A DNA stretch of 64,000 nt, taken from contig CDRNST010000104.1 in NCBI GenBank assembly GCA_977016875.1, forward strand, positions 3,410,001 to 3,474,000. The letters are read 5' to 3'. The notes below the pieces were generated by a model. It had not been told where the DNA came from. It ran no database searches and saw nothing but the letters and a program-made list of their open reading frames with translations. Below, one piece after another: positions 1 to 64,000 of this stretch (within the stretch, counting starts at the first letter, position 1; every line of letters starts with the position of its first letter). The position numbers and the translations under genes were made by a program. The stretch is from Pavona decussata (taxonomy: Eukaryota).

Positions 1-1663
1 ATATTATTGAGCAAAGAGAAACTGCTCTTTACGTAGTTTCGTGTTGCAAAAAAAATCTTCTATGCCATATATTTAAACGGATAGTAATACAGCAATCTAG
101 AGATCCGTTCAAACCAGTTCAAGAAGCACAAAAGTAGCACCAAAACCAGTAAACATCGGGTTTTCGAATTTGTATTTAGGAAATGTTTCATAAAGTAAAC
201 GATCTTTAGTTTTGTAACGAGCCGGATATCTCACCACCTGGACTTTTCACCCTCGTGACAACCTTTACTGTTATGCATATATATCTTTTTTGCAAATGTA
301 TTCCACGAGTTGTCGTGGATATGGAATGATTCGGTGACAGAGGGATTGAAAAAAAAAAAAAAAAAAAGCAGACACGTGTATACATTGGCTTCCATACGCT
401 CATCAACGATCGCTCAGTTTTCTTGAAAAAGGACTGGTTATCAGTGATAATATGGAGCAAAACTCATCCTCATCATCCTACATTTTGCTTATCTTCTCAG
501 GCTAACAGTATAAAAACACCCAAGGAGGAAAAGCGCGAAACTTGAAATTTTGTGCGATATAAATTACCTAAATATATCTATAACAAAACATCTATAACAA
601 AACAAAACAAAACAGCGCGAGAAAATAAAATACGTTTCGGCAGCTTTCATTTGAATTGTTAGATCAACACTCTAAAAGGGTTTAGAGTGGAATGGAAGAA
701 AGGGCTAAAAGTGTATTACAAACAGAACGATTGGCTTTATTTCATCTCTTATTTTCAGGTTTTGCTGTCAGTTAGGCAGGTAGTACCCGCAACTTAAGCG
801 AACTAAATTTACGAAGTGAATAAAGCCATCAAGGAGATACACAAACTAGTCAGTAACAGCAAACCTCCCTTAACTTTGCTAGTATTTATGTCTATAAAAT
901 GCGTTTAGCAATTTTACTTCAGGTTTAGTGCATTCGATCCAAATAAGGTGCAATGTCCGTTTGAAATCTCCTGCTTTAAATCTCATCTTGTCAAATTTAT
1001 GAGCAAAATTTACACTCAGGTAAGACCTATCGAACTGATTTCCAAAGGAGTCGTAAAAACAGTTACAACGGTTATCAGTAAATCAGCTGGAAGATGTCTC
1101 TTACAAGTGAGTTGCAAGGCAACGTGCTTTTGAACTGTGAAATTCAAGTTCGGTAGCTTTTATTGCAAACCGCTATTAGGGATATTACTTCCTGATTGTT
1201 ACAAATAACCTGTTATTGCAGTTCAATGTGTGAGCGGTTACAACTGACAGAAAGGCTTCACAATTTATTTCGTATCTCTTGCAGCCATATTCTTACAACA
1301 TTTTTTTAATACCATGCTTTTTATTTCCTTTCTTGCACAACATCAATTTCAACTTGATTTCAACGGAAAGTAGTGTTGTTACAGCACTTAAAATTAGCTA
1401 AGGAATTCAACTTAATGTTATCAGTGTAAATTAATTTTGTTTTTTCGATTATTCCGGTTCTTAAAGTTTTGAACAAAATGTAACAAAGCATTTGTTATGG
1501 GGTTTCGTTAACTTGCTCTAACCTACACCGTTGAGCTATCTGGTTGTCAGTTTAGCCTCAGCTAATTCTCCTTTTGGCTAGTGTACCCAGTGCCCTAACT
1601 CTGGTAATCTGACTGTATGGGATGTTCTACTCTACATTTTGCAAGAGTACTCAGCCACTTGCC

Positions 1664-3403
1664 TTAACTGTTATTTATTGAGTGGTTTCTTACCTCTAGA
1701 GCGCATCCGCAGGGGTAACCACATCCTCCGTATCCCAAGCCGCATCCCCCGTATCCTCCGCATCCTCCATATCCTCCACATCCCCAGCCTCCGAGAAAGG
1801 GATACCCGTAGCCATAGGCTGATAATCCGTATCCTCCCAATCCGCTGTATCCGAGTCCTCCACAGCCAGGTAATCCCAGGAACGCAGGCCCTCCACAGCC
1901 GCATCTCTTTTCAGCCTGGTTGGCGTTGTCTGAGGATGGTGGTTTACAGCCACAGTCACCTTTGTCTTTCTTTTTGTTCTTTGCTTCGGTATTTTCATCT
2001 GTTTCTATTTCGGCTTTGTTTTCTGCTGGTGTTTCTTCATCTGTTTCTCTTTTTGGTTTCGTCTCGGGTTGCCTGGCTTTACCTTTTTCAGAAATCTTGG
2101 ATTTGTAGAATCCGCAACCACACCCACAACCTGGACCCCATCCCCCGAAACCTCCATAACCCCAGCCATTACCAGGGAAAGCACCCCATCCCCATCCACC
2201 TTGGCCATATCCTCCCCATCCTAACCGACCACATCCTAATCCTGCACATCCTAAACCTCCACACCCTAATCCTCCGCATCCACCACACCCACCTAGTAAA
2301 CCACCACAGCCTCCAAGCAAGCCATATCCACAGCCTCCGAAGCCACCATAACCGCACCCTCCAAAACATTTCTTGTCGGCCTTCCCGGGCGCGTCGCGCT
2401 TGCTTTTCTCTCCTTTAGCAATTTTGGACTTATAAAAACATGAACCGAAAGGATAATGACCGAGGTAAGGGCTGAAGCTACCAAAGGCGGGAACACCGAA
2501 GCCAAGCCCTGGATGTCCGTAATTAGCCCAACCGGGATATCCGAATCCAGCGGGAACAGCAAACGGGGCATATCCACCATAACCGTAAAACCTCTTTTCT
2601 ACATTCCCCCTTCGGTTGGGATTTTTCTTATCGGTTTTTGGAACACCAGAGCGGAACAGGGCGCCACCATAATATCCTGGATAGGGATACAATCCATAGC
2701 CAGGAAAGGCGCCGAGACCATAGGCGTACGGAGCTGCATTATAACCACCCCAAGGGACAGCAAAACCACCAAAATACCCCCCGAGACCATACCCCCAGGG
2801 GTGCTCAACTCCAAATTTCTTAGATGAACCTCGACTTCTTGGACCTTTTGGTACATTAGACTTGTACCAATAGCCAGGCCAGCCTAGACCGGCTCCGTGA
2901 CCATATCCCGCTCCAAGTCCATGTGCAGGCCAAAAGCCAGGCGCGGCACTGGGATAAAAACCTCCAAACCCAAGTCCGTGGAATGCACCCCAACCAGGAT
3001 AACCCCAACCGCCAAACACACCTTGACCAGCATTGAACCATCTCTTAGAACCTTTTTGTTTGCTCTCTTTTTCTTTTTCTGTCGCTCCATCTGACAGTTC
3101 GTTTGATTTATCATCGTTGGTTTGTTCAACAGAGCTTGTATCGTTCTCGCTTTCTTCAACCTGTTGTTCTTTTTCGTCTTCTTTGGTCTCGGATTCGTTT
3201 TGGTTATCTTCTGCCGGCTTGTCTTCATCCTTCTCCTGTTCTTGATCGGAAGATTCAGGCGGTGAGTCTTCTTCGGGTTCGTCTCGTTTTAAGCGCTCTT
3301 TTCCTTCATTATTCTGGGATAGTGGCTTACTGTGTACCACGAGAAGACTTCCTAAGACTAGAAATACTAAAAAAAGGGAACAATTAAGTCGCAACGCAGC
3401 CAT
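1664..3403 (-). CDS. Secreted Gly/Tyr/Trp- and Gly/Cys-rich modular polyprotein precursor (cluster gene 1, ~579 aa)
   Basis: First in-frame ATG is at 3403 (the ORF track starts at a TTG). Signal peptide MAALRLNCSLFLVFLVLGSLLVVHS, then an acidic propeptide and five Gly-rich modules each opened by KR/KK; four end in [KR]S-x-[IV]. A possible splice donor (GAG|GTAAGA at 1693) makes the last 10 codons uncertain. Confidence 0.88.
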   Translation of the reverse strand: MAALRLNCSLFLVFLVLGSLLVVHSKPLSQNNEGKERLKRDEPEEDSPPESSDQEQEKDEDKPAEDNQNESETKEDEKEQQVEESENDTSSVEQTNDDKSNELSDGATEKEKESKQKGSKRWFNAGQGVFGGWGYPGWGAFHGLGFGGFYPSAAPGFWPAHGLGAGYGHGAGLGWPGYWYKSNVPKGPRSRGSSKKFGVEHPWGYGLGGYFGGFAVPWGGYNAAPYAYGLGAFPGYGLYPYPGYYGGALFRSGVPKTDKKNPNRRGNVEKRFYGYGGYAPFAVPAGFGYPGWANYGHPGLGFGVPAFGSFSPYLGHYPFGSCFYKSKIAKGEKSKRDAPGKADKKCFGGCGYGGFGGCGYGLLGGCGGLLGGCGGCGGLGCGGLGCAGLGCGRLGWGGYGQGGWGWGAFPGNGWGYGGFGGWGPGCGCGCGFYKSKISEKGKARQPETKPKRETDEETPAENKAEIETDENTEAKNKKKDKGDCGCKPPSSDNANQAEKRCGCGGPAFLGLPGCGGLGYSGLGGYGLSAYGYGYPFLGGWGCGGYGGCGGYGGCGLGYGGCGYPCGCALEVRNHSINNS

Positions 3404-4309
3404 AGTCTTCCGCGAGGAACGAAAGACCAAACTACGCCTTTAGTGAGACCACAATGTCTTTGCAAATGCAAAAGCCAACCTTACGTAAGTTATTAAATAT
3501 TCTTTTGTAATATAGAAAATAACGTGGCAAATAAAACATTAAAAAGACAAAACATTTTGCGTGTAGAATATTGTCTTCAGAATTCCAGGGCAAGCAATAA
3601 TTTAATTAGGTGAAAATTTATCAATATATTTTGTACGTTGCAAAGATGCTAGAATAAAGTTTGCAGTGGTGTGGATAGGGAGTATTTGATATTACTATTT
3701 CTTACTCCCAAGAAAAGTGATTTATCTTATTGCAAACCAACATTAATAAGTTATTTATGTCACCTGTTTAGAAGTCACGGGAGGGCAATTTTGCTTTGTT
3801 TGAGTAGTTATAGTTGTTTTGGCGAAGTTAAGTGACTACAGGTGTCCTACCATATTTGGCAAGACCATAAAGTGTTCAGCTACACGGAGCGACGGTTAAT
3901 TTGAAAGAAAAACGCGATTATCGCTGCCCACATTTAAAGAAAAATCATTACCTGGTTTGTTCAGTTTCTCCCCCAAACGAGGTGGCAAGTACCATGCTTT
4001 GAGCAAGCGTGATTGGTTGGGTTTAGGTTTACAATTATTTCAGTTTGTATTCCAGTTTTAACCCAAGGTACTTTTAAGACAAAAGTTAAAATAAAAGAAC
4101 AAACTATCGAGAATATTTTACAAACTGTGTTCTAAGTCAACATCATAACATTCATAAACAACTATATCTTAACGTGAAATTTATTTCTTGTGAACGCTTT
4201 ATAAAGAAGGCTTCAACATTTTTTTCTGGGCTTTAAACATTAAGAAATCCTGTTGTTATTTACTGGACTGTACCTCGAACGTGATTTAAAAATCTTCAAA
4301 GGTGGAAAC

Positions 4310-4875
4310 GAAACCACCTTGGTCAATTAGGTTTTCGCTGAGCTGATTAAAATGTCAACGACTCTTTTTAGTTGGTGCGACACTCTTGAGAGAATTAAGT
4401 GTTAGAGCAATTTGTTTCACATGGACACTTTGTTAGTCAACAATACGACCCGCAAACTACGAGCAGTTTATGACTGGTGGTGTTTGTGGCAAGTAATTGG
4501 GAAAGTTTTCGACTATAAAAAGAAAAATGTTTTAAAAAGGCAAACCAATTTACGTCGGTCAATCATGTGTTTAATGAGCTGATCAAATTGACAAACACTC
4601 TTCTTTGTTGGTGTAACAATACTGAGGGCTTTATGTACTTGAGCAAGTGTTTGTGTCAAGTAATTGGGAAAGTTTTCGACTACAAAAAGAAAAATGTTGT
4701 AAAACGGCAAACCAATTGATGTCGGTCAATAATGTGTTTATTGAACTGATCAAATTGTCAGCCACTCTTCTTTGTTGGTTAAACACTACTGAGGGCTTTA
4801 TGTATTTGGGCAATTTGTTCAACAATGGCTACCTGTTAGACAGCGACACGACCCGTAAACCACGATTAGTTTGCT
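4310..4875. repeat. Degenerate tandem duplication, ~167-bp unit, 2 clear copies plus 1 partial
   Basis: caagtaattgggaaagttttcgacta...tactgagggctttatgta occurs at ~4490-4640 and ~4657-4805. gcaatttgtt...acgacccg occurs at ~4407 and ~4810. Confidence 0.8.
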
Positions 4876-6053
4876 AATGTAGTTAGCAGGTGGGAATTTT
4901 TGTCAATTAATTGAAAGTTTTCTTGAATCAAAAAGTGTTTGTTTTGACGAGTAGCTTTATTTTTGTATGGTACACGATATACAATAAGAGTTTTAAGAAT
5001 ATTGCGACATTTGTTTATATTCCAACTTCACCCATATGCTGTTAAAAACATGTGCTAGTGTAAAGCATGTACGACAGAGAGAAGCTGATTCTCGAAAGGC
5101 ATGCGCCATGCGAAGCGTTACGACATGCAGGGAAAGGGGCAAAGGACAAGAATATTTCCATGAAAACAGGCGTCTTTCTACTCACTTTCATCTGGAAATT
5201 CTTGCCGCTGATGTAGCTAAAATGAACTACATCAAATCAATTGACGGGCGTTTAAAACCAAATCATAGCGAAGCTCACCCTTGCTGTTGTCTGAAGAAAA
5301 ACACTTTAACATGTCAGGTGTTTGCTTTTGGCGTTATTGCAAAATTAAGCTAAGTAAAGCGCCCATGAATATAAAAAAGTTTGCGAATTTGGCCAAAAAA
5401 AAAAACCACACACACGCACACAACAAAATTAAGAAAGCACAAATTTATTAAACTCATGTTCAAGGGTCCTAAGAGGAGAAGAACGGCTTGAAAAGATCGT
5501 CTAGATCATTTCATTTAATTTGTTTGGAATTATTTTAATTGCCTAATTACCTGCTCACTTCTCAGATATCATACAGTTGTAATATAGAACAAATTCATTC
5601 ACAGGAAAAATCCACTTACACCAGTCATATCTACTGGCTTAACGCTAGCTTAGCAAACAGATATCCGGAAATCATTCCATTTGCACCAGATATGATATGC
5701 TTATCCCTATATCTCGTGTTTGCACTGCATAACATACTCTGAGCTTAAGTAGTCAGTGAATATATGCAATGATTGAATATGTAAGCTGGCTGCATTAAAA
5801 GAAAAACAAAAGAAAGAAAAAAGATTTGAGAATGAAAGACTTGTGTGTTGCATTTAGTGTACCTAAGAAAAGAACAGTGGTTGAAGGGGTCTGATCTATA
5901 ACCTTTCGATACCAATGCACTACTTGACTCAATCGAGCGATGAAACGAACTCGAGAACTGATCCTCCTCCGTGAATTCGAATTTATGGCCATAAATGCTG
6001 GATAAGTAAAACTGAATACACGAACTGATCACATAGTACTAAGTTTCGCTTCA

Positions 6054-6374
6054 CAGGGGCGCTTCCCATTCACCCAAAATTTCGGTCTAACCAGTCGAAA
6101 TGCAAATGGAACTCGCGGAGCAAACAGAAATTTCCTGGAACAAACGAAAGACCTTCTGATGTACCCCACTTTTTCCGTCCTAACCGGTTAGAATGGAAAG
6201 TGCTATTCCATTTGCACAAAGTTTCCATTACCTCGTTGTTTTATTCTTACGCCATCATTGCGCCTTCGCAGTGAGAGATCAAGTTTGGAAAAAATGGATA
6301 AAAGACTTTCCATTTGACACGGGAGGTTTCCTGAATTTGCAATCAAAATTTTGGCTTAATGGAAAGCGCCCCTG
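6054..6374. mobile_element. MITE / non-autonomous DNA transposon (~320 bp)
   Basis: Imperfect terminal inverted repeats caggggcgcttcccatt...ccaaaattt and aaattttgg...aatggaaagcgcccctg. No coding capacity; TSD not clean. Confidence 0.7.
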
Positions 6375-8330
6375 GTGGCCATGGAAATTTTCTAGTTTGG
6401 GGAAGTTACAGTGTATCATATACAAAGAGTTAAATCCTCCGCTCCCGAAAAAGAATTTTTTTGGAGCATCGTCGATACCAAATTTTGGCAGTTGTATGAG
6501 AAAATATTCAATGATCCTGACCCTATACTCGGATCCTCATTCGAAATGGTTGTAACGTCCAACAGTGACCAAGGTACATTTCGTCTCAGTTCAACTGACG
6601 TGGTAAAACGCACCACAGCCCTTAAAGAGAGTTGCTATTCTGAGACTGAGAATGTTTTTGTCCACCCGACAATAGAGTGAGGCAAAAATAGGCCGGCAAA
6701 TTAATCCTGTAGACCTAGTCAGACACACTGATAATTCACACATTCGTTTTGTCTGTGAAATAGCACTGCTTTATTGACCATTTGGTCAATTTACTATCAC
6801 AGGTGCTCAACAATTTGTCGTTTGTTAGTAAACACAATAAATGATTAAATATAAATAAACTCGGGAGGACAATTTCAGCCGTCAAGCCTAAATACTTTTC
6901 ATACATCTGCTGCAATACCTGATCACTAAAACCACTATCGTTTGGCACAGACGAATTTCAGATAATCTCTCAATTGTAAGATTTACGCTGAAAACACGAG
7001 TCTAAGGATTCTTTTAATCATTCATTAATGTGCTTGAGAAAATTGTTTTTCTTCGCAATTTGACTAACTTTTAATTATCAAAAGCGGATATGTTAGTTTC
7101 TTTCATTATAGAAAAGAGAGAAACACCTACGTTTAACAGCCCAGTGTTGTATTGTTGCAACAACAACGGATGATGCCATATTCTCGGAAATGAACTATCT
7201 TGACCGTTGCTTGTTAAACTTAGTGAAAAGAGACACCATATCACCTACCATCTTAGATGGTTCCTATTTAAAAACGGTAGAAACTGAAATTAGCGCGAAA
7301 ACGTTTTGCTACTTATAGAATGAAAGAAAAATAATAAGTTTCTTGTCTGTTTTCTTTCATGAATTAATTTTTCTTTGTTAGTTCGTGCGTTTCATATGAC
7401 AGCGTTGTTTTAAAGATGATTTTTATTACCTAAATAAGGGTTACATTTACCACGAACTCTTCCATAAAAAGATTCAACTCAGTTCTTTTAAATATCTCTT
7501 GCTTACACCTCTTAGTTAAGACCTTTATTCTTCTCTTTTTTCACCATACACCCTATTGTTCGTGGGCCTGACAGCATATAAAAGGTCCTGATTTTCAATA
7601 ACACTGATGCTGTTAACTCAAGTTTTGACGATCATCGAACCGTTACCTTGAATGGAAATAAATACAAGAATATTATTTTGACTTCATGCAGATGACCTCA
7701 AATTTGATTTATTTTGTCTTTTTCCTTTACTTTAAACTTTGTGAAGGTCAAAACAATGTACTTTGACCGATTAGCTATACAAACAAAAACAGAATACTTT
7801 ACTTTCAATTTTAATTAGATTTCCCTCCCGTGGTAAAGTTAGAAAGTAGATTTATTCTCGATTCTTAAAATGGCAGATATGCTTGTATTAAAAAGCTGGA
7901 ATACGCAGTAACATTTCCCCAACATTTTGCGCCTTTTTCAATTGTGCAAGAAAGTAGGTGTGTGTGTAAAAGTGTTTTTGCTGCAAAATCTTGACACTAT
8001 TAGTAAATTGTTCATTGAACTTGAACAAAGCACCCGCGTTTTCTACACCCCTAAACACAAACCTTGCATTCATGAAGCGAGTGTTTGGTTGCCGGAGCGA
8101 GAAAGACCTGCCCAAAGTGTACTTTTGATTGGAGACTAACAGGTGCTCTTTGTTCCGACTAGCTGGTTTCATGAGATAAGACGGGTTAATCCAAATTCCG
8201 TGCCCCTTATATCATCTCTTGTCTTTTCACGAACCGGCCCAAAAAATTGCCTGTGATGTAATAACAAAACAATGGTTGCAGAGATCGCACTCATTTCCCT
8301 GGCAAGTCTAATGTACTGAAAAGCGACATA

Positions 8331-11300
8331 ATGTTTGGCCGGTCGCCGCCAAATATTCTGGCGACTTCAGTAGTTTGTTTCTTACTCTTTCTTCAATTTC
8401 AGTGGTCTCCAACGCAAGCGAAGCCTTACTCAAAACAAGAGTTTTTAAGTACATATACAGCAGGTAACCTTGGAGGTGTCCGTGAAGAAGATTGGCCGGA
8501 ATTTGTAAACTATAATAATGGACAAAATATAGAAAGAAGTAAGAGAAGTCCAACTGAAGTGGAAGATGAAACACTGGACAGTTTGGTAGAGAAAACTTTA
8601 AGTGTAAGAGCTCGAAAGAGACAAGGTATTGAAACGCCGATACAACCTTTGAATTCAGACTCTCCTTTAGATCTTCCACACTTTAGCACTGAAGAACATG
8701 TTCGCTCAAAAGTTAACCAACCTGATAGTGAATCGGTTGGTGTAACGGTGGAAGAAGAAAAGAAAGCAGATGACGACATCTCTAGTACGAAGGATTCGAA
8801 AGGAGGTGATAATAACGTCAAGCCGGCAACGGGAAATGAATCAAACGAACTGCATCAAGACGAAAATGTTTCTTCGAGTAATGAAAATTTGAACAATAAC
8901 AAACAGAGAGGAACAGAAAACAAAGAGAATTTAGCAGCACAGGATAAATCTGATTCCAGCAAAGTCAGTCTAAACACTGATTCAAGTACTGACAACAAAA
9001 ACAGTAAAGATACTGGGGAAAGCAAAGCAGACTTGAGCAGGTCCGTTGATGAAAATGCACAAGTTCGTACGGTCCAAGGTACCAGTCAGATAAATAAAAT
9101 TGGCAATATTCCTAATGACAAGAGCGGTTCAAAATCTACACCACTGGACAACGATCAGTCTAGTTCAGTTACCGCTAGTACCAAAACAAATCAACAGGAA
9201 ATCCAAACTACAAATACAAATAATGCCAACAAACAGCAGGTAGACACCGACGTAAGTAAACCCACCGCAGCGAAACCCGAAACATCGGGTTTAGTTTCGA
9301 GTAATCAAAAACCGGCAGCTCCTTCAGAACAACGTCCACCAACTAACTCCCAGTTATCCGAAGAAAGCAAACCGATAAACACAGTACCTCAAATAAAAAA
9401 TGAACCAGAGGAACCGGTTCGAGATGCATTGGGGAATAGTGGATCAGAAATTGTGACAACTCATTCTCCCCGAGAGCCTGAACCTGAACTTGATTCATAC
9501 TCAGAAAGAAGCGCGGAAGCGAAACCTTCTAATGGACCTGAGGTTGGACATTTTCAAGTAGATGACAAATCTGCCGATCTTGAAATAAACGCTAACTCTG
9601 CCGGGGTAAAAGTTAAAGCTAAACCCGCCTCGTTACAGGTGGTTTCACGCCCTGGTTCTCACGCCGCATCGGGGGCACAAGAGCGATCTTTGTTCGGCCA
9701 TTACCACTACCCGCCTTATCATGTTCATCACCACTGGTATCCTGGCTTGCGTAGGTCATACGGGCATTTCCACCGACGCCATTTCTTCAATCCTTACCCG
9801 CCTTTTCCTGAAAGGCGTAGTTTCGAACGCTTCTACGACGAAGCACCTTTCTACCGTCGCCGCTTGCACTACTGGTACCCTCACAGACATCGACACCATT
9901 TCCCGGATTCCTATTTGTACGAAAGATCCCAACTAGAGGAGCCGGAAGAGCCTTTAAGATATCGTCGGCGAAGACGCCATAAACGGCGTTTTAGGCATAT
10001 GAACGGTCCGTATCGACGCCAGTTTTATAACAACATTCCGATAACGAATGGCATGGAATCAACTCCGATGGGCGTGCCACCGGAAGAAGGAACAATGCCT
10101 CAGTTACCAATTGGCCCACTTCAACCATTTGCACAGCGGCAGAATATTATAACGCCAATGCCACCTCCGATAAACGTTGCTGGAAATCCACCGCCTGGCT
10201 TACTTGGAGGAATGAACGCGGAGAACTTTCCAATGAACGAAATGAGCAATTTTAATGGGATAAATCAAGTAAATGGCGCATTTAATGGGATGGGTAATAT
10301 GGGCACAACGGGATTCAATTCTCCAGAACAAATTGGCGCCATTGAAGGTTTACCAGTTGGAATGAACGGTGGTTTGGAAGGAATGCAAGCAGCTGAACAG
10401 ACACCCGGTATAACCAGAGAACTACCAAACAGGAAAACTTTAGCTGAGGAACCAAGAAAGGCATTCAAGAAGACTGCGATCGTTTCTGGGAAGAAGGACA
10501 ACCACACAACAACTAAAGAACACTCACACGATCAAAATACAGCACTTAAGAACAAACACTCAGAAGAAGGTAAAAAGATGCAGACAACTGGCAGCACAAA
10601 GAAAGCAAAGATAAACCTAAAAAGTTGGGAAAAAACTCTCAAACGTTATCATCGACTCAATAAGTTTACGTCAAAATCACACGAAAAACATCAATTTCGT
10701 AGGAGTACCAAATCTTCTTCTTTAGACTCGGAAACAAAGAACACTGAAGGAAAAGTTCTACAAAAACACCGCATCTCGCATCTTCACTCACAGCGTGCAA
10801 AAGACACAAAAGGGAAGCGAAAGAACGAGATTATAATGCACCGTCCACCAATCATATATCACCCTCCGCCTGAAATCTATCACCGCCCTGACATTGTGGT
10901 TCACCGTGCACCGATTATGCTGCATCGGCCGCCTATAATTTACCATCAGCCTCCCGTTGTTGTTCACCGACCAGCAATCATCTACCATCAACCACCCATA
11001 GTCTTCCATCAACCTCCTCCAATGGTCCATCAGCCAATCCTGCGCTCTCACGACACATGGGTGACAAAGCCTGTGGTGTATCACACAGCATCCACAGTTT
11101 CTCACGATAAGACATACTTTGGAGTACCGTCTCACGTGTACACTGGCTCTTATGGTGAAGGATGCCACGGAGGACATTGTTCTTACAGAAAAGGAAGTGT
11201 GCCACATAGAAATAATTCCCAAGCTACCCTTCATAAGATAAAAACAAAACGCGACAGTTTGAGTGACTATATGGCTTATTTTACGTCCTTGTGGAAGGCT

Positions 11301-14300
11301 AATGGCATGACCAAAAGAAACGTTCATGATGACTACGATTTTATCACGTCAAGGGATGGTGCAAAACAAAAATTAATTTACACAAGTGTGAATTCTGGTG
11401 GGATAAGTAAAAGAGACAGCGCTACAGATTACAACAGATACATTCACAGCATATGGAACCATAAAGTCAAACGAGAAGCTGGTGATTTAAAAAACGGAAC
11501 AGAGAAGAAAAAGAAGAAAGACGTCGTTGTCAACCGCCCTCCTATAATTTATCATCCTCCACCTGAAATTTACCACAGGCCAGACATAGTGGTACATCGC
11601 CCTCCTCTTGTGATTCACAGGCCACCCATTATATACCATCAACCACCAGTAATAGTTCATCGACCAGCCGTGGTGTATCATCAACCACCGATTGTATTCC
11701 ACCAACCTCCCCCTGCAGTTAGCCAGCCTTTGCTGTATTCTCACGACTCTTTCACTGTTCATCCTACGTTCTTTGCTACACATCATGGTTCTGTTGTGCG
11801 AGACTTCGGGCACTATGTAGGGGTTCCAAATGTCATCACTAATTACGGAAACCCACTTTTTGGGAGAGGACCGCCCATTGGCAAGAGATCAAAGATAGAA
11901 ACGCCAAATTCAGTTAACGAAACTCTATCGAAAAGCTCAAATTCAACGGGGACTACGTCCAAGAAAGCCACAATTCAAGACAACAAGAAAAAAGAAAAGA
12001 ATGACACTAGTGAAAAAGCAAAGAAAAAGAACACTGTTTTGGTTCATAGGCCTCCAATAATTTATCACCCACCCCCTGAAATTTATCATCGGCCTGTGAT
12101 TGTGGTACATAGACCACCCATCATGATTCATCGGGCACCAATATATTATCATCAGCCGCCGGTGGTTGTTCATCGTCCTGCTATAGTGTATCACCAGCCG
12201 CCGCTGATATTTCATCAACCACCTCCAATGGTGCATCAGCCAATACTAAGGTCCCACGATACGTGGATATCTCACCATGTGGTGGTTCCTTACTCCTCAA
12301 GTGTTATGCATCACCACACCTACGTTGGCGTGCCTGACGCATTTACCGTTCATCACTTCGCAGGAGGACACAGCTTTTATAAGTCAGACATTTTAAGGCA
12401 TAACGACCGAGATAATGAACGTGCATCTGAAAGAAATGAAATAACTGGTAAGAAAACGTCGACGGAAAAACAGAAAGATTTACCCAAGAAGCACAAAATT
12501 ACTTCACATGATAAAACCAAACACACTTTGAATCTCAAAATTAAGAAGGCGGCTGCTCAAAAGGGCGGAAAGAAAAACGCAGTCATAGTGCGACGTCCTC
12601 CAGTTATTTACCACCCACCACCAGAAATCTACCACAGGCCAGAAATAGTAGTTCATCGCGCTCCTATTGTAATTCATCGAGCTCCAATAATTTACCATCA
12701 ACCTCCTGTGATTGTACATCGACCTGCTATTGTGTATCACCAGCCGGCGCTCATATTTCATCAGCCGCCACCTATTGTACACCAACCGTTTTACAGATCA
12801 CATGACACCTATGTCCATATGCCAGTTGCGAGACTATACTCATCTCGGATAAACCATTTAGGACACACGTACCACATTCCACACGCCTACTACCACGGTC
12901 ATGGTGGTGTTATTCACCATATGGCTTATGACAAATCTAAAGTACCTCAAAAGCAGCATATTAAAGACGAAAAAGGGGAGACAAGGACCACTGTTAAAAA
13001 GAGAAAGAAGTCAAAAACAGAGAAAACTAGCCATCATGCAGAAAGAAAGCATGCCACCTTAACAAAAAGCAAAGACAAAACAGAAACAGGAACAAAACTT
13101 CACAAGAATCATAAAATTCTTTACCATAAGGCAAAGGAGACTACAGAAAAAGCAAACAAAAAAAACTCTGTAGTTATACACCGACCACCAATCATTTACC
13201 ATCCACCCCCAGAGATTTATCATCGCCCAGACATCGTAGTGCACCGCGCTCCTATAGTTCTCTACCGTGCTCCGATTGTGTACCATCAGCCTCCAGTGGT
13301 GGTTCATCGTCCAGCCATTGTTTATCACCAGCCACCTATCGTTTTCCATCAGCCACCGCCTATGGTCCACCAGCCAGTTCTCCACTCACAAGATACTTGG
13401 GTGACCAAACCGGTAGCCATCCCATACGCATCTCATGTACATCACATAGCCACCTACAGGGGTGTTCCCCACGAAGAGATCTTTATGCATGGGATTGGCA
13501 CAGGAGCGTTCGGAAAATCCAGAGTTCCTGTTAGAGGGACCCGCAGAAACAAGATAGATAGTGTTGGCGATGAGAGAAAGAACCAAACAGACAACAAAGA
13601 AACAAAGGAAGCGAAAAATTTGAACGAGTCGAATGATAAAGGGAAGAATCGTACAACGAGAGCTGCATACAGTGAAAAGCAAGGTAAAGATACAATAGGA
13701 GCAGCAGAGAGAATAATACGAGCATTAACGGATTCACTTACAGATAAACGATTGGAATTTATGGTGAAGAAGAATCCCATTGGAGTTGGTGCAAGAATCC
13801 AAAGAAGCCTTCAAAATATATTCCCTGTGTATGGAGACTCTTTATCACTAACTGCCTCAAACCCTCATAATTCAATCAAGATTCCAGGACAATCTGTCGG
13901 TGCGGTAACGAGAATTCAACGATCCAACGGTGCCTTTTGGAGTCCGGTGGGTGCTGGTGCTAGGATACGGAGGGCCGTAGCAGAGCCATGGAACACTCTT
14001 GAAGGTGAGAATCCATATGAAATGAATAAACGTAGTAGTGAGGAAAGTGAAAACCCCTCTACACCTGACGAAAATGCAGACAAAAACACTAATAGCACCA
14101 AAAAGACAATACTTATAATTCGCAGGCCACCGATACTTTATCATCCACCAAGCCACATGATCCATCGACCATCCATAGTTGTTCACAGGCCGGACATTAT
14201 AGTCCACCGTCACCCCATCGTCTTTCACAGACCACCAATACTAGTTCATCGTCCCCCAATCATAATCCATCGCCAACCAGTACTTATTCACAGGCCGCCA

Positions 14301-17300
14301 GTAATAGTTCATCGACCGCCATTGGTGTTTCACCGGCCACCTATAATTATTCACCGTCGTCCTTATATTATTCATCATCATCCTATTCTGTTCCATCGAC
14401 CACCAATTATTATACACAGGGGACCGCAAATGATAGTGCATCACTCCCACCTAATTCATCATTATCCTATGCACATGATACACATGCACTGTCCTGGTTG
14501 TGGTTTTGGAAAATCCACCGTTGCACGATTGCAAGGTAAAAGAACTGATCAAGACGGTAAGAAAACATCAAATTCAGACAGACAACATAAAGACGCTACT
14601 GTCAAGGACTCCCAACGGAAAGATTCTAACCTGCCAAAACGCTCTGTTGCAGACAAGAAGTTAAAGAAAAGTTCCCGAGAAGAGGACCATAACAAAAAGA
14701 AGAAAGACGGACACAAAAAGAAGAAAGACGTAGTAGTCAATAGACCCCCGATTATTTACCATCCGCCACCAGAGGTATACCACAGACCAGACATTGTTGT
14801 TCATAGGGCTCCCATTCTTATTCACAGGCCACCTATTGTATACCATCAACCTCCTGTTGTAGTTCACAGACCAGCGGTTGTTTATCACCAACCACCCATT
14901 GTGTTCCACCAACCTGCACCGGCAGTGAATCAACCTCTGCTATTCTCACACGATAGTTTTGTTGTACATCCTATGGCTTTTGCATCCCACATGGGATCTG
15001 TTGTAAACGACGCTGGTCATTATGTTGGTTTACCGCACGGTGGAGTAACTAATTACCCAGGTTCTATATCCCATGGACCAACAGGACACATCATTCCTTA
15101 TTTAAATCCACCCAACTGGTCAAGAAGAGCTCAAGTTTCTAAACCGCTGGACGAAAAGCATACAAAAATCAACCATGGGAAGAATAACAAAGACCGGAAA
15201 CGTTCCTCTGGGACGACTGATGGCACTCACAGAAGAAGCGCAGGAAACAGTAGGAAACTTGTAATACAGGAAAGCAAGGAGACCAAAGGTGAGAGAAAGA
15301 ATAAAGTTATCGTTGCACGACCACCTCTGATTTATCACCCACCACCTGAAATTTATGATCGCCCAGACATTATTGTACACAGACCAGACATTGTGATCCA
15401 TCAACCCTCAGTTGTGTACCACCAGCCATCTGTAGTAGTCCACAGGGCACCGGTGGTTTATCATCAGCCTCCTGTTGTATTTCACCAACCAGCTCCAATG
15501 GTTAGCCAACCAGTGTACCACGCCCATGACACGTACATGGCACACCCCGTATATCATCCGCAAGAGAGCCACATTTCGCACTCTGCAACATATGTAGGAG
15601 CACCTCATTACTACCCAGGATACAACAGTTACGGATGGGGCTTACAAGGGAATATACCCACTGCACATATACAGCCAACTCCACAGATCCCTCAATATGG
15701 TTATACAACTGGTCCTACTCATCCTGGTTTCAGTGGATACACACCATATTCAGCCTCCCTTGGAAATGCCTTCGGAAGATCAAAGGTAGAAAATAAAAAG
15801 AAAGATAAATTTAAAGACAAAGAGACAAAATTGAAAAATGCTACCAAAAAGGGTCGTACGAGCAGGTCCGTGGAGTTAAGCAAACGTCACGTGCATCACC
15901 ATCATCATCACCACCATCGTCACCATCATCATGGCATTCATTATCGCGGAAGGAAACGCTTTTATCCTCTCCATCCAATGGCATCCTTTGCCCATCCAGG
16001 ACATCGCAAACATGTCGTCATTATACACCAACCTCCTTTGATATATCATCCACCGCCGCAAGTTTATACTCGGCCAGACATACTCATGCGTTTGCCTCCG
16101 CTTGTTTACCACAGGCCAGCGATAATGTTTCAACAGCCACCGACAGTAGTCCATCACCCCCAAATAGTTTATCACCAACCTCCCGTAGTCTTTCACAACC
16201 CTCCTTCAATAGTACACACACCAGTTATTCACACGCGCGAGATGTTGTCACCTCACCTTCAGCATGTAATGATTCCAACATCATCGTACATGCACTCTGT
16301 TGGAAACTTTTTTGAGCCTGGTGTCTCAGGTACGGCATACGGAAAGGCTCACATAGAGCGAACCGACGCAAGCAAAGACTCTTTGAAGAGCGAAGCTGAT
16401 ATGGAGACGAAAAGCAAGAACAAGAATGAAAAATCACACGAAAAGCGAGACGTTTCTAACGAACCTGAAAAAGAAATGAAAGATACGAAAATATCAAAGA
16501 AACAGAACGTTGATCTTGTAGTCCACCAGCCACCAGTGATGTATCATCCGCCACCGGATATCATTGACAAGCCAGCTGTTGTAATGCACCAACTTCCGAT
16601 AGTCGTGCACCGTCCGCCCATACTCATACACAGACCTCCTGTTGTGGTCCACAGCCCCCCAGTGATAATACACAGAGCTCCAATTGTACTTCATGACACA
16701 GCACCCGTGTATCATGTACCACATGGCAATTTCTTTCATCCAATGCGCTATGCTTTTGGAAAATCCACAGTAGAAGGCGAGAATCAGCAGCGAAACAAGG
16801 ACAAGCACAGCAAGGAGAAACATGATGAAAAGACCAGCCAGACGAAAGGCGCCAAACATTCAAATACTGAAAAAGCAAAAAGGAAAAACACCGTTCTTGT
16901 TAATAGGCCTGCGATGATATACCACCCTCCACCGGAAATCTATCATCGACCAAACATTATAGTACACCGCCCAGACATAGTCATACACCGACCATCAATT
17001 GTGTATCACCAGCCTTCCGTCCTTATTCACAAACCTCCCATAATCTATCGTCAGGCACCAGTTGTTTTCCACCAGCCTCCACCAATGGTGCATGAACCAA
17101 TTTTGCATGCACACGACTCGTACCTTGCATACCCTGTTGCACTGCCATACACATCACACATTCATCATGCAGCAACATACGTTGGGGCTCCACACTTTTT
17201 TGATCAGCCACATTTTGGTGGATTTGGTGGATATGTGGGGCATGCTTTTGGAAAATCGGAAGTTGAGGAGACCAAGAAAACACACCGCAGTGATGAAAAG

Positions 17301-20300
17301 GAAAGTAAGAACAAAAAACATACCAACACTGAGGTTAGAAAAAATTTAAGGTCAACGCGTGATGTGGACTCTGAAAAAACAACTAAAGAAAATAAAAAGT
17401 CAACCTCCACGGTCAGTTCTAAAGGGCACAAAAAGAACAAAGTTGTTATAAACAGACCGCCATTAATTTACCACCCGCCACCAGAGATATATGACAGACC
17501 AGATGTAATTGTTCATCGGCCGGATATCGTCATTCATCGTCCTTCTATTGTTTATCACCAATCATCAGTAGTTGTCCACAGACCGCCAATCGTATATCAA
17601 GCACCTTCTGTGGTCTTCCATCAACCGCCACCATTGGTGAATCAGCCCATAATGCACGCTCATGAAACTTACGTTGCTCATCCAGTACCAGTGCCCTACA
17701 CATCCCATATCCAGCACACATCAACCTATGTTGGTAGCCCACACCACTATCCTGGTGGATGGCACTATGGTTGGAGCCAACCTCAGCCGTATGGATTTAC
17801 CTGGAGTCAGCATCAGCCATTTGGTTTGGCATTCGGAAAGTCAAATGTGCCCGCAGCAAAGCTAAAGTCTTCAGGGAACCATAAGCCCGCAAATAAACAT
17901 AAAGTAAAACGAGCGGAGAAAGATCAAGCCAAAAAAAATGACAAAAACATAAGCCCAAAGTCTGAAGGGACCGGTAAGAAGAAAAACCAAGTACTTATAC
18001 AACGACCACCTTTGATATACCACCCACCGCCAGACGTGTACCACAAACCTGATATAATTGTGCACAGACCTGACATTGTTATCCACCGGCCTTCCGTGGT
18101 TTATCACCAGCCATCTGTTGTGGTTCACAGACCACCGGTGGTTTATCATCAGCCGCCAGTTGTTTTTCATCAGCCATCTCCAATGGTTAGTCAGCCAGTT
18201 CTACATGCACATGACACTTATGTCGCCCATCCATATTTTACGCCCTACTCATCCGATGTATATCACTGTGGAAGCTACGTTGGTGCTCCGCACTGTTATA
18301 ATGGCGGATGGGGGGAACACGGATATGGCTTTGCCCATGCCTTTGGAAAATCAAAAATACAAGTGGCTAACAAGAAACAAAAGCACCAAAAATACAAAAG
18401 CAAAGATCTAAAGGGCCACCGCAGAACCCTTGAGAAGGAAATCAAGGAGGCGGTGGATGAGATTAAATTAAAGAAGGAGGCCAAAAAGGGGATAAGGGCG
18501 AAAAAGAAGAACCTCGTCATAATGCGTCGGCCTCCTCTAGTCTATCACCCACCACCGGAGATTTATCACAAACCGGATGTCATTGTGCATAGACCCGATA
18601 TTGTCATCCACAGGCCTTCTGTAGTTTTCCACCAGCCTTCGGTTGTAGTTCATAGACCACCAGTAATTTATCAACAACCTCCAGTCATATTCCATCAGCC
18701 AGCACCCATGGTTCACCAGCCTATCCTTCATTCACATGACACGTATTTCGCGCACCCCCACTTTGTCCCGTTTGCGTCGCACTTACATCACGCAGGCAGC
18801 TACGTGGGTGCCCCACATTTTTATCCAGGAGGATGGGGCTTAGGAGGGCACACTGATGACTTTCACCACGCGTTTGGAAAATCAAAAGTCGAAAAATCGT
18901 CAAAACAGCATGTGAAGAGTGACCACGAGAATAAGGACGGAAATGATGACGATGGGGAGAAACGTTCTCCACCAGAGGCAACAGACTCTTCTGAGGAAAA
19001 TAAGCATAAAGGCAAAATTAAGGAAGCCACAAAAGGACACAAGAAAAACTTAGTAATCATGCGTCGGCCACCACTTATTTACCACCCGCCTCCAGAAATA
19101 TATCACAAACCAGATATAATTCTACACAGACCGGATATCGTTATTCACAGACCGTCAGTTGTTTTCCATCAACCATCCGTGGTGGTTCATAGACCACCAG
19201 TAATTTACCATCAGCCGCCAGTTGTTTTTCATCAGCCATCATCAATGGTACACCAGCCTATCTTCCATTCACACGAGACGTATGTTGCTCACCCTCATTT
19301 TGTGCCATATTTGTCCCACTTAACGCACGCTGGGTCTTATATAGGGGCACCACACTTTTTCCCAGGACACTGGGGACCAACACATGGGTTCGGACATTTA
19401 GCGGCACATGCATTTGGAAAATCCAAAGTAGAAAAAGCTGCAAAAAAAGTAAATACAAAAGCTGTGACTCCAAGAGCAAAGTCAGAGGAAGCTGTGCATT
19501 TTAAAACCAAACGAGAGGCAAAACATGAAAACTTGCATCGTGACTTGTCTGGTGTGAATCAAAAGGCAAAGCTAAAACAACAGTATTGGAAAGCCACGGG
19601 AGAAAAAGCAGAAAGAAAGGCTGTCCATTTACATCCCGAAAAGGAGACTAAGAAGGGTCACCATAAAGCACACAGAAAAAACTTAGTCCTGATACAACGT
19701 CCAGCTTTGATTTATCATCCGCCACCAGAAATCTATGACAGACCAGCTATCATTGTTCACCGACCCGATGTCGTCATTCATCAACCTTCCGTGGTTTACC
19801 ACCAATCTTCGGTGGTTGTCCATCGTCCACCAATTATATATCGCCCACCACCAGTAGTATTCCATCAACCAGCACCAATGGTACATCAGCCTATGTACAC
19901 TTCCCACGACATATATCATAGTCATCCGCACTTTGTCCCATATGCCTCTCATATCAAGCACACACAAACCTACGTAGGAGCACCGCATTACTACCCTGGA
20001 GGATGGAGGTATGGCTACGGCTTTTCTGAAGCCTCTATACCTCAACACGCTGGATTAAATGGGTGGAATGCATTTAACAGTCCATGGTATCAACCATCAC
20101 TTTACAGAGCGAATTACCTTACACCAACTGGTGTAGCATCGCCCAGCGGTATCCGCAGAAGATACCAGTCAGCATTTGCCAAGTCTGATGTTCAAAAGCA
20201 CGATGCGAAAACCGAAGACTTGAAGGACAATCACAAGAAAAAAGACGAAGGTAGCCAAAAATCGCATCATGTTCAAGAAAAAACAGGAAAACGAAATCGC

Positions 20301-23300
20301 CGCTCAACCGAGTCAACTAAGAGACGCCAAGGAAAGGGGCGCAAAACGGACGAAGGAGGCAAGAAGAACGTAGTAATGATAAGACGGCCTCCACTTGTGT
20401 ACCACCCACCTCCAGAGATCTATCACAAGCCAGACGTAATTGTGCATAGACCTGATGTAGTTATTCACCAGCCTTCTGTGGTATACCATCAACCTTCAGT
20501 TGTGGTTCACCGTCCACCAGTTATTTACAACCAGCCTCCGGTGGTATTTCATCAGCCAGCTCCCATGGTAAACCAACCAATTTTTCATGCGCATGAAAAC
20601 TACATGGCCCACCCTTACTTTGTTCCTTACGCAAGTCAGATCCATCATACTGGTACTTACGTTGGAGCTCCTGAATTCTTTCATGAAGTAAGGGCCTTTG
20701 GAAAGTCAGACGTTTCAAACAACAAATCAAAGTCTAAGAAGCCACACGAAAAGTCTGAAAAGAAAAACAAAATGGTGAAAATAGATAAACGAAAGAGCGC
20801 CAAGGGAATGGTTTTCCATCCACAAGAAGAAAGAGAAGAAAAACCATCAAGAAAGAATGACATAGTTGTTAGCCGTCCTCCTATTATCTACCACCCACCA
20901 CCAGAAATTTACCATCGGCCGGATATTGTAGTTCACAGAGCTCCTATAGTGCTTCACCGCCCACCGATAATCTATCACCAGCCACCAGTAGTTGTGCATA
21001 GACCTGCTGTCGTGTACCATCAACCCCCAGTAGTCTTCCATCAACCACCTCCCACAGTTCATCAACCCATTCTTCATTCTCACGATTCATTTGTTGTCCG
21101 CCCAGCCGCCAAATTCTTTCCACAAGGCTCTACGTTAACACATACCATGAATTATGTGGGAATTCCTAACCATGTAATACATGGTGATGAACTAGCGTTT
21201 CACCACTTTCATCGATCACAAATAGAACATTCTGGTAGAGATACATCGTATAAGAAGCCATCAACTGTCCAAGTGGCGAAATCGACCATCTCTAAAATAC
21301 CTACAACTAACAAAGAGAATACTCAAACAACCATAACAGACCAAACGCAAAAGAAGACTTTGCGATCTATCATACGTCACCACAAATTAACTAAAAGACA
21401 GCTCATTGGTTCACATTCACTTTTTGGATCCTTTTCTCCTATAAACAACATTCAAGATTCTGAAAAATCGGTTGAGCAGAACGAAAAGCTGTCAACTATA
21501 CCCGGAGATACATCAATTCGTGAAAATAGCATTGCCAAGAGGCAACTTATTGCACCAGAATCTATCGAGAGTGTCTTCCCTAACTTTATGCGCAACTCTT
21601 TACCCTCAGTTTACAATACACTGGAGATGGCAGCTTTGCAAAACCAAGCTTTAGCAGCCTCTGAGGACTCACCAGTATCAGACAAGGTTGACCAGGTACA
21701 TTTGCCTGGTTTTACACCCACTTTACCAACACTTCATGGTATAGGAAGGTCTGGAATTGAACGGTACCCTTTTCTTTTAAAACATTACCTGCCAGGAGCT
21801 CCAAAAGATGACTCGCCGGACGTACGCGTTCACATAGAAACAGCAAAGTCCTCTATACCGATTAAAGCACGTGGAAAGCGGCAGATTATCCCTATATTTC
21901 AGCAGCAAGAACCACCACAAGCATATCCAGCACTCTATCAGTCGCCAGGTCTTGAGAATTTGGAAGGGGCTATCCGCGAAGCTACACCTTCCTCCGTTTA
22001 CCGCCTCTTCAGTCCATACAATGCGATGAGTCATCCAGGTGCAGATCCATATCACTATCTACGAATCCCTTCCGCGTCATTGCATCATCCTCGCGTCAAT
22101 ATCAACGTGCAGTCAGCAAGATCTACGATACCTCACATTGGCCATGCTATTCAAAAGCGATCAAACAACAAAAAGTCAAAAAGACAGTTTTTGGCGGTCA
22201 TGCCACCTCTCTCTTCCCGTTTACCCGTTGGCTTAGGGGGTGGGATAATGCCCCTCCCTTTCTCACCTTACTCGGCCCTGTCCCGTTTCCCATATCCACT
22301 TTTACCCCGTCTAGACTATCCTCAAGAACCGGAAACCGAAGAAACCGCATTCACAGAAGCTTTACCAGTTCTTCCTCGTCCATCATCAATTCCTCATACT
22401 CCATACAGCGGATTTTCAGAAGACCAAGACAATGACTCACCGTCATTCAATCCAGTGGCTTCATACTTAGCTGCACTTTATAATGGCTACTTTGGGTACC
22501 CATTTTATCGTCCCCATAAAAAACCTAAAGTCCACGTGGAGGTACACGCATCAAAATCACAGATACCCAAAGTCACAGAGAACAGGAAATACGGTCATTC
22601 TCGTATTTCTAAACGGCAACTGTATAATTTCTTACCACGTTCACCAGTAATCGCAAATCACTATACCTTGCCTGCAGCTTTAAATTACGGAATACAAGGG
22701 TTTCACCAGAATTCTCCGCATGTAAGCATTAACGTAGAAACAGCAAAGCGTCAAGGAATTCCTTCATTGTTAAAGGAAAAGAGGTCCCCAGTGGCAAAGA
22801 AGTTAAAGCAACACGAACAAAGAAGAACTGGAGATAAAAGAGACCAGCTTTTACAAAACGGAGAAAATGGTCAGGAATCTTTTCCATACCAAGAAAACTC
22901 GAATTCTGTTGCAACACAGGATAATCAGTTTGTTATTTCAAGAGAAAGCAGTCAACCACAAGAGGAGATCGCTACAAACAACAACGAGATCGCTCAACCA
23001 CTAGCGCAACAGCAGCTTCTGCAAGAAGCGGCTGGGCAACAGCAAGAGCAGCAAGAAGCAGAACAGCAACAAGAAGAGCAGCAACAAAGACAGCTTGAAC
23101 AACAAGAGCAGCAACAGACCATAGTACAACAACCAGAACCTTTTCCCAACCAACTGACAATGGAACCGTTCCAAGCTCAGCAGCTAGCTTTTCGGGCACC
23201 ACTGACTCCAATGCAAGTACCAATGCAGCCACCAGGGCAACCAGCTTTTAATGCACCTTTTGTGGCACCATTTATGGCTCCTGTCCAAGGTGTGTTCCCT

Positions 23301-26300
23301 GGCGTATTACCTGGAGTTTCAGGCAATCATGTTGCCGAACAGGCTATTGCACAACCAGGATCGAATGCTGGAGAAGGTCAACCGAAGCATACCTCAATTA
23401 ATGTTAACGTGGCCGCCAAATCTATCGTTCCAAAGAAAACTTCAAAGAAAAATAAAAAATCCCACAATCCGAAATTTACAGCTTCACAACGAAGAAATAT
23501 TCCTAAAAAGTCTGCGATGGAAAAAGGGTTTGAAAAGCGCGAGAGGATTTCTCTTTTAACGCGCTTTCCTGCAATGCAAGTATTGCCCCAAACGTTTAAG
23601 CAGGACGGCGTATTGATGCCTGCTTTCAATACTTTACCGGTTAATCACAGAATCAAGGGTAATGGGATGCTCTTGGAAGAATTACAAAGGCAGAGAAAGC
23701 ACCAAATTCCAAAAACAGCTAAACATAATGACAGAGGCAGTCAAACAGACAAGGAAAACAGTGAACAAGTCAAACCAAAGGAAAACGCAAAAAAACGCCA
23801 GTTCTACGGCATCTCGCAATCAATGCTAACATCTCAACCATATGTATTAGCACCACAACCTAAAATCCATCTAAGACCCAAAGTTTCAGTCAACGTGGAA
23901 GTCAGTAAGAGAAAGTCTGCGTTTCCAAACGGAAAATTTCATTTAGAACTTAAAGATGTAGAAAGTGGGTTTAATCGCAACGAAATGAAACCAGAACGGC
24001 GAGTGTCTGGAATAGAACAGAAGATTCAAATGCCAAATGTGGATACGCCTCGAGTGCGTCAGATTCCCTCGAAAGTGCAGCGACACAGAGTGACAGTTCA
24101 TGGAGAAAGAGCAACAAAGAAGGGAGTGAGACAGCAAGTACTCAAACGAGGACAAAACAGCGACAAAAAACGGCAAATATACGGCTTTTCGGAGTTACCA
24201 AATCAGGGTTTAATGCAGCCATTGTCGTTAGGCAGCCAAAATGAACCGCTTGGATATTTACCTAGAGCACTACACAGTCCACGTATTTCTATCAATGTTG
24301 AGGCGTCAAAGCGATCACCGGACCCTTCACATGATGTCCAAAAACGCCAACTGCTTGGTCTACAACCCGATGCCAAGGAAACCCTAGATCAAGCTCAAGA
24401 ACCCGTTCCATCTGGGCAACCAACATATCAGTCGGATGACCTAGTTGCGGAAGATGCTGCACAGTTACCTATCCAAGTACAAGATCAATCCCGGGAAAAT
24501 GAAGTATCGCCTATGGCTATTGAATCAAATCCCACAATGACACAACAACAGCAAGTCCAAGACCTATCACCAGATAGCTTAGAACCTCAGGATGCTTTAA
24601 CTGATATCTTTAATAAGCGTCCACGAGTTTCTGTTCATGTGGAGGCTTCGAAAAGAGGGAAAAACGAAAGGAAACTACGAAGTGCTTTAAATAGAAAACA
24701 ACGCAGCGTTAAAGAAAAAACGGGCGGCAAAAGACAATTTCAACAAATGGAACAAGGGGCGAGAGATTATGGGCCTTATATGCAAGGACAAAGACCTGTC
24801 ATGGATACTCAGCAGTTAGTGGTCGAACAACAGCAACAGCAAATTTCTCAGCCACTGGATTTTATTTCCCCTGTTGGTCAACAACAGAATGTTGAACAAT
24901 TTCAGCCAGTAATGTTTCCAGTTGCGCAGCCAGGGGAGGCAAAAGCGAGACCAAAAGTGAGCATAAATGTTGAAACCGCAAAGTCTTCCATATATGGACA
25001 CAGTGACCATTCAAAGGAATATGGATCGGAAAAGAAAACGAAGCGACAACTGTTTGGCACCGTACCCCTTCTTAGTTCCCTTGGACAAACAACAGCACCT
25101 GGTGATTCACGAAAGATAATTAACCCAAGGTCATCTGTACCCCTCTTAACGGAGAAACCTGCAGACAAAAAAGATCTGCGATTGCGGAGAAGACAGCTTT
25201 ATAATTATCTAGGAGGCCAACAGGAACAGATTCTTCCTACCCAGGCGATACAAGATACCACTGAGTTTGAACAACAACAGCAAGAACAACAACAGGACAT
25301 ACCAATACAGGCATCTCAACAGGATGTTCCTGTAAACCTGCAGCAAGCCTCTGTATTGGAATCAAGTAATCAGTATCAAGGCCAAATAGAGGAACCAGAA
25401 AACAGTCAGACAGCTCCTGCCATACCCACTCAACCTGAATCATCATTTAACCCTCTTGGTACAATTCACCGTCCTCGTGTGAGTATAAACGTTCAAACAG
25501 CTAAATCAAAAGTGCCAAGCATGATGAAAGCCAAAATACCAAAATCAGAAAACAAAGGATCTAGTTCCCAGGACCACGAAAAGAAGAAATTCAAAAGACA
25601 GTTTGATATCCTTGGTGGCGGTGGTGAAATTGAAAGACGGCGGCGCCCAAAGTTTTTGACAGCACCACCATTAAAGAAAGGGCGGGGTGAAAACCTATTC
25701 GGTTTGGGCACTAATGTGAACAAGCCCGTTGAAGTCTTTGCAAATCCAATCGCGAACCTTGTTGCTGGACGAAAAAGACCAAAGTTTGGGGGAATTCAGA
25801 TCGATAGTCCCACAGATGTTGGAGCTTTACGGCTTAAAGGAGGTGCCAACCCTTTAGGAGGTGCCCTCGCTTCTGATGTGGGTGCACCACCTATAATTCA
25901 AGACAGTGCCGCAGCGGGAATTGCCCCATTTGTTCAGGAACCTGCAGCGACTGGCAGTAATCCTTTTTTACCTCCGAGTGGTATCGCAGGGCCTCAAATT
26001 GATGCTCTTGAAAAAGGAGACACTGGTACCTTACCAATAGCTGGACCTCCTTTGAACAGACCAGCAATTATTCCGTTACCTGCTCTCAATCAGGCTCTCT
26101 TCCAAAACTTGCCTTTGGCAACTGCTACAGGACCACCTACGGAACGTCCTCTACTACTTTCTCCACGAGTGCTTCCGCTAGCCCCAATCCTACCAATGGC
26201 AGTACCACCTCCACCACCACTGGCAGTACCACCAGAAGCAGTACCACAACCGCTACAGACTCTAGATGAGGCAGGACCAGAGCTGCAACATGATCCTCAG

Positions 26301-26507
26301 ATTGGAGCCGTACTCCCACCAGTAATTCCCATGCCATTTCCGAACATTGCAGCACCTCCGCCACTTCCCAAACCAGAGACCTTGATCCCGGAGTCCGACG
26401 ATGATAAACCATCGGTGCATGTTAATGTGGAAACGTCGAGATCGCATGTTCCTGATACGAAACATCATTCCAAGCACCAAGCGACTGGCCGAGCCAATCG
26501 TGGCTAG
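8331..26507 (+). CDS. Giant single-ORF secreted His/Pro-rich modular polyprotein precursor (cluster gene 2, 6058 aa)
   Basis: An 18,177-nt ORF with no internal stop. Signal peptide MFGRSPPNILATSVVCFLLFLQFQWSPTQA, 18 His-Pro heptad modules, ~14 C-terminal modules mostly opened by KR-Q, many dibasic sites, and AATAAA at 26810. Confidence 0.93.
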   Translation: MFGRSPPNILATSVVCFLLFLQFQWSPTQAKPYSKQEFLSTYTAGNLGGVREEDWPEFVNYNNGQNIERSKRSPTEVEDETLDSLVEKTLSVRARKRQGIETPIQPLNSDSPLDLPHFSTEEHVRSKVNQPDSESVGVTVEEEKKADDDISSTKDSKGGDNNVKPATGNESNELHQDENVSSSNENLNNNKQRGTENKENLAAQDKSDSSKVSLNTDSSTDNKNSKDTGESKADLSRSVDENAQVRTVQGTSQINKIGNIPNDKSGSKSTPLDNDQSSSVTASTKTNQQEIQTTNTNNANKQQVDTDVSKPTAAKPETSGLVSSNQKPAAPSEQRPPTNSQLSEESKPINTVPQIKNEPEEPVRDALGNSGSEIVTTHSPREPEPELDSYSERSAEAKPSNGPEVGHFQVDDKSADLEINANSAGVKVKAKPASLQVVSRPGSHAASGAQERSLFGHYHYPPYHVHHHWYPGLRRSYGHFHRRHFFNPYPPFPERRSFERFYDEAPFYRRRLHYWYPHRHRHHFPDSYLYERSQLEEPEEPLRYRRRRRHKRRFRHMNGPYRRQFYNNIPITNGMESTPMGVPPEEGTMPQLPIGPLQPFAQRQNIITPMPPPINVAGNPPPGLLGGMNAENFPMNEMSNFNGINQVNGAFNGMGNMGTTGFNSPEQIGAIEGLPVGMNGGLEGMQAAEQTPGITRELPNRKTLAEEPRKAFKKTAIVSGKKDNHTTTKEHSHDQNTALKNKHSEEGKKMQTTGSTKKAKINLKSWEKTLKRYHRLNKFTSKSHEKHQFRRSTKSSSLDSETKNTEGKVLQKHRISHLHSQRAKDTKGKRKNEIIMHRPPIIYHPPPEIYHRPDIVVHRAPIMLHRPPIIYHQPPVVVHRPAIIYHQPPIVFHQPPPMVHQPILRSHDTWVTKPVVYHTASTVSHDKTYFGVPSHVYTGSYGEGCHGGHCSYRKGSVPHRNNSQATLHKIKTKRDSLSDYMAYFTSLWKANGMTKRNVHDDYDFITSRDGAKQKLIYTSVNSGGISKRDSATDYNRYIHSIWNHKVKREAGDLKNGTEKKKKKDVVVNRPPIIYHPPPEIYHRPDIVVHRPPLVIHRPPIIYHQPPVIVHRPAVVYHQPPIVFHQPPPAVSQPLLYSHDSFTVHPTFFATHHGSVVRDFGHYVGVPNVITNYGNPLFGRGPPIGKRSKIETPNSVNETLSKSSNSTGTTSKKATIQDNKKKEKNDTSEKAKKKNTVLVHRPPIIYHPPPEIYHRPVIVVHRPPIMIHRAPIYYHQPPVVVHRPAIVYHQPPLIFHQPPPMVHQPILRSHDTWISHHVVVPYSSSVMHHHTYVGVPDAFTVHHFAGGHSFYKSDILRHNDRDNERASERNEITGKKTSTEKQKDLPKKHKITSHDKTKHTLNLKIKKAAAQKGGKKNAVIVRRPPVIYHPPPEIYHRPEIVVHRAPIVIHRAPIIYHQPPVIVHRPAIVYHQPALIFHQPPPIVHQPFYRSHDTYVHMPVARLYSSRINHLGHTYHIPHAYYHGHGGVIHHMAYDKSKVPQKQHIKDEKGETRTTVKKRKKSKTEKTSHHAERKHATLTKSKDKTETGTKLHKNHKILYHKAKETTEKANKKNSVVIHRPPIIYHPPPEIYHRPDIVVHRAPIVLYRAPIVYHQPPVVVHRPAIVYHQPPIVFHQPPPMVHQPVLHSQDTWVTKPVAIPYASHVHHIATYRGVPHEEIFMHGIGTGAFGKSRVPVRGTRRNKIDSVGDERKNQTDNKETKEAKNLNESNDKGKNRTTRAAYSEKQGKDTIGAAERIIRALTDSLTDKRLEFMVKKNPIGVGARIQRSLQNIFPVYGDSLSLTASNPHNSIKIPGQSVGAVTRIQRSNGAFWSPVGAGARIRRAVAEPWNTLEGENPYEMNKRSSEESENPSTPDENADKNTNSTKKTILIIRRPPILYHPPSHMIHRPSIVVHRPDIIVHRHPIVFHRPPILVHRPPIIIHRQPVLIHRPPVIVHRPPLVFHRPPIIIHRRPYIIHHHPILFHRPPIIIHRGPQMIVHHSHLIHHYPMHMIHMHCPGCGFGKSTVARLQGKRTDQDGKKTSNSDRQHKDATVKDSQRKDSNLPKRSVADKKLKKSSREEDHNKKKKDGHKKKKDVVVNRPPIIYHPPPEVYHRPDIVVHRAPILIHRPPIVYHQPPVVVHRPAVVYHQPPIVFHQPAPAVNQPLLFSHDSFVVHPMAFASHMGSVVNDAGHYVGLPHGGVTNYPGSISHGPTGHIIPYLNPPNWSRRAQVSKPLDEKHTKINHGKNNKDRKRSSGTTDGTHRRSAGNSRKLVIQESKETKGERKNKVIVARPPLIYHPPPEIYDRPDIIVHRPDIVIHQPSVVYHQPSVVVHRAPVVYHQPPVVFHQPAPMVSQPVYHAHDTYMAHPVYHPQESHISHSATYVGAPHYYPGYNSYGWGLQGNIPTAHIQPTPQIPQYGYTTGPTHPGFSGYTPYSASLGNAFGRSKVENKKKDKFKDKETKLKNATKKGRTSRSVELSKRHVHHHHHHHHRHHHHGIHYRGRKRFYPLHPMASFAHPGHRKHVVIIHQPPLIYHPPPQVYTRPDILMRLPPLVYHRPAIMFQQPPTVVHHPQIVYHQPPVVFHNPPSIVHTPVIHTREMLSPHLQHVMIPTSSYMHSVGNFFEPGVSGTAYGKAHIERTDASKDSLKSEADMETKSKNKNEKSHEKRDVSNEPEKEMKDTKISKKQNVDLVVHQPPVMYHPPPDIIDKPAVVMHQLPIVVHRPPILIHRPPVVVHSPPVIIHRAPIVLHDTAPVYHVPHGNFFHPMRYAFGKSTVEGENQQRNKDKHSKEKHDEKTSQTKGAKHSNTEKAKRKNTVLVNRPAMIYHPPPEIYHRPNIIVHRPDIVIHRPSIVYHQPSVLIHKPPIIYRQAPVVFHQPPPMVHEPILHAHDSYLAYPVALPYTSHIHHAATYVGAPHFFDQPHFGGFGGYVGHAFGKSEVEETKKTHRSDEKESKNKKHTNTEVRKNLRSTRDVDSEKTTKENKKSTSTVSSKGHKKNKVVINRPPLIYHPPPEIYDRPDVIVHRPDIVIHRPSIVYHQSSVVVHRPPIVYQAPSVVFHQPPPLVNQPIMHAHETYVAHPVPVPYTSHIQHTSTYVGSPHHYPGGWHYGWSQPQPYGFTWSQHQPFGLAFGKSNVPAAKLKSSGNHKPANKHKVKRAEKDQAKKNDKNISPKSEGTGKKKNQVLIQRPPLIYHPPPDVYHKPDIIVHRPDIVIHRPSVVYHQPSVVVHRPPVVYHQPPVVFHQPSPMVSQPVLHAHDTYVAHPYFTPYSSDVYHCGSYVGAPHCYNGGWGEHGYGFAHAFGKSKIQVANKKQKHQKYKSKDLKGHRRTLEKEIKEAVDEIKLKKEAKKGIRAKKKNLVIMRRPPLVYHPPPEIYHKPDVIVHRPDIVIHRPSVVFHQPSVVVHRPPVIYQQPPVIFHQPAPMVHQPILHSHDTYFAHPHFVPFASHLHHAGSYVGAPHFYPGGWGLGGHTDDFHHAFGKSKVEKSSKQHVKSDHENKDGNDDDGEKRSPPEATDSSEENKHKGKIKEATKGHKKNLVIMRRPPLIYHPPPEIYHKPDIILHRPDIVIHRPSVVFHQPSVVVHRPPVIYHQPPVVFHQPSSMVHQPIFHSHETYVAHPHFVPYLSHLTHAGSYIGAPHFFPGHWGPTHGFGHLAAHAFGKSKVEKAAKKVNTKAVTPRAKSEEAVHFKTKREAKHENLHRDLSGVNQKAKLKQQYWKATGEKAERKAVHLHPEKETKKGHHKAHRKNLVLIQRPALIYHPPPEIYDRPAIIVHRPDVVIHQPSVVYHQSSVVVHRPPIIYRPPPVVFHQPAPMVHQPMYTSHDIYHSHPHFVPYASHIKHTQTYVGAPHYYPGGWRYGYGFSEASIPQHAGLNGWNAFNSPWYQPSLYRANYLTPTGVASPSGIRRRYQSAFAKSDVQKHDAKTEDLKDNHKKKDEGSQKSHHVQEKTGKRNRRSTESTKRRQGKGRKTDEGGKKNVVMIRRPPLVYHPPPEIYHKPDVIVHRPDVVIHQPSVVYHQPSVVVHRPPVIYNQPPVVFHQPAPMVNQPIFHAHENYMAHPYFVPYASQIHHTGTYVGAPEFFHEVRAFGKSDVSNNKSKSKKPHEKSEKKNKMVKIDKRKSAKGMVFHPQEEREEKPSRKNDIVVSRPPIIYHPPPEIYHRPDIVVHRAPIVLHRPPIIYHQPPVVVHRPAVVYHQPPVVFHQPPPTVHQPILHSHDSFVVRPAAKFFPQGSTLTHTMNYVGIPNHVIHGDELAFHHFHRSQIEHSGRDTSYKKPSTVQVAKSTISKIPTTNKENTQTTITDQTQKKTLRSIIRHHKLTKRQLIGSHSLFGSFSPINNIQDSEKSVEQNEKLSTIPGDTSIRENSIAKRQLIAPESIESVFPNFMRNSLPSVYNTLEMAALQNQALAASEDSPVSDKVDQVHLPGFTPTLPTLHGIGRSGIERYPFLLKHYLPGAPKDDSPDVRVHIETAKSSIPIKARGKRQIIPIFQQQEPPQAYPALYQSPGLENLEGAIREATPSSVYRLFSPYNAMSHPGADPYHYLRIPSASLHHPRVNINVQSARSTIPHIGHAIQKRSNNKKSKRQFLAVMPPLSSRLPVGLGGGIMPLPFSPYSALSRFPYPLLPRLDYPQEPETEETAFTEALPVLPRPSSIPHTPYSGFSEDQDNDSPSFNPVASYLAALYNGYFGYPFYRPHKKPKVHVEVHASKSQIPKVTENRKYGHSRISKRQLYNFLPRSPVIANHYTLPAALNYGIQGFHQNSPHVSINVETAKRQGIPSLLKEKRSPVAKKLKQHEQRRTGDKRDQLLQNGENGQESFPYQENSNSVATQDNQFVISRESSQPQEEIATNNNEIAQPLAQQQLLQEAAGQQQEQQEAEQQQEEQQQRQLEQQEQQQTIVQQPEPFPNQLTMEPFQAQQLAFRAPLTPMQVPMQPPGQPAFNAPFVAPFMAPVQGVFPGVLPGVSGNHVAEQAIAQPGSNAGEGQPKHTSINVNVAAKSIVPKKTSKKNKKSHNPKFTASQRRNIPKKSAMEKGFEKRERISLLTRFPAMQVLPQTFKQDGVLMPAFNTLPVNHRIKGNGMLLEELQRQRKHQIPKTAKHNDRGSQTDKENSEQVKPKENAKKRQFYGISQSMLTSQPYVLAPQPKIHLRPKVSVNVEVSKRKSAFPNGKFHLELKDVESGFNRNEMKPERRVSGIEQKIQMPNVDTPRVRQIPSKVQRHRVTVHGERATKKGVRQQVLKRGQNSDKKRQIYGFSELPNQGLMQPLSLGSQNEPLGYLPRALHSPRISINVEASKRSPDPSHDVQKRQLLGLQPDAKETLDQAQEPVPSGQPTYQSDDLVAEDAAQLPIQVQDQSRENEVSPMAIESNPTMTQQQQVQDLSPDSLEPQDALTDIFNKRPRVSVHVEASKRGKNERKLRSALNRKQRSVKEKTGGKRQFQQMEQGARDYGPYMQGQRPVMDTQQLVVEQQQQQISQPLDFISPVGQQQNVEQFQPVMFPVAQPGEAKARPKVSINVETAKSSIYGHSDHSKEYGSEKKTKRQLFGTVPLLSSLGQTTAPGDSRKIINPRSSVPLLTEKPADKKDLRLRRRQLYNYLGGQQEQILPTQAIQDTTEFEQQQQEQQQDIPIQASQQDVPVNLQQASVLESSNQYQGQIEEPENSQTAPAIPTQPESSFNPLGTIHRPRVSINVQTAKSKVPSMMKAKIPKSENKGSSSQDHEKKKFKRQFDILGGGGEIERRRRPKFLTAPPLKKGRGENLFGLGTNVNKPVEVFANPIANLVAGRKRPKFGGIQIDSPTDVGALRLKGGANPLGGALASDVGAPPIIQDSAAAGIAPFVQEPAATGSNPFLPPSGIAGPQIDALEKGDTGTLPIAGPPLNRPAIIPLPALNQALFQNLPLATATGPPTERPLLLSPRVLPLAPILPMAVPPPPPLAVPPEAVPQPLQTLDEAGPELQHDPQIGAVLPPVIPMPFPNIAAPPPLPKPETLIPESDDDKPSVHVNVETSRSHVPDTKHHSKHQATGRANRG
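10815..21227 (+). repeat. Coding array of 18 His-Pro heptad modules within gene 2
   Basis: Recurrent core RPPIIYH-PPPEIYH-RPDIVVH-RAPIVLH-RPPIIYH-QPPVVVH-RPAVVYH-QPPIVFH-QPPPMVH-QPILHSH-D, separated by Lys-rich spacers. Confidence 0.95.
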
Positions 26508-27128
26508 GCTGACAGAGAAAATAGTGCGTGAGGTATGGAAAAGATGTTTTACGATTGCTGCTTAGATAAAGATACGCACTGGACAATCAATGACTTAACC
26601 GTAATGCTGTAAATTAATTGGGGTGATAAATTCTGTTGGTGTGGTATAAAGTAACAATAACGTAAGGTTGTTTTGTAGTTAAAAGATAAATTAAACAATG
26701 TTTGAAATCATAACTTCCTACAAGTTACAAATGATATCTCACAAAATAGTCAAAAGCAATTCTTATCATAAGTAAAGCTACTTCACAACTACATAATAAC
26801 GATTAATTAAATAAAGAGTGAAGAGTAAAATATTTTTTTAAAACGTTTGCTGAACAAAGCCTTTCTAACTCAAAGGTACATGTAAAATATGTTTTATCAA
26901 AAGTAGCCCAACCAGCCTGAAATTCGTTGAGACTCTGCTAGTCTTATTTTCAGTGGGTCGATTTATTTTTTCAAAACAAAGTGCTATAAATACGCTTAAC
27001 GCGTGGAACGCAAATATGACACACATCTAAGGAAGCTACATAGATTGGCATGCTCCAAGATTTAATACAACGAGTCTTATTTAAGAGAAGCAATACGAAC
27101 AGCTCGGAGTATTTCGAGCCATATTTCT

Positions 27129-27259
27129 NNNNNNNNNNNNNNNNNNNNNNNNNNNNNNNNNNNNNNNNNNNNNNNNNNNNNNNNNNNNNNNNNNNNNNNN
27201 NNNNNNNNNNNNNNNNNNNNNNNNNNNNNNNNNNNNNNNNNNNNNNNNNNNNNNNNNNN
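27129..27259. other. Assembly gap (N run)
   Basis: Run of N. Confidence 1.
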
Positions 27260-27301
27260 TTATTAAAAATGACCAAAAATGGGGCGTGGATGGGGCCTAA
27301 C

Positions 27302-28045
27302 ATAATAATAATAATAATAATAATAATAATAGTAATAATCTTTGTTTATCGTTGGTCAATGTTTTTATCACAAGGTGTATTTGTTAGGCCGAGCTTTAAA
27401 TGTCACAAGGAAATAATTTTAATTGAACATTACATAATTGAAAATCCACAACTGGAAGGAGGAGGACCAGCTGGCTATTTACAATCGTAGCCAACGCATT
27501 GAACTCGGAACTGCCGAGAAGAAACTCTAACTAGCGCTCAGAGTGGTACGCTAAGGCCCCATCCACACTAATGCGTTTTCAAAAGTGTCCGTTTTGATCT
27601 CGGCTAAAATGAAGCAAAATATTTCCATCCACACTAGCGTTATCGTGCCGGTTTCACGTATCCACACTAAAACGCTTGAAAACGACTGGAACCTAGGATT
27701 GCGCATGTGTTTACATCACAAGACCATCCGCCATCTTGGATAGATGCTCCAATCTGGACTGCAACCGATTGCATGTGACGCTTTTTACATCACCGTTTTC
27801 AGAAGTCTCCCTTTTCTCCAGTCCACACTAGAAGCGAAGCGTTTTCAAAAACGATGCGTTTTCAAACGTCTCCTCTTTTGAAACTGTTTTCGAAAGTCTC
27901 CGTTTTCAATGGCGTTTTCGGGCGTTTAGTGTGGACGACAGGCGAAATCGCATCAAAAAGTATGCGTTTTCAAACGAAAATGCATTAGCGTGGATGGGGC
28001 CTAACACGAGCTCTCCGGAATACAAGTCGCGCACCCTTACCGCTA
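27302..28045 (-). mobile_element. Degenerate tRNA-derived SINE interrupted by a MITE
   Basis: The reverse complement resembles the SINE at 34985-35210 (caactggaaggaggaggaccagctggctatttaca vs aaatagccggctggtccacctcctgccagttg). (TAA)n tail at 27302-27339; the tRNA-like head resumes after 28004. Confidence 0.65.
27555..28001. mobile_element. PIF/Harbinger-type MITE (447 bp)
   Basis: TIRs ggccccatccacactaatgcgttttc / gaaaatgcattagcgtggatggggcc; TAA TSD at 27552-27554 and 28002-28004; internal tccacacta subrepeats. Confidence 0.9.
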
Positions 28046-31000
28046 ATGTAGTGCGTGATTTCTTGTTTAGCGTACTAGAACATAAACATATTTAACGGCT
28101 TGCATCTTTGTCTTGTCTATTCTCTTCTTTGGTAATTTAACAACTATCCGAAAACTGCAGGATGGGCTGGTTTTGAATGATATACATGTAATGGAAACAT
28201 TAGCAATACTTTTTTAAAGCAACGAACAGACCTCAAGGTGTCCCAGCACAAACTTTAGTGCCTATGCTTGGCCGCCAATGAAATGCTATGTCCAGAGTTA
28301 GCGTCCGTTCCCAGGTCTTTGTCCAAACAGAGTCCAAAGTGAGGGCCTCCACTAGAAATACAGAGAGAATATTATTTATAGAAAAATAGAGAAAAGTCCT
28401 GTGAATTCCTTTAAAAAAAAATCGAATCTTTTCCACGGCGCAGTAAAAAGAAGTTTATTCTCTTCACATAGGACAAAGTAGAATTGCACCGGACTGACAG
28501 CTAAGAACTTCATTGATTAGATTCATTTTCACTGGACAGAAATATTTTTTTCGGAGTACAAGCAAGTCACAAAGCAGGTTATGTTATGAATGATGAGAAG
28601 GGCACTATCTTCACCTCTGTCTCGTTATTTGTAGACAAAAAGCAACTTTCCTAAGCCGTTTAATCCTGGGTTATGTCTTAAAGTAAAAAAGGCCCACTTT
28701 CACCGTATGAGTACGTTTTTCGTCTGCGCACTATTTTGTGCTGGTTTATGGCCATCTCACATGAGCCTCTTTCACAAATCTTTTTTATAGGGCCTGACGT
28801 AGGAAGAATAAAACAACCCAAGCAAGCGTCTGTTGTGGAGCCGCCGTAGGCGCGAAGTTCCTGTAGATACTTTCAAGAGCCACAAGTTGATTCAAGGCGG
28901 TCATAGTGCTTTATTGCATTTGCTTGGAAGTGGTTAATTTAGCCGCCACAGTAACTTAACTTGTGTTTGAACACTGCTTGAACTTAAATGCAATAAATTG
29001 AAAACATGATTGAAATTTCCTCATGTTCTATGAGGGCAACGAAAACAGTAAAGTGTATTTTGAATAGCCAGTGGAAGTAAAAAACATGTTTCTACCTCGG
29101 ACGGCAAATTTACCCGCATTAATAATTATTATTAACATCTACTGTATTGTTCCTAGGAAAAGGAATCTCACTCTTCTTGTTTGGCTCATCATTTTTCGTT
29201 GAATTCAAATGTACTCGGATAAATTTTTTCCAAAAGCTTTTCTGCACGGTGCCAGCTAATGCAAGGCATACAACAAGCTGAAACGTTTAAGACACGATTC
29301 TTTCTTGTGTAAACTTTTCACGATCGTGGAATATTGTAATAACGAACTGAGTGTTCTGGATAGTAAAAAATGTTTACACGGCTCAAGGAAGTATTGGCTT
29401 GAGCTTGCTGTATGTATACGCAGCAAACAAAATAGTTTCGTGCAAATTAGCTTTTTTAAAATTTGATAATCTATAACTCGAAGATCTTGGTTTTGAAACA
29501 ACTTCAATTACTATATATATCCAGGTTGTTGTCCAATGGTAAACAACCTGAATAAAAAAGTGAACCACGCTTTTCCTAAATTTGCATGACTGAATAAAAA
29601 ATAACGAGATCTTCATGGCTCCAGAGTATCACAAAGGATAATACAGGAGACTAAACAAAATATGCAACCTTAGCATACATTTTCTATGAATAAAGGCTTC
29701 AATGAAGTTGAAAGTCATTTTAGAAGCAATTGTCACAATAAAATGTTGAATTTTAATTAAACTGTATCAAACTCTTGTTTGCCCGACTTCTCCTCACCCT
29801 TCTCAGTGCCCAGTAATTGTGAAGAACAGCTCCCCACTACCGACTGTCGGCCAACAGTCAGCCGACAAACGGCCAACAGTCGGCCGACAAACAACACCAC
29901 TCTTTCATTGACACCTCCGTTTCCATGGAAATGAAGGTAGCTTAGTAGTGAGTTCATACTAGTGCTTGCTATCATCTTTGTTGGTGTAAATTGCCATACT
30001 ACTTGCTAAGCTCTCTTCCCACGTTCGCTCTACTGTCCACATTCAATAACTCATGACAAGAACATAATTTGGCTTATGATAAATGGCCATGGATGCGAAT
30101 GATATCTCATGTGCTAAAATTGTAGAACAGCTGTAGGTGGTCGCCCTGTCTCATGACGTGAAACATCCATTAGAATAACCTAAGGACTGCATGGTGGAAA
30201 ATCTGACAATCTGATTTTGTAATTTTTAAGAGAATGTTCTGGAATCAAAGGCCTGGGATTAAGATTTCAGAGTTTTTTATTTATGCACTACTTCAATAGC
30301 TTACTACAAAAGGAAATTATGATACATCACAAAAGTAACATAAAGACAACATTAAATTACATATAAATCATCGAAGGTAAAATATGCACAGTGACCAAAG
30401 GAGCTTAGGCTTTCGAGTTGGTCACATGCCATGTGCAGCTAACTGGGAAATTAAAAAAATAATAATACAAAATAAAAAAATATATATTATATAAAAAAAT
30501 ATCAGAAATAACTCATTTTCACAATATTCTATGTTTGAATGTATTTGTCAATGGATCAACCATGCTCATAGAGAATGAAATTGAAAGTTCTTGGTTTTTT
30601 ATTTACTTTGATAGCTTGCTAAGGAGTTTTCGTGTCATCAATAGTCAGCCATTATCATAACCCAGTGATTGATTAAATATTTAGGCAAAGTCGCAAGCTG
30701 ATTGGGCACACAAGGACATTCTAGTTCAAATAGAATGCCTCCGGGAATGCATGCAAGAAAAATTGCCCAAATCATACTGAAGCCAACTACCATGCAACCC
30801 CCATATAATGAAGTGTCAAGGGGCTGTGAAAATGTGTTCGTGATAATGTCTAGGTTAATTATAAATGAATCTCTAAAAACTGAAAGCGGAAAAGATGACC
30901 ACATAGAAAGGTAGCAAGTTTGACAAATTCAAATTAAAGGGGCTAGGTCACGCGGTGACGGTGAGCCTACGCGTACAATCTGTCAAAATTCTTTTGTTCT

Positions 31001-32066
31001 TTCATGTAACTGATAACAAACTACTGAGTTTGCCCGACACGAAAGCCAATGGAAAGAACCTCTGGAATATGCTGATGTTGTACCTTGACAGCGGTAACAA
31101 ACAGGGCCGTGGGTTGCTTTGACAACCCCGGGGTGTCAAACTCGGGTAAAAACGTTCGCGCTTTCCGTACGTCTCCCACGAAGCATTGCGTGACAATCCA
31201 AGAATTCTCAGAAAGGTATCCGGCCACCATATACCATGAATAAATTTTGAATGCTTCAATATTTATCAGTGAAAATTTTGTACTAGTTGTCACACTTTCA
31301 AAATTGCTAGCGCATGATTCCTCGATTTCCTCAACCAGTTGCCCGCCAAAGCTGCGCTCACGTTTCCGACCTCAGTGCAACAATTCCTTCGTTCGTCACG
31401 CAACACTCTTCGCCCTGCCATTCTGTAAACGGAACGCATTTTTTGGAACAAAGAAACATCGGTGCGAGAAATCGAAAATATAACCTACCTTAATTCAGAC
31501 GTTTCAAGGAAATGAACACTTCAAAAGGGTCTACCTTTCCTACGTGAACGCGCTATGGACGTATGACTTTGTGACAACCTGACATTAGTATTATTCAGCG
31601 CCCGCATTTCGCTAAGCGGCCTTCAAATAAGTTGGTCTCAGGCCTCTCCGGCTAATGAAAAGAACGCCTGCCGGATTCTGCCTTGAACGGGGGGCGATAA
31701 AGATGAGTGTTAGCGAGTGTTTACCGGCAAATAATTCATGTTATGATACCCTGACAAGAATTAATCGCCCGTGTGCTTGGCGTTGAACTCAGTTTCACTC
31801 CTTTCAGCACTGGTTTGTAATTTTCTCCCCAGAAGAATGAACTTTTGCGGCACAACAGATTTAACTGACAGCTCGGTGCGTGAGTACCGTAACCATACCG
31901 TCAATGATTCATTTATGTTTGCTTTCTTATAAGCTTATGTCGTCACTTAACAAACTTTTTGTATTGGGCCTTCGTAGTTACTACCATGTATACGTTTGGC
32001 AATATTTAAATAAATAGTTGTTGGCATTCGGTTTTCTCCTGGTGAAAGAAAGAATGTCTCATGTAT

Positions 32067-32756
32067 CCCGGCGATATCAATCAATGAAAATCAATCATTG
32101 ATTGCAACCAATATAGTCAATAATAATCAATAATAATTAATTGATTGATATTGATTGGTTCAACCAATCAATAGAAATCGAAACTCACTCACCAACACCT
32201 CTTAATTTTATTGATTTTTATTGATTTTTATAGATAATCAATAATTGGTTATGCAACGGTATCTGAGTAAAGCCTGACCTTTGATTGATCTAACGAAGTA
32301 TGCACGTCAGGCGTCATATATACATATACGACGGAATTTTTCACCCTGTGGTAATCTGATTGCACCACACTTGAGTAGGAGGAAGAAAATATAGGAAAAG
32401 GAATAAAAATGTTGTTGTCTTGAGACCGTCACTCGTTTTAAATAATTAATAAAATATAATAATATGATGCTAAAATTAAAGGATACGTTTAGTTATGATA
32501 TATATTTGAACAAATAAACTTATTAAAATCAAGTCATGTGATGCATTTTATTGAAAAGGAAACTGAGATTTGAATAATCAATGATAATCAATACTGATCA
32601 ATGCAAATCGATCATAATCAATGAATTCGAAACTCACTCAACTTTTGGGCTTCGATTTCTATTGATTTCCAATAACAATCAATTGATTATTATTGATTAT
32701 TATTGATTACATTAATTTTCATAGATTATTGGTTTTCATTGATTGATATCGTCGGG
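32067..32756. mobile_element. Non-autonomous DNA transposon with 7-bp TSD
   Basis: TIRs cccggcgatatcaatcaatgaaaa / ttttcattgattgatatcgtcggg; direct repeat catgtat at 32060-32066 and 32757-32763; AATC/GATT-rich subterminal repeats. Confidence 0.85.
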
Positions 32757-32766
32757 CATGTATAAA

Positions 32767-34318
32767 GCCCGATGAAACTACTCGAACCAATCAAACGTTT
32801 CATTTATCAAACTAAATCGAACGATTGGGTTTGATTGAGTTTGACAATCGAACACTATCGAATTCTCACAGAAAAACTGGAGCAATCGAACTTTGATTGA
32901 GTTCGATTAGGTTCGATGGTCGCGTCAAGCAGTGGCATTAGTTGCGAGTTGGCCCCGTAACTAATCTAGTTTGTCCCCCAAATATATTGAGTTCGCCCCA
33001 CATAAATTGAGTTGGACCCTTTTATAAAAAAAATTATACTATTTTTGTTCCCTTCTGGAGTTACTTACCTGCTAGACAAATCTTAGAATCTTTGTGTAAT
33101 TGCAAATTGCATTGTAAAATGTTCAACGATGTTTACCACTGACAAACTCATAATGAGGCACTGCTACTCTCAGGGATTTATCAATCGGGGTTCAGGAAAT
33201 TGAAACAAACAAAGTGCTTTTACTAGAGTCTCGAGTCTTTCAATTTTATTAGGGCCTGACTAAAAGATACAACATTGTTTCCTGTAATGTTTCCTAACCA
33301 AAACACAGTGAAACAAAAGTTAACTTTCCATTTTCTGCTATGTCATACTTAGGCCAATCCATGTAGAGCAACAGTTACACAGTGAGAAGACGCAACATGA
33401 CCACACAGGCCAAGACATTGTGGGCAGCTTTAGCAGCTGAGATCACGGCAAAAACAAAAAGAGGCAGTGAACGACCTCTTCAAACCTGTGGGTGTGATTA
33501 AGTCAATGAAGTCCTTCTAGAGGAGTTAACAGATGCACCCTGCCCCAGTCTTCCCAAACCAGACCACCTGGAGTGAGCTGCAAACTAGCTGATGCAACGT
33601 CTTCGTCCCTCAGACACCAAAGACCTGGATTTCCAGTTAGAACCTGACCATGTTCCAGATAACTTCCTCCGAAAAGAAAACATGTAGTGAGTGTACAAAT
33701 ATTAGGCATAACTGTCTTGAATTCCCCCAACCCATCTTGTGTTTATATCAGGCTACACATACTTTAACAGTGACTTTTAAAGTTGGCATACATTTGATTA
33801 AAAATGGGAGTTATATAGGAAAAGTGTGTGTATTTTGCTGAATGTTTCCTTTTTCCGGGACTGATTGTAGTGGATTGTAGTGTATAAATATGTGTGTGAG
33901 TGTTAATGCTTTTATTACTTTTATTTCTGGCGAGTGTGGAAGCTTCTCGTTTTATCTCACGTTACCTCATACTGTTACTTAACAATCCAAGAAAAGACTG
34001 TACCCATCAATGGAATAATGAACAACAAAGAAACGTTATACTGTTGAATCAGCTTTGTTTTAGATGTTTCAGTAAAGCTACATCAACTCATCTATTGTTC
34101 GTTTCACTTAATTCTTTGTTGTTCTTGCATGCTAATAAAGGACTTTTCAAAATTATTGTATATTTTGAGTGATGGTTTAGAATGTTCGATTAAGTTAGAT
34201 TGGGTTCAATTGGGTTCAAAATTGAATGCAATTGAACTTGATTTGTTCGATTGTGGACGATTGAGTTTGATTAAGTTTGATTACCAATTACAGTTCAGAC
34301 AAGTAGTTTCATCAGGGG
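32767..34318. mobile_element. Probable non-autonomous DNA transposon (~1.55 kb)
   Basis: Short TIRs cccgatgaaactact / agtagtttcatcaggg; aatcgaac/gttcgatt subterminal repeats at both ends; no clean TSD. Confidence 0.6.
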
Positions 34319-34984
34319 TAAGAGGAAAACAAAATCATGAACTCAATTGACTATAGTTTCATGTTTATTCATTAAATTTTGATACGTGTCAATGTAATTA
34401 AGCAGCTATACCTGTATGGCACTGTTTGTTGTTGACAAAATGTACCTTGAGTGCAAAGTATGCGTAAATGAATGTTGTGGTCTATATCGGTCTAAATCAG
34501 TAAGAAATACTGAAGTATGTAATGTAGAAACTGTTCAGTTAGCCTGAGAGTACATTTTTGATAAGGTCTAAAAAATTACAAAATTTGGGAGGAAAGTTGT
34601 GGAACAGTCTGCTGAAGAGTGCAAGGCTATCTTTAGAGGGTCTTTTAACTATTAGATTGTTTTTTAAAGCATTCATTATTTTATTAACTCATGTATGTAA
34701 ATTTATTTTTATCATGGGCAAGATTTCTGCACAGCCACATACGTTTGTTACATGTATACATTTTCTGACTAAAACTATTCAAGCTTGTTGTTTTTAGAAG
34801 AGGGTTGTATTGACATTGGTTGAGAATTAATTGGGTCAGTTTGTGTTTTGGGTTGGTAATTTACAGCTGTGCCTGCAGAGTTTGGTTTACTTGAAAGTTT
34901 TATAAAGATTGTTGAGAGATGTTTTCATTTACAAATTAGAAACAGTTCTATAGTGTCTGGGAAGAAATAAAAAAATATACCATG

Positions 34985-35210
34985 CCTGAGCAGTTAGGGC
35001 ACCAGATTTGAAATCCACAGATCCCAAATTCATTAGTCCCACTCTGGCCGCTAGCTGGCGTTGTTTCTTAGTAGCCCCAAGTTCAACTCCTTGGCTGCGC
35101 TTGGAAATAGCCGGCTGGTCCACCTCCTGCCAGTTGAGATTTTTATATCATTTTCTGTTCAATTATTTCTTTCTGAAGTTTAATGTTCAGCCCCACTAGC
35201 ACTTGTGCTA
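34985..35210 (+). mobile_element. Degenerate tRNA-derived SINE
   Basis: tRNA-like head (gagcagttagggcaccagatttgaaatc...) followed by a body shared with the minus-strand copy at 27440-28045. Confidence 0.6.
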
Positions 35211-35544
35211 TAAACAGAGGGGCCTAGGGTACATGTAAATAGAGGTTGCTTAATATTTTATTTTATTTAGAAGATAGGAATGCTCACTAATCACTTTTTT
35301 CAAAGTGATAAGTGAGCTTTTAATAATTATTTAAAAATAGTAATAACTAATGTCACTGCCATTCTTTACTCAGCCAAAATATTGCACCAGGTAGAGCTTT
35401 CTGGCTATTGTCACACTCAGGCTTTGTAGGTCACTTACCCAAGATGTATTAATTTTTCTCATCGAAAACAACACTCAACAGATTTTAACAGATTTAAAAC
35501 AAACAAAAAAGATTTTAACAGATTTTTGTTACTAGGCAACTGTA

Positions 35545-35852
35545 AAGTAAAGTAATTTAAAGTAAAATAATTATTTTATTTAATGTCAACTGCATGCATA
35601 GTCTCCAGAGCAAGAGGCACACTGCTAAAGTGCTTGAAAATAATCCAGATTGAATTGGAATTTGAAAATTTTGGTTTTTGAAGAGATGGGACATAATGAC
35701 CCGAGTACCTAGAGAAAAACCTCTTTTTTAGAAGGATGAGAACCAACAACAATATTACTTAACTCACATATGACGCACCAAGTCCAGTAATTGAACCTGG
35801 GCCACATTGATGGGAGGCGAGTGCTCTCACCACTGTGCCATTCCTGCTTCCC
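35545..35852 (-). mobile_element. tRNA-derived SINE (second family)
   Basis: Minus strand reads gggaagcaggaatggcacagtggtgagagcactcgcctcccatcaatgtggcccaggttcaattac, with an A box TGGCACAGTGG and a degenerate B box GGTTCAATTAC, then a body and an AT-rich tail. Confidence 0.75.
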
Positions 35853-38800
35853 AGTTATCTAACACAAGGGAAAACACTATCACATTACCAGTTAGTACAC
35901 TTTGCACTTTGATTAAAATTTACTTTGTTCATTTACTTGTTTAAGACAAATCACTATTTACTGTAATCTTCGCTAACTTTCCATTTTCAATCAAATATGC
36001 TGGACTGTTGTGTTTATTTCCAGTATACTGAGTGTAAATGCTTTGAGATTAAGAGAAATGAGTTAATTCTCCATAGAGTCTCCGGCCCAGGGCTATATAG
36101 CAAAACAGTGATCATTGATTATTCATAAGCACAAAACTATTTGAATTATTTGAGATTTAATTATTAATTAATCAAAACGCTTGTGATTTAAGAATCACTG
36201 TTGTTTATGCTTTAAACCTCAGCTTTTTGTGTTGAGAAAATCAAGCAAGAAAAATTAATTCTGAATTCATGTACCCATAAATTGTTCAAAGAGGCAAGAA
36301 GGTATAGGCATGCCTGCAAGTCATTAATTTTAAACATAACATCAAAATTGCATGACATACAGTGTACTCAAGGTGAATAAAAACAGTGTTCCATATCAGT
36401 CAGATATGTTGAGGCATGTATGTACAGTGTAGTTGTAAAGGTTGCATACATGTAATTGAGATGTATAGTGCATCAGTGTGTGTAGGGGATCAATGCCACA
36501 AACTATTCACCAGATAAGTGAATGGTGGTGGTGGGTTAAAGCAACCCAAGGGGCCTGGGGTTGGGCAAAGGATCTTGGTTTAATTAAAACAAGCCAAAAA
36601 AAAAAATGGTTGCCAACAGTTCAAGTTTCCTTAGGGAGAGTATAGTATGACTACATCTAATTGAACACTAGGCTACTAATACAGATTAATGATTGAAGAT
36701 GCATCTATAAAGCAGTGTTTTCCAAGTTCATCAATTTTTGGGGGGGCTCCCAATGTGGAAACACATTTTTCTTCCTGATGTGAAGCATCACCTGTTAACC
36801 TTAGAGGGCAAAATTTGCCACTGATTTTCAATAACCACCATCATATACTTCCCACTCTCACAATTTATTAGTTTTAGGTGACGTATTTATCACAGTCTCT
36901 CACACTGACAAAACAGATTACGTGGCCTTGAACATATAGTGTAATTTCACTTGCAACAAAACTGTGACCTTTACATTGCACCTAACCATGCTTGTGTAAT
37001 GCAACCAGCAATAAAAATGTAGTAATTCTCCTTTGCCACACTGATTCTGAAAAAAAAAATTAAATTGCTTTTTTCGGATATCTTGGCATGTACTTTTAAC
37101 TTTAGAAATTATGAAAATTTATCAAGTTTTAAAAATTGGGGCACTCTTACTAATTATCAAAAGATTTTGGTGAGTTGCTTGGCTGCGATTTGAGCCCACA
37201 ACGTCCTACTTTGTTTCCAAGTAACTGGTCCCGTAAAATTTTGCTTACAACCCCCTCCCCCACCTAATGAGGAGCCCCTATTAAGAGGTTTAATGTGTTA
37301 ATAAACCCCTTGTAACACAGTGTCTTTCATCTCTTCGAAAATCCGCGAAAAAGCTCTGGCAGCTGGGGTAGGTCAATAAAAACTTTCAAACGCCCGACCT
37401 TAAGAAGTCAATGGAGGGCTTGAAGAACTATTCCACTCGAATTGTTCTTTCATGTTATTGTCGTTCGTCGTTGTGTAGCCCGAGTTTAATCCTTTTTTTT
37501 TTTTTTTTCCTTTTTTTTTTCAGCTACCGTTCTTAAAGATCACTATTAAACAGCACAGTTTAACTTCAAGGCGTCTTCTGAATGTTTCGGAAAATTTCGT
37601 AGGTTTTAAAAGATGTTTGCATGGTGTTCGGGTAATCATCGGAAATAATCGGCGCGTTTCGGAATAAATCAACGACGTAGTGATTAGTGGCTGTAAAAAA
37701 CCCAGGTTACATGGCGCATGCTGTTAGGGAATGTATCTCCCTCGTATAGCATTAACTTATTCTCTGAATTCCCACGAAAAATTTTGTATTTTCTGTGTAT
37801 ATATTTTTTTTTAATCACTGGATAGTAATCCGTTTGCGCTCATGTTATATAAGCCTCCAACCCGCAAAAAGAATGACTGTTATAACTGAAATTCAGAAAG
37901 ATCTCGAACGCACCATTAAATCATGTGCATTTACAAGGCACGATTGTTTCATCGTGCAACTTGTGAATTTTGCATTGCCTGATTAATTTTCGATTTGCCG
38001 AATCAGTGTTGTCCACGGAAAAGACATTAAAAGCAAAAGCGAAATCAACTTTCTTCAGTTCTTCCCTCTATTTAGAGCTTTACGGGAATTAAGCAAAGGG
38101 TCGTCAGAAGTTCTGTTAGTACTGCAGCTTTTCTATCTCTTTACCGTGGCCAATTTACCTAATCAATTGATAAAGCAAACATTCACTTTCACTTCTTCAC
38201 CGACGCAGCACTAAAGTTTCTTTATCCTGTTAACACTTGTTAGTTTATCTGTCGTTGAACTAATTTTGTGCACGAAGGCTTCCTAAGTAAAGGTTATACT
38301 AATCTTTTGTTATTTAAAGACGATGTTATAAATTAACTTCCAGTTTAAAGTTGTCACTATCAGAGATAAAATTAACAGTTTAACTGTTGACACGGTAAAC
38401 AGAACTTTCTTTATAAGTAGAATCCATTGTTATTAAATGTAAACTCCCAAATCAAAATGAATTGTTTTGTTGCTCATTGTTTTTTCACTATTGTTGTTTT
38501 ACAAACGCTCTGTCAAAATAGATTGAACAAACGAAAATTTCACAGAAAATACTAAGTTGTAATATTTCAAAAATCCAGTTAACTGACCCACAAACATAAG
38601 GTTCACAGCTTTGAATTCCTTTCAAGCTCCTTCATGAGTAAATTCGACAGGTCCGCAAACAAACTTTATGAAAGTAATATTAAGTGGGATTTTTTTTTTG
38701 CTCATTTTATTCAATTCCCGGACAACTCACGAAAAGCGTAAAATTACAAACGCGTTTTACATAAACAACCTTGTTTTTACACTTAGAATTACACAAGAGC

Positions 38801-39159
38801 CACCATGGAAGAAACAATGGCGTGAAAAATTTATTGAGTTCCAATTTGTTCGCTGATTAGCGCAAGCACCTTTCCTCCAGTAGCAAAACCGCATTCATAG
38901 ATAAACCTGCAGTTCGAAAAATGACGACAGGTGGTTTTATTGTGTGATGTGACGCCGCCATAAACTACTATTCTTCCATGAAACTAATTGCCACGTGCGA
39001 TGAGATGATAAAAGATTAAATCATGGCAAAAATTCCCTTGGAGTGAAGTAATCTCGGTTTTACCACTAAGGCCTTCGACAAGTCCCTTGTGTTTTGACTT
39101 ATTGCTCTTAAACGGAATCTAGCAGACCGTGTTTGTTTACAACTTTAATTTTCCCGGAT

Positions 39160-41130
39160 ATGGTGGCCTTTCGGGGATTGTGGCTGTGTCTTTTAGGGAT
39201 TGTGTTGTTTAGTTTTTCCGCTGGCGTTCATTCAAAGGGAACAAAAACCAAACGAAGCCCAAGAAAAAATACCGTTCGTTATACCGTTCATGAAAAACCG
39301 CCAGAGCTGGTTGTGAATGCAGATCCCGAGGGAGTGAAAGTTCAAGCCAAACCTTCAAAGCTTCAAGTTATAGCTTACCCTCATTTGCAAGGTTTTAGCC
39401 CTTACGAACACACAGCAGTACTAGGTCCACACAGCCCGCCCGTGAATATTGGCCCAAACGCACCTCCAGTTCACATTGGACCTCACGTGCCAGCTCTTCA
39501 TCTTAGCCCTCGAGTTCCAAGCCTTCATTACGGCACTAACGCGCCTCTTCTACACGTAAGGCCTCATCTTCCATTTGTTCACATGACTCCTCCCGTACAC
39601 GCCGTAAACGCGCTCACTGGTCCTCCAGTGCACGTGTTGTCGCCATCGACAGTGTATCATCAAACGCCGATTGTTTTCCATCAGCCACACTTTAATTATC
39701 CCTCGCACTTTAATTATCCCACCCCAGCGTTTGGTGGATATGGTCCAATGGGAGGTTATGGCCCAGGATTCGGTGGTTTTGGCGGAGCTCCTGGTTTTTT
39801 CGGACGTTCTACGATACCTGAAAATGATGAAGAAGACGAGGAGGACAGTGATAAAGACCCTGAAAGTGATTCGCATAAGAAAAAAGGCAAATCAAAACGC
39901 GAGGTTGTGTCACAAAAAGTTAAACGTCAGTGGTTTGGTTGGCATCCATTTCCCCACACTGTGAACGTAGGACCACACACCCCACCCATCCACGTTGGGC
40001 CACATTATCCCCCTGTCCACATTGGCCCTCACGTTCCAGCAGTCCATATCGGGCCTCATGTCCCAGTGATTAACGTTCCATCCCATGTCCCCGCAATCCA
40101 TGTGCGCCCTCATGTTCCTGCTGTGCATCTTGGACCTCCCGTTCCTATCATAAATGCAGGAAACCACTTCCCAGCTGTGCACGTTACGTCACCACCTACC
40201 ATCTACCACCGTCCTCCTATCGTCATCCACCAACCTCATATTGTTCATCCTTATGGAGGATGGAAGAAGAGATCAAAAATTGCCAAAGCTGTGGACTCAA
40301 AAGAAGAGAGTCCGGAGAAGACTGAAGAAGATGAGGCCGAGCAGAGCAGCGGAGAAGAAGAGACAAAAGAGCAAGCCAAGGATATTGAAGACAAACCTAC
40401 AGAGCAAGCAGAGCAGACTCCCGAAGAATCGAGTGGAGAATCACAGGAGGATAGCAGAGAAACACCCCAAGTAGAGGAAGAGAAGAAAGAAAGCACAAGA
40501 TCTGTCGAAGAAGCTGACGTTCGACCAAAGCGTCAGATGTTTTCCAATGCTAATTCTGGACCAAATGGTGATTCAGTAATATTCGTTCACCCGAGCGAGC
40601 ATGGTGCAGGAAATCCCGCGGGACTAGGTGAGTTGGCTGGTGGTCATGGTAATCCGTTGGAAGGCGGCAATCCAGCTGAACCTTTTGGTGACCTGTCTTC
40701 GAAGGCATTCGGAGAAGGATTCAATCCCAGCTCCTTCCCAGAAGGAGGACCTGGAGGAGAAATGGGTACCGGTGGAGATAGCCTTGCTGGACTCGCAGGA
40801 GCAAGTCTCGGGGGAGCGGCAGGTCTTGGAAGTAATGAAGGTCCACCCATGGGAGCTAACAGCTTTTCTGAGGCTGGAGGATTAGGTGGCCTTGGCGGAC
40901 AGGCTGCCCCTGGAGGCGAACTTGGAGGACTTGGAGGATTGGGTGGTGCAATGGCCTCGCCAATGGCAGCAGGTCTTGGTGGAGAGGAAGCTAGATCTAC
41001 TGTCCCACGTTCGTTTATTCCTAGAAAGCTTAGAGAGATAAGCAGAGGCTACCTTACAAGAAACCCTCTTGACGATGGGCGTAATGCAGCCATAGTCAAG
41101 AAAACGCAGATTCCACGACCAGGACAGTAG
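39160..41130 (+). CDS. Secreted His/Pro/Val- and Gly-rich modular polyprotein precursor (cluster gene 3, ~656 aa)
   Basis: ATG at 39160 (the ORF track starts at an upstream TTG). Signal peptide MVAFRGLWLCLLGIVLFSFSAGVHS; three modules separated by acidic spacers and KR sites, ending in RSTIP, RSKIA and RSTVP; AATAAA at 41203. Confidence 0.92.
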   Translation: MVAFRGLWLCLLGIVLFSFSAGVHSKGTKTKRSPRKNTVRYTVHEKPPELVVNADPEGVKVQAKPSKLQVIAYPHLQGFSPYEHTAVLGPHSPPVNIGPNAPPVHIGPHVPALHLSPRVPSLHYGTNAPLLHVRPHLPFVHMTPPVHAVNALTGPPVHVLSPSTVYHQTPIVFHQPHFNYPSHFNYPTPAFGGYGPMGGYGPGFGGFGGAPGFFGRSTIPENDEEDEEDSDKDPESDSHKKKGKSKREVVSQKVKRQWFGWHPFPHTVNVGPHTPPIHVGPHYPPVHIGPHVPAVHIGPHVPVINVPSHVPAIHVRPHVPAVHLGPPVPIINAGNHFPAVHVTSPPTIYHRPPIVIHQPHIVHPYGGWKKRSKIAKAVDSKEESPEKTEEDEAEQSSGEEETKEQAKDIEDKPTEQAEQTPEESSGESQEDSRETPQVEEEKKESTRSVEEADVRPKRQMFSNANSGPNGDSVIFVHPSEHGAGNPAGLGELAGGHGNPLEGGNPAEPFGDLSSKAFGEGFNPSSFPEGGPGGEMGTGGDSLAGLAGASLGGAAGLGSNEGPPMGANSFSEAGGLGGLGGQAAPGGELGGLGGLGGAMASPMAAGLGGEEARSTVPRSFIPRKLREISRGYLTRNPLDDGRNAAIVKKTQIPRPGQ

Positions 41131-43305
41131 AACACGATGCTTCATTGAATTGGTAAGTAGAATATATAATAGATCGTCAATTACATTTTATTTCAAAAGA
41201 ATAATAAAAAAGCGTTAACGAAATAAGTAGCATCGTAAGAGGAGAGGACTTCACGCTGTTGTCCTTAAATGTATACAAAAAAATGCGCAGGGTCTACTGG
41301 TCCTTGTATTACATTTAACAGCGTTTTTCTATTTTTAAAAAATATATTATGATATTATTGTTCCGTTTCTAATGCTACTTATTTGATCAAATTGTTTGCT
41401 TGTTCTGTTATACACGGCTAAAATAACATGTCGCAAGATTTGATACGGGCACACAAAGGTTTACCCGAAAACAATCGATTAATTCATATACAGTTCTTTG
41501 TAATAATCAATGTATGGTTAAACAAAAATAGGTTTTCTTGTTTTAGTTTTTGTTTTCTTTTTGTCTAATATGATTGAGCGCTGCTTGTGAACTAAGTTGA
41601 ATTACTTCATTGTTTTTGCTTTAGATTTTCACCTGTACCTCCTCAGCCCGCCCTTTCTAACTTTCAATAGGCTCTAAGTGCAATCCTAATGTGTGACTAT
41701 TCAAATGAAAGCTACTGAGCAATTGGACATGAAACAGGTCTTTTTAAATCGCTTCATTGGCTTTTGTTTTGTCTTGCCTCTTCTTTGTCTATTGTACTCA
41801 GACTATAATTTTTGAATCTCTGGGCGTCAACTTTAACATGCGACCATTTGAACGAAACGTGTTGAGTAGTGTCTCAATTTGGAAATGTTTGTTATGCCGT
41901 ACAATTTGACCTTAAATTTTTGCGTCTCGGGTTAATTGCGTGAAGTGTGGCCGTTCAAATAAAACTATTGAGTGTTTGGACGTCAGTGCATGAAACACGT
42001 CTCAGTTGAATTGCTACAATGACATTTGTTTGTCTTGTCTTCTGCGCAGGTTGATGAATAATAAATTAGTTCAATTTTTATTGAATTCTAAGAGATATCC
42101 AGTGTTTACCTCGATAACCTAACACTAAAGGATCTCTTAGTGGAAAAAAATTCACTGCGAAGGTTCTAAAATATCTTGATTTTTCAGTTTTTGAGACAAA
42201 GAAGTAGAAACCTATATTGGTACAGTACGAAAGGGAAAAAGATAAAAGTAAACAAGAAAAAAATGAGAAAACTAAGGCCCTGCTATGCCTTGCGGTTTAC
42301 AATAGAAAAACACAGTGTTTGAAAACTTATTTTTCTTAAACACGCAATACAACTGAAAACACTTATGTAGTAAAACAACGAATTTAAAGACAGTAGTGTA
42401 CATTTGACTGTTATATAACTAATGCATGTCCATTTTTCAAATTCAGTATTCATTGAGTATTGTCTGTTGTTTTTGGAACAACAGCAATACACATAGAAAC
42501 GGCATTTAATACAAAATTACATAAATATCAAACAAACTTCGACCGTTTCTCCTTGTTCATCCTTTCTCCAGCTGTTGTTTTGATGCGCGCTATCCTACAA
42601 GACGCAATTTACGCTGTGCTGCGCGGGGCTGGCACGTAGTCTCTCCTCCATGTATGGGGATCGCGCTTTCTCTGTCGCCAAGCCGCGACTCTGGAAGACA
42701 CTACCGCTACTCATAATAAATGTGCAGTCCGTCTCGGCATTTAAGCGCTTCTAAAGACATACTATTTTAAACTAGCATAAATTTAGTCAATTTCTCTCTG
42801 TGTTCTTTTTATTTATTTATCTTTTTTATGCTTACATATGTGGATGTTTTTTCGTAACTGTGTATATGGTAATTTTATGCTAGCGATTTTTACCTGTTAT
42901 AACATAACTGTAAACGCATTGAGGCTTTGGAAAATGTGTTCCAAGAACTTATCAATACCAAACTTGTGTACTGTAGAAACCAAAAAAATGTTTTCTGTCT
43001 CTTATAAGCTCTTTTTGAATGGACGCCATCACTGTAGAGAGCCTCAACTGTGTCGATCACTGGGGTGCCCATATCAAACTGATTTGGATGTATACAGGGA
43101 AATGTGGTATGGCTGCAACGGGCATGTGCTTTCTTTTACAGTGGGACACCGAAAGGATTTTAGAAAGTGGCATCAGAAAAAAAGCACATTTCACGTGGCC
43201 AGTCACTAAAGTCTCATCCCGTCGACTAAAGTGAGAATGCTTTGGTGTGGGTTGGCGGGAAGTGGGATTGAAAAAACCTTTGTTGACCAGTCGCTTGTGA
43301 CTTAA

Positions 43306-43367
43306 CGACGGTGCCTCCTTTTGTTACTGCGCGTCTCGAGATACTCGGGTTTCATATGGGTGGTTCC

Positions 43368-43405
<38 letters not shown>

Positions 43406-43663
43406 GCGGAAAATGCAGAACTTAGCAAGTGCTCTTGGTGTCCAAAAAGAAAATTGGGGGTAATCATGCATTTTTCAGAGATAAACGCCATACATTGCTT
43501 TGTATTTTACTGCTTTTTAGAATAATCGTTGCTTAATTATCTCTATAAAAAAATGCCCCGCTACCCCCAATTTTCTTTCTGGATTCCAGTAGCCCGTACA
43601 TAGATCTGTCTTTCCCGCATAGTCATAGACTGACAAATACTGCTGTATTAGGTGGCACAGCCC
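43306..43663. mobile_element. Palindromic MITE with TTAA target site (Kolobok- or piggyBac-type)
   Basis: ttaa at 43302-43305 and 43664-43667; termini cgacggtgcc / ggcacagccc; internal inverted arms aagaaaattggggg / cccccaattttctt and actatgcgga / cccgcatagt. Confidence 0.7.
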
Positions 43664-44405
43664 TTAACCAATCACGTTTTGTCATTTTTTTCCACAGGAG
43701 CGATATTCTAATAACGCCAAGCAGTGGCCGTCATATTTATAGATGCTCTACGATCAAAGGAATGATTTTTAAAGCGATTCCAAAAGACTGAATGGATTTT
43801 TATTCAAGACCCTGCGGAGATGCACAACCCCGTTTTGTGCATGAATAAAATAAAAAGCTCACGTTGTATCGTACATGTATGAGGCCAAGACGTCCCCAAA
43901 GCCAGTTCATGGTCAAAGATGGATACCTTCGAAATGATACTTTCCCTTTAAAACAAACAAAAAAAAGTTGTCTATTTTGTTTTAAGCGAATATTGTGAAA
44001 ATAAAACTAACGATTTGTGAAGAGAACTGTGTCGAGTTCATTTACTCCCTTATCGCGGTTTGTTTAGGGGAAATAATTACCATAAAAATAGTAAGGTTTG
44101 CGCATGAGGTATGCTTTTACAACGTTGTTTTCAACTATGTCAAGCTAAACTGGGAACCGAATCCATCCAAATTTGAAGATATTCCAATAATCATGCTGCG
44201 TTTGTACAGTGAGAAGTTTTTTTAAGTTTTAAAAAGAAAGTTTCAACACCCCTCTATGGTTTTGTTATATATTGTAGGATAATGTTGTGAGATTAGCTCT
44301 CGGTCAATTTCCCGATGTCCTAAAGGGGTTTAGTCCATCATCCAGATTCTGCTGATTTTTCAACCTGCCGTGAGCGAGTTCGTTTGGGGTATAAGTGTAG
44401 ACTAA

Positions 44406-44649
44406 AGCCCCATTCACACCAACAAAACATGTTTAATTAAACCAAGTTTAACAAAATTAAAATTGATAACAGAAAGCTGGACCATTAGCTTCGACATAGG
44501 ATTCAAGTAAACTTTAACTGATGGTTTTATTTGAGCTAAATACGGTAGTCGACAAAAATCCGAAAGAAGCTTTTTTGAAGGAAACAATTTTAAACTGTGT
44601 TAAACTAAACAGCTTTTAAACGTGTTTAAGCCTGGGTGTGAATGGGGCA
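44406..44649. mobile_element. PIF/Harbinger-type MITE (244 bp)
   Basis: TIRs gccccattcacacc / ggtgtgaatggggc; TAA at 44403-44405 and 44650-44652; TIR related to the 27555 element. Confidence 0.8.
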
Positions 44650-45040
44650 TAAGGTCCCTTTTCCTGCCATAAGAATAGTAAAGAAACCGAACAATCCGTG
44701 AATACAACCGTCCAAAATTAATCAGTTTTACCGTCTTCAGTTGAGTGAGACAGGTTTTCGAAACGTTTTCTGTTCACTTCGCAGTTAGTTGCCCTATCAA
44801 TCTAACTTGTTTTAAAAATCATTCCTAGAAGTAGTGTACATCCACACTTCCAGCCCGGATGACAAACGCCGGTCGTGTAACGGGAGGGTCAGTGAAAAAC
44901 AATGGAAACTGGTTAATATTTAAATGAAAGCTAATGAGCCACCTTTTTTGTTGGTTAAGCTGTACACAGTAATTAAAATCTAACCTCTGAGGAAGCGGAT
45001 GGAATTGGAAAGTGTAAGGATTAAAATGATCGGGGTTTTT

Positions 45041-45266
45041 NNNNNNNNNNNNNNNNNNNNNNNNNNNNNNNNNNNNNNNNNNNNNNNNNNNNNNNNNNNN
45101 NNNNNNNNNNNNNNNNNNNNNNNNNNNNNNNNNNNNNNNNNNNNNNNNNNNNNNNNNNNNNNNNNNNNNNNNNNNNNNNNNNNNNNNNNNNNNNNNNNNN
45201 NNNNNNNNNNNNNNNNNNNNNNNNNNNNNNNNNNNNNNNNNNNNNNNNNNNNNNNNNNNNNNNNNN
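45041..45266. other. Assembly gap (N run)
   Basis: Run of N. Confidence 1.
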
Positions 45267-46139
45267 TGAAATTCTCAAGTGGCGCTCTTTATAAGTATAA
45301 CCTGAGGTGTCGAACAGAACTTTCTGTTTGTGCTATTTACTGTTATGTACCGCCCATGTTAGAACTTTTTAATGCATGTATGACTCCTTAAGTAGAACCA
45401 TTCAATAGCCAGACTTCCTTAAACAAAAACAAACTGTAAGTATTGCAATACTGGCCAAGTAGAAATGTAACCTCTTTCTTTTAGTTCAAATTGTAGATAA
45501 TGTGATAGATTAACCAGCATGGTTGATAGCATGAAAAAAACGAGGTGCCAGCCGGTTGGTTGCCTCTCACAAAGCCAAGTGAAAAGGAAACATTTTCAAT
45601 AGTGATTTATTAACATTGCCTGCAGCTTCAAACTAATGTAATAAAAACTACTTCAACTCCATAATTTCCCATTTAAGCAAGGTTCACAGAAAACGGAGTA
45701 AACACTCAAAAGCCGATGGTACTTTTATGATTTAACACTGGGTGTGATAATTTTCTATTTCGATTCTCGATAGTGTTTCCTATAACTGAACGTAAGGTTT
45801 ACTGTTTTCCTATGAATGTCGGCTTGTCTTAACTTCTCCATACATACCTTTTTCATGGGCCCGTACTTTTCGGTCAACCCTTTGAGAGGGCTCATAACCG
45901 CCCCTAACCTTAGTAATATGGCATTTTTAAAAATGATGATAGAAATCAATCGCAAAGAATTAGGCCACTTGCTGGCAAAGTTATTTATTATTTACCATAA
46001 ACATGATATCACCAGAAATTATCCAATGAAAATAACAAAAACGGTAGCGATTTTACTTTGCTTCTATCGCAGTAGATATGGAAATTTTTCGTCTTTAAAT
46101 CGAAAAAGTGGACCTGAATTTTTTTCCACAAGCACAAGC

Positions 46140-47205
46140 ATGACATGGTTTAATTTGGGCGATGGAGTTCGGGTGATAATATGTCTTGTTTGTTTGTGCC
46201 ATTGTTTTGGAAGTGTTAATCCAAGAGCATTACCCCAAGATGGTGGCACAGTGACTCAGACTGGTGAACCGTCACATTTTCAAGTTGATGACAAGGCCGC
46301 TGAGATTGAAGTAAACGCCAATCCTGCTGGGGTGAAAGTTAACGCTAAACCAGCGTCTCTTCAAGTTGTAGCAAAGCCTGGTACACCAGCCGTTCCCATA
46401 TTCCATCCATCAATTCATTTGGCTCAGCACTATGCGCCACCACCGGTCATCCATCACGAACCAGCCATGTTTTATCACGGTTGCTTTCATTTTCCCTATT
46501 GTCACAACTGGTTCTACAATGGAATCAAACGAGAAAAGTTTCCAAGACCACAAAACGTTGAAATTAATATCAGGACACACAAATCGGACATCCCGCGAGG
46601 AAATAAGCACAAAATGGGGATTAAGTCCCGAAAACGTCAATTTATATCCGCTGCTCCACAACTTGTACTACCAACATCGGTTGGTGCTTTGGGAGGGCTA
46701 AGCGCTTATGGCGGCTATGGATATGGGGCGTTACCTCAGTATGCTCCATTAAGTTCGGTTTCAAGAGCTTATGGCTTTCGACAAAGTCCTCAAGCGCGAT
46801 TATTTGCATCACCAGCGCAGCTACTCCCTCAGCAAGGTCTCCAAGAGACTGGTCTTACAAGAGGCCTTGTTCCTACAGTGGCAAACGACCAAGACAATCC
46901 TGAAGTTTGGCGAGGTTATTCAAAGCTTTACAGTGAGCTGAATACCCTTACTTCTATGTACAACGCCTTCTTAAGACAAAGAAGCCTGAATTCTCTACAG
47001 GGTTTGGGTTATGGTAGTGGCTTAGGTCTTGGTGGTGCGACAAGTTTCAATGCGGGAAGGAGTGGTTTAAGTTATGTACCCGCAACCCTAGGAACTTCTC
47101 AGTATAGCGATGCAATGATGGGTTACGGAAAAGCTTACATCCCTTCCCCATTGTCCCAGCTTTATGGGTCACAGAGCTCTCTTGGTCAGTCCAACGGACT
47201 CCTTG
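46140..47205 (+). CDS. Secreted modular polyprotein precursor (cluster gene 4), exon 1
   Basis: ATG at 46140 gives the signal-like MTWFNLGDGVRVIICLVCLCHCFG. Contains HFQVDDKAAEIEVNANPAGVKVNAKPASLQVV (near-identical to gene 2) and an RKR-Q module. Phase-1 donor CTTG|GTATGT at 47206. Confidence 0.85.
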
Positions 47206-48677
47206 GTATGTTTACACAAAACTCAAATTTTTACGTTGTTTGTTTGTTTATTTTGTTTGTTTGCTTGTTGTACTGTTACACTGTCCAAATGGCATCTGGT
47301 GTATTGGAGGATAACTCCCGAGGCTAAGAGTGGCTTGTGAAGAGGCTCTTCAGCTACAGCCCTAGGTGCAGTGCTTTCGGAATATAGTATCGGTATTATA
47401 GTGGCAATTTTATACAGTTCCAAGCGAAAGAGACACAAGAACAGTCAATCAAACAACTTGATTTTAATAGTTCACTCCTAAAATTAAAGTTTAGTAGAGT
47501 TTTCCTTTACGTAATTAGTTTACCAACCACCCCCCCCCCCCCCCCAGCATTGTTATGCTTTAAAACGCCAATCGTGTTTAACTCTATCTAGACCGTGCTT
47601 TTTTTGTCTTTTCGGGTAGTTGGGGGAGGGAGGGGTGGGGGCGGGTTTCCCTCTATATCTTCGCAAGTATAAAAGCTATGACAATGAGTCTTACAGCATA
47701 GATAGTTTGTCCAAAGATATTTCCTCTGAGGTCCGCAACGAGAAAAAACTGAAAAAAAAACTGCCGGTCAAAGGACACTAACCGAGTATATAAAAAATTT
47801 TCGTAGATCTAGTTAGGTTTAACGTGTTCAAATAAAGCTTCCTGTTGAGTATCTTATATTAGATCCAGAATATGAAAAATTGCACTAAGGAACAATTTTT
47901 TAAGGGTAGCAGAGACAATCGTTCAGTTCGTGGAATTATCACGTGATTTAATGGCAGGCTGGCGTTATTGCGCGAGGTGTAAGCAAGTACAACTTTATGG
48001 GTTTCTTGAGAACTGACTGAATCTAGCTTTTTCAACATGTTTTTCCTTTCATCGCTACAATCGGGGGAGGAATATTCGGGTAATCAGAGGGGGTACATCG
48101 TCAGATACCAACTGTATCATCTAATGTTTTTTTGGGGGGGAGGGGAGGGGCGTTGAAAGAAAATGTCTGTCTTATCAGATGGAACTTTGATTTGCCCTTT
48201 TTTTGTTTGTTTGCCATCATCTAACGCAACGATAGTAACCTAAAATTCATTATCACCCATATAAAACATGAACCTGATTATATACAAAGAGATTTATTTA
48301 TTTGTCAATTCAAAAGGAATTTGGCAGTTTGTCTGCCAATAAATAATAATGGGAGGAGAAGCAATCGATTTTGTCGTGTGGAGACTGTCTGCAGTAGTCT
48401 GGTATTAAGAGTAAATCAGTTGCACCGGCAATGTTGGCAGTTCAAAACTTTTCTTTGATGAGTAGACTTCATACCTAAATATTGGGTTCCTTTGCTATAG
48501 TTTGTGACTCATTCGTGCTGTAAAAGTTCCATTGCATAGTAGTCTACTGTGAGAACTTTGTTCAGTATAGACCTTCGTTTCGCAGCTTAATACTAGAAAT
48601 AATTTGCTTTGATGATATGGTTTTTTGTGATGTGTTGGTAAAGCCATCATTTTTCAACTTGTGTTTGTTTTCTGCAG

Positions 48678-49774
48678 GAGCTTCACTAGTCAACCAGCAA
48701 GCTATGTCTCCATATCTGGTATTCTCACCTGTTTTGCAGCGATCACCATTAGTTAGTAGATCCAAGGTTCCTACAGTGTCGGCAAAGAAAGCGAAAAAAC
48801 CGCAAAAGGACAAAGGAAAGGTTGACGTCAAGCGCCAAACCTTGGTTGAGCCAATTTTGTCTGAAGAACCAAACAGCGTGGATGATTTATTACAAGACGG
48901 CATGTCTCAAGACTACAAGCGTCAATTTGTACTGACTCCAGCTCTGGAAACGCTGCAGCAAGTGCAGCCATTGCAATCTACGTTCTCACAGGAATCCTTG
49001 CAGCCGCAGCTACGTCAGTTGCAGCTGCAGCAGCTGTTACAAGAGCAGCAACAAGCACCACAGTCGTTAGGGCTGCAGACGGTGGGAATGCAGTCTGTAG
49101 CTGGGGTCCAACCAGTCGGCATGCAGCAGCTAGGCATGTCAGGCTCTCAGCAACTAAGAAATCTTCTTCCATTACAATCCTCGAGCTCGCCACTCCGTTA
49201 CCTGACATCTTCGCTGGTGTCACCTACGGAAGGCCTTAGTTCTGGCTTGATTGCTAGACCACAATCGAGGTTCTCACCCAGTATGATATCGCCAATGGCA
49301 TCACCTTTGATGTCTTCATCTCTCGATTCTCCAAGTTTAATGTCTCCATTACTCTCCAACGGGTTTTCTCATCCTCGTAATACTGATGTCTTCCAAGACA
49401 GATCACTATTTCGTCATCCACTGAGAGTTGGATACTCGGGCTATCCAAGGCGACTCCTTAGAGGACCTCAATACCGTCGACGATTACACAACTTCCGAGA
49501 AGAGGAGGGCTTAGATGGAATACAACCTGAAATTCTAGGAAAGGAGGAAATCACAACGCCGGGATCTTACACCACTGAACGCGTACCCGACTCTGAAGGA
49601 CAGACTCTTATAAACTCGCCCGTGGGATTTGGACCGATCACAGTTGAGGCTAAAACTGCAGAGGGGGCAAGGATGGCGCAAGCCAATGCAGAAGATAAAA
49701 GACACAATATTAACAAACCAGTTCAAAAAAATCACAGAAGGAAGTTAAAAGACCAAGACCATTTGTTGAACTAA
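48678..49774 (+). CDS. Cluster gene 4, exon 2 (spliced product ~720 aa)
   Basis: Acceptor gtttgttttctgcag ends at 48677 and is phase-compatible with exon 1 (G|GA = Gly). Completes a module ending RSKVP, followed by KR-Q modules rich in Gln and Ser. Confidence 0.85.
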
Positions 49775-52700
49775 ATTAAGAATAGAATTTCTTTTATCTC
49801 GGCATGTAAAAACTAAAAAGACGGACAAAGAACTAGTGAAATGAGCGCTGTCCAAGTAAAAATCTGGCAATTCATAAGAATCAAACAGATACTGAATTGT
49901 TTTGTCATGAAAATAACATCATGCCTGTAACATCAACACTTTTCGATTCCGTGCGACTAACAGCGAGAGTAAGAGGTATAAAACAGTTAAATAAGGCTCA
50001 CAGTAATCGTCTATAATCCTACGCTGTTGCAAAAAATGAACAGGACAAGTGGGGAATTTAAACCTCGTACAATCAACAAAAAAGGAGACATGGGGTGCAG
50101 CAAACGCAATGTATCAAAACAACTGAAACGTGAAAAAAAGTCATATTCATTCATTTAAAACAGCTGTTAGCCTAAGAGTCGTCTCATATTTGTGCTCGTT
50201 AGCGGTATCATTCACTCGACTCTCCCTGTGAGAATTGAAGGGCTACTCGTCAATCACATTAGACTAGTCCATGGGCAAGGTGCATTAACCATTTTCACTG
50301 AAAATAGTAGTTGCTATAAACTGCTCATTGAATCTTGAAACAAATTCGTATGCTATAATTGGTGAGATCGAGTTTAGTTATACCGTTATGAAACACCTAG
50401 TTTATATCACGAGTCGAAAGGTTATATACGTACATAGGAATTTTTAAAGCTGTACCTCGCTTTTAATTAAGCAGTTGCCTCTCCAGCTCTTTACAAATCT
50501 GCCGTGTTTACGCTGTCTCACTGAATTTTGATAACTGCCAACTGGCAAGCGATATTACTGGTAGCTGAGAAAATTTCAGTGAACGACCGACAACGTACTG
50601 ACATAAAGTAATCTTTAGCAAGCCTCGTAGGCATGCTAGAAAATAGACGATTGATTGATTGATTAATTGATTGATTGAATGGATGAGTTAATTTCCGGGA
50701 AATGAGAATGACTAGATTCATCAGCCAACTATCAGACACTCAATACTGTCCATTGTCATAACTGACGGCACTGAAAGGCCTGAAAGAATGACTAGAAATT
50801 AGCACAGTGAATAAAGATTAGAGAATAATATAAAAAATCTTATTAACCGAGCTAGGTCGGTCTGTATGGGAGAATGTTGAATCTAATCTCTAGATTAGAG
50901 ATTGATATTAATATTAATAAACGTATTATTAACTGTACATACCTTGATCAAAAAGAATGTGGGGGAAATAGGTTTTAACCGTGAGTCACCGGTTAACATG
51001 AAAGTCATCAAATAAAGGGTTTTTTTAATGGTTCCTTGGGCTTTTTCTGATCGTGTAAGTACGATCACAATTAGTACTTATACATGAACAGTTTTAACAA
51101 ACGATTTCACTTCAAACGTTCATTGGCTTGTGTAAATAAATAGACAAACGAACAAATAAATTAAATTTTATAAGGGACTTGGACGGGGTTCCAGTGTATG
51201 GCTAATTACTGACATTTAATTACAAAGCTGTTAAACAGAAATAGAAAATATCAATAGGTCCACAAAACCCACCAAATCGAATTAAAGAAATAGAAAAAGG
51301 AGTGAAACGCAAACATAAACAAGTAAATCAAGTTTCGTACAGTCTGCGTATGCTCACATAAAGAAGAAAATAACAGCTATGAACATCACTTCGCCTAGTT
51401 TGCCGGTTGCAATTTGACATCACAATGCCAGCTCAAAAATGCACTTGTGGTGACTTTTTGAGCATAAATTGCCGGGGGTTGACAGAATGTTAGGCGGTAG
51501 ACGAGGCTCAAAATAGATAGTTTGGAAACGTTCGTTTGTCCTCCAAGTTCTCTTCAGTTGGTTGAGACAAATAGTGACTAAAATGTTAAAGCAATTTTTA
51601 TGTGCATTCCGTTTTGTATAAATACGTCATTCTGACACTGCAGAAAACGTAATCTGAGCAGCGCTTATTCCATGTCAGTCTCTCCGTTGAATAACTACGC
51701 AGAGAACTTTTCTGACTTTTCTTTCTTGATTTGAACTATTTTGAATTATATTATTGGGTCTGCAGCTCTAATGATCTTGTTTTCTCTCAAGAGAACTCGT
51801 TACAAAAGGCACTAATCCCCTTTCTATCAACTGAATTAGTCAAGAGTTATCAATTTAATTAATTCCTTTCAAACATCCTAGCAACTGCATGCAATCCTGG
51901 TCAGTGTCATTGTAAACTTTCAACTCGTTGCCAAAACCTTTAAAAGATTTTGAATCTTCGTGATTTTCCTCGATTAAGACGTAAAAAGCTTATGAAGAGG
52001 TAAGTTATACTCTTTAATTACTTTGTCCTGCATTGGGACAGTGATTTGGCGTACGGTATTTGTTTAATCTTTGTTCATTTCTGCGTCTACGAATAATCCA
52101 ATATCTGAGACGGGTCATTCAAAACGCCAAACTAAATGTCAAAAGATAGCATCTAAATCAGTTCGTTTCGTATTAAAAATGGCCTTGTTCAGGTAACCAT
52201 TTAAACCGTTTACACGCAAATGCTATCTTGCACACCTGGATGAAATGGTTTGTTTACATAGATATTTTAGAAGGAGCGTCCAATAAACAAACGGCAAGAT
52301 AGTCGATGATATCTGAGCAAGACATTTTTCTACCAGTGCCAATCGAACGCTAGTATCTGTATCGAACTTTACTCTAAATCAGCAGAACTAAAAATCTAAG
52401 AACGGGCAAAAGAGGCTTCGCCTGTTGAAGATGCTGTACATTGGCTGATTATCAGGCTTTCTTATATAAATTCAATTATTTTCCATATACTTAATAAGAA
52501 GCGACGTTGGAATTGTCTAAATTGTGGCTTCTCTGAAAGTCAGTGTAATGAATTAGATACGAAGAGGATATAAACACATGAGAAGCTCGTTATTTTACCA
52601 GTACACTAGTCAGAGAATACATGAAACCTAATAAAAATAAAATGATCAAAGCGCGTCGGGCTTACAGAAACACTTAATTAGAAGAACAAAGATCGAACTC

Positions 52701-53137
52701 ACAACAATTACACACAGTGCAGTGTACGAACTCTTTTCATGTTACAAACGAGTTATGGCAGCTGCAGCTGTCTTATGTATTTTTCTCGAATATCATATTT
52801 ATTTCCTTTCAATTTTTGTGTTGGCCAAGCTATAACACTGAAATTGATGTTCGCCAATATTAACCGCTTAATAAATTAGCTCGCTTTTGCAATTTTATTG
52901 CGATGGCCATTAGCTGTATAGTCCCAATAGCACAGAACCATACGGATGTGTCTGGTTAAATATCTTTTATGACTTCTGATCATGACTGAGATATGCAGTT
53001 CGGCACTCGTTAACTCACTCACCCATTCTTCCGTGTGCATCATACCTGCCGTTCACATTTCAGTGCAACTTAATATGTTCTAGGATCATTATATCAAATA
53101 TTCGCATTCAATCTGTAGATTAACAGAGTGAGAGAAC

Positions 53138-54598
53138 ATGCCACGACGAAATTCCACAAGTGGTAACAATTCCAATAATCAAGCACCGAGTTTGCGCTCC
53201 TCTTGCTCCAGTGCCGCAAGTACTATAAAGCGAGTGGATTCAACTCTTGCTCTCTTGAGGCCTGAGCAAAGACTTGATGAGGAAGACGAGGTACTATCCT
53301 TCACCAGCTCACACTGGGACACAGACCTCGAAGACGATGATTTTTCTGATGAAGGCGAGCTTATCAATTCAGATAAGGAAGAATACATCAAGGCTTGTGA
53401 CGCATTGGGTGTCATTCCAGTGTCCCGATTCGGAAACGAAATCGGCCAAGAAGAGATCAAGATCAATCATCGATTTCTGAAGGAAATGGGTACCAAAGCG
53501 ATTGCCTCTGTACTTCTAAGAAACAAGACCACCTCCAAGTTGCACGTCGCCTGCAACGAGTTAAATATCAAGGGTGGGATTTGCATTGGAAAGCTGTTGT
53601 CAAGGAATAGGGCTCTCACCGAGCTTAATCTGGCAAATAACAACATCAGAAGGGAAGGCATCATTGCTATTGCAGAAGCTCTACCTAGCAACACAGTTAT
53701 TAGGAAGCTAGATCTGTCAGGGAATGGACTTTGTGATAATGATGCTGAACTCTTAGCAGAAGGTATTGAGAACAATAGTTCTTTGCTTAGTGTAAATCTG
53801 AGCTACAACAAGTTTTCCGAAGCCTCTGGAGTTTATTTCGGAACTGCTCTTACTTACAACAATTCACTTCTTGAGTTGGATTTTAGTTGGAACCACATAC
53901 GAAGAGGTGGAGCTGAAGCCATTTCTAAAAGCCTTCGATACAACGACTCCTTAGAGAAGTTGAATCTTTCTTGGAACGGATTTGATGACTTTGGTACTGC
54001 TGAACTTGGAGAGTCCTTGAAGCGAAATTCAACCATTAAGGAGCTCAATATCAGTAACAACCGACTCTCAGACGAGGGACTTAAAAACTTAGCAAGGGGG
54101 CTCGAAGGGGGTGAAAAATTAGAATTACTCAATCTCAACCACAATTTGATTTTCAATGCCTGTCAAGGCGTGAACAAGATCTTGGAGACTCTGTGCAAAA
54201 ACGGCGCTCCGGCATTAAAAGTCCTGGGAATTCTGGACATAAAGCTCGACCGGGACTGCGAAGTTCTACTTGGAAAGGTTTTGGAAAAGCGAGGGAAAAC
54301 CCTTACTGTGCAATACGGTTGCAAAAAGAAGGACAGTTTCGTAACTAAAAAGAAAGAGGCTGATCCTTTTGACTTTCTTAAGGTGTACTTAAACAAAAAC
54401 AAGATTCACGCTTCAGATTTGTTCAAACGGTTAGATCCTGACTGCCAGTTCCGCGATAGCTTATCTCGAGTAGAGTTCATCGACGGAATGAAGCGACTGA
54501 AGGTCATGAGTGACTTCTATCTTGACAAGCTCGTTGAAATGCTTGACGCAGATGGTGATGGGGAAATTGACTACAGTGAATTTGTTAAAATGTCGTAA
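53138..54598 (+). CDS. RNI-like leucine-rich repeat protein with C-terminal EF-hands (LRRC74-like)
   Basis: 28-residue LxxLxLxxNxI repeats (LTELNLANNNI, IRKLDLSGNGL, LEKLNLSWNGF) and a canonical EF loop DADGDGEIDYSE. Single coding exon. Confidence 0.88.
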   Translation: MPRRNSTSGNNSNNQAPSLRSSCSSAASTIKRVDSTLALLRPEQRLDEEDEVLSFTSSHWDTDLEDDDFSDEGELINSDKEEYIKACDALGVIPVSRFGNEIGQEEIKINHRFLKEMGTKAIASVLLRNKTTSKLHVACNELNIKGGICIGKLLSRNRALTELNLANNNIRREGIIAIAEALPSNTVIRKLDLSGNGLCDNDAELLAEGIENNSSLLSVNLSYNKFSEASGVYFGTALTYNNSLLELDFSWNHIRRGGAEAISKSLRYNDSLEKLNLSWNGFDDFGTAELGESLKRNSTIKELNISNNRLSDEGLKNLARGLEGGEKLELLNLNHNLIFNACQGVNKILETLCKNGAPALKVLGILDIKLDRDCEVLLGKVLEKRGKTLTVQYGCKKKDSFVTKKKEADPFDFLKVYLNKNKIHASDLFKRLDPDCQFRDSLSRVEFIDGMKRLKVMSDFYLDKLVEMLDADGDGEIDYSEFVKMS

Positions 54599-55112
54599 AT
54601 TCAAGGGACTTCGGACAATCTTTGGTTGTTAAGTTTGTTGGTTAGGAGGGATGCAACTAAACAAATACTTTGGCTACGAGTCGATTGAAGTTATGAAAAG
54701 TCAGAGCGTGACAATAGCATATACAGACAAGAATTTCAAGTATAGACTTTCATTTGTCGACAGGTTGTAACCAATTAAGATTTTTTTCTGCCAAAACCTA
54801 TCTGTGAACAGTGCCATTTATTCCTGGTATCCAACAGCAAAACTGAGTAAGACTTTTATTTCAAATAAAAAGGCGAATAAACTAAAGCAATTATTTCCAT
54901 GCTTTAAAATGCCTGTACACTGATTTATGGTTCGTCTTCATTCAAGAACCACCATGCTCTATGCAGTTAGCCGATGTCGGCCTCGCAGAACGTTTCGTGG
55001 CGGAAGTATGCTTCAACTTTACCTCAACCAACATGGAAGCATTATCAGTTTTATCTTCGCAAATAAATCAAAAGGGATGTTTTTTCTTTAAACAAAAGCT
55101 ATAATTTAGAAT

Positions 55113-58025
55113 TTATACTACTTTTCCGTTGATTGCGTCTTGGATACTTATTGCCGATTTCTCATCAGCTGTCTCTTTTGAACCTCGATGGTTCGTTCTT
55201 CGTTGCATAAAAAGCTGGACAAGCTCTCCGGGAATGGTATTAATTCCAATGTTGTTTCTGAAGTCTAACCATACTAAAGTAGGGAAATTTTGCGGTTGTT
55301 CTAATAAGCTATGAAACTTGTGCACGGCTTTCATGTCCAGTTTGTTGCCACGTAAACCTAAAATGGAGAAATGGACTTCAATATAGTCAAATAAACGAAA
55401 TAAACAAACAATGCTACGCGCGCTTTGGATGGTTGGTTTGAAGTAATTATCCATAACTATAAAAGCAAACGGTGTGTAAATCATCGAATGCTGGAATACT
55501 GTAAATAAAACTGTTGATTCCTCATCTTTCAATTCATGAACTTTTTTGAAGTTAGACAGTATTCGCAAAACTTGTTGCTTAAAAGAAGCATTTATATTCG
55601 CCATCTGTTTTGCAAGGCTTTTGTAATTGTGTATGTGGGATCACGGCTGAACTAACCGGAGTGCATTGCTGGTTTATAAATGAATAAAATCTCTCACTGG
55701 CACAGATCCTCCGCTTATAGCAGTAAACAAGTGTTCTATGTGTGTGATAAGCATGTAAAGTCACTTACCCATGTAGTAAAGTGTTTCCAGTTTCATTGTT
55801 GCGTCAAACAACTTGAACGCAATTTCGTTGGTTAAGGAACAAAACACCAACTCTATCTTCTTGACTTTGGGGCACCTTGACAATAGTGCTATTAGTTTCT
55901 TCACGTTTTTTTTCTGTGTCAAGTCCAACCCATATATGCAGATGACTGACAAGTCGGATTTTGCTAACGTCACTTTATTGGCTTTTTCCAAATCGCTTAA
56001 GACCTCATTATTGAGGTCAAAGTCGAAATGCTTGATAAGTAATTTGCACATGTGACTTATTTGACGTTCATTTTTATAGATCAACGCTTCCTGAAGTCTA
56101 GAAATAAAAAGAAAAGCAAGAAATGTAATCTAATTATTATAACCAGGTAAACACTCCTCGGGCAATTAGTTTTTATGAGAACATTTTTTTAAAAGTCATG
56201 TTCATCGAATATAATTTTGTCAACAGCGTGGAGATTCTTTTGCTATGAAGGCACGGACACAGTACAAAATTGCATGCAACAAACTTTCATCATGCACCTA
56301 TTCATATCACCACTGTATGCAACATTAGGGCTACAACTTTTGGAGTAGACAGACGGTTAAATTTAAAGGCCATGCGCATTGTGCCGGCGTGGCAGCGTTT
56401 CTTAGACTTCTGACAAATCTTTTCAACGAGTGTTGTATGCAGACAGGAAAAATGATCTGTTGTTATAGAATCATTGAAGGGTTGAACAAAGGAAACGTCG
56501 TTCCCAGTTGCAAAAAGCATCTCAAGATAAGTCGAAATCTACTGATGCTGGTTTTCCTCACTGAATGATTTGATAGCTTTCTTTTGCCTGATTGAAGGCC
56601 AGCAGAAGAAACAGCGTCTGATAAAAAGTTGCCCAGCTGATTTTTGCCCAGTGCTGAACTAGTCATGGTCCGCCATCTTGATTTCAAGTTGAAAGCGGAA
56701 CACAAACGGGGCATCATTTGGGACAATACCCTGTCCAATACTTAGAAAATATTGCACCGGCAATAGAGCGATCTGATTGGTTGGTTCTAGCTACTGGCCC
56801 TCCGACCGCCTTAGTCGTGTAATAAAATGCTTATATTCGGCTATTTTTACTAAACCTACCTGGAAACATATCTATATGCATCCCTATCAATAAGGAATTC
56901 TTTGGCAGCAACAAGATCTGCAATTCCCAAATTACTCAATCTCCTCGTTGTTGCAGTGACCCCAAGGTTTTTTGAGAGCTGTGTACATCAAAAATCCAAG
57001 TTAATAATAACAAACCTGAACAATTAGGTCGTAAAATTTGTGTCTATATGTTCATCTGGAAAGGTGATAAATCACCAGTGAAAACAGAAAGCCGTCGGAT
57101 TTAGCAATAAATACGTTTCCCTTCGTTTCTTTATTTCTCTCTGATACAATTAATTTAATTGTACTTGACTTGTGTTCCGTATAGTTTTGTTCTCCGTTAC
57201 AGTCAAATTCGTGTTTATTAACTCTGTGGTTCCTCGACAGCAACCGAAAGGAATTATCCCACTCCAAAAGCTGAACTCTTGACAATAAACTGTTAACTGG
57301 AGCTTTCAAAAGCTCCGTTATAAACAAAGCACACTACCTAGGTAGTCGATGAGTAGTAGCTTTCAAAAATAAAACAATATGAAACGGTACAATTGATGTA
57401 TTCCCGCTTCATTCTGTTTTTCAAGTAAGAGTCAAAAAGAAGAAAACTAAAGTAAATCAAACTAATTATTGTAAAGCTCTGAAATCTCGAGAGAAAGGAG
57501 CTGAATCGAGCTGAAGAAGAACGTGCAATACCGTGAAGCGTGTAAACAGTGATCTTTTAAGATAGAAAAAATGTTCCCTATCGACTTTGTGGTACGCAAA
57601 AGTTAGCTTCTGAGACTTAAACCACGGGGTGAGGAATTAGGTGAGGATCCAGACCTGACGGAGAAAGGTAAAATAATCAGGTCTTTAATCGGTTTCGTTC
57701 ACCACTTGTGCATGAAAATTATCTTGGACTATATCTATTAGTAGTGTGTAATGCAGCTCTGACGTTAAACCAATGGACCTCAGGTAGATTAAAATCTCCA
57801 ACAAAAACTAATTCTGGTGTTGAAAGATTGACAAGGACATGTACGAAAATCAAGGAGTTAGCAAAGATTAAACTGGCGTAAGCTTCAACCCACCTCTCTA
57901 AACACATTAATAGCTTGTCCAAATATTCCTTTTTGAGAAAGTCTTTGGATCTGTCTAATATATAATGCACGTAGTTCGTAAGGTTCAAGTTTATCTTCTA
58001 TATTCTTTGCTGAGCAACAAGACAT
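55113..58025 (-). CDS. LRRC75/FAM211-like protein; exons 58025-57894, 56978-56860, 56097-55769, 55357-55113 (274 aa)
   Basis: Four GT-AG-bounded exons join in frame (132+119+329+245 = 825 nt). Motifs YELRALYIRQIQ...LSKNLG and LRGNKL...FPTLVWLDFRNN resemble LRRC75 as I recall it; no search was run. Confidence 0.75.
56520..56680 (-). mobile_element. Crypton-like tyrosine-recombinase transposon remnant in an intron
   Basis: Translates as LGKNQLGNFLSDAVSSAGLQSGKRKLSNHSVRKTSIS, with the H-x-x-R box typical of Crypton/DUF3504-type recombinases. Fragment only. Confidence 0.65.
57740..57830 (-). mobile_element. LINE (CR1/L2-like) endonuclease fragment in an intron
   Basis: ELVFVGDFNLPEVHW matches the GDFN(L)P-x-x-x-W motif of APE endonucleases. 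Confidence 0.5.
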
Positions 58026-58965
58026 GTTTCTCTCTGTTTTTTTTTTTTTTTTGGTTTTTTTTTCAACCGTTGGAAACAAACTACGCGAGCACTGCTGTCG
58101 TCACAATAGTTACTTTTGCGCGCGCTGATAGCGCGCGATTTTCGGTTCTCATGCCGACGAAGCAGGAACCTCTCGACAACGGCAAACCCAAAACAAACAC
58201 GGGATGCAAAATTGTACAGAATCTGTGTGCCCTAAAATTAGAAATTTAGAATCGCGTTTTCGACAAACGGCAAACTCGAGATTCGCGTTTATATTTCTTG
58301 AAAAAAAATAAGCACATAGATGGATACACATGTTCACGTAGTCATTTCTGTCGTTTTGTTTCGCGTAAACATTAGTCTAAATCTCTCAAATTATTGGGTG
58401 AAAAGAATTCCGAACGAAGAAGAGGAATCGCGAATGAACAATAACTGATAATGATGAAGAATCACTACTACTTTATTAAGCGTAGTGGAGCGCAGCGCGA
58501 TGTAGCAACGTTACGCCCGACAATCAATTCCGACAATAAGGCTTTCAATTGGCACTTTTAGTTTTTTTATCTTTCGCCTTTGTTTTTAAATACGCATGTC
58601 AAAACGAGTTCAACAAATATTTATACTTGATGGTTGTTGAACCCATTTCATTGACATGCGCCTTTAAAACAAGGCCGCAACTTTAAACTACAAGAGTAAA
58701 AGTGTTATTGAATTGGTCCCGCAGCTGGAGTGAAGGACCAGGGACGAACCGTTTAAAATACGAATATTTGACACAAAGACAAACACATTTATTTTGGAAT
58801 CTACAAGTTGTTACAACTTGAAGTGCTTCAACACTATTGTCGTCCCCTGGATATCAATATTTTAACCAAAACAGTTGAAAAATTGTTTTTTTAAAAAATA
58901 AAAATATTGATAGAATGTCTTCCAAGCTCATACCAATATTTTTTCACTCTTCGGGAAAACTATTA

Positions 58966-58966
<1 letters not shown>

Positions 58967-59029
<63 letters not shown>
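58967..59029. repeat. (ATT)n microsatellite
   Basis: About 20 ATT units. Confidence 0.95.
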
Positions 59030-59030
<1 letters not shown>

Positions 59031-59460
59031 TAAAATCGATGCAAGAAAGCACCTTTACTGAAGTGTCAAGATGTATATTTTTATAAAACCAACAACTGGG
59101 TGCGTGTAAAACGAAGGTTTGGAAATTCGTGGGAAAATGGTGACGCTCTGTCATTGAACCATTTCCTCTGGCCAATCGGAGTGGAGATCGTGATCGATTT
59201 TAACAGATGCTTCCTTCAAGGGAAAATATTTAGGTATGACGGCCAGGAACGACACTTATGACCTTATCTTTAGGATCAAACAGCAGCAAAAATTACCAGT
59301 TCTTTGTGAACGATTGTTCATCTTCCCTTTACTTCTTATTTAAACCAGCTTCTGACATTTTTAGCTTCTTAGTTATTTCAGCATAAGGGAGCTGGTAAGC
59401 CCTTAATATTTCAAATTCAACTGTATGTATTAATAACTTTTTAATTGGGGTGATAAAGTC

Positions 59461-59484
59461 TTGTTGTTGTTGTTGTTGTTGTTG
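59461..59484. repeat. (TTG)n microsatellite
   Basis: 8 TTG units. Confidence 0.9.
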
Positions 59485-60499
59485 CTTATTTGTTAAAATG
59501 CCGAACTGCACCTTGGCATAATCAGCATCGTTCTCTGTTGGGAATTTACAGCAGTATCAAATCGATAAAGAAAGTAACAAAGTGAAAAACAAAACGAAGT
59601 GGCTGGCTTTGAGATATGAATGGATGAAAAAGTTTCCCGATTTGATTAAATTAGTGAATATTTAATCGTCCTTTAGTTATACAGGGTTGGATGTTAGAGT
59701 TTGATCAATTTACTGCCTCAGTTGAAATTTCTTAGAGCGTTCAAAATATTTATCAACCGTTTTTTAATATTTGTCAGCGATACATTTAAAACTGTATTGC
59801 AATGCATGACTCTGTGCTGCTTGATCAGAGGCCGTGACTGTCCATGGACACAAATAGCGCATGCGCTGATTCTATTATGACGTATCGCTGCACAAGGACT
59901 TGCATACATTTGGTTGTCTCTGAGATTTCTTTTAATTTGCATAGTATTTTCCCCTTTGGAAATCTTGAAGAAGAAGATGCAATAGTTTTTAAACTACGAT
60001 AAGTGATACCATCTGTCGGACTTGTTGTGTAAAAAGGTAAAAAAAATCCCTTCAAAATAGAAATGGCTTTTCTTCTAAGTTTGATTGAAACAATACAGAC
60101 GATTATGCAAACTTACAAACGAAACAAAAAAAGAAAAGAAAGAAACTTCAAAGAGGAAGTTCCGGTATAAGAGACGCATTCTCATCTTCAGTTAACAATC
60201 AACCATCAGAGCGTAAACAACTGATGATGTCAAACAACGAGTCTTTTTTCCACGGCCCTTACTGAAAAAATTGGCTTAGTTTTAGAATAAACCTTGCTAA
60301 GCCAATTAGAGCTTGATATTGATATTACTGTGGTAATATTATGAAATTTTTAGGCATATTTTTTTTCAGAGAACGCTTGAGTGGACAACTTGCCACGGCT
60401 GAACGGCGTCTGAATCTGCATTTCACACCGACAAAGGTGTGGAATGAAGGAGAGGCCTGCCCTTTTATGGCGGAACTTCTCGTTTTAATACATCTGAAA

Positions 60500-63400
60500 T
60501 TAGTATCCAATGTTTTCCCAGTCTTCGTCGAATTCAGTTGACTGAAGAAAATTGAGCACGCTATTAGGCTTGGATTTATGGATTCCCGGGAGAGTAGCAG
60601 CGTGTAGCGGAGTTGAGCTTATCGCCGGTGATTCGGGATATACCCCCGACGTCTCAGAAATAAACGGAAGCGAGCGACGGAAGGTCAAGCTTGTGTCTGG
60701 AGAAGAAGACGTTTCGGCTTCTTCTGCAAATGAAGACAGTCAATGAATTAACTTCAGAGCTAGCAAAAAAGTGAGATATGGAGTAATGAAGGAATAGATA
60801 GGTAAGACGGGTAAATGAATGAATGGATAGATGACACAGACAGACGGACGGACAGATGGACCCACGGGCCGATTGATGGATGACTGACTGACTGATAGTC
60901 AGTTTTGAATCACTGACTGGCCAAGTGAATGCACAGTTGACTTAGTGTGGGTATTACACTGATATACTGTACGGCTGTGTGGCTAAAAGACTGACTGGCT
61001 GACTGGTGGATCTGTCTGTCCATCTACTGATTGGACGATTGAGGGTTGTCTTACCTACTGGGAGTCCTTGAATGGCTACTCGATCGATCAGTTGATTAAT
61101 TGATTGATTGACTGGCAAGCAGGCTATTTGCTTGTCTGAACAAAAGAACCATACAGAGATTGAAAGTAACTGAATGCCACATTTTCTTCAGAAGTGTCGT
61201 TACTTACCAAGGTCAACGTTATTTCTTAGCGATGAGAAGTCAGCCACAGTTTGACGCTTCATCAATACTTTTTTTCCTCTCTTTTTTTCTCGGAGTTTTG
61301 ACTTGTCTTCCAAATTGTCCAAATCCTCTATCTAAAAGAGAAAATCAGATGAGTTTAGTAATAAGGATGGATTGTTTAACCATTGTGACTATCACAGTTT
61401 TTAAACACATTGATCAAGCAAAACCAGAGATTGAAAATTGCAGCCTCTAAAATTGACGCATGAGTATTTAAGTTGAGATTTACTATTCATACCGGTGTTG
61501 GTTTGTGCAAGTTGATGTAGAACTGTACATCCCCGTCTCCGTGAATGGAAACTTTGCCAATCACATCAGGGAGCTTGGTAGGATCACTTAGCCTCAATTT
61601 CAAGCAAAAGTCGACAAACGTGGTCTTGCCAGTGAACATAACGGTACGCTCTTCGGTGTGGTCAGCGGCGTCTCTATCAGGCTCAAAGTTCCCGCGCACA
61701 AGGAATCGCGTTTTGCCAAGTGGCAGAGAAAGTGGTTGGGAGCAGACCTCAGAAATAAAGCACGTGTCAGGATTTTTAGGCTGCGAGTTGTCAAACAAGG
61801 CGATTCTTAAAACAAACTGTTTCCCAGGCTCCGCGATCTCAGTCATGAAACCTCGCAGCGAGGCGGTAACAAAACTGTTGCTGTTATTTGCGCTGTAACA
61901 GAGTTCTCTTGAAATGCAGCCTGATATCTGTTCAATGTGGCGTGTATTGTGGTTTGCTACCCGCCGAACAAGCTTGTATAGTCCACCTCTTGTGATCAAG
62001 AATGAGGCAACTTTAGAGCCGTTCTCAGTGGTCACGACCTGCAATAAGATTGAATATTATTGAAAAATTGTATTTTTTTAACATAAAAAAAATTAGCAAT
62101 TGGTAGGAAATTTAAACATTTATCAAGCAGTGTAAGTATTATTTATTATGTATAATACTGTTCACTCGAAATGTTGTCTTTTGTAAGTTTGTTTTGGAAT
62201 TTGGAAGTGGAAAGGGGATACCCCTTGACGTCTGTAGTCGAACGCACTAGTGTTATCTGAATGTCATCCATTCGTCTGTCTCAAGTATAACGAAGCGTTC
62301 TTTCAGTGGGTAAAGTGGTTTTGGAAAAAGAAAAGTCGTCAGCTTGAACTAACAATATGTCCCCTTTCAGAGAGTCTTATTACCACTGAAACGAGGGCCC
62401 TCCTATTTGTTTTCCATACATTTTTACAAGCATTATGCGTTTTTACGTCACCACGCGAACATTCGTCCCAAGCGTCTTTGGCATGAGATAACTCGGCTTG
62501 GGAACAAATCTGTTATATTCTTGAATTTTTTAATTACTCAATTCATCTTGGTTCTCTGTAAGATCTGCAGTCCTGCATTTCAAAAGATTGATCCACGAAG
62601 TAATTAATTTTTAGAGACTGGGCAACAAAATCTCACCTCTGGGGTACTATAATGATGTTTCCACAAAACCGTCTCCTCGTCGAGAACTTTACTCTTTAAC
62701 ACTGCAATTCTCGTGTCTTCTCTAGCAAAGAAATCCTCAAAACTATCACCTAGCAGGGGTAGGGTGAGTTGAATAGGCCTCGTGAAACGATGTCTCGAGG
62801 GCCGAATAAGAACAACAGGACTGGACGTTATATCCACCATATTGCGCATGTCCATATCCTCAGGATTACAGCTCTGAGGTGGTAACCAGGAGCCGAGTGA
62901 CTTCGGAGAGACTGGTACTGGTGTTGGCTGGTTGTACAAGTCATCGGTGCAAATTGTTTCCAAGGTCACTGGCGTCTTACATGCCACACATCCACTGGGA
63001 AACTTGATTTGAATTCCCGGATACTCGGTCAGTTCAACTTTGCAGTCTGTGTAAGGACCAAGGTTCTTGGTTATCTGAGGATGCTGGGTAATCTTAATGG
63101 TGTACAGTCCGCTTTTCTTGCAGATGATCCTCGCTTCTGTTCTCCTCGCATTCACGTGAAAACAGTGTGAGTCCAAAGGTTTCCATTTGAGCTGTTTAGC
63201 TCCATGTCGTAACCAGCTATTACTACAGTAAAGACAAACTAGCTGTCCGCATGATTTTGGAGCAACACAACTTGGCAGCTTTAATTCCAGTTCTGCGGAA
63301 GGAGTGAAAACAAACTCTCTTGGATAAACTTGTACCATGTCGGAAACTCTCCTTTCGTTTTCCTCCAGAAATGGCTCATACTGAAAGTTGTTGAGAATCC

Positions 63401-63569
63401 TAAACTTTACATTCGCTGACTTGAGGTTTTCGCCAACGGAAACACTCGATATTTTTAGCTTGATTCCAAGGAATTCATGCACTGCCTCTGCAAATCCATC
63501 CGACTCGGCTCCTACTCTTATCCAGTCACAAGATATTGTACTGCAAGACAAAATATTAGCGGTCACCAT
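60500..63569 (-). CDS. Tandem ZU5(/UPA-like) domain protein (PIDD/DTHD1/ankyrin-type); exons ~63569(or 63540)-62637, 62038-61493, 61331-61208, 60723-60500; 5' end uncertain
   Basis: ZU5-like motifs VSDMVQVYPREFVFTPSAELELKLP and SSPVVLIRPSRHRFTRPIQLTLPL. GT-AG junctions are phase-compatible (0, 0, 1). An acceptor at 63541 suggests further upstream exons. Confidence 0.72.
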
Positions 63570-64000
63570 GATTAGGGAAGTCTTCTTTTATTTTCTCTTT
63601 GTTTGAATTTTGATCGGTTGAGTTAAAAACGCCTTTATTTCTGTGTTACAATTCCACGATAATTTGCTTTGGATTAAACTGTTCTTTTTAGCTGGTCGTC
63701 ATTACCCAATTATGAAGCGAACGGTCACATTTTTTTAATGGATGATCGGCTATGACGAGTTGGAAGAACAAATGGTGTGTATGTTCCACGCGGCGCGCGT
63801 GGAATTGCTTTATTCTGTGAAGCGTGTTCTTCAGGACCTCAACTACCGTTTATATATTATGTTTTATACGTTTTAGTGTATGCAGAGGGAAGAGTATGGA
63901 AATATTGTCGTGTATCTTAACAGCGTTCTGGACTCATTATAGAAACTAACTTGAACGATAAAGTTTGTGATCGATGCAACTCTTCGACGATATCGAAGGT

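Follow-up and report, generated by a model that had tools for sequence, protein, structure and literature searches.

Four neighboring genes in a 64,000-nucleotide stretch of Pavona decussata DNA (contig CDRNST010000104.1; hereafter the window) appear to encode secreted chains of repeated low-complexity modules, which raises the question of whether they belong to one system and what that system would build. The earlier note on this DNA had taken them for a co-secreted set of structural building blocks, supplied to one structure at fixed stoichiometry and kept soluble by charged spacers until cleavage. The secreted look, the modules, a shared and conserved boundary grammar, the contrast between cargo and spacers, and synteny speak for this interpretation in part, but its restriction to four genes is too narrow. 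We read the locus as part of a conserved, cnidarian-restricted cluster encoding secreted structural polyprotein precursors, most likely for cnidocysts, and give this reading about an even chance of being right. The genes and assembly gaps are placed as follows.

1694 to 3403, minus strand: g1 exon 1, 570 aa, from the open reading frame (ORF) and its translation
L007:8112-9725 (window-relative -275 to -1888), minus strand: predicted g1 exon 2, from donor/acceptor sites and in-frame continuation
8331 to 26507, plus strand: g2, one uninterrupted ORF of 18.2 kb, 6058 aa
27129 to 27259: assembly gap (N run), intergenic, 622 nt past the g2 stop codon (26507)
39160 to 41130, plus strand: g3, 656 aa, from the ORF
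45041 to 45266: assembly gap (N run) between g3 and g4, 3.9 kb past the g3 stop and ∼870 nt ahead of the g4 start
46140 to 47205 and 48678 to 49774, plus strand: g4, two exons, from RNA contigs

ORFs, translations, and motif counts confirm a cluster of secreted modular genes with four members in the window. No reading frame in the cluster spans either N run, so continuity across the gaps is irrelevant to the gene models. The claim that only repeats lie between the genes fits the interspersed repeats found there and the absence of intergenic ORFs of at least 150 aa, although small multiexon genes are possible. The cluster goes beyond these four genes: related Cys/Gly/Pro-rich ORFs extend up to 55 kb to the left of the window, and a fifth paralogue, carrying the domain described below, sits on a separate contig. 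Nor does g1 end at 1664, as had been supposed; a donor site (GAG/GTAAGA) at 1694/1693 would join in frame to the second exon beyond the window edge, and that exon is conserved in another species (L006 12159-14036). The proposed check for synteny across cnidarian genomes returned the same gene order in other species, with g1 and g2 head-to-head and g2, g3, and g4 followed by an LRR/EF-hand gene.

Each of the four genes has the hydrophobic, signal-peptide-like N-terminus that had been claimed for it, as judged by eye. Behind it lie about 50 modules in total, slightly more than the roughly 45 first counted: eight in g1 (with exon 2), three in g3, about four in g4, and the remainder in g2, where 18 His-Pro heptad modules are joined by ∼14 KRQ-initiated Gln/Pro-type modules and a few N-terminal ones. 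Segment listings contain all five of the chemistries proposed (Gly/aromatic, Gly/Cys, His-Pro heptad, His-Pro nonamer, and Gln/Pro). The module zones and the copies of a shared N-terminal domain are placed as follows.

9537 to 9731, plus strand: shared domain, g2 copy, from alignment and own-genome search
10815 to 21215, plus strand: g2 His-Pro heptad zone, 18 modules of ∼90-165 aa each
21216 to 26507, plus strand: g2 C-terminal zone, ∼14 modules, from segment listing and motif counts
39277 to 39441, plus strand: shared domain, g3 copy
39409 to 39717 and 39928 to 40272, plus strand: g3 His-Pro nonamer modules
within 46209 to 46460, plus strand: shared domain, g4 copy, from alignment

The shared domain, described as ∼35 aa long and common to g2, g3, and g4, was recovered by alignment and by a search of the species' own genome with the g4 copy, which matched the g2 copy at E 1.5e-14 and gave another match at E 1.1e-4. 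Its consensus in g2 is FQVDDK..E.E.NA..GVKV.AKP..LQVV, and the Hydra orthologue of g2 keeps a recognizable remnant at the same place.

In exon 1 of g1, the signal peptide and an acidic spacer precede three Gly/aromatic modules, a single complete Gly/Cys module, and the start of a fifth module; the predicted exon 2 completes the split module with a KSKI end and adds three Gly/Cys modules. The g1 orthologues P0009 and P0010 are 66-70% identical, and a more distant relative, P0012, is only 28% identical yet has the same KR..cargo..K-S-x-[IV]-P layout. In g2, the signal peptide occupies aa 1-30. Its heptad modules, which a genome search found at this locus only, comprise a [KR]-K-N-type start, about nine heptads of a hydrophobic triplet followed by His-(R/Q)-Pro-Pro, and a His/aromatic tail whose usual end is AFGK-S-x-V; K-rich spacers lie between modules. 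One g2 spacer (aa 954-1062) holds short, KR-flanked peptides of ∼20 aa. In the C-terminal g2 zone, modules mostly start with KR-Gln-hydrophobic; their bodies vary and are rich in Gln, Pro, and Leu, and they close with a tag resembling a beta strand (P-x-V-x-[IV]-N-V-E/Q-x-A-K-S-x-[IV]-P), which the L013 orthologue keeps. In g3, the signal peptide and shared domain are followed by two His-Pro nonamer modules, an acidic spacer, a Gly/Leu/Ala-rich module, and the C-terminus R-S-T-V-P-R-S-F-I-P. An hhalign comparison matches the g3 module tail to the g2 heptads (95.5%, E 1.4e-8). In g4, exon 1 supplies the signal peptide and shared domain, then a His/aromatic stretch that closes with HK-S-D-I-P, and lastly a Gly/Ser/Leu/Gln-rich module, opened by KRQ, that runs on in exon 2 to R-S-K-V-P; two KRQ-initiated Gln/Leu/Ser/Pro-rich modules follow, and the protein closes with a conserved GFGPITVEAKTAEG tail, kept in Actinostola P0003 and in L013/L014. 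This gene is transcribed and spliced, with RNA contigs starting at ∼45939-46057; its GT..AG intron (joint 47204/5 to 48677/8, in frame) is skipped in RNA contigs of two independent studies. Its 37 relatives are all unnamed proteins.

Across the genes, cargo modules usually open after KR or KK and close in [KR]-S-x-[IV](-P), so that one end motif terminates modules of five unrelated chemistries. Compared with 500 composition-preserving shuffles, [KR]S.[IV] occurs 39 times (9.2 expected), [KR]S.[IV]P 17 times (0.96 expected), and KRQ followed by a hydrophobic residue 15 times (0.32 expected; 11 versus 0.29 in g2 alone). The idea of a single boundary grammar common to all four genes therefore stands far above chance. 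The proposed KR/KK/RK start signal needs qualification, since the spacers of the g2 His-Pro zone are 18-40% K+R, mostly with strong net positive charge, and plain dibasic pairs are not informative there. The [KR]-K-N-type motif is specific in this zone: all 18 His-Pro modules open with [KR]-K-(N/K/T/H), after which three hydrophobic residues come no more than two or three positions later. The spacers of g1 and g3 are acidic rather than basic. We note that [KR]-S-x-[IV]-P fits none of the protease specificities that could be tested.

The grammar and the modules are conserved. Orthologues are unnamed proteins in Nematostella (LOC116618347 and LOC5512467), Hydra (LOC100210570), and Actinostola; the g2 orthologue of Hydra measures 3.8 kaa, and those of other anthozoans 5.0-5.8 kaa. 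The L006 orthologue is collinear with g2 module by module, one-to-one in number and order. Nematostella keeps 19 of the 29 [KR]S.[IV] sites of g2, with [KR]S.[IV]P at 13 versus 0.72 expected. Hydra shows a weaker form of the grammar, with [KR]S.[IV] at 13 versus 4.7 expected and KRQ absent; its orthologue LOC100210570 conserves the His-Pro module in ∼10 copies. Between g2 and Nematostella, identity is 0.69 in cargo and 0.37 in spacers, and module 2 of g3 shows 95% identity with Nematostella LOC5512467 and 100% with P0001/P0002. The cargo is under strong purifying selection (dN/dS 0.03-0.06; 0.029 for the heptad core and 0.055 for modules taken whole), which the spacers, at 0.32, do not share. 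AF2 places short strands every seven (g2) or nine (g3) residues at low confidence (pLDDT 63 for the g2 heptads, and 42); periodic strands without a confident monomer fold are consistent with a structure that depends on assembly. Every strong relative that carries a name is cnidarian, the weak matches sampled are translated simple repeats, and our sequence searches found no family member outside Cnidaria. The guess of a cnidarian origin in the earlier note was right. Searches of Pfam and PDB gave no credible family and no relative, and a literature search found no paper on the family. The description of the system as undescribed is upheld, as no search places any of the four genes in a characterized family.

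These observations suggest to us the following route. The signal peptide would direct each precursor into the secretory pathway, with cargo modules of five kinds carried among fast-evolving, highly charged spacers. The precursors are probably cut at the boundary motifs: a Kex2/furin-type convertase could cleave after the KR/KK at module starts, often exposing an N-terminal Gln, and a second activity may cut or mark [KR]-S-x-[IV]-(P) at module ends. Once freed, the modules, which alternate strand and turn with a strict period of 7 or 9 residues and are rich in His, Cys, and aromatic residues, would form an insoluble material rich in beta structure; metal, disulfide, or aromatic bonds might cross-link it. 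Our best guess is that this material is destined for the post-Golgi vesicle where a cnidocyst (nematocyst or spirocyst) takes shape. Cnidocyst proteins and toxins have propeptides ending in KR, and taxon-restricted, low-complexity Gly/His- and Cys-rich proteins such as spinalin and minicollagens are typical cnidocyst building blocks.

The chains might instead stay whole, as giant modular matrix or surface proteins whose basic motifs and K-rich spacers persist in the mature chain, either binding polyanions (poly-gamma-glutamate, chondroitin) or donating Lys to cross-links, with the His-Pro units as tandem domains. The charge of the basic spacers would suit polyanion binding, their dN/dS, below 1, indicates some constraint, and one-to-one module number and order between species is what a single functional chain would show. 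However, the same end motif closes five chemistries in four genes, including g1 and g3 with their acidic spacers, which makes a common processing enzyme likelier than a binding site, and the excess of KR-Gln-hydrophobic starts is the classic convertase/pyroglutamate layout. We consider an uncut chain rather unlikely. The genes might instead yield bioactive peptides, whether neuropeptides, hormones, or antimicrobial peptides, and not a material. Neuropeptide precursors of cnidarians have the same layout, in which a signal peptide is combined with numerous dibasic sites and with Gln following KR; Gly-Lys/Arg, a possible amidation signal, closes 12 of the 18 His-Pro modules, and one g2 spacer holds the short KR-flanked peptides. 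But the modules are 60-165 aa long, not 4-20 aa, most module ends (g1, g2 C-terminal zone) lack Gly before the basic residue, and the composition and strict strand-turn periodicity point to a material. Antimicrobial peptides evolve fast, unlike this cargo and the nearly invariant g3 module 2. Bioactive peptides are a very improbable product.

A processed material could also be made outside cnidocysts. Gland or epithelial cells might secrete it as a mucus or an adhesive, for a cuticle or periderm, for an egg coat, or as part of the mesoglea; we hold this to be unlikely. It would agree with the absence of minicollagen-type Cys-rich domains and of a miR-2022-like target site in the window, the latter a weak point. 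Neither the peptide strings nor the gene ids turned up in the supplements to the Nematostella matrisome and miR-2022 papers, which weighs neither way. Against it, both Hydra and sea anemones have the family, and our searches found no member beyond Cnidaria; the cnidocyst is the structure these animals uniquely share, which favors the cnidocyst. KR propeptides and Gly/His/Cys-rich low-complexity proteins are also typical of cnidocyst contents.

The cluster proteins resemble several known systems in part. Pfam Chorion_3 (PF05387) scored 25.8 bits (cut-off 22) on the His-Pro heptads in one third of g2, fell below the cut-off on a second third, and had no match in the last. We reject homology, as the match covers ∼120 of the 277 profile positions and lies inside a low-complexity repeat; the resemblance is compositional, between the Pro/Val/His-rich periodic strand-turn sequences of the heptads and of insect chorion, a hard extracellular coat. 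Hydra spinalin is located in nematocyst spines. Spinalin, the Nematostella "spinalin-like/fibroin-like" v1g243188 (NV2.10343), and the cluster proteins are all cnidarian-restricted, secreted, Gly/His-rich, and low-complexity; the g1 Gly/aromatic(/His) modules, those of P0012 above all, have this kind of composition. Knockdown of v1g243188 gives thinner shaft filaments and disordered barbs (PMC9205923). Its translated primers are absent from the Nematostella g2 and g3 proteins. The Hydra spinalin locus yields much longer splice variants (PMC2687796). No multimodule polyprotein has been described for spinalin, unlike the cluster, and the likeness of spinalin, squid beak proteins, and Nvjp-1 to the cluster proteins is one of composition only.

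Minicollagens and NOWA are cnidarian-restricted, secreted, Cys-rich cnidocyst wall proteins with KR-terminated propeptides and clustered genes. The cluster is like them in its cnidarian restriction, secretion, Cys-rich content, and gene clustering; none of the cluster exons tested contains the defining CX3CX3CX3CX3CC domain or a Gly-X-Y collagen run. Sil1p, the secreted silaffin precursor of diatoms, combines a signal peptide and an acidic region with repeats of a basic unit; a motif of the RXL type frees its building blocks. It shares with the cluster, where cleavage is predicted, a short conserved motif at building blocks for extracellular material, but it comes from an unrelated organism and sequence, and its Lys/Ser silica peptides are ∼20-30 aa, whereas the cluster modules are far longer, have five chemistries, and carry another end motif. 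Profilaggrin is a giant His-rich polyprotein, encoded mostly in one very large exon, whose near-identical tandem units, with short linkers between them, are cut into monomers of a barrier material. The giant His-rich chain, large exon, and tandem units recur in the cluster; profilaggrin, however, is cytoplasmic, S100-headed, vertebrate-specific, and fast-evolving, with no signal peptide, whereas the cluster proteins are secreted and their units old and strongly conserved. Furin/Kex2-type convertases release the units of ABA-1-type nematode polyprotein allergens/antigens and of multicopy cnidarian neuropeptide precursors at RxKR/KR, and cnidarian peptides often start with pyroGlu, formed from Gln after the cut. 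These precursors share secreted tandem units bounded by dibasic sites with the cluster. Their units are folded lipid-binding domains or amidated peptides of 4-20 aa, one type per precursor, whereas the cluster combines several chemistries per locus with a second, nondibasic end motif.

The four neighbouring genes encode secreted-type precursors in which conserved cargo modules lie in disposable charged spacers, and in which the motifs that open and close the modules are common to the different cargo chemistries and to the genes. Conservation reaches deep within Cnidaria, and the linkage of the genes is conserved as well. The observation of four secreted modular genes with a common grammar, made in the earlier note, is confirmed, although the gene models and the extent of the cluster had to be corrected. 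The features on which the argument relies are the following.

Features of the locus (positions are window-relative; negative values lie to the left of the window)
-54472 to -15696 (L008-L012): left-hand ORFs, each with signal peptide, acidic spacer and Cys/Gly/Pro-rich body
-1888 to -275 (L007:8112-9725), minus strand: g1 exon 2, 537 aa, four module ends
1694-3403, minus strand: g1 exon 1
8331-26507, plus strand: g2, an uninterrupted single ORF of 6058 aa
27129-27259: run of N, intergenic, 622 nt past the g2 stop codon
39160-41130, plus strand: g3, 656 aa
45041-45266: run of N, intergenic, ~870 nt ahead of the g4 start codon
46140-47205 and 48678-49774, plus strand: g4, two exons
53138-54598: gene with leucine-rich repeats (LRR_6) and a C-terminal EF-hand, single exon, 486 aa
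Contig C150 of the same genome, L003:1417-2280 (G000:C150:644294-645157): fifth secreted family member, with signal peptide and shared domain

GC content across the window is 33-46%, peaking over the long ORFs. No reading frame of the cluster runs across either run of N, so frame continuity at the gaps is not an issue. The two-exon structure of g4 is seen in contigs from two independent studies, from which a GT..AG intron (47205/6-48676/7) is absent and in which the exons are in frame; the RNA contigs at g4 span the exons only, which also shows that the gene is transcribed. The end of g1 had been placed at 1664, but the last residues of that ORF are read-through of a GAG|GTAAGA splice donor at 1694/1693. 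Exon 2 opens ~1.97 kb downstream of this donor, left of the window, with a polypyrimidine tract and an AG, and is in frame; from these signals we infer a two-exon g1 joined by a predicted splice. This exon first completes the split Gly/Cys module (G-K-S-K-I end) and then adds three more KR-initiated Gly/Cys(/aromatic) modules, the remaining module ends being F-R-S-K-L, C-K-S-N-V and A-R-T-G-V-P. Its GGCGGCGG repeats are very dense, and a counterpart lies behind the g1 orthologue of another species (L006, 12159-14036). By eye, the N-termini of g1, g2, g3 and g4 are all hydrophobic, with small residues just ahead of the probable cleavage site, and so are those of their orthologues. Tandem Repeats Finder detects no DNA-level repeat within the genes; the modules are not recent duplications but old units whose DNA has diverged. 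Long antisense or off-frame ORFs in g1 and g2 (1639-2418, 10788-11327 and others) are by-products of low-complexity coding sequence and not genes.

A cluster of four genes had been proposed; the four are present, but the cluster is larger, with related ORFs up to 55 kb left of the window. These left-hand ORFs include two near-duplicate pairs, one of Cys-rich ORFs with CECCKEKTPPGQCKWPC and one of Pro/Phe/Ser-rich ORFs with an A-K-K-S-I-P end, together with an 882-aa ORF that has a long Gly/Ala run. None of them has a Pfam match, and a syntenic counterpart of one Cys-rich gene lies in L006 (20305-20766). A shared domain of ~35-40 aa, FQVDDK..E.E.NA..GVKV.AKP..LQVV, is present as one copy near the N-terminus of each of g2, g3 and g4. 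When the g4 copy was used as the query against this genome, in searches covering 602 Mb, it recovered g2 (E 1.5e-14), g3 (E 1.1e-4) and the ORF on contig C150 (E 3.6e-6). The latter carries two FQV.DK...V domains, one clear and one degenerate, F-R-K-S-A-I and L-R-K-S-V-V motifs in which [KR]-K-S-x-[IV] is again present, and a Ser-rich stretch. In the Hydra orthologue a remnant of the domain, K-P-V-S-L-Q-V, occupies the corresponding position. By eye, the V-K-V-N-A-K-P of the domain looks similar to V-x-[IV]-N-V-E-x-A-K-S, the closing tag of the Gln/Pro modules, and the two may have a common origin.

The boundary motifs are located at module edges and are strongly enriched. Across the five exons inside the window we counted 39 instances of [KR]S.[IV], 17 of [KR]S.[IV]P and 15 of KRQ plus a hydrophobic residue, where 500 composition-preserving shuffles predict 9.2, 0.96 and 0.32, respectively. 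Every g1 module starts with KR or KK and runs to an [aromatic]-[KR]-[ST]-x-[IVL] end. All 18 His-Pro modules of g2 start with [KR]-K-(N/K/T/H), then, no more than two or three residues further on, have three hydrophobic residues, and 12 of the 18 end in F-G-[KR]-S-x-[IV]. The last 1760 aa of g2 hold ~14 modules that mostly start with KR-Gln-hydrophobic and close with a strand-like tag, P-x-V-x-[IV]-N-V-[EQ]-x-A-K-S-x-[IV]-P. Starts and ends in g3 and g4 are as in g1 and g2. Our own count is ~50 modules, close to the ~45 reported previously. Spacers of the His-Pro zone are 18-40% K+R, so plain dibasic pairs are nonspecific in that zone, where specificity lies in the [KR]-K-N-type start and the K-S-x-V end.

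We note that the basic-Ser-x-Ile/Val-Pro end has an SxIP-like form, for example at 23848-23862. Cytoplasmic SxIP motifs bind EB1 at microtubule tips; because the proteins described here have signal peptides, the likeness is taken as coincidence. Two spacers of g2 stand out. The first, at 11190-11516 (aa 954-1062), contains KR-flanked short peptides of ~20 aa in which the pattern D-S-x-x-D-Y...S-[LI]-W recurs; these could be separate small products, and the first of them is kept in the L006 orthologue. The second, at 13518-14105 (aa 1730-1925), is unusually long, has three or four copies of G-A-R-I-[QR]-R-[SA] and is partly kept in L006.

Selection has acted differently on cargo and spacers. 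The g2 orthologue in L006 is collinear with g2 module by module, and a codon alignment over its first 2420 residues (dS ~0.9-1.2) gives dN/dS values of 0.029 (heptad cores) and 0.055 (whole modules), against 0.32 (spacers) and 0.37 (N-terminal Ser/Thr/acid-rich region). Identity between g2 and its Nematostella orthologue is 0.69 in cargo and 0.37 in spacers, 19 of 29 [KR]S.[IV] sites are retained, and the grammar is equally strong there ([KR]S.[IV]P 13 observed, 0.72 expected). In Hydra the grammar is weaker yet present ([KR]S.[IV] 13 observed, 4.7 expected), and the orthologue has no KRQ. For the second nonamer module in g3, identity is 95% to that of Nematostella and 100% to those of two other relatives. 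A distant g1 relative (P0012, 28% identity) has a different Gly/His/Trp-rich cargo and retains the layout, with a KR-Gln start and a [WY]-[YK]-[KR]-S-x-V-P end. By hhalign, the g3 module tail can be aligned with the g2 heptads (probability 95.5%, E 1.4e-8), and the two His-Pro cargo types are thus related.

An exhaustive HMMER search of 1.84 billion representatives with two g2 modules as query returned 40 matches below 1e-30, and those that carry a name all come from Nematostella or Hydra; searching with g3 brought in Actinostola as well. The closest named relatives of the window genes are from sea anemones, Actinostola and Nematostella, and from Hydra, which places the genome among the hexacorallian cnidarians. 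Both g2 relatives, Nematostella LOC116618347 (5088 aa) and Hydra vulgaris LOC100210570 (3822 aa, ~ten His-Pro modules), are annotated as 'uncharacterized'. The g3 relatives comprise Nematostella LOC5512467, Actinostola and sequences in further assemblies, and relatives of g1 and g4 were found, none with an annotated name. Weaker HMMER matches, including proteins from bacterial metagenome-assembled genomes, proved on sampling to be translated simple repeats (e.g. HRPSAIG) or other low-complexity sequence and not homologues. The family appears restricted to Cnidaria as judged by the taxa of the named strong matches, most strong matches being without a name. Within this genome the His-Pro module is found in g2 only.

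Gene order is also retained. L006 shows the head-to-head arrangement of g1 and g2 seen in the window, followed by a Cys-rich gene of the kind also found to the left of the window; L013, from another species, has a g2-like gene, then the C-terminal module of g3, then a two-exon g4; and the Actinostola gene model P0003 is g3 and g4 fused. The distant species of L014 has a more divergent two-exon g4 and, after it, an LRR ORF and then an EF-hand ORF, at a position past g4 that matches the LRR/EF-hand gene of the window. The Nematostella orthologues of g2 and g3 are presumably on one 13.7-Mb contig. Between and beyond the genes we observe a ~690-bp interspersed repeat (32066-32756) with inverted ends of ~115 nt, MITE-like and with dozens of genome copies at 88-93% identity; a second repeat family of ~450 bp at ~27552-28004; and, in the 4.9-kb divergent g1-g2 intergenic region, a 167-bp unit in two tandem copies (4480-4813, 89% match). 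A minus-strand ORF at 62604-63569 has a weak ZU5-domain match and is probably one exon of a larger death-domain-type gene.

The cluster had been put forward as a candidate undescribed system, and our searches, in which g1 and g4 were queried as separate exons (g1 exon 1, g4 exon 1), assign none of the four genes to a characterised family. Pfam gives nothing credible for any of the exons, the left-hand ORFs or the C150 paralogue; matches to Chorion_3, PFF1_TM, Presenilin and Keratin-tail are low-complexity noise. The Chorion_3 match (PF05387) scores 25.8 bits on one g2 fragment, 21.0 bits on another (below the cut-off of 22) and gives no hit on a third, and it lies within the repeat, covering ~120 of 277 positions and so falling short of full length. 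Nothing in the PDB matches the His-Pro heptad profile; the nonamer profile matches only the Spt5 nonapeptide-repeat tail, taken as a repeat artefact, and the ESM Atlas has no usable match for the g3 module. Minicollagens were considered and rejected: g1 exon 1, g2, g3 and both g4 exons contain no CX3CX3CX3CX3CC domain and no run of at least five Gly-X-Y, and inspection of g1 exon 2 by eye finds no collagen run, the GGCGGCGG-type repeats being dense there. Gly-Lys/Arg ends, present in 12 of the 18 His-Pro modules, might recall a cnidarian neuropeptide precursor; these ends are absent from g1 and from the C-terminal zone of g2, and the modules, at 60-165 aa against peptides of 4-20 aa, are far too long. 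What the proteins do have are a signal-peptide-like N-terminus and repeated units with conserved basic bounds, two features of a convertase-processed secreted polyprotein precursor. The LOC and XP identifiers and six peptide strings have no match in the searchable literature, including the supplementary data to the papers on the Nematostella matrisome and on miR-2022. No miR-2022 target site was found in the window at up to three mismatches, an outcome that is uninformative. The family is undescribed but of a known kind, that of secreted polyproteins serving as precursors of low-complexity building blocks.

Judged from their sequence, the genes probably encode structural polyprotein precursors that would be processed at both motifs. 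Starts of the KR/KK type are substrates of Kex2/furin-type convertases, a Gln exposed by a convertase cut can cyclise, and KR-terminated propeptides are usual in cnidocyst proteins. For the [KR]-S-x-[IV]-P end, the simplest guess would be a monobasic cut between K/R and S. Periodic His-, Cys- and aromatic-rich sequences build hard or tough extracellular materials. AlphaFold2 models of the g2 module (pLDDT 63, pTM 0.23) and the g3 module (pLDDT 42) are of low confidence and place short strands every 7 or 9 residues, respectively; as modelled, the modules show strand-turn periodicity, and no confident monomer fold emerges. A complex prediction for four copies of the g2 module scored 0.00, a 'no answer' that carries weight neither way. 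We consider it likely that the cluster is a secreted structural precursor family. Whether the putative processing actually releases the modules is evenly balanced in our judgement, and the cnidocyst is the favoured but tentative prediction for their destination. The interpretation of the earlier note, a co-secreted set of building blocks for one structure, is plausible but only partly supported. Its boldest extension strikes us as rather unlikely: that one pan-cnidarian locus would encode the bulk blocks of a cnidocyst substructure (nematocyst tubule, spines or shaft, or spirocyst thread) as ~50 cleavable modules from a few giant precursors, with [KR]-S-x-[IV]-P as an undescribed signal read by a dedicated protease and the His-Pro heptads and nonamers as a new periodic beta material.

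To our knowledge, the make-up of the cnidocyst is incomplete beyond minicollagens, NOWA, spinalin, cnidoin and nematogalectins, and other cnidarian secreted materials are also poorly known. The locus offers a concrete candidate set, including a 5-6 kaa protein found from Hydra to sea anemones without domain annotation or literature. Purifying selection on the modules is very strong, one being 95% identical across sea-anemone families, and the recurrent boundary motif predicts exact peptide termini. Should the modules prove to be released and to assemble, protein-based materials would gain a new sequence class in the His-Pro heptads and nonamers, and the motif would indicate that the secretory pathway of cnidarians includes a processing step that is new. 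Both Nematostella and Hydra, organisms with routine atlases, knockdown and transgenics, have orthologues, and the hypothesis is sharp and directly testable.

Among known cnidocyst proteins, spinalin has a Gly/His-rich N-terminal part and a basic/acidic, Cys-containing C-terminal part. In Nematostella, the 'spinalin-like', fibroin-like gene v1g243188 (NV2.10343) is nematocyte-specific, and knocking it down thinned the shaft filaments and left the barbs disordered (Karabulut et al. 2022, PMC9205923). The translated primers and shRNA target of v1g243188 are not in the Nematostella g2 or g3 proteins, and a Nematostella g1 orthologue was not found. Milde et al. (2009, PMC2687796) report that the Hydra spinalin locus is much longer, spinalin being its short splice form. 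The resemblance of spinalin to the proteins of this cluster is one of composition only.

Follow-up and report, generated by a model that had tools for sequence, protein, structure and literature searches.

Among the closest described systems are the cnidarian neuropeptide preprohormones, including those for the Nematostella RFamide, LWamide, and HIRamide peptides, in which a signal peptide is followed by many peptide copies lying between spacers (PMC11087051, PMC6756747). Mass spectrometry in Nematostella has found peptides with N-termini at KR-Q and amidated C-termini at G-K or G-R (PMC11087051, PMC6756747), and in cnidarians Gly plus a basic residue is well established as the signal for amidation (PMC6756747). 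The structural proteins and toxins of nematocysts, such as Cnidoin and the minicollagens, are secreted with KR-ended propeptides, so that the mature part begins right after the KR (PMC4321713); each consists of a single propeptide and a single mature protein, for which a mark at the C-terminus has not been described.

The four genes considered here resemble the preprohormones in their layout, in their predicted KR-Q N-termini, and in the predicted use of Gly plus a single basic residue, followed by amidation, at C-termini. They differ in that their cargos are low-complexity, structural-type segments of 50-190 aa rather than peptides of 3-20 aa, in that one precursor reaches 6058 aa, in that most sites lack the Gly, and in that their prime-side sequence, S-x-[IV]-P, is absent from the described neuropeptide cleavage logos. 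With Cnidoin and the minicollagens they would share secretion and a mature part beginning right after KR; unlike those proteins, they have many cargos with a C-terminal mark.

Other groups invite comparison. The nematode polyprotein allergens and the fungal repeat proteins processed by Kex2 (Ustilago Rep1) likewise begin as a single secreted precursor, from which cuts at basic sites release many units that self-assemble or bind lipid; there the same dibasic site stands on both sides of a unit, whereas the two sides of the cargos described here bear different marks. In the extended furin motif, Ser is common at P1' and an aliphatic residue is found on the prime side. Like the present motif, classical monobasic and furin-type convertase sites have a basic residue at P1, a small and polar one at P1', and an aliphatic one close by on the prime side, but an upstream basic residue at P4, P6, or P8 is seen here in only 6 of 31 sites, and the aliphatic residue is at P3' rather than P2'. 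In composition, the Pro/His/Tyr/Val-rich modules of gene 2 are like the Drosophila chorion proteins S36 and S38 (Pfam Chorion_3), which have neither the polyprotein layout nor the motif; this similarity is probably compositional.

The locus and its genes

The window, that is, the whole stretch of 64,000 nucleotides of Pavona decussata DNA that was analysed (contig CDRNST010000104.1, positions 3,410,001 to 3,474,000), contains four genes with a hydrophobic, signal-like segment at the N-terminus. Gene 1 (1664..3403, minus strand) is a single ORF for a 579-aa secreted-type polyprotein rich in Gly, Tyr, Trp, and Cys. Gene 2 (8331..26507, plus strand), also a single ORF, encodes a secreted-type polyprotein of 6058 aa in which about 18 Pro/His-rich modules are followed by about 12 modules that begin with KR-Q. 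Gene 3 (39160..41130, plus strand) encodes a 656-aa secreted-type polyprotein of three modules, and gene 4 (plus strand) has two exons, 46140..47204 and 48677..49774. The joint between them (47204|48677, GT..AG) is in frame and present in two runs; RNA-type contigs from runs X8 and X10 cover 46068-47204, indicating that gene 4 is transcribed, and gene 3 is also contained in RNA-type run contigs. Cargos are rich in Gly, aromatic residues, and Cys, or in Pro and His, or are KR-Q peptides; the spacers are charged and fast-evolving. Two assembly gaps are intergenic and affect no motif copy or reading frame: 27129-27259 begins 622 nt past the gene 2 stop, and 45041-45266 lies 3911 nt past the stop codon of gene 3, with another 802 nt separating it from the first observed transcribed base of gene 4 downstream. 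A retrotransposon-like ORF of 2172 aa is found upstream.

Public records label these genes as just 'uncharacterized' or 'hypothetical', and no relevant literature was found for LOC5512467, SpisGene9031, PFX26305, A0A2B4SCY1, LOC144643886, or Chorion_3. Pfam gave no meaningful match for genes 1, 3, and 4 (the two exons of gene 4 being analysed separately in this and all other searches and throughout) and borderline Chorion_3 matches for gene 2 (scores of 21 and 25.8 bits, the cut-off being 22). An ESM Atlas feature search with gene 3 returned nothing beyond weak arthropod low-complexity matches. The AlphaFold2 model of gene 3, made from 9 sequences, has a mean pLDDT of 40, with a confident helix at residues 2-25 (the signal helix) and, as the sole other predicted element, a beta-hairpin at residues 50-63. 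These are large genes, conserved from stony corals to sea anemones and transcribed (gene 4, with gene 3 in RNA-type contigs), that lack a functional annotation.

A recurrent motif at the ends of cargos

A first-pass annotation of this DNA had noted a motif, [KR]-S-x-[IV], seen more than 30 times and in all four genes. All 22 of the strings that it quoted are present, and the pattern occurs 39 times (4 copies in gene 1, 29 in gene 2, 4 in gene 3, and 2 in gene 4), a count that inflates the number of independent cases because the Pro/His modules of gene 2 (about 15) are tandem paralogues. Shuffling gave 9.3 +/- 2.9 copies when whole proteins were shuffled and 8.4 +/- 3.0 when shuffling was within 60-aa blocks, the highest count among 500 shuffles being 19; with a following Pro, 17 copies are observed against 1.0 in shuffles. 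By the same test the control patterns [KR]T.[IV], [KR]S.[LM], [DE]S.[IV], and the reversed pattern show no enrichment.

The motif was said to lie exactly where cargo gives way to spacer, and about 31 of the 39 copies do lie at a transition from low-charge cargo to charged spacer, but three matches in gene 2 (21747-21761, 22638-22652, and 22782-22796, plus strand) are off-boundary. (These are chance matches: conservation is 6-88% per position, and all three positions are never jointly kept.) Across the motif the fraction of charged residues rises by 0.26 and that of hydrophobic/aromatic residues falls by 0.34, compared with -0.02 and +0.04, respectively, across other K/R residues (Mann-Whitney p 5e-13). 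When boundaries are defined by composition only, the motif is found within 8 residues of 21 of 45 cargo-to-spacer boundaries, compared with 6.8% of all such windows, which confirms its positional enrichment. Spacer-to-cargo boundaries have the motif at 0 of 41 and a dibasic pair at 37 of 41 (background 28%). A dibasic pair of the proprotein-convertase type thus directly precedes each cargo, and [KR]-S-x-[IV]-(P/E/A) directly follows it; in gene 3 two of the N-side sites, R256-Q257 and R458-Q459, show no variation among 9 species. Even in the last module the motif is retained, though just 5 to about 45 residues remain after it, and in sequence P0066 the protein ends five residues beyond the basic residue. 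The cargos had also been called unrelated; they do differ in composition, but many of the copies belong to paralogous repeats.

Conservation in corals and sea anemones

Gene 2 was compared with 16 coral orthologues (4548-6329 aa) and a same-species copy that is 99% identical; the 17 coral sequences in which conservation was scored have 29-79% identity over the C-terminal part searched. Conservation is 0.94 at P1, 0.96 at P1', 0.59 at P2', 0.89 at P3', and 0.85 at P4', compared with 0.53-0.63 in the spacers. The motif that ends the first small KR-Q peptide (8703..8717, plus strand) has its K/R, Ser, and Val in 15 of the 17. Fifteen copies of 15 nt each end Pro/His modules (11886..21227, plus strand), starting at 11886, 12381, 12933, 13515, 14511, 15777, 16761, 17253, 17838, 18348, 18879, 19419, 20181, 20703, and 21213. 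Here P1 and P1' are kept by 88-100% of orthologues at most sites (lowest 75%) and P3' by 75-100%, while the next 15 spacer residues are 19-53% identical. Two further copies (21279-21293 and 21363-21377, plus strand), in a Thr/Lys-rich stretch past the last Pro/His module, have no composition jump, yet they are kept in 16 of 16 orthologues. Eight copies end KR-Q modules (21846..26453, plus strand; starts at 21846, 22119, 22554, 23418, 24981, 25128, 25503, and 26439), and all except that at 25128 terminate a longer tail, P-[RK]-V-S-I-N-V-E-T-A-K-S.

The sites are also kept in orthologues of the other three genes, sea anemones among them. Each of the four copies in gene 1 (2849-2863, 2639-2653, 2417-2431, and 2090-2104, minus strand) is preceded by two aromatic residues, and all four are kept in the aligned orthologues P0028-P0031, including P0031 at 28-38% identity. 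Orthologues of gene 3 include Nematostella XP_048578595.1 and one from Actinostola. At site 1 of gene 3, G-R-S-T-I-P (39805..39819, plus strand), R216, S217, and I219 are identical in all 9 species compared, across which the spacer that follows is not alignable; Nematostella has G-K-R-S where the others have G-R-S. Site 2 (40270..40284, plus strand) is a dibasic variant, K-K-R-S-K-I-A, in which K-R and Ile are kept and Ser is D, G, or A in anemones. Site 3 consists of two adjoining copies (40993-41007 and 41008-41022, plus strand), a doubling that is found in Actinostola too. In gene 4 the motifs of exon 1 (46581-46595, plus strand) and exon 2 (48758-48772, plus strand) correspond in the Actinostola orthologue to H-K-S-S-I-P and to G-R-S-N-V-P followed by a Lys-rich spacer. 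As judged from these alignments, the second mark, on the C-side of the cargo, is shown to be under strong purifying selection, and of all the evidence this conservation is the strongest.

The motif as a proposed processing site

Given that the motif ends nearly every block and has been retained in corals and sea anemones alike, it most probably serves as a cutting signal by which the blocks would be freed. The reading that we prefer, with a probability of about 0.5, is that it is an endoproteolytic site at which cleavage after the basic residue would set the cargo C-terminus, with amidation likely just at the A-F-G-[KR]-S subset. On this reading it would be the C-terminal processing mark of the cargos in a secreted polyprotein family restricted to Hexacorallia. 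In the proposed mechanism, an endoprotease would cut between the basic residue and Ser, with the P1' Ser and the P3' Ile/Val acting as prime-side determinants, and the basic residue would then be trimmed by a carboxypeptidase. At sites with a Gly before the basic residue (A-F-G-[KR]-S in the Pro/His modules and [FY]-G-R-S in gene 3), an amidating enzyme might leave a Phe- or Tyr-amide. The charged spacer could serve as a removable solubilising tail until assembly, and since the two ends of a cargo bear different marks, the two cuts may use different enzymes or occur at different times.

Across the 31 boundary sites P1 is K in 18 and R in 13, with swaps between orthologues; at equivalent tails K-S is replaced by KR, RR, RK, or KK, and sister tails within gene 2 have K-R in its place. 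This use of K or R, dibasic at some orthologous and paralogous sites, is consistent with a protease site and speaks against chemistry specific to Lys. The idea of a monobasic site for a dedicated second protease is thus supported in part: the motif is selected, has polarity and a basic core, and its dibasic swaps fit cleavage, but the classical monobasic rule describes few of the sites, which is the one hint of a dedicated second enzyme. P1 is basic and P1' is Ser in 31 of 31, with no aliphatic residue there, but K/R at P4, P6, or P8 is found in 6 of 31 (11 of 31 if His is counted), and so a distinct protease specificity is possible. The minimal furin site, R-x-x-R, is rejected, as P4 is mostly Ala (12 of 31) and Arg is not the rule there. 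So is a site-1 protease (SKI-1) site, R-x-hydrophobic-x: its hydrophobic P2, two residues past the basic P4, would fall on the free x, a position held mostly by K, T, D, or N. The genome has at least 23 convertase P-domain matches, among which the motif provides a substrate for tracing the responsible enzyme.

The suggestion that cleavage yields a Phe-amide fits the A-F-G-[KR]-S subset. Gly directly precedes the basic residue at 12 of 31 sites and is kept there, at most sites, in 16 of 17 sequences; neither gene 1 nor the KR-Q modules have it, and it varies at three Pro/His sites, so amidation cannot be the general function. Pfam Cu2_monooxygen, the family expected of the amidating monooxygenase and one that also includes dopamine beta-hydroxylase-like enzymes, is above cut-off at several genome loci. 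If the processing reading holds, the motif tells precisely where dozens of mature peptides would end, large Phe-amidated ones included, and, should the products build a secreted material, they would be a new class of cnidarian structural peptides. The Nematostella orthologue peptides and the Stylophora accession had no match in the searched supplements of Nematostella peptidomics, the anemone matrisome, or the Stylophora and Oculina skeletal proteomes; for the peptidomics this is weak evidence against the processing reading, because those lists target neuropeptides.

A more elaborate version, which we hold only tentatively, is a two-key code on structural polyproteins in Hexacorallia: an ordinary dibasic cut would free the N-end of each block, and a separate protease, reading [KR]-S-x-[IV]-P, would later remove the charged tail and so time the assembly of a putative biomaterial, possibly in cnidae or another secreted matrix. 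If true, both the pairing of protease and motif and the family of peptides that form the material would be new.

Other possible roles for the motif

A motif for binding or modification, with no cut at all, would account for the conserved P3' and P4' just as well. It is conceivable, although unlikely, that the motif is an uncut short linear motif, used for docking of a chaperone or assembly partner or for O-glycosylation, and that cargo and spacer stay joined. Three to four fixed positions plus one free position are typical of a binding motif, conservation at P3' and P4' is as strong as at the basic residue, most sites depart from the classical monobasic rule, and a Pro at +3 makes Ser a better acceptor for GalNAc. 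Dibasic swaps that lose the Ser (site 2 of gene 3 and several gene 2 tails), however, are ill-suited to a Ser-centred modification, and the strict placement at cargo ends, together with retention before very short terminal tails, fits trimming better.

Somewhat less probable is that cleavage does occur, but that S-x-[IV]-P is selected as the new N-terminus of the spacer, a handle for regulated vesicle or cnidocyst sorting or for propeptide function towards the next cargo. The cutting itself might then be the work of any basic-specific enzyme. Sites that have lost the Ser still have Ile/Val at P3', P4' is fixed site by site, and nematocyst proteins employ KR-ended propeptides (PMC4321713), but the first propeptides, right after the signal peptides, do not begin with the motif, and tails after terminal copies have no cargo behind them.

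Covalent chemistry is highly improbable, be it a Lys cross-link, which lysyl oxidase or transglutaminase would make, or phosphorylation of the Ser, for which a secretory kinase would be needed. The Ser is nearly invariant, and K-S and K-A resemble the telopeptide cross-link sites of collagen; however, 13 of 31 sites have Arg, which is not cross-linkable in that way, and orthologues differ in whether they have Arg or Lys, so the cross-link is rejected. A phosphorylation signal, proposed in the first-pass annotation, found no support, since the motif does not have the S-x-E signature of secretory kinase sites.

Least probable is a functionless relic copied passively by tandem duplication of modules: many copies do lie within paralogous repeats, and the Ser codon is TCN in 39 of 39 copies within the window, which points to common descent, but the conservation profile contradicts it, as the motif is far better conserved than spacer-side residues (17 coral sequences plus anemones), the free x varies, chance copies decay, and compositionally different cargos carry the motif.

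The motif can also serve as a search pattern for more substrates; back-translated, it would be expected to have more than 1000 chance matches across the 602-Mb genome, by estimate. The same grammar is found in further genes of this genome, at C104 3407297-3409731, at C104 3241001-3242053, and on C150.

A conserved mark at the ends of cargo modules

The first-pass annotation held that a motif, [KR]-S-x-[IV] (P1 Lys or Arg, P1' Ser, P3' Ile or Val), recurs in all four genes where a cargo gives way to a spacer, and proposed a test of enrichment against shuffled sequence. Both the recurrence and its placement are confirmed. The motif is present 39 times in the four genes versus 9.3 +/- 2.9 times when the sequence is shuffled and 8.4 +/- 3.0 when it is shuffled locally; followed by Pro, it is observed 17 times versus 1.0 in shuffles, and four control patterns occur at or below expectation. 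When boundaries are called from composition only, a motif lies within 8 residues of 21 of the 45 (background 6.8%), and close variants (K-A-x-I, R-R-A-x-V, K-R-x-x-I, etc.) are found at seven more. Crossing the motif from cargo into spacer, sequences gain 0.26 in charged fraction and lose 0.34 in hydrophobic fraction (p 5e-13); a comparable composition step is absent at other K/R positions. At spacer-to-cargo boundaries a dibasic pair is present in 37/41 and the motif in 0/41. The 31 boundary copies favor Phe at P3 (16), Gly at P2 (12), and K (18) or R (13) at P1 on the cargo side; on the prime side P1' is Ser, P2' is free, P3' is V (19) or I (12), and P4' is most often P (13), E (8), or A (4).

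The motif is genuine and is maintained by selection. Gene 2 has 16 orthologues in corals (4548-6329 aa; 29-79% identity over the searched C-terminal part), with full-length examples in Stylophora and Oculina, and a same-species copy that is 99% identical. The coral orthologues, together with the coral runs that contain gene 3, mark the source as a stony coral. Each orthologue carries 25-32 motif copies (shuffles, 6-9). Conservation, scored as the frequency of the most common residue over 26 sites in a 17-sequence gene 2 alignment, is 0.94 at P1, 0.96 at P1', 0.59 at P2', 0.89 at P3', and 0.85 at P4', with 0.53-0.63 in the spacer (P5'-P8') and 0.72-0.84 at the cargo end (P2-P7). Three off-boundary matches in gene 2 (21747, 22638, and 22782), which serve as an internal control, show no conservation in the orthologues. 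In gene 3, R216, S217, and I219 are identical across nine species, Nematostella and Actinostola among them, and the spacer behind these residues is unalignable across the nine. Gene 1 retains 4/4 sites, including in a relative that is 28-38% identical, and Actinostola has both sites of gene 4. For the gene 3 family, an exhaustive profile search returned no more than 25 representative clusters; among them is a gene 2 relative of 5019 aa that contains 22 motif copies. Because the named relatives are all stony corals or sea anemones, the family looks narrow. An Actinostola gene model (QZH41_003850; locus L001, 20870-28346) fuses the gene 3 and gene 4 orthologues into 962 aa; the open frames there form two separate genes, each with a signal-like start.

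The Ser codon of the motif is TCN in all 39 copies (2090-48772; AGY 0/39), whereas 30% of other Ser codons in the four genes are AGY (P ~8e-7). Half-motifs have ordinary Ser codon usage, and AGC is found at 3/16 motif Ser in one related species. The TCN-only usage suggests a boundary element of common descent with strong constraint on the Ser. At 21213-21377, three motif copies follow one another in a Thr/Lys-rich region. Its conservation (79-85%) sets this region apart from other spacers, and it might encode several small conserved peptides.

The genes that carry the motif

All four genes encode proteins with a hydrophobic, signal-like segment at the N-terminus. The product of gene 1 (minus strand, 1664-3403) has 579 aa and a Gly-, Tyr-, Trp-, and Cys-rich composition; gene 2 (8331-26507) forms a single open frame of 6058 aa with ~18 Pro/His-rich modules and then ~12 beginning KR-Q; gene 3 (39160-41130) encodes 656 aa in three modules and is found in runs that include coral metatranscriptomes. 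Gene 4 (exons 46140-47204 and 48677-49774) is represented by contigs from two RNA-type runs, with coverage starting at 46068. Since these contigs join 47204 to 48677 in frame across a GT..AG intron, the motif copy at 48758-48772 is coding. The two exons were handled separately, each on its own in the searches. Within the intron (47638-47804), many short contigs from the coral metatranscriptome X17 are stacked on ~35 nt with unrelated flanks, probably reflecting a common repeat rather than intron expression.

No part of the motif finding spans either assembly gap. One (27129-27259) starts 622 nt past the stop codon of gene 2, whose C-terminus agrees with that of its orthologues; the other (45041-45266) lies 3911 nt past gene 3 and 802 nt ahead of the first base of gene 4 with observed transcription.

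Genes 2 (9537-9665), 3 (39277-39390), and 4 (46200-46418), together with a small paralogue on contig C150 (locus L014, 5294-6157), have a common N-terminal element of ~40 aa (H-F-Q-V-D-D-K ... V-K-V-x-A-K-P). AlphaFold2 predicts disorder for gene 3 except for a short N-terminal hairpin, and its copy of the element corresponds to this predicted beta-hairpin. A gene 2 spacer adjoining Pro/His modules contains a ~14-His run with one Arg within (~15880-15930, residues ~2520-2535), which might bind metal or sense pH.

Evidence on a proposed processing role of the motif

The best supported reading of the motif, to which we give about even odds, is that it is a protease site. At equivalent tail positions, K-S is replaced in some copies by KR, RR, RK, or KK. 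At gene 3 site 2, K-R precedes S, D, G, or A with the P3' Ile retained, and site 1 in Nematostella reads G-K-R-S. The motif therefore behaves like a basic cleavage site in which the prime-side Ser and Ile/Val support a single basic residue. The motif is also retained at a protein's last module, where only 5 to ~45 residues remain. On this reading it would be a C-terminal processing mark, with the cut falling after the basic residue. With unlike marks at the two cargo ends, a second enzyme or a later step could be involved; the "dedicated protease" of the first-pass annotation is not established. Its further proposal of Phe-amide products fits the Gly-bearing subset (Gly P2 12/31), to which amidation would be restricted, and general amidation is not established. 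Mass spectrometry in Nematostella has documented KR-Q cleavage, and G-K/G-R cleavage with amidation (PMC11087051, PMC6756747), and nematocyst proteins have propeptides ending in KR (PMC4321713).

Classical monobasic convertase sites carry a further basic residue upstream, which only 6/31 of the boundary sites possess; neither the site-1 protease pattern nor the furin pattern fits these sites. Lys-specific cross-linking at the motif is excluded, since P1 may be Lys or Arg and the two are swapped between orthologues. No match was obtained from supplements to peptidomic, matrisome, or skeletal-proteome studies, and a limited literature search found no published description of the module-end signature.

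The 602-Mb assembly contains several copper monooxygenase loci and 23 or more matches to the convertase P domain, so the general processing machinery is present and diversified. The P-domain matches are spread over many contigs, several being locally clustered (C36, C52, C529), which suggests an expanded convertase repertoire.

Related genes in the same genome

The same module grammar recurs elsewhere in the genome. It is found in a Gly/Cys-rich paralogue just upstream of the window (contig C104, 3408115-3409731), in its neighbour (3407297-3407794), in a polyprotein rich in Gly and Trp that lies 168 kb upstream (3241001-3242053), and in the small C150 paralogue. On C104, a 2172-aa open frame 63 kb upstream (3340976-3347491) has, by appearance only, retrotransposon gag-pol character. 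An 892-aa open frame (3391626-3394301), mostly Gly/Ala runs plus a segment rich in Cys and Pro, may be a further low-complexity secreted protein of the cluster.

Follow-up and report, generated by a model that had tools for sequence, protein, structure and literature searches.

Giant taxon-restricted repeat proteins are usually written off as low complexity. The window analyzed here, a stretch of 64,000 nucleotides from Pavona decussata, encodes one of them, and the question it raises is whether the histidine- and proline-rich repeat is loose sequence or a folded unit. Since identity between corals and Hydra reaches 82%, the module probably folds, as a building unit of some cnidarian-specific material, and is not loose repeat sequence. 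The repeat unit is conserved about like a housekeeping domain across the deepest cnidarian split. It has no annotation, Pfam model, structure, or mention in the literature searched.

The open reading frame and its module array

The protein is encoded by an uninterrupted open reading frame (ORF) of 6058 aa plus stop on the forward strand (8331..26507). It is a giant, predicted secreted protein of 685 kDa with a pI of 9.8 and seven Cys in the whole chain. The predicted signal peptide, recognized by eye from the sequence, covers aa 1-30 (8331..8420, +) and is composed of a basic n-region and a hydrophobic core, ending in TQA before KPY. The N-terminus of the orthologue fragment P0024 is equivalent to this region. 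Contigs from probable RNA runs, a label that is guessed, fall within the ORF alone, and one begins at 8306, 25 nt 5' of the ATG. These contigs have no splice joints in 7600-13599. Metatranscriptome contigs reach far upstream of the ORF and may therefore be DNA. ATTAAA signals are found 3' of the ORF at 26690 and 26806.

Ahead of the repeats is a conserved N-terminal element, aa 401-438 (9531..9644, +), which reads FQVDDK...E-I-N-A-N...GVKVKAKPASLQVV and is 82-96% identical across corals and Nematostella. Its motif is common to two neighboring genes in the window (ORFs 39133-41130 and 45816-47327).

The His-Pro module array spans aa 829-4299 (10815..21227, +) and comprises 18 modules, between which run Lys-rich linkers 41-208 aa long. 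The initial annotation had placed an 18-fold module here, and the anchor YHPP occurs exactly 18 times, from aa 843 to 4187, with array boundaries that agree. Sixteen modules are canonical, one is expanded, and one is short. A module consists of ten heptads, each H-[R/Q]-P-[P/A/S/D] plus three hydrophobic (beta-branched or aromatic) residues, followed by a His/aromatic tail with the conserved pattern SHD-[T/S]-aromatic ... S ... Y-V-G-x-P. Heptad order and length are kept in most copies, as first proposed: 16 modules align over ~107 aa with a mean column identity of 70%, and 107 strict x-P-x-Phi-Phi-Phi-H heptads are present (mean of 1000 shuffles 0.96, maximum 5). His-His pairs at lags 7, 14, and 21 number 151, 142, and 127, where 38 are expected and other lags give 17-43. 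The variable tail was said to carry YVG(A/V)P often. This is observed in 8 of 18 modules, and the broader Y-x-G-x-P in 14 of 18.

The array contains 11.8% Pro, 10.5% His, 4.8% Gly, and 0.2% Cys. At the DNA level, the module copies have diverged and TRF detects short fragments only, so the repeats are old and maintained at the protein level. The array had been set apart from collagen, minicollagen, and coiled coils, and rightly so: it lacks triplet runs and Cys-rich domains. The entire 6058-aa protein contains no (G..)x4 run and no minicollagen signature of the pattern CxxxCxxxCxxxCxxxCC. A coiled coil is rejected by 2-3 Pro per heptad and by AF2 models without helix.

All modules are on the forward strand. 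Module 1 (aa 831-937, 10821..11141) is of type A, and its orthologues are the first modules of Stylophora (92%) and Nematostella (78%). Module 2 (aa 1062-1170, 11514..11840) is the most conserved, with 98, 92, and 82% identity to its Stylophora, Nematostella, and Hydra counterparts (module 2 in each), respectively, and a clade support of 95/84. It is followed by modules 3 (aa 1233-1341, 12027..12353), 4 (aa 1415-1523, 12573..12899), and 5 (aa 1611-1716, 13161..13478). Module 6 (aa 1925-2062, 14103..14516) is atypical: ~17 in-register heptads of the HRPPIIIH type lead into a His-rich end containing CPGCGFGKS. Stylophora has this module (98%); the Oculina and Nematostella orthologues lack it. 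Module 7 (aa 2131-2237, 14721..15041; "m8" in HMM numbering) clusters in the tree with its Stylophora counterpart (98% identity), Nematostella m6 (85%), and Hydra m6 (79%).

Type B comprises modules 8 (aa 2323-2430, 15297..15620), 11 (aa 2852-2959, 16884..17207), 12 (aa 3035-3143, 17433..17759), 13 (aa 3218-3326, 17982..18308), 14 (aa 3393-3500, 18507..18830), 15 (aa 3572-3680, 19044..19370), 16 (aa 3783-3890, 19677..20000), and 17 (aa 4012-4119, 20364..20687). Module 9 (aa 2560-2662, 16008..16316) is the most divergent and comes after 13 consecutive His/Arg residues at aa 2522. Module 10 (aa 2726-2810, 16506..16760) is the short one, a core without a tail. The array closes with module 18 (aa 4175-4283, 20853..21179), again of type A, which shares 90 and 80% identity with the final modules of Stylophora and Nematostella, respectively.

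Conservation of the module in Cnidaria

Full-length orthologues of 4500-6300 aa are found in Oculina, Stylophora, Nematostella, and Hydra (Scleractinia, Actiniaria, Hydrozoa), and all are labeled "uncharacterized" in the databases. In protein identity profiles, identity among corals and Nematostella is 84-100% for the cores and 10-45% for the linkers. Each heptad position has its own signature. Among 117 coral, anemone, and Hydra modules, H53 is conserved in 100%, R12/P13 in 99%, F66 in 97%, and E22 in 93%. Modules show positional 1:1 orthology, and their clades are starred or well supported in a maximum likelihood (ML) tree. Module order and number have been conserved for hundreds of millions of years.

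Family membership was defined as a match over positions 1-105 or more of a 110-position module profile. All 16 canonical modules match this profile full length. Roughly 60 of 1.84 billion representative proteins also match full length, the Nematostella and Hydra orthologues among them, with E-values as low as 0. The search returned 403 matches at E < 1e-3, and those below rank ~60 are junk heptapeptide translations, not relatives. True homologues that carry an organism name are all cnidarian.

Described families give no relative. Pfam has no match above cut-off for the array, half-arrays, or module, and a profile search of PDB sequences returned 0 matches. Fold libraries were likewise negative. 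A full-text literature search for LOC ids, accessions, and four core peptide strings found no mention of the gene, and the orthologue ids are absent from the supplements of the Nematostella matrisome paper. In the best explanation, the module is a real, previously undescribed protein domain of ~107 residues, composed of ten non-equivalent heptads and a conserved tail.

Predicted shape of the module

Modules 2 and 13, which are 55% identical, were modeled with AF2 (models m87af22f64735 and m9d13fc8f9630, respectively). Both paralogues are predicted with the same 8-strand pattern, in which three-residue strands recur every seven residues, one per heptad, and no helix is formed. In both, pLDDT is 87-96 over residues 11-70 and 47-74 in the tail, with a pTM of 0.35-0.36. 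ESMFold2, which uses a single sequence, gives, in one run at least, a pLDDT below 50 for the chain. Because this prediction without an alignment is unconfident, the AF2 confidence hinges on having the paralogous repeats aligned.

The sole shape matches of the AF2 model are the long hairpins of the anthrax PA, lysenin, and iota-toxin pores (Z 2.8-3.0, residues 3-70, rmsd 6-8 Å, identity 3-6%). The stems of anthrax PA, lysenin, and iota Ib are two-stranded antiparallel hairpins of ~60-70 residues. The likeness of the module is in shape alone; it lacks amphipathic alternation, and nothing suggests pores. Foldseek against the PDB with the module model gave a best E of only 3.1, and a shape search of the ESM Atlas gave TM 0.33 or lower. 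A protein-atlas feature search, with a best score of 0.82 and solely bacterial hypotheticals, was uninformative.

On these predictions, the core would be a proline-kinked antiparallel beta-hairpin and probably not a solenoid. The regular fold proposed at first is upheld as a constrained unit, with position-specific conservation, 82-98% identity across classes, and an AF2 core with pLDDT above 90. The beta-solenoid form of that proposal is not supported by the predicted models, whose only shape matches are antiparallel two-stranded hairpins. The proposed His ladder survives in part: one His per heptad is predicted to adjoin each strand. From the hairpin register, the His of the two arms would be staggered and opposite Asp, Glu, or Pro, leaving no His-His pairs.

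Covariation near the hairpin register is weakly enriched, with 9 of the top 40 pairs where 4 are expected. The p value is 0.086 for the register of the model and 0.015 for one shifted by two positions, uncorrected for 43 registers. This signal is confounded by the subfamily structure of the modules. A homo-oligomer prediction with three core copies scored 0.00, which counts neither for nor against assembly.

Scaffold, precursor, or spacer

The best explanation is a secreted structural or cross-linking scaffold, found Cnidaria-wide, in which rigid, His-edged, cationic beta-hairpin rods are carried on flexible Lys-rich linkers. It is given about an even chance (probability roughly 0.5). The mechanism is inferred from the secretion signal, the conservation, and the predicted strands. 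Each core would fold into a long proline-kinked, two-stranded antiparallel hairpin, with heptads 0-3 paired with heptads 8-5 and heptad 4 at the apex. In every heptad, the hydrophobic triplet would form a mini-strand, and the H-R/Q-P-P segment would be one of the regular kinks, bringing a His and an Arg or Gln to the ribbon edges. The whole protein would then be a string of ~18 such rods, acting as a multivalent scaffold in a cnidarian-specific extracellular or secretory-organelle matrix. Metal or Tyr cross-linking is possible, and the initial annotation had proposed Zn/Cu cross-linking together with pH-triggered assembly.

The calculated charge of the 70-aa core is about +2 at pH 8 and about +11 at pH 5. 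Because His protonation raises this charge, assembly or polyanion binding is expected to be pH-dependent. The N-glycosylation sequons of the array (13 of 13) are all in linkers.

A more ambitious version of the scaffold is held only tentatively. It would make the His-Pro hairpin a cnidarian-specific fold older than the Anthozoa-Medusozoa split, bearing load in a material peculiar to the phylum and switched by pH or metal. The five-gene cluster around it, which is syntenic with Nematostella, would form a dedicated "material locus." One candidate for the material would be the cnidocyst, with the hairpin as a structural or polyanion-binding part; the other would be cnidarian horny skeletons and cuticles, with the hairpin as their long-sought type of His-rich matrix protein.

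The chain may instead be a polyprotein precursor, which is possible and clearly less probable than the scaffold. Secretory cleavage at basic sites would yield ~18 free His-Pro proteins, each 110-180 aa long, together with roughly a dozen C-terminal fragments that start with Gln (pyroglutamate). In free form, the module would, e.g., be packaged as a cationic or antimicrobial component or used as a building block, rather than being a bead on a chain. Basic motifs at the module borders are consistent with this: a K-K pair is located two residues ahead of the first strand of each module (Lys 69% and 90% in the 117 modules), a conserved [A/F]-G-K-S-x-[V/I] motif closes most modules, and [KR]-S-x-[VI] occurs 29 times, compared with 8 in shuffles. 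The linkers contain 16.6% Lys, and four neighboring secreted genes repeat the same basic-site grammar. The C-terminal zone, aa 4300-6058 (21228..26504, +), is made up of a different unit type that ends in P-x-V-S-[IV]-N-V-E-[AT]-[AS]-K-[SR]-x-[IV]-P; a basic stretch and KR-Q come next. Here Gln follows KR in 12 of 22 cases, where the overall Gln content is 9.8%. In the His-Pro zone, however, S, K, and D lead after KR, and Gln is never among the ranked residues. The long-conserved order and number of modules also fit more readily with a chain that functions as one piece, even though co-production in fixed stoichiometry would conserve them as well.

An improbable alternative to the scaffold is a disordered, compositionally biased region, e.g., a mucin-like or coacervate spacer, in which the heptads are left over from tandem duplication and the AF2 hairpin is an artefact of aligned repeats. 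The unconfident ESMFold2 result, feature scores of 0.82 or lower, the junk translations drawn by the profile, and the lack of a Pfam, PDB, or fold match would all fit such a spacer. However, disorder does not preserve positional orthology and 82-98% identity from Anthozoa to Hydrozoa next to linkers that drop to 10-45%. The heptads are individually distinct and not interchangeable, and the diverged DNA copies speak for old repeats kept at the protein level. Distant membership in the arthropod-type chorion or cuticle families is very improbable: Chorion_3 (PF05387) appears in the precomputed Pfam column of several orthologues and scores 20.1 and 20.3 bits with the half-arrays, but these values, those of the whole array (13.3) and single module (9.4), and that of Cuticle_3 (PF11018; 16.9) are under the curated cut-offs of 22 and 27.1, the matches span only a Pro/His/Val-rich stretch of the profile, and the named real homologues are all cnidarian.

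If the proline-kinked, His-edged hairpin is true, it would be a new domain type among His-based biological materials and would supply a 110-residue unit that can be expressed to test whether pH or metal switches assembly. Cell atlases are published for Nematostella, Hydra, and Stylophora, and Nematostella and Hydra are amenable to gene knock-down or knock-out. Because orthologues are present in these animals, the biological role is directly testable.

Suckerins are the squid sucker-ring-teeth proteins, which are small, cephalopod-restricted, modular, secreted structural proteins. They resemble the array in that short, Pro-bounded, His-containing hydrophobic beta segments alternate with Gly/Tyr/aromatic segments, to which tails here such as ...YVGAPH-YPGGWG-GYGF may be compared. 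Unlike the array, they are not known to have a strict 7-residue period, a position-specific ten-heptad domain, or Lys-rich linkers. No sequence relation was detected in the homologue profile or PDB sequence searches.

Metal-cross-linked, His-rich, load-bearing proteins include Nereis jaw Nvjp-1, the His-rich flanks of mussel preCols, and the squid beak HBPs. Shared features are high His, secretion, a probably insoluble material protein, and pH-titratable charge. By analogy, the likeness would rest on the His per heptad and the calculated charge shift. Those proteins are fast-evolving Gly/Ala-His low complexity, whereas the array has more Pro than His, little Gly, and conservation of up to 82% between cnidarian classes. 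Plant PPVYK/PPVEK proline-rich wall proteins are likewise known to be secreted, with short Pro-Pro-hydrophobic-Tyr-basic repeats whose regular Tyr may form oxidative cross-links. They differ in being uniform pentamers that are not position-specific, are plant-only, and have no sequence relation to the module.

Spinalin, a Hydra nematocyst spine protein, is small (24 kDa). It is cnidarian, secreted, and His-rich like the array, and is "glycine- and histidine-rich" in the title of its report. It is Gly-rich, in contrast to the Pro/Val/Ile-rich module, and sequence searches gave no relation. The gold coral Savalia savaglia, a hexacoral whose horny skeleton is His-rich in bulk composition, is a lead only. 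In contrast to Savalia, the orthologues of the array come from a stony coral and from Hydra and Nematostella, which have no skeleton.

The giant gene and its module array

The giant gene occupies 8331-26507 on the forward strand as one uninterrupted ORF of 6058 codons. It encodes a protein with a calculated mass of 685 kDa and a calculated pI of 9.8, and aa 1-30 read by eye as a typical predicted signal peptide. Contigs of two sequencing runs that are probably RNA are confined to the ORF, and one of these contigs starts at 8306, 25 nt 5' of the ATG. No splice joints were seen across 7600-13599; the one apparent joint is an alignment error caused by the repeats, in a 95-99% relative. ATTAAA signals are found 3' of the stop codon. 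Two metatranscriptomic-labelled runs give colinear contigs that reach well upstream of the ORF. These runs may thus contain DNA and were left out as proof of transcription. The window also contains N runs at 27129-27259 (131 bases) and 45041-45266 (226 bases).

The YHPP anchor occurs exactly 18 times in the protein, between aa 843 and 4187, placing the array at aa 829-4299 (nt 10815-21227), with the copy number and bounds of the initial annotation. The canonical copy is a His-Pro module of ~107 residues, made up of a core of ten heptads (H-[R/Q]-P-[P/A/S/D] and three hydrophobic residues) and a His/aromatic tail. The seven-residue His period described earlier is borne out by 107 strict x-P-x-Φ-Φ-Φ-H heptads (Φ, hydrophobic), compared to 0.96 (maximum 5) in 1000 shuffles, and by an excess of His-His pairs at lags 7 (151), 14 (142), and 21 (127) over the expected 38. 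The Y-x-G-x-P tail motif, also recognized in that annotation, is present in 14 of the 18 modules. Conserved length and heptad order hold for most copies, with 16 modules alignable over ~107 residues at a mean column identity of 70%, but module 6 is expanded and module 10 has a short core and no tail. Module 6 (14103-14516, forward strand) is made up of ~17 in-register, nearly uniform HRPPIIIH heptads. Module 9 is the most divergent and is directly preceded by a 13-residue His/Arg run (8 His, Arg, 4 His) at 15894-15932 on the forward strand (aa 2522-2534). Mutual identity among the modules is 37-85%, and the copies have diverged at the DNA level, where Tandem Repeats Finder reports short fragments only. 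On the same strand, the linker between modules 1 and 2 (11190-11480) has three KR-[D/N]-S-x-x-D-Y...S-x-W units, and the linker between modules 5 and 6 (13700-14000) has G-A-R-I-Q-R-S-type units.

The giant protein is a mosaic, and the array makes up one of its zones. The N-terminal part includes an Arg/His/Tyr/Pro-rich stretch and an element of alternating polar and hydrophobic residues (9531-9644, forward strand; aa 401-438). This element equals the modules in degree of conservation (82-96% identity with corals and Nematostella). No Pfam family matches it, and it may represent a family-defining N-terminal domain. The C-terminal zone of 1759 residues (21228-26504, forward strand) is composed of about a dozen units of a type different from the His-Pro module. 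These units end in P-[R/K]-V-S-[I/V]-N-V-E-[A/T]-[A/S]-K, a beta-strand-like tag that runs into [A/S]-K-S-x-[I/V]-P, then a basic stretch, then KR-Q. Of the 22 KR pairs in this zone, 12 are followed by Gln, and stretches rich in Gln lie at aa 4890-4950 and 5500-5510. Most His-Pro modules terminate in [A/F]-G-K-S-x-[V/I], and a conserved K-K lies two residues ahead of their start.

Conservation and classification of the module

A whole-protein search identified full-length orthologues of 4500-6300 aa, including those of Oculina patagonica, Stylophora pistillata (SpisGene9031/PFX26305), Nematostella vectensis (LOC116618347), and Hydra vulgaris (LOC100210570), each of them annotated as "uncharacterized" or "hypothetical". 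The protein is also 98% identical to an ENA entry. Searched against 1.84 billion representatives, the 110-position module profile gave ~60 genuine full-length matches, followed by a tail of junk heptapeptide translations. Further module-bearing proteins have 1-6 modules and an N-terminus unlike that of the giant protein. Within the 602-Mb genome, the module is confined to the giant gene.

Among corals and Nematostella, the cores share 84-100% identity, compared to as little as 10-45% for the linkers. Across 117 modules, individual heptads have their own signatures (H53, 100%; R12/P13, 99%; F66, 97%; E22, 93%), with Tyr at fixed heptads. Judged by these patterns, the module is a constrained domain and not generic low complexity. 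Module 2 shares 98% identity with module 2 of Stylophora, 92% with that of Nematostella, and 82% with that of Hydra. In a maximum-likelihood tree, modules from different species cluster according to position. Support for the module-2 clade, Hydra included, is 95/84. Modules 1, 3, and 4 each pair with the corresponding Nematostella module (99/89, 82/75, and 99/92, respectively), and module 7 groups with the sixth modules of Nematostella and Hydra (90/73). On this evidence, at least part of the array is older than the Anthozoa-Medusozoa split. The multiplication of the type-B subtype (modules 8 and 11-17) came later, within Anthozoa. Module 6 is a lineage-specific expansion, 98% conserved in Stylophora and missing from the Oculina and Nematostella orthologues.

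Pattern tests on the giant protein rejected collagen, minicollagen, and coiled-coil identities for the module, in agreement with the initial annotation. Nor was there a match to a described repeat family, a possibility raised there: Chorion_3 and Cuticle_3 scored under the Pfam cut-offs, and a PDB sequence search returned no match. The module is an undescribed domain that no described family fits. The nearest proteins by working principle are the suckerins, in which beta modules containing His are bounded by prolines, and the His-rich proteins of jaw, beak, and byssus, which respond to metals or pH. Unlike the module, these have no heptad period, no position-specific ten-heptad domain, and no deep conservation. 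The module is classed here among modular structural proteins rich in His, with a domain not described before.

Predicted structure of the module

AlphaFold2 was run with the 117-module alignment for module 2 and, separately, for the type-B module 13 (55% identical). Both models have strands of 3-4 residues at positions 7-10, 15-17, 22-24, 29-31, 43-45, 50-52, 57-59, and 64-67. The pLDDT is 87-96 over residues 11-70 and 47-74 in the tail, which is poorly defined, with a pTM of 0.35-0.36. A single-sequence folder was unconfident. Foldseek against the PDB and an ESM Atlas search gave no match to the module model. The sole matches from an exhaustive structure aligner are the stem hairpins of the anthrax PA, lysenin, and iota-toxin pores (Z 2.8-3.0, residues 3-70). 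Together with the symmetric strand list, these matches indicate one long antiparallel hairpin, in which residue i would pair with ~74 minus i and the apex would lie at the fifth strand position. The hairpin is a reasonable model and not a result. The analysis supports the regular beta unit and its His periodicity, as proposed initially, but does not support the beta-solenoid.

In the predicted register, His residues on opposite arms are offset from each other and lie across from conserved Asp28, Asp35, and Glu22 or Pro positions, which points to His-carboxylate pairs rather than intramolecular His-His chelation. Covariation is weak as independent support for the hairpin: 9 of the top 40 mutual-information pairs lie near the predicted register (4.0 expected), and the register test, uncorrected and confounded by subfamilies, gives p = 0.015 at sum 68 and 0.086 at the predicted sum 66.

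Possible functions and the surrounding cluster

The giant protein combines a signal for secretion, a repeated domain that is deeply conserved, and predicted beta structure. The calculated charge of the 70-aa core rises from ~+2 at pH 8 to ~+11 at pH 5. All 13 N-glycosylation sequons lie in the linkers, whose Lys content is 16.6%. The protein may act as a giant multivalent scaffold in a cnidarian-specific matrix, a chain of rigid, cationic rods edged with His and joined by flexible linkers. Occurrence of the protein in Hydra and Nematostella as well as in stony corals speaks against a function confined to the calcified skeleton. The cnidocyst is a phylum-wide, acidic, polyanion-filled organelle. 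This makes a cnidocyst role attractive, and the protein is, speculatively, a candidate component.

The chain can also be read as a polyprotein precursor, an alternative kept alive by the terminator motif, the K-K starts, and the KR-Q grammar, which also occurs in neighboring genes. A precursor is compatible with the structural reading. A full-text literature search found no mention of the locus ids, accessions, or core peptides of the protein, and the gene is absent from the published supplements searched. The hexacoral Savalia has a proteinaceous skeleton with unusually high histidine content (PMC12491595), which offers no more than a lead for the wider family.

The gene of the proposed scaffold protein is flanked in the window by four further secreted low-complexity genes, at 1664-3430 (reverse strand) and at 39133-41130, 45816-47327, and 48617-49774 (forward strand). 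All four share with the giant gene the [A/G]-[K/R]-S-x-[V/I]-P terminator, basic spacers, and KR-Q restarts, and two of them also have its N-terminal FQVDDK...LQVV element. The gene at 39133 contains a 9-residue His-Pro repeat of the G-P-H-V-P-A-V-H-I type (39424-40283, forward strand). Each repeat block closes with one or two heptads similar to those at the end of the module (VYHQ-PIVFHQP), and the gene itself finishes in two module-like heptads. Orthologues of this gene are found in Actinostola and Nematostella. The Nematostella orthologue, LOC5512467, is on the same 13.7-Mb contig as the giant-gene orthologue, and the cluster is thus old. Unrelated to this cluster is a single-exon ORF of 486 aa at 53138-54598 (forward strand), which by eye resembles ribonuclease-inhibitor-type leucine-rich repeats with an EF-hand-like C-terminal end.

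Follow-up and report, generated by a model that had tools for sequence, protein, structure and literature searches.

Histidine-rich modular biomaterials include mussel foot protein-4, the His-rich flanks of the preCols, the Nereis jaw protein Nvjp-1, the squid suckerins and the His-rich proteins of the beak. These proteins are secreted, carry short His-bearing repeats, alternate β-blocks with Gly/Tyr-rich or charged blocks and use histidine as a pH- or metal-switchable cross-link. Tropoelastin is built from hydrophobic self-associating blocks that alternate with Lys-rich blocks, and profilaggrin and the multi-copy neuropeptide precursors accommodate many repeats and dibasic sites within one translation product. 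Among cnidarian proteins, those of the cnidocyst (the Gly/His-rich spinalin, the minicollagens, cnidoin and NOWA) are secreted and structural, and each starts with a signal peptide and a pro-piece that terminates in KR. Minicollagens and nematogalectins are cnidarian-specific and define the hallmark organelle; to our knowledge, few genes are found phylum-wide in cnidarians and nowhere else.

We describe here a giant ORF from a 64,000-nucleotide stretch of the Pavona decussata genome (the window), whose predicted product resembles each of these systems in the features just listed. It has no detected sequence relationship to the His-rich biomaterials, from which it differs by being ten to a hundred times larger, by its Pro-anchored heptad and by its phylum, and a switchable role of its histidines is proposed by analogy. 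Its translation contains neither a cysteine-rich domain (7 Cys in 6058 residues) nor a Gly-X-Y collagen triplet run, both of which are expected of minicollagens and cnidocyst wall proteins. In contrast to tandem-unit precursors, its units are 45–390 residues long, its spacers are basic and no conserved cleavage site accompanies most of its His-Pro modules; its KR-then-Gln sites resemble those preceding the pyroglutamyl peptides of multi-copy precursors. The S100/EF-hand that starts filaggrin-like proteins has no counterpart, as the N-terminal piece yielded no Pfam hit and the host is a cnidarian. Tropoelastin is set apart by the lack of homology, by a different repeat chemistry and by the lack of lysyl-oxidase cross-link evidence for the giant protein.

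A single-copy coding gene under purifying selection

The ORF occupies positions 8331–26507 of the forward strand as a single ATG-started, stop-free frame of 6058 codons plus a stop codon, in agreement with the uninterrupted frame of the preliminary description, and the nearest in-frame stop on its 5′ side lies at 8262. The remaining five frames contain 238–410 stops over the same interval, with longest open stretches of 117–186 codons. The ORF is free of N, the masked N runs lying at 27129–27259 and 45041–45266. The predicted protein has a mass of 684.7 kDa, a pI of 9.8, a His content of 7.3% and a net charge of approximately +325 at pH 7 and +650 at pH 5.5.

The orthologue comparison suggested in the preliminary description yielded, against a 73%-identical relative, an overall dN/dS of 0.18 (3822 codons), that is, purifying selection. 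By part, dN/dS is 0.053 for the heptads, 0.05 for the shared domain and 0.30–0.36 for the spacers. Within the 602-Mb genome, the His-Pro modules are confined to this ORF. The giant ORF is a real single-copy coding gene under purifying selection.

Its low-complexity composition and the absence of a curated domain could be taken to indicate a non-functional locus, whether a pseudogene, an artefact of assembly or a frame left open by chance in low-complexity DNA. Such a locus would not be expected to combine the absence of stops in one frame, the dN/dS value, orthologues spanning coral to Hydra and the RNA contigs that lie over the ORF. Indels also respect the frame: a ~96%-identical contig from an RNA library shows three indels within the ORF (3, 3 and 9 nt), all in-frame, whereas 1-nt indels occur upstream of the ATG. 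Independent assemblies carry the same ORF, the same product of 6051–6058 residues being predicted from independent contigs of ENA and Logan, and a near-identical 12.5-kb contig covers all 6 kb compared, although it is possibly the source of the window DNA itself. The DNA repeats within the ORF are only short 21-nt arrays with 62–80% matches and are thus old and diverged, which counts against a collapsed or expanded assembly, the artefact that had been envisaged. We regard a non-functional locus as already refuted by these observations and give it a negligible probability.

Contigs of run X1 tile positions 8306–13499 without any joint inside that span; at 7700–8299 the depth falls to approximately zero. 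Over at least the first 5.2 kb checked, the giant ORF is one intronless coding exon. This comparison covers 5.2 of the 18.2 kb, and contigs cannot prove one continuous transcript; the continuous RNA coverage sought in the preliminary description thus holds as unspliced sequence over that part, in contigs only. The RNA nature of runs X1 and X2 is a guess, and X10, a true RNA library, also covers upstream intergenic DNA; the presence of a spliced contig in X1 indicates that this run contains RNA. Coral metatranscriptomes also contain this stretch. A joint at 7644/8061 in X1 was considered as a 5′-UTR intron of the giant gene and rejected: its ends read GT..AG on the minus strand only, and it therefore belongs to an opposite-strand transcript.

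Zones and modules of the predicted protein

Our map bears out the zoning proposed earlier, namely an N-terminal spacer, a shared domain, an Arg/His zone, 18 His-Pro modules and a Gln/Pro zone, all encoded on the forward strand. The signal peptide, as read from the sequence (residues 1–31, positions 8331–8423), has its start and its ‘...QA/KPY’ junction kept in Nematostella, along with the hydrophobic character of the N-terminus. It precedes a pro-region and then an acidic, fast-evolving Ser/Asn/Thr-rich spacer (dN/dS 0.36) that extends to approximately residue 395 (8424–9515). Two dibasic sites of the pro-region, SKR (residues 71–73) and RKR-Q (residues 96–99), are kept in 8/8 orthologues, as expected at the front of a precursor.

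The shared domain (residues 396–450) has a core at residues 402–442 (9534–9656), whose 41 residues are invariant across the 13 anthozoan orthologues examined; the Hydra core has diverged. Synonymous divergence in the core is normal, so the constraint acts on the protein. Weaker copies are found at 46266–46391 and 39274–39384 of the window and on one other contig. A complex prediction pairing the shared domain of the giant protein with that of the gene at 46236–46421 scored 0.01, which is evidence neither way.

An Arg/His/Tyr/Pro-rich zone follows (residues 451–590, 9681–10100; R 18%, P 13%, H 11%, Y 11%), with a pI of 10.3 and a composition kept in Nematostella and Hydra. A Gly/Pro/Asn/Met-rich zone (residues 591–700) and the first Lys-rich linker (residues 701–830, K 21%) together span 10101–10820 and lead into the 18 His-Pro modules (residues 831–4303, 10821–21239). 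Short KR-delimited units lie between modules 1 and 2 (residues 973–1049, 11247–11477), and the C-terminal Gln/Pro zone (residues 4304–6058, 21240–26504) completes the protein.

Exactly 18 ‘YHPP[PS]’ anchors mark the modules; the double length of module 6 brings the number of HMM hits to 19. Each module is a ~125-residue unit with approximately ten copies of a heptad (consensus [RQ]-P-[PDAS]-[IV]-[VI]-[VYF]-H; 128 heptads in total), followed by a His/Gly/Tyr-rich tail closing in ‘[FY]-G-[KR]-S-x-[VI]’ and by a Lys-rich spacer. AlphaFold2 predicts a regular β-structure for the module, with 3-residue strands every 7 residues and pLDDT values of 89–96 over most heptads (76 in one ten-residue block). 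The pTM of this model is 0.34, and it may represent only a regular extended chain. A Foldseek search of the PDB with the model returned no match at E<=0.001, and ESM Atlas searches gave TM<=0.35 by shape and a best score of 0.79 by features, which is under the useful range. The long β-hairpins of pore toxins were discarded as a fold match, the best Z of the wide VIA-align comparison (3.0) being within noise.

Only two Pfam models respond to the giant protein, both describing insect structural proteins of low complexity and Pro/Val/His/Tyr type: Cuticle_3 (PF11018, Tenebrio pupal cuticle protein C1) and Chorion_3 (PF05387), which share with it a P-x-x-[VI]-x-H type of composition and a secreted structural context. 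For Cuticle_3, whose cutoff is 27.1, one 1500-residue piece scored 27.5 bits but no single stretch within it passes, and Chorion_3 reached 14–18.6 bits on pieces against a gathering cutoff of 22. When modules were taken singly, 2 of 65 matched Cuticle_3 and 6 of 65 matched Chorion_3 at E<0.01 (best 2.4e-4). The likeness is compositional and does not amount to family membership. A profile search of 1.84 billion representatives recovered no relatives of the modules outside the giant orthogroup; the weaker matches that were inspected (E 1e-27 and weaker) come from bacteria, from protists or from junk frames. Their heptad repeats, for example KPETIVA or AAEKPEV, are unrelated, and these matches were not retained as relatives. 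The absence of any recognisable globular domain, noted in the preliminary description, is therefore correct in that no convincing Pfam family was found, but it undersells modules that combine a dN/dS of 0.05, positional orthology across Cnidaria and a predicted β-structure at pLDDT 89–96.

An orthogroup with position-wise module orthology

The search recovered 22 long relatives, including those of Nematostella, Hydra, Stylophora, Oculina and Pocillopora, all labelled ‘uncharacterized’. They are 5.4–6.3 thousand residues long in many stony corals, 5019 in Nematostella and 4502 in Hydra. The Pavona protein aligns with this group collinearly over its full length, with the same zones and with orthology of the modules position by position; members include Nematostella LOC116618347, Hydra LOC100210570, Stylophora SpisGene9031 and Pocillopora pdam_00011478. 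The gene is present in every cnidarian examined (corals, one sea anemone and Hydra) and, as far as searched, is restricted to cnidarians. It thus adds another phylum-wide cnidarian gene, among the largest, that encodes a domain without relatives elsewhere.

Full-length scleractinian ORFs gave 18–21 module hits (18–19 in all but one), Nematostella 15 and Hydra 13, and 19/19 modules are positional orthologues between Pavona and Pocillopora. In the module tree, the second modules of coral, Nematostella and Hydra group together (support 98/88), and coral–Nematostella pairs are supported for modules 3, 4, 5, 8, 10 and 11. Two modules can be traced by position to the coral–Hydra ancestor, and single modules are 73–83% identical among coral, anemone and Hydra. 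These comparisons of sequence show that the array predates the anthozoan–hydrozoan split and that its modules have been conserved individually rather than homogenised, which is unusual for a long tandem array.

Annotation pipelines had been expected to fragment or mask such exons. The gene nevertheless escaped loss, as RefSeq and GenBank contain models from Nematostella, Hydra, Stylophora, Pocillopora and Oculina, none of them named and some short of modules; an 18-kb low-complexity exon can thus be a strongly constrained gene that goes unnamed wherever it is annotated. Literature searches with the orthologue identifiers of these five genera, with the orthologue of a neighbouring gene and with four peptide motifs returned nothing relevant. 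No mention of such a protein was found in the parts of the nematocyst and matrisome literature available to us, and the supplementary data of the Nematostella matrisome contained no match.

Processing and candidate functions

The protein contains 83 dibasic sites, 43 of which are kept in >=7/8 orthologues. The conserved sites cluster in four regions: the N-terminus, the Arg/His zone, the interval from module 1 to module 2 (where the four sites of the units at residues 973–1049 are all kept in 8/8 orthologues) and a C-terminal series of KR-Gln sites. Twelve of the 13 KR-Gln sites lie in the C-terminal zone, and most are kept in 7–8 of the 8 orthologues. This zone comprises approximately 12 units that start at a conserved KR-Gln and end in a ‘P-[RK]-V-S-[IV]-N-V-E-x-x-[KR]-S-x-[IV]-P’ tag; as in Nematostella, the final tag ends the protein. 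The Gln/Pro zone of the preliminary description stands; against its ~14 modules we count 11–13 units, with 13 KR-Gln sites and 11–12 tags of the form ‘P-x-V-x-[IV]-x-V-[EQ]’. AlphaFold2 predicted no secondary structure for a short C-terminal unit (mean pLDDT 69), so an internal clasp, in which the N-terminal Gln-aromatic end would pair with the C-terminal tag, found no support.

The giant protein is, with moderate confidence on our part, a secreted, strongly polycationic His-rich scaffold with a convertase-processed tail, as composition and analogy suggest. The signal peptide and pro-region would be removed and the His-Pro array would then stay whole. Each of its heptads would contribute a short β-strand, and by stacking or pairing these strands would build sheets. 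With a histidine at each seventh position, assembly or cross-linking could respond to pH or metal, as it does for other His-rich biomaterials. The Lys-rich linkers may bind a polyanion, and the 41-residue domain, which is common to three smaller genes (two in the window), might dock the proteins of the gene cluster together. A furin/PC-type convertase would cut the C-terminal zone at its conserved KR-Gln sites, yielding approximately a dozen pieces with an N-terminal Gln, possibly as pyroglutamate, and a C-terminal β-strand tag.

The same signal peptide, KR-ended pro-region and dibasic sites would also suit a carrier that is cut between all modules into 30 or more His-Pro and Gln/Pro polypeptides of fixed stoichiometry, much as profilaggrin or a multi-copy peptide precursor is, the idea of many products being that of the preliminary description. 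The conserved motif basic-Ser-x-[IV]-[P/E] closes every module and C-terminal unit and precedes a basic spacer that evolves rapidly, a pattern of conserved cargo and variable spacer known from precursors, and the reading would hold if the basic-Ser-x-[IV] motif at module ends were a cleavage site. Conserved dibasic sites indeed occur at the N-terminus, and they flank the units between modules 1 and 2 and those of the C-terminal KR-Gln zone, but not all units: the block of modules 9–19 has one conserved dibasic site only (residue 2705), so that the claim of more than 30 products finds support in the former regions and not in this block. The spacers are basic, whereas those of peptide precursors are usually acidic, and module order and identity have been kept for hundreds of millions of years, although freely released products would not require a fixed order. 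We consider total cleavage rather unlikely, and a structural scaffold is more likely than a precursor of 30-plus peptides. Still less probable, in our estimation, is a defensive role as a secreted mucus or surface protein, whole or cleaved, whose His/Arg/Lys-rich parts would be histatin-like antimicrobials or metal sequesterers. The net charge, the His content, the pI of the Arg/His/Tyr zone, secretion and presence in RNA runs of coral samples are consistent with it, but antimicrobial effectors tend to change rapidly and to differ in copy number, while this gene is single-copy, with a heptad dN/dS of 0.05 and a fixed module order, and its hydrophobic β-type heptads look suited to assembly rather than dissolution.

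Given that the gene occurs in all the cnidarians examined and in RNA runs from coral samples, we would place the putative scaffold, as a first guess, in the stinging capsule (cnidocyst) or in some other secreted matrix, an adhesive or a cuticle. A bolder proposal, which we hold only tentatively, is that it represents an unrecognised core structural component of a phylum-defining structure. The cnidocyst, whether its capsule, tubule or spines, would be the most plausible such structure, and an adhesive or cuticular matrix of the polyp the alternative. The protein would be a 0.5–0.7-MDa scaffold with individual modules kept since the cnidarian ancestor, a β-fold of a new kind (a ‘heptad ladder’) and a docking domain of 41 residues that is invariant across Anthozoa, co-assembling with the smaller secreted proteins of the cluster. 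The Nematostella and Hydra orthologues make knock-outs and localisation directly feasible. For materials science, the protein would be a natural block copolymer of His-bearing β-heptads and Lys-rich linkers.

The open reading frame and its transcripts

A single ATG-initiated ORF at window positions 8331–26507 (+) encodes 6058 aa, as established by ORF listing and translation, and closes with one terminal stop, confirming the stop-free frame reported in the preliminary description. The nearest in-frame stop on the 5' side lies at 8262. The five other frames of the same 18.2 kb carry 238–410 stops each and no open stretch longer than 186 codons, which excludes a chance open frame. The start and the closing tag (a P-x-V-type strand motif of the C-terminal zone) are kept between coral and Nematostella, indicating that the protein genuinely begins at ATG 8331 and finishes at this stop.

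Two observations speak against an assembly artefact, which the preliminary description named as a possible refutation. Tandem Repeats Finder detected only short 21-nt arrays with 62–80% matching; the modules are thus old and diverged as DNA, which makes collapse or expansion during assembly improbable. In addition, independent contigs from ENA and Logan, the longest reaching 1.25 Mb, yield the same product (6051–6058 aa). The ORF contains no N, and the masked runs of the window (27129–27259 and 45041–45266) both lie outside it. A near-identical 12.5-kb contig from sequencing run X15 covers the whole 6 kb compared, but the present DNA may derive from it and it does not count as independent support.

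A 5.9-kb probe of the giant gene was found in 19 runs from seven studies, four being 'coral metagenome' metatranscriptomes. In run X1, four contigs tile 8306–13499 with no internal joint and depth is about zero at 7700–8299; run X2 is tiled in the same way. The RNA status of both runs is our guess, and contig tiling cannot prove one continuous molecule; the RNA contig comparison covers 5.2 of the 18.2 kb, and the RNA library X10 covers intergenic DNA too. A spliced contig shows that X1 contains processed RNA. For a 6241-aa orthologue in a related coral, two contig sizes recur among the 15 Logan runs listed (24,232–24,235 and 21,038 nt), which looks like a transcript with defined ends. The giant ORF is a real, selected and expressed gene.

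The spliced contig of X1 (187 nt) joins window positions 7508–7646 and 8063–8110 on the minus strand. On the plus strand the 416 skipped nt read CT..AC, equivalent to GT..AG on the minus strand, which places the start of a spliced transcript of the opposite strand within ~270 nt of the giant ATG. This transcript may reflect a divergent promoter, or the Gly/Cys-rich gene at 1664–3430 (minus strand) may have a 5' exon here, far upstream of its coding part.

Architecture of the protein and its module

The giant protein (684.7 kDa, pI 9.8, only 7 Cys) has a net charge of about +325 at pH 7 and about +650 at pH 5.5. A signal peptide (aa 1–31), whose start is kept in Nematostella, is followed from aa 32 by a pro-region with two dibasic sites, SKR (aa 71–73) and RKR-Q (aa 96–99), both kept in 8/8 orthologues, and by a Ser/Asn/Thr-rich acidic spacer (to aa ~395, pI 4.7). 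The shared domain (aa 396–450, invariant core aa 402–442) precedes an Arg/His/Tyr/Pro zone (aa 451–590, pI 10.3), a Gly/Pro/Asn/Met zone (aa 591–700), a Lys-rich linker (aa 701–830, 21% Lys), the His-Pro modules (aa 831–4303) and a C-terminal Gln/Pro zone (aa 4304–6058).

The 18 His-Pro modules counted initially were recovered by regular expression as exactly 18 'YHPP[PS]' anchors. Module 6, a heptad run of double length, raises the count to 19 hits with an HMM built from these anchors. Each module comprises about ten heptads with the consensus [RQ]-P-[PDAS]-[IV]-[VI]-[VYF]-H (His at position 7 in 115 of 128 heptads counted), followed by a His/Gly/Tyr-rich tail that closes with '[FY]-G-[KR]-S-x-[VI]' and by a Lys-rich spacer (19% Lys). 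The C-terminal zone was also correctly recognized from the start, but its ~14 proposed modules are reduced to ~12 units, with 11–12 tags matching P-[RK]-V-S-[IV]-N-V-E-x-x-[KR]-S-x-[IV]-P and 12 KR-Gln sites (Lys-Arg then Gln, a putative convertase site). With the one at aa 96–99, the protein holds 13 such sites, against ~1.5 predicted from composition alone by our own arithmetic. A basic-Ser-x-[IV]-[P/E] motif closes every module and every tag. Between modules 5 and 6 (window 13900–14050, aa ~1760–1900) lie repeated 'IGAGARI-x-R-[AS]-L'-like motifs, which are short, conserved, found in Nematostella too and unrelated to the heptads.

The domain-family search suggested in the preliminary description was run with Pfam: no stretch of the protein passes, Cuticle_3 being borderline only (27.5 versus a cutoff of 27.1) and Chorion_3 sub-threshold. 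Single-module scans at E<0.01 returned Cuticle_3 for 2/65 and Chorion_3 for 6/65 modules. A 65-module profile searched against 1.84 billion representatives matched 42 proteins at E<=1e-30. Four are the long orthologues, and the remaining 38, each collinear with the coral, Nematostella or Hydra protein (26–92% identity), look like orthologue fragments or exons. Among the matches below the score gap, those inspected were unrelated heptad repeats (bacteria, a protist) or junk frames. Judged by similarity and not by database labels, the module appears to be limited to Cnidaria.

AlphaFold2 modeling of module 2 with a 65-row alignment (mean pLDDT 73.8, pTM 0.34) predicts 3-residue strands at 7-residue spacing, with most heptads at pLDDT 89–96, one ten-residue block at 76 and a disordered tail. 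Searches of the PDB and Atlas with this model returned no fold match. Tests of membership in Cuticle_3, Chorion_3, minicollagen-type and S100-fused precursors were all negative. We rate the giant as being of the same general kind as giant secreted His-rich modular scaffolds or precursors. Its closest parallels in mode of action are the His-rich modular biomaterial proteins (mfp-4, Nvjp-1, suckerins), with tropoelastin the parallel in block design. It belongs to none of them.

Relatives, selection and history of the array

A word search with residues 1–5000 retrieved 22 long relatives, all labeled 'uncharacterized' or 'hypothetical'. They include twelve or more scleractinian orthologue ORFs (5417–6329 aa) and named gene models in Oculina patagonica (LOC144643886), Stylophora pistillata (SpisGene9031), Pocillopora damicornis (pdam_00011478, inside one cluster), Nematostella vectensis (LOC116618347, 5019 aa) and Hydra vulgaris (LOC100210570, three isoforms of 3771–4502 aa). 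As giant gene models are already public, the ORF itself is not new; the literature searched yielded no description of the family, the module, its phylum-wide conservation or its function. In the related coral assembly L002 (ENA), a frameshift at ~11500–11720 splits the orthologue into 555- and 5417-aa calls and is probably an assembly indel; sister assemblies keep 5990–5994 aa.

The dN/dS check proposed at the outset, performed by the Nei–Gojobori method against the 73%-identical L002 orthologue (3822 aligned codons), gave 0.18 overall, 0.053 in the heptads, 0.05 in the shared domain, 0.15 in the module tails and 0.30–0.36 in the spacers, with dS alike across zones (0.64–0.90). Among differences listed from reads, a small and selected sample, 10 of 26 within the ORF are synonymous versus 22% expected; 7/7 within the N-terminal spacer are amino-acid replacements, and 6/7 in aa 481–1125 are silent. 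Within the ORF, contigs of X10 (~96% identical) carry insertions of 3, 3 and 9 nt; 5' of its ATG they differ by 1-nt indels. Residues 402–442 are identical in 13/13 anthozoan orthologues inspected, including Nematostella, and diverged in Hydra; ordinary synonymous divergence over these 41 residues indicates that constraint acts on the protein.

The module HMM finds 18–21 hits per full-length scleractinian ORF (18–19 with a single exception). The Oculina gene model and P0017, the most divergent relative, give 17 each, Nematostella gives 15 and Hydra 13. All 19 coral modules are best matched by the Pocillopora module of the same rank, and modules 1, 2, 3, 5, 8 and 19 have a positional partner in Nematostella. 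In a maximum-likelihood tree (IQ-TREE, LG+C20), module 2 of coral, Nematostella and Hydra group together (98/88), and coral module 8 pairs with Nematostella module 6 (99/95), joined by Hydra module 6 (80/59). Coral–Nematostella pairs are also supported for modules 3, 4, 5, 10 and 11; the central block (coral modules 12–18) is not resolved and Hydra modules 7–12 cluster by species. These cross-species pairs imply that the array predates the anthozoan–medusozoan split. Parts of the array have retained their individual modules with no concerted evolution, and its middle expanded later.

At the Hydra locus, a 568-aa Gln-rich ORF (positions 26231–27937 of the Hydra sequence L001) starts 300 nt past the annotated stop of LOC100210570 and bears two tags (KPRIHVAIETEK..., KPEVHVHISTEKS...) and no signal peptide, showing that the C-terminal zone exists in Hydra too. 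This zone, fused to the giant in anthozoans, is either a separate gene in Hydra or a missed, unannotated exon.

Processing, neighboring genes and possible role

The signal peptide suggests that the product is secreted. The preliminary description read it as a polyprotein of more than 30 products, a proposal that holds in part. Of 83 dibasic sites, 43 are kept in at least 7/8 orthologues; they lie in the pro-region, in the Arg/His zone, around short units that separate modules 1 and 2 (aa 973–1049) and at a few spots up to module 11, and form the KR-Gln series in the C-terminal zone. Against this proposal, modules 9–19 contain only one qualifying site, at aa 2705. The polyprotein reading would gain if the basic-Ser-x-[IV]-[P/E] motif were a cleavage site. 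We favor a model in which the His-Pro array would remain in one piece as a block copolymer whose beta heptads would mediate assembly; His would be a pH- or metal-sensitive switch, and the Lys-rich linkers may bind a polyanion. A furin/PC-type convertase would cut the tail into about a dozen pieces that start with Gln and end in a strand-like tag. Modeled by itself, a C-terminal unit was predicted to have no structure.

The modules are confined to the giant ORF in its own 602-Mb genome, which holds four copies of the shared domain: in the giant, at window 46266–46391 and 39274–39384, and on one other contig. The shared domain reads like three tag-like strands, and together with the tags it is an obvious candidate for docking the giant with smaller proteins of the cluster; one complex prediction returned no verdict and lends this docking no support. 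The most plausible role is in the cnidocyst or in a secreted matrix, adhesive or cuticle, because the gene occurs in all cnidarians examined and in coral-sample RNA runs; a cnidocyst role taken by itself is possible, at less than even odds.

Several neighbors share features with the giant. The gene at 39160–41127 (+) encodes a 656-aa secreted His-Pro nonamer protein with a weak shared-domain copy; related genes occur in Actinostola and Nematostella (LOC5512467). The contig of the Nematostella relative equals that of the Nematostella giant in length (13,717,364 nt), which hints at conserved linkage. ORFs at 45816–47327 and 48617–49774 (+) combine the shared domain (71% identical over 42 aa) with one tag and KR-Gln sites; the grammar of the giant C-terminal zone recurs here in a smaller, apparently multi-exon gene. 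The 588-aa secreted protein encoded at 1664–3430 (-) is Gly/Tyr/Trp- and Gly/Cys-rich, and its blocks close with '[FY]-x-[KR]-S-x-[IV]', a punctuation common to the giant's modules. Adjoining this secreted cluster, an uninterrupted 486-aa ORF at 53138–54598 (+) encodes a leucine-rich-repeat protein with an EF-hand-like C-terminal end and looks like an ordinary cytosolic gene.

Follow-up and report, generated by a model that had tools for sequence, protein, structure and literature searches.

A short conserved domain with a predicted beta-meander fold shared by three neighbouring genes for secreted proteins in Pavona decussata

Profilaggrin of the vertebrate epidermis carries one folded head before a giant His-rich polyprotein, from which the repeat units are later cleaved. 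The N-terminal domain of the spidroins, a five-helix bundle of about 130 residues, dimerises as the pH falls and is thought to control storage and assembly. In amelogenin, the Tyr-rich TRAP segment, a conserved N-terminal stretch of about 45 residues with a beta tendency, drives the self-assembly of a disordered matrix protein rich in Pro, His, and Gln. Bacterial curli are built from five repeats of about 22 residues, which are wound into a beta-solenoid and carry Gln/Asn ladders. Cnidarians make materials that, to our knowledge, are found nowhere else, and beyond the minicollagens we know of few building blocks with recognisable domains. One cnidarian-only secreted protein, Hydra spinalin (nb054), has basic and acidic parts behind a Gly/His-rich one, is located in the nematocyst spines, and has long splice forms from a complex locus (PMC2687796; PMC9205923).

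This study analysed a 64-kb stretch of Pavona decussata DNA (the window), in which three neighbouring genes, numbered 2, 3, and 4, share a mini-domain. The results revealed that the mini-domain is a true protein domain of 36-40 residues without annotation in any database. The analysis establishes that it is real, how it is distributed, the selection acting on it, its predicted fold, and where it sits in the proteins; its possible roles are weighed below.

Three copies in neighbouring genes

All three copies lie on the forward strand. The gene-2 copy (core 9549-9656) matched the family HMM at E 2e-24 and was modelled by AF2 as four strands with pLDDT >90; it falls within a 40-residue block (9537..9656) that is invariant among orthologues. 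The gene-3 copy (39277..39381; E 1e-20) is the most divergent of the three, is conserved in the orthologues P0001-P0005, and is preceded by a signal peptide and a KR/RK site. The gene-4 copy (46275..46382; E 3e-26) is invariant in 10 orthologue clusters. Translation reproduced exactly all three peptides listed in the initial annotation, the only correction being that its last position, 46383, is one base too long.

We scanned the window in all six frames with a 62-sequence family HMM, filters off, and recovered these three copies alone, at E 1e-20 to 3e-26; the match ranked next had E 5. The proposal of one copy per gene was thereby confirmed, no fourth match rising above noise. Under the same settings, the 6058-aa open reading frame of gene 2 contained a single mini-domain and no second one, its C-terminal tags included. 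In a six-frame search of the 602-Mb genome, the gene-2 copy used as the query retrieved gene 4 at E 2.4e-12 and gene 3 at E 0.006, and a four-sequence profile retrieved four loci at E 4e-26 to 1e-23 and a fifth at E 8e-4. Two further copies are located elsewhere in the genome, on another contig. The motif is homologous in genes 2, 3, and 4 and is the sole detectable sequence similarity common to all of them, in agreement with its earlier interpretation as evidence of paralogy.

Gene 2 (8331..26507, forward strand) is one uninterrupted open reading frame of 6058 aa, in which a signal peptide and then an acidic, Ser/Asn-rich region of about 375 aa precede the mini-domain. Behind it come a stretch rich in His, Tyr, and Arg, then His-Pro heptad modules, and finally a C-terminal zone whose modules start with Gln after KR. 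Its orthologues, which measure 5019-5811 aa (P0044, Nematostella LOC116618347; P0031; P0043), carry the mini-domain at the same relative place. The giant gene of Nematostella has more than one isoform, the longest exceeding 5000 residues. Gene 3 (39160..41130, forward strand) is a single exon encoding 656 aa with a signal peptide, and P0002 aligns with it end to end. Gene 4 was delimited by tblastn of its orthologue P0013, residues 1-356 of which matched exon 1 (46140..47207, 3' boundary approximate) and residues 356-710 exon 2 (48677..49774, 5' boundary approximate), both on the forward strand. Exon 1 encodes a signal peptide, the mini-domain, a conserved 47-aa His/aromatic stretch, KR, an HKSDIP motif, and KRQ; among orthologues, conservation covers the mini-domain and the 47 residues behind it as a single unit, and gene 4 and P0013 share the same Met-Thr-Trp start of the signal peptide. 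The N-terminal hydrophobic leaders of the three genes were judged by eye.

The window contains two assembly gaps, both intergenic. One (27129..27259) lies 620 bp past the gene-2 stop (26507), and the other (45041..45266), between genes 3 and 4, lies 874 bp ahead of the gene-4 start codon (46140). Neither run of N touches a copy of the mini-domain or its reading frame. Because both flanks of each gap show stops throughout all six frames, the gene-2 open reading frame contains zero N, and the gene-4 start matches that of P0013, the gaps have no bearing on the finding. Three loci in ENA metagenome assemblies are duplicates of this genome; they served solely to learn its occurrence and were left aside around the runs of N.

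We also considered whether the head consists of four tag-like strands akin to the C-terminal tags of gene 2 (n=11; consensus P-x-V-S-[IV]-N-V-E-x-x-K-S). The hhalign comparison of the tag profile with the family yielded P 0.14 and a probability of 0.3%, which does not support such a kinship. Of the tag, the gene-4 orthologues conserve only the HKSxIP part.

Conservation and distribution in Cnidaria

Between gene 2 and its Nematostella orthologue, the 40-residue block is identical at 40/40 positions, whereas identity is 22% upstream and 28% downstream. Compared with three other species, 21-26 of the 36 codons of the gene-2 copy differ synonymously and 0-1 non-synonymously. Orthologues thus keep the mini-domain almost perfectly, which disposes outright of the reservation in the initial annotation that they might not conserve it. 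The gene-2 and gene-4 types are 78% identical in the mini-domain, whereas the remainder of the two proteins is unrelated, and both faces of the predicted sheet are conserved. Conserved faces together with such identity in otherwise unrelated proteins point to a shared partner or to mutual compatibility.

The genes adjoin one another and are rich in low-complexity sequence, and a resemblance of this kind could in principle be no domain at all, having arisen by chance or composition or as a patch recently copied between neighbours by gene conversion. We regard this explanation as extremely improbable. The matches at E 1e-20 to 1e-26 stand against noise that begins at E 5, copies occur on a different contig and in further cnidarian classes, and synonymous sites are near saturation between orthologues. 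Of the 36 codons, the gene-2 and gene-4 copies differ synonymously at 14 and non-synonymously at 8, indicating that they are old paralogues that have undergone no recent gene conversion. On the basis of the E-values, the distribution, and the synonymous divergence, chance resemblance and gene conversion were ruled out.

An exhaustive profile search retrieved 78 clusters at E<=1e-3, about 67 of which are true members, including proteins of Nematostella, Actinostola, Acropora, Aurelia, and Sanderia. The mini-domain is not local to the three paralogues but marks an old domain family that has at least six subfamilies and is present in both Anthozoa and Scyphozoa, and it appears, as far as the search extends, to be restricted to Cnidaria. 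Among the 30 clusters looked up, none was from a hydrozoan, and a word-index search with a medusozoan alignment added three members of the C150a-like subfamily only, again with no hydrozoan. The family signature spans approximately 40 profile positions, among which F7, A20, and P40 are near-invariant and V9, K12, and V27 are conserved. For this new family, the cnidarian 'HFQV' beta-meander head, all three copies in the window display the defining profile match and secreted layout, and the gene-2 and gene-4 copies show the predicted four strands.

Nearly all of the relatives are secreted proteins with the mini-domain near the start. Of the 67 representatives, 66 start with Met, and a long hydrophobic run at the N terminus was scored in 38 of the 66 by a crude criterion under which several evident signal peptides go unnoticed. 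In most members, the mini-domain starts no more than about 75 residues from the N terminus; a polar D/E/S/K-rich region of about 150-480 aa precedes it in members of the gene-2 type and in a related group whose proteins measure about 640-800 residues. A disordered stretch rich in His usually comes next, with His accounting for 8-36% of the next 100 residues in most members of the His-rich subfamilies and for less in a few. The initial description of the mini-domain as heading the first His-rich stretch is accurate in the window and for most of the family but does not extend to two contig-C150 subfamilies, in which the downstream His content is 2-7%. In most members, 13-60 or more residues separate the mini-domain from the first dibasic site, and no such site intervenes between the mini-domain and the following disordered segment. 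The sequence behind the same head varies (His-Pro, Gly-His, Cys-Gly, or Lys/Ser-rich), with Gly/His/Tyr tails in P0019, P0118, and P0005.

The mini-domain provides a precise, searchable signature linking dozens of otherwise unalignable low-complexity secreted proteins of sea anemones, corals, and jellyfish, among them a giant of 5000-6000 residues that is present in Nematostella, a laboratory model. The identifiers of the Nematostella, Acropora, and Aurelia genes were not found in a literature search, and a search on histidine-rich, cnidocyte, adhesive, or spirocyst proteins returned only spinalin and unrelated proteins.

Predicted fold and comparison with known domains

The mini-domain is predicted to fold into an antiparallel beta-meander of four strands, each 7 residues long and joined by 2-residue turns, and the four short strands at a spacing of about nine residues that had been suggested from the alternation of hydrophobic residues were recovered by AF2 with high confidence. 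The strands of the gene-2 copy span residues 6-12, 15-21, 24-30, and 33-39. The gene-4 copy, modelled as part of its whole first module, adopted the same four-strand layout, and the rest of the module was of low confidence. The two independent runs agree, with pLDDT about 90-97 in the mini-domain and low values elsewhere; the low pTM of 0.38 reflects the disorder of half the folded sequence. A neat meander can be drawn for any alternating pattern, a caution that applies to AF2 models of this type. In gene-2 numbering, one face is hydrophobic (F7, V9, L16, I18, A20, V25, V27, A29, L34, and V36) and the opposite face carries acidic, amide, and Lys residues, with K26, K28, and K30 beside D10, D15, and E17, all of which are conserved. 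This amphipathic pattern is readable from the sequence itself. A homodimer prediction with two copies of residues 1-46 scored 0.01, made no use of the alignment, and left the partner's own fold uncertain, a result that speaks neither for nor against binding.

The mini-domain had not been recognised as any named domain, and searches of Pfam, of PDB sequences, and by fold bore this out. Pfam-A returned no family at E<=0.1 for the N-terminal 800 aa of gene 2, gene 3, or gene 4, and 0/62 domain segments reached the gathering cut-off. The DUF4097 'toastrack' family (PF13349) matched 7/62 members with a best E of 0.017, short of the cut-off; membership would need a significant match to several consecutive beta-helix rungs, and the mini-domain has only four strands. 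Bacterial Ig-like and cadherin-like repeats, membership of which would need a sandwich of approximately 90-100 residues matched over its full length, matched 14-28 profile positions in many repeated stretches without the conserved F, A, and P columns and were likewise rejected (the bacterial-type matches in the weak tail were P0060, P0063, P0073, P0075, P0076, P0079, and P0081). The profile search of PDB sequences gave a single match, to an S-layer protein, whose E of 0.58 is noise, and Foldseek against the PDB gave nothing at E<=1e-3. A wide VIA-align search reached a best Z of 2.1 for the lysenin pore hairpin and the HU arm, generic hairpins only. In the ESM Atlas, the search by shape retrieved unrelated bacterial proteins at TM<=0.5, and the search by features, with the C150 paralogue, yielded no usable match. 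The propart of cnidarian toxins and minicollagens is reportedly a short acidic or polar segment that follows the signal peptide and is removed at Lys-Arg. The mini-domain, at 36-40 residues, is amphipathic, lacks a terminal dibasic pair, and in gene 2 lies 375 residues from the signal peptide, and this candidate was also discarded.

Possible roles and likeness to described systems

Because a lone sheet with a bare hydrophobic face would be unstable in water, the most likely role of the mini-domain is that of a self- or co-association handle for His-rich structural precursors, a reading to which we tentatively assign slightly less than an even chance. The sheets would pair or stack, and the paired sheets could gather the gene-2, gene-3, and gene-4 precursors, whose His-rich low-complexity regions would then be seeded or organised to condense into a secreted material. 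We infer self-association, co-assembly of the paralogues, and a structural product in this manner, with the cnidocyst or another secreted matrix as candidates. The putative roles in nucleation, oligomerisation, or granule sorting put forward in the initial annotation are consistent with the amphipathic single-sheet model and the layout of one copy per precursor. A nucleator for each module would predict one mini-domain per module, and one per precursor fits sorting equally well. The C150 types, two subfamilies, have no His-rich neighbour, and a His-rich context is thus not shared by the whole family.

The main rival to the association handle, which we consider rather unlikely, is a sorting signal by which a conserved receptor or condensing matrix would steer the whole precursor to one vesicle type before cleavage, such as the growing cnidocyst or a gland-cell granule, with no role in the final material. 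Sorting would explain the presence of one copy per precursor whatever the number of modules, its place near the N terminus after the signal peptide, the unrelated cargo behind the same head, and the extreme conservation of the charged face as well, as would be expected for recognition by one conserved partner. However, with no dibasic site between them, the mini-domain remains joined to the first His-rich stretch, the gene-4 unit of mini-domain and next 47 residues is conserved as a whole, the gene-2 copy is distant from its signal peptide, and the mini-domain does not resemble known cnidocyst proparts, which are reportedly short, acidic, and removed at Lys-Arg.

It is doubtful that the mini-domain uses the acidic strands 1-2 together with the Lys ladder on strand 3 to dock the precursor on a non-protein polymer or surface, be it chitin, chondroitin, poly-gamma-glutamate, or a mineral or metal phase. 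The conserved Lys residues next to acidic ones are compatible with such docking, and single-layer sheets serve surface binding in other systems; nevertheless, F7 is the only conserved aromatic residue, whereas sugar-binding modules usually use several, no known binding fold matches, and the hydrophobic face still needs a partner. Slightly less credible again is a solubility keeper or intramolecular chaperone that would fold back on the His/aromatic stretch and block aggregation until the pH or metal content changes. Its direct fusion to an aggregation-prone stretch and the comparable role of spidroin N-terminal domains favour this possibility, but the AF2 model of the first gene-4 module showed no packing of the downstream stretch on the sheet (the alignment being shallow there), and the C150 subfamilies have no such stretch.

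A more far-reaching form of the association handle, unlikely in its entirety, would make the mini-domain the shared assembly head of cnidarian-only structural proteins. As a beta-sandwich or cross-beta seed, it would join His-rich, Gly/His-rich, and Cys/Gly-rich precursors in a single secretory organelle, for which the developing cnidocyst (its spines, shaft, or thread) is the most plausible candidate, and would be a non-collagen counterpart of the minicollagen Cys-rich domain, with Hydra spinalin as a distant member. The small size, high-confidence prediction, and near-frozen sequence of the mini-domain make it an easy target for structure determination, pH and metal assembly tests, and knock-down in Nematostella, and an assembly head would be of interest for the design of His-rich, metal-hardened protein materials.

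Similar to profilaggrin, the precursors have a single conserved head per precursor and not per repeat. However, the profilaggrin head is a helical, Ca-binding S100 EF-hand on a cytoplasmic protein, whereas the mini-domain is predicted to be all-beta and sits on secreted proteins, and the Pfam, PDB, and Foldseek searches detected no sequence or fold similarity between the two. The likeness to curli CsgB and functional-amyloid seeds lies in short strand-turn-strand repeats, alternating residues, and a templating surface for a polymerising partner; the mini-domain differs in being a predicted flat meander of four strands, with no detectable similarity in the PDB profile and fold searches. In composition, the His-Pro-Gln repeats of gene 2 resemble the amelogenin core, although amelogenin is small and belongs to vertebrate enamel, and there was no sequence similarity and no Pfam amelogenin match. 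Spinalin, with its Gly/His-rich part, recalls those family members that carry Gly/His/Tyr tails, a resemblance of composition and grammar only. The spidroin N-terminal domain is similarly a small terminal domain conserved far better than the repetitive body, and its assembly behaviour is that proposed for the mini-domain; it is helical and about 130 residues long, whereas the mini-domain is predicted to be all-beta and about 36, suggesting a resemblance in behaviour only.

Copies of the head domain in the window

The initial annotation had proposed that genes 2, 3, and 4 share an N-terminal mini-domain of approximately 35 residues, here termed the head. Translation of the forward strand yielded its three peptides exactly as written at 9549-9656 (gene 2), 39277-39381 (gene 3), and 46275-46382 (gene 4); for the third copy, the peptide and start were correct, and the end, placed at 46383, overshot by one base. 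Gene 2 consists of one ORF of 6058 codons (8331-26507, + strand), gene 3 of one exon of 656 codons (39160-41130, +), and gene 4, with its start at 46140, of two exons (approximately 46140-47207 and 48677-49774, +); the N-terminal residues of gene 4 agree with the starts of its orthologues. As judged by eye, each of the three begins with a hydrophobic leader. Two intergenic N runs, located 620 bp beyond the gene-2 stop and 874 bp ahead of the gene-4 start, are flanked on either side by abundant stops in all six frames.

When the gene-2 copy was used as the query in a six-frame search of the 602-Mb genome (1180 contigs), the gene-4 copy was recovered with an E value of 2.4e-12 and the gene-3 copy with 0.006. 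A family HMM run over the window in six frames with all filters off detected the three copies at E values of 1e-20 to 3e-26, the next match being at 5; the 6058-aa gene-2 ORF, also searched with filters off, contained a single domain. Gene 1 (1664-3430, -) encodes a secreted polyprotein of Gly/Tyr/Trp and Gly/Cys type, its module ends as in genes 2-4. The family HMM found no head in it, so not all genes of the cluster need the head. Ordinary neighbors of the cluster are an intron-less gene (53138-54598, +), whose 486-aa product has leucine-rich repeats and an EF-hand at the C terminus, and an ORF that weakly matches ZU5 (62604-63569, -).

Conservation and extent of the family

When the gene-2 orthologues of five species were aligned, a 40-residue block proved invariant save for one Arg/Lys change, amid surroundings with many substitutions and indels; identity to Nematostella was 40/40 in the block, 83/375 upstream, and 40/145 downstream. 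Compared with three orthologues, the gene-2 copy of the window had synonymous changes in 21-26 of its 36 codons and non-synonymous changes in 0-1. Judged by these substitutions, the domain is under unusually strong protein-level purifying selection, on polar and hydrophobic positions alike. The head is all that the gene-2 and gene-4 proteins have in common; the two heads show 78% identity, and their 14 synonymous and 8 non-synonymous codon differences indicate old paralogues and rule out a recent conversion tract. The gene-2 orthologues have three other conserved islands in divergent sequence, namely GIETPIQPL directly after a KR site (8625-8651, +), the GNSGSEIVTT block a short distance before the head (9417-9461, +), and QRQNIITP..PPINV.GNPPPG approximately 160 residues past it (10134-10199, +).

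The family is far larger than three paralogues. When 1.84 billion representative proteins were searched exhaustively with a profile, 78 clusters reached E<=1e-3, including 54 that reached E<=1e-10. Approximately 67 of the 78 were true members; the others were bacterial repeat proteins or low-complexity sequence in which only 14-28 positions matched. At least six subfamilies could be distinguished: the gene-2 type, including giants of 5019-5811 aa (one is Nematostella LOC116618347); separate gene-3 and gene-4 types; two types named after contig C150 of the same genome, with Nematostella LOC116612445 and LOC116612446 and an Acropora protein with a Cys-Gly tail as named members; and one or more medusozoan-like types, including Sanderia malayensis and Aurelia. 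This spread indicates that the domain is common to Anthozoa and Scyphozoa; the 30 clusters that could be named included no hydrozoan member. Among named organisms, the sea anemones Actinostola and Nematostella have the closest relatives of the window proteins, which led us to assign the window to a sea anemone (Actiniaria). Proteins identical to those of the window were also encoded on high-coverage contigs in ENA 'metagenome' assemblies; such contigs most likely derive from the same animal as host.

The genome carries two further copies, in a head-to-head gene pair on C150 (641945-645262; loci L003 and L009) with approximately 2.4 kb between the genes. A Nematostella locus (L013) has the same layout, with a 125-aa gene (-) and a 265-aa gene (+), LOC116612446 and LOC116612445, indicating conserved microsynteny. 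In the minus-strand gene of the pair, an intron interrupts the domain after the first strand. Toward their C termini, proteins of the C150a type (L003:1399-2262, +; P0066, P0070, P0074, and P0181) have a second, degenerate version of the four-strand pattern (x-V-H-G-x-x-G-x-L ... N-V-F-I-x-N), which the profile picked up only as a second stretch in two members. The two-headed P0001 (Actinostola sp. cb2023, QZH41_003850), a 962-aa model merging gene-3 and gene-4 orthologues, is probably an annotation fusion and shows that these orthologues are adjacent on the same strand in Actinostola too. In another anemone assembly (L014:501-6160), the gene-2 orthologue was called as two genes of 1719 aa and at least 2980 aa, 90 bp apart, probably because the gene caller or a frame break divided a single giant gene.

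Position of the domain and module organization

A Met start was present in 66 of the 67 members, and 38 had a long hydrophobic run within the first 50 residues, by a crude test that failed to register several obvious leaders. The domain is located within approximately 75 residues of the start or, in the gene-2 type and a related group of approximately 640-800 residues, behind an Asp-, Glu-, Ser-, and Lys-rich polar region of approximately 150-480 residues. The following 100 residues contain 8-36% His in most gene-2, gene-3, gene-4, and medusozoan-like members, a few being lower, and only 2-7% in the two C150 types. No dibasic site directly follows the domain; in most members the first is 13-60 or more residues on. 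In gene 4, a single conserved unit comprises the domain and the 47 residues after it, as far as a conserved Lys-Arg.

Nearly all low-complexity modules of genes 1-4 end with an aromatic residue or Gly, then [KR]-[ST]-x-[IV]-[PE], and then a basic linker, as in FGKSKV, FGRSTIP, YKSKIA, and HKSDIP (10815-26507, +; 1664-3430, -; 39160-41130, +). The scyphozoan members P0058, P0078, and P0120 have Y/F-K-K-x-x-I-P at the corresponding place. The motif is old and putatively serves processing or recognition; with Gly before the basic residue, it looks like a cnidarian amidation site. Scyphozoan members run from head through His-rich part, poly-Asp part, and aromatic-Lys-Lys-x-x-Ile-Pro motif to basic tail, which is the anemone module order and indicates that the module grammar is old too. 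Gene 2 also carries eleven tags at residues 4498-6040 (21820-26420, +; consensus P-[RK]-V-S-[IV]-N-V-E-[TA]-[AS]-K-S), each preceding a basic stretch and often also KRQ; the family HMM and profile comparison detected no kinship between them and the head.

Predicted structure and putative role

AlphaFold2 with a 62-sequence family alignment predicted strands at 6-12, 15-21, 24-30, and 33-39 separated by two-residue turns, with pLDDT of 96-97 mid-domain and approximately 50-60 outside. When the sequence was mapped on these strands, alternate residues were hydrophobic and all on one face; on the opposite face, strands 1-2 bore Asp, Glu, and Asn, and strand 3 bore a Lys-x-Lys-x-Lys ladder. The four short strands approximately nine residues apart in the initial annotation agree with this model, and its failure to recognize a named domain was borne out by searches of Pfam, PDB sequences, Foldseek, VIA-align, and Atlas, none of which matched a known family or fold. 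In a second run, on the 142-residue first module of gene 4, AlphaFold2 predicted the same four strands and nothing else with confidence; in this model, neither the conserved His/aromatic stretch nor the HKSDIP motif packed against the sheet.

A lone four-strand sheet with a bare hydrophobic face would have to cover that face; the simplest options are to pair with another copy, to form a longer stacked array, or to bind a partner. We tentatively favor the possibility that the head is a self- or co-association handle for His-rich precursors, on the basis of the single copy per precursor, its direct fusion to an aggregation-prone His-rich stretch, the 78% identity between the gene-2 and gene-4 heads of otherwise dissimilar proteins, and the conservation of both faces. 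A single copy per precursor would fit equally well with a pure sorting signal, which we nevertheless consider doubtful; docking to a polymer or surface appears improbable, and a role in keeping the precursors soluble slightly more so. As an association handle, the head would gather the precursors and organize how their His-rich bodies condense, a step that pH and metal ions control in other His-rich materials. The cnidocyst, the obvious structure common to Anthozoa and Scyphozoa, suggests itself as a candidate product; the composition of Hydra spinalin resembles that of family members, a suggestive likeness. No expression or proteomic evidence on the family's material was found.

The domain is real, strongly conserved, and unannotated, and it is easy to test. 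It does not fit the definition of the cnidarian toxin or minicollagen propart, which is short, acidic, and Lys-Arg-terminated. In its proposed behavior it is like the unique heads known from repetitive structural or storage proteins, namely the N-terminal domains of profilaggrin and spidroins and the N-terminal region of amelogenin, and it is a member of none of these. The comparison suggests a new domain family in a known kind of role; because we infer that role, we do not rank it as a new kind of system.
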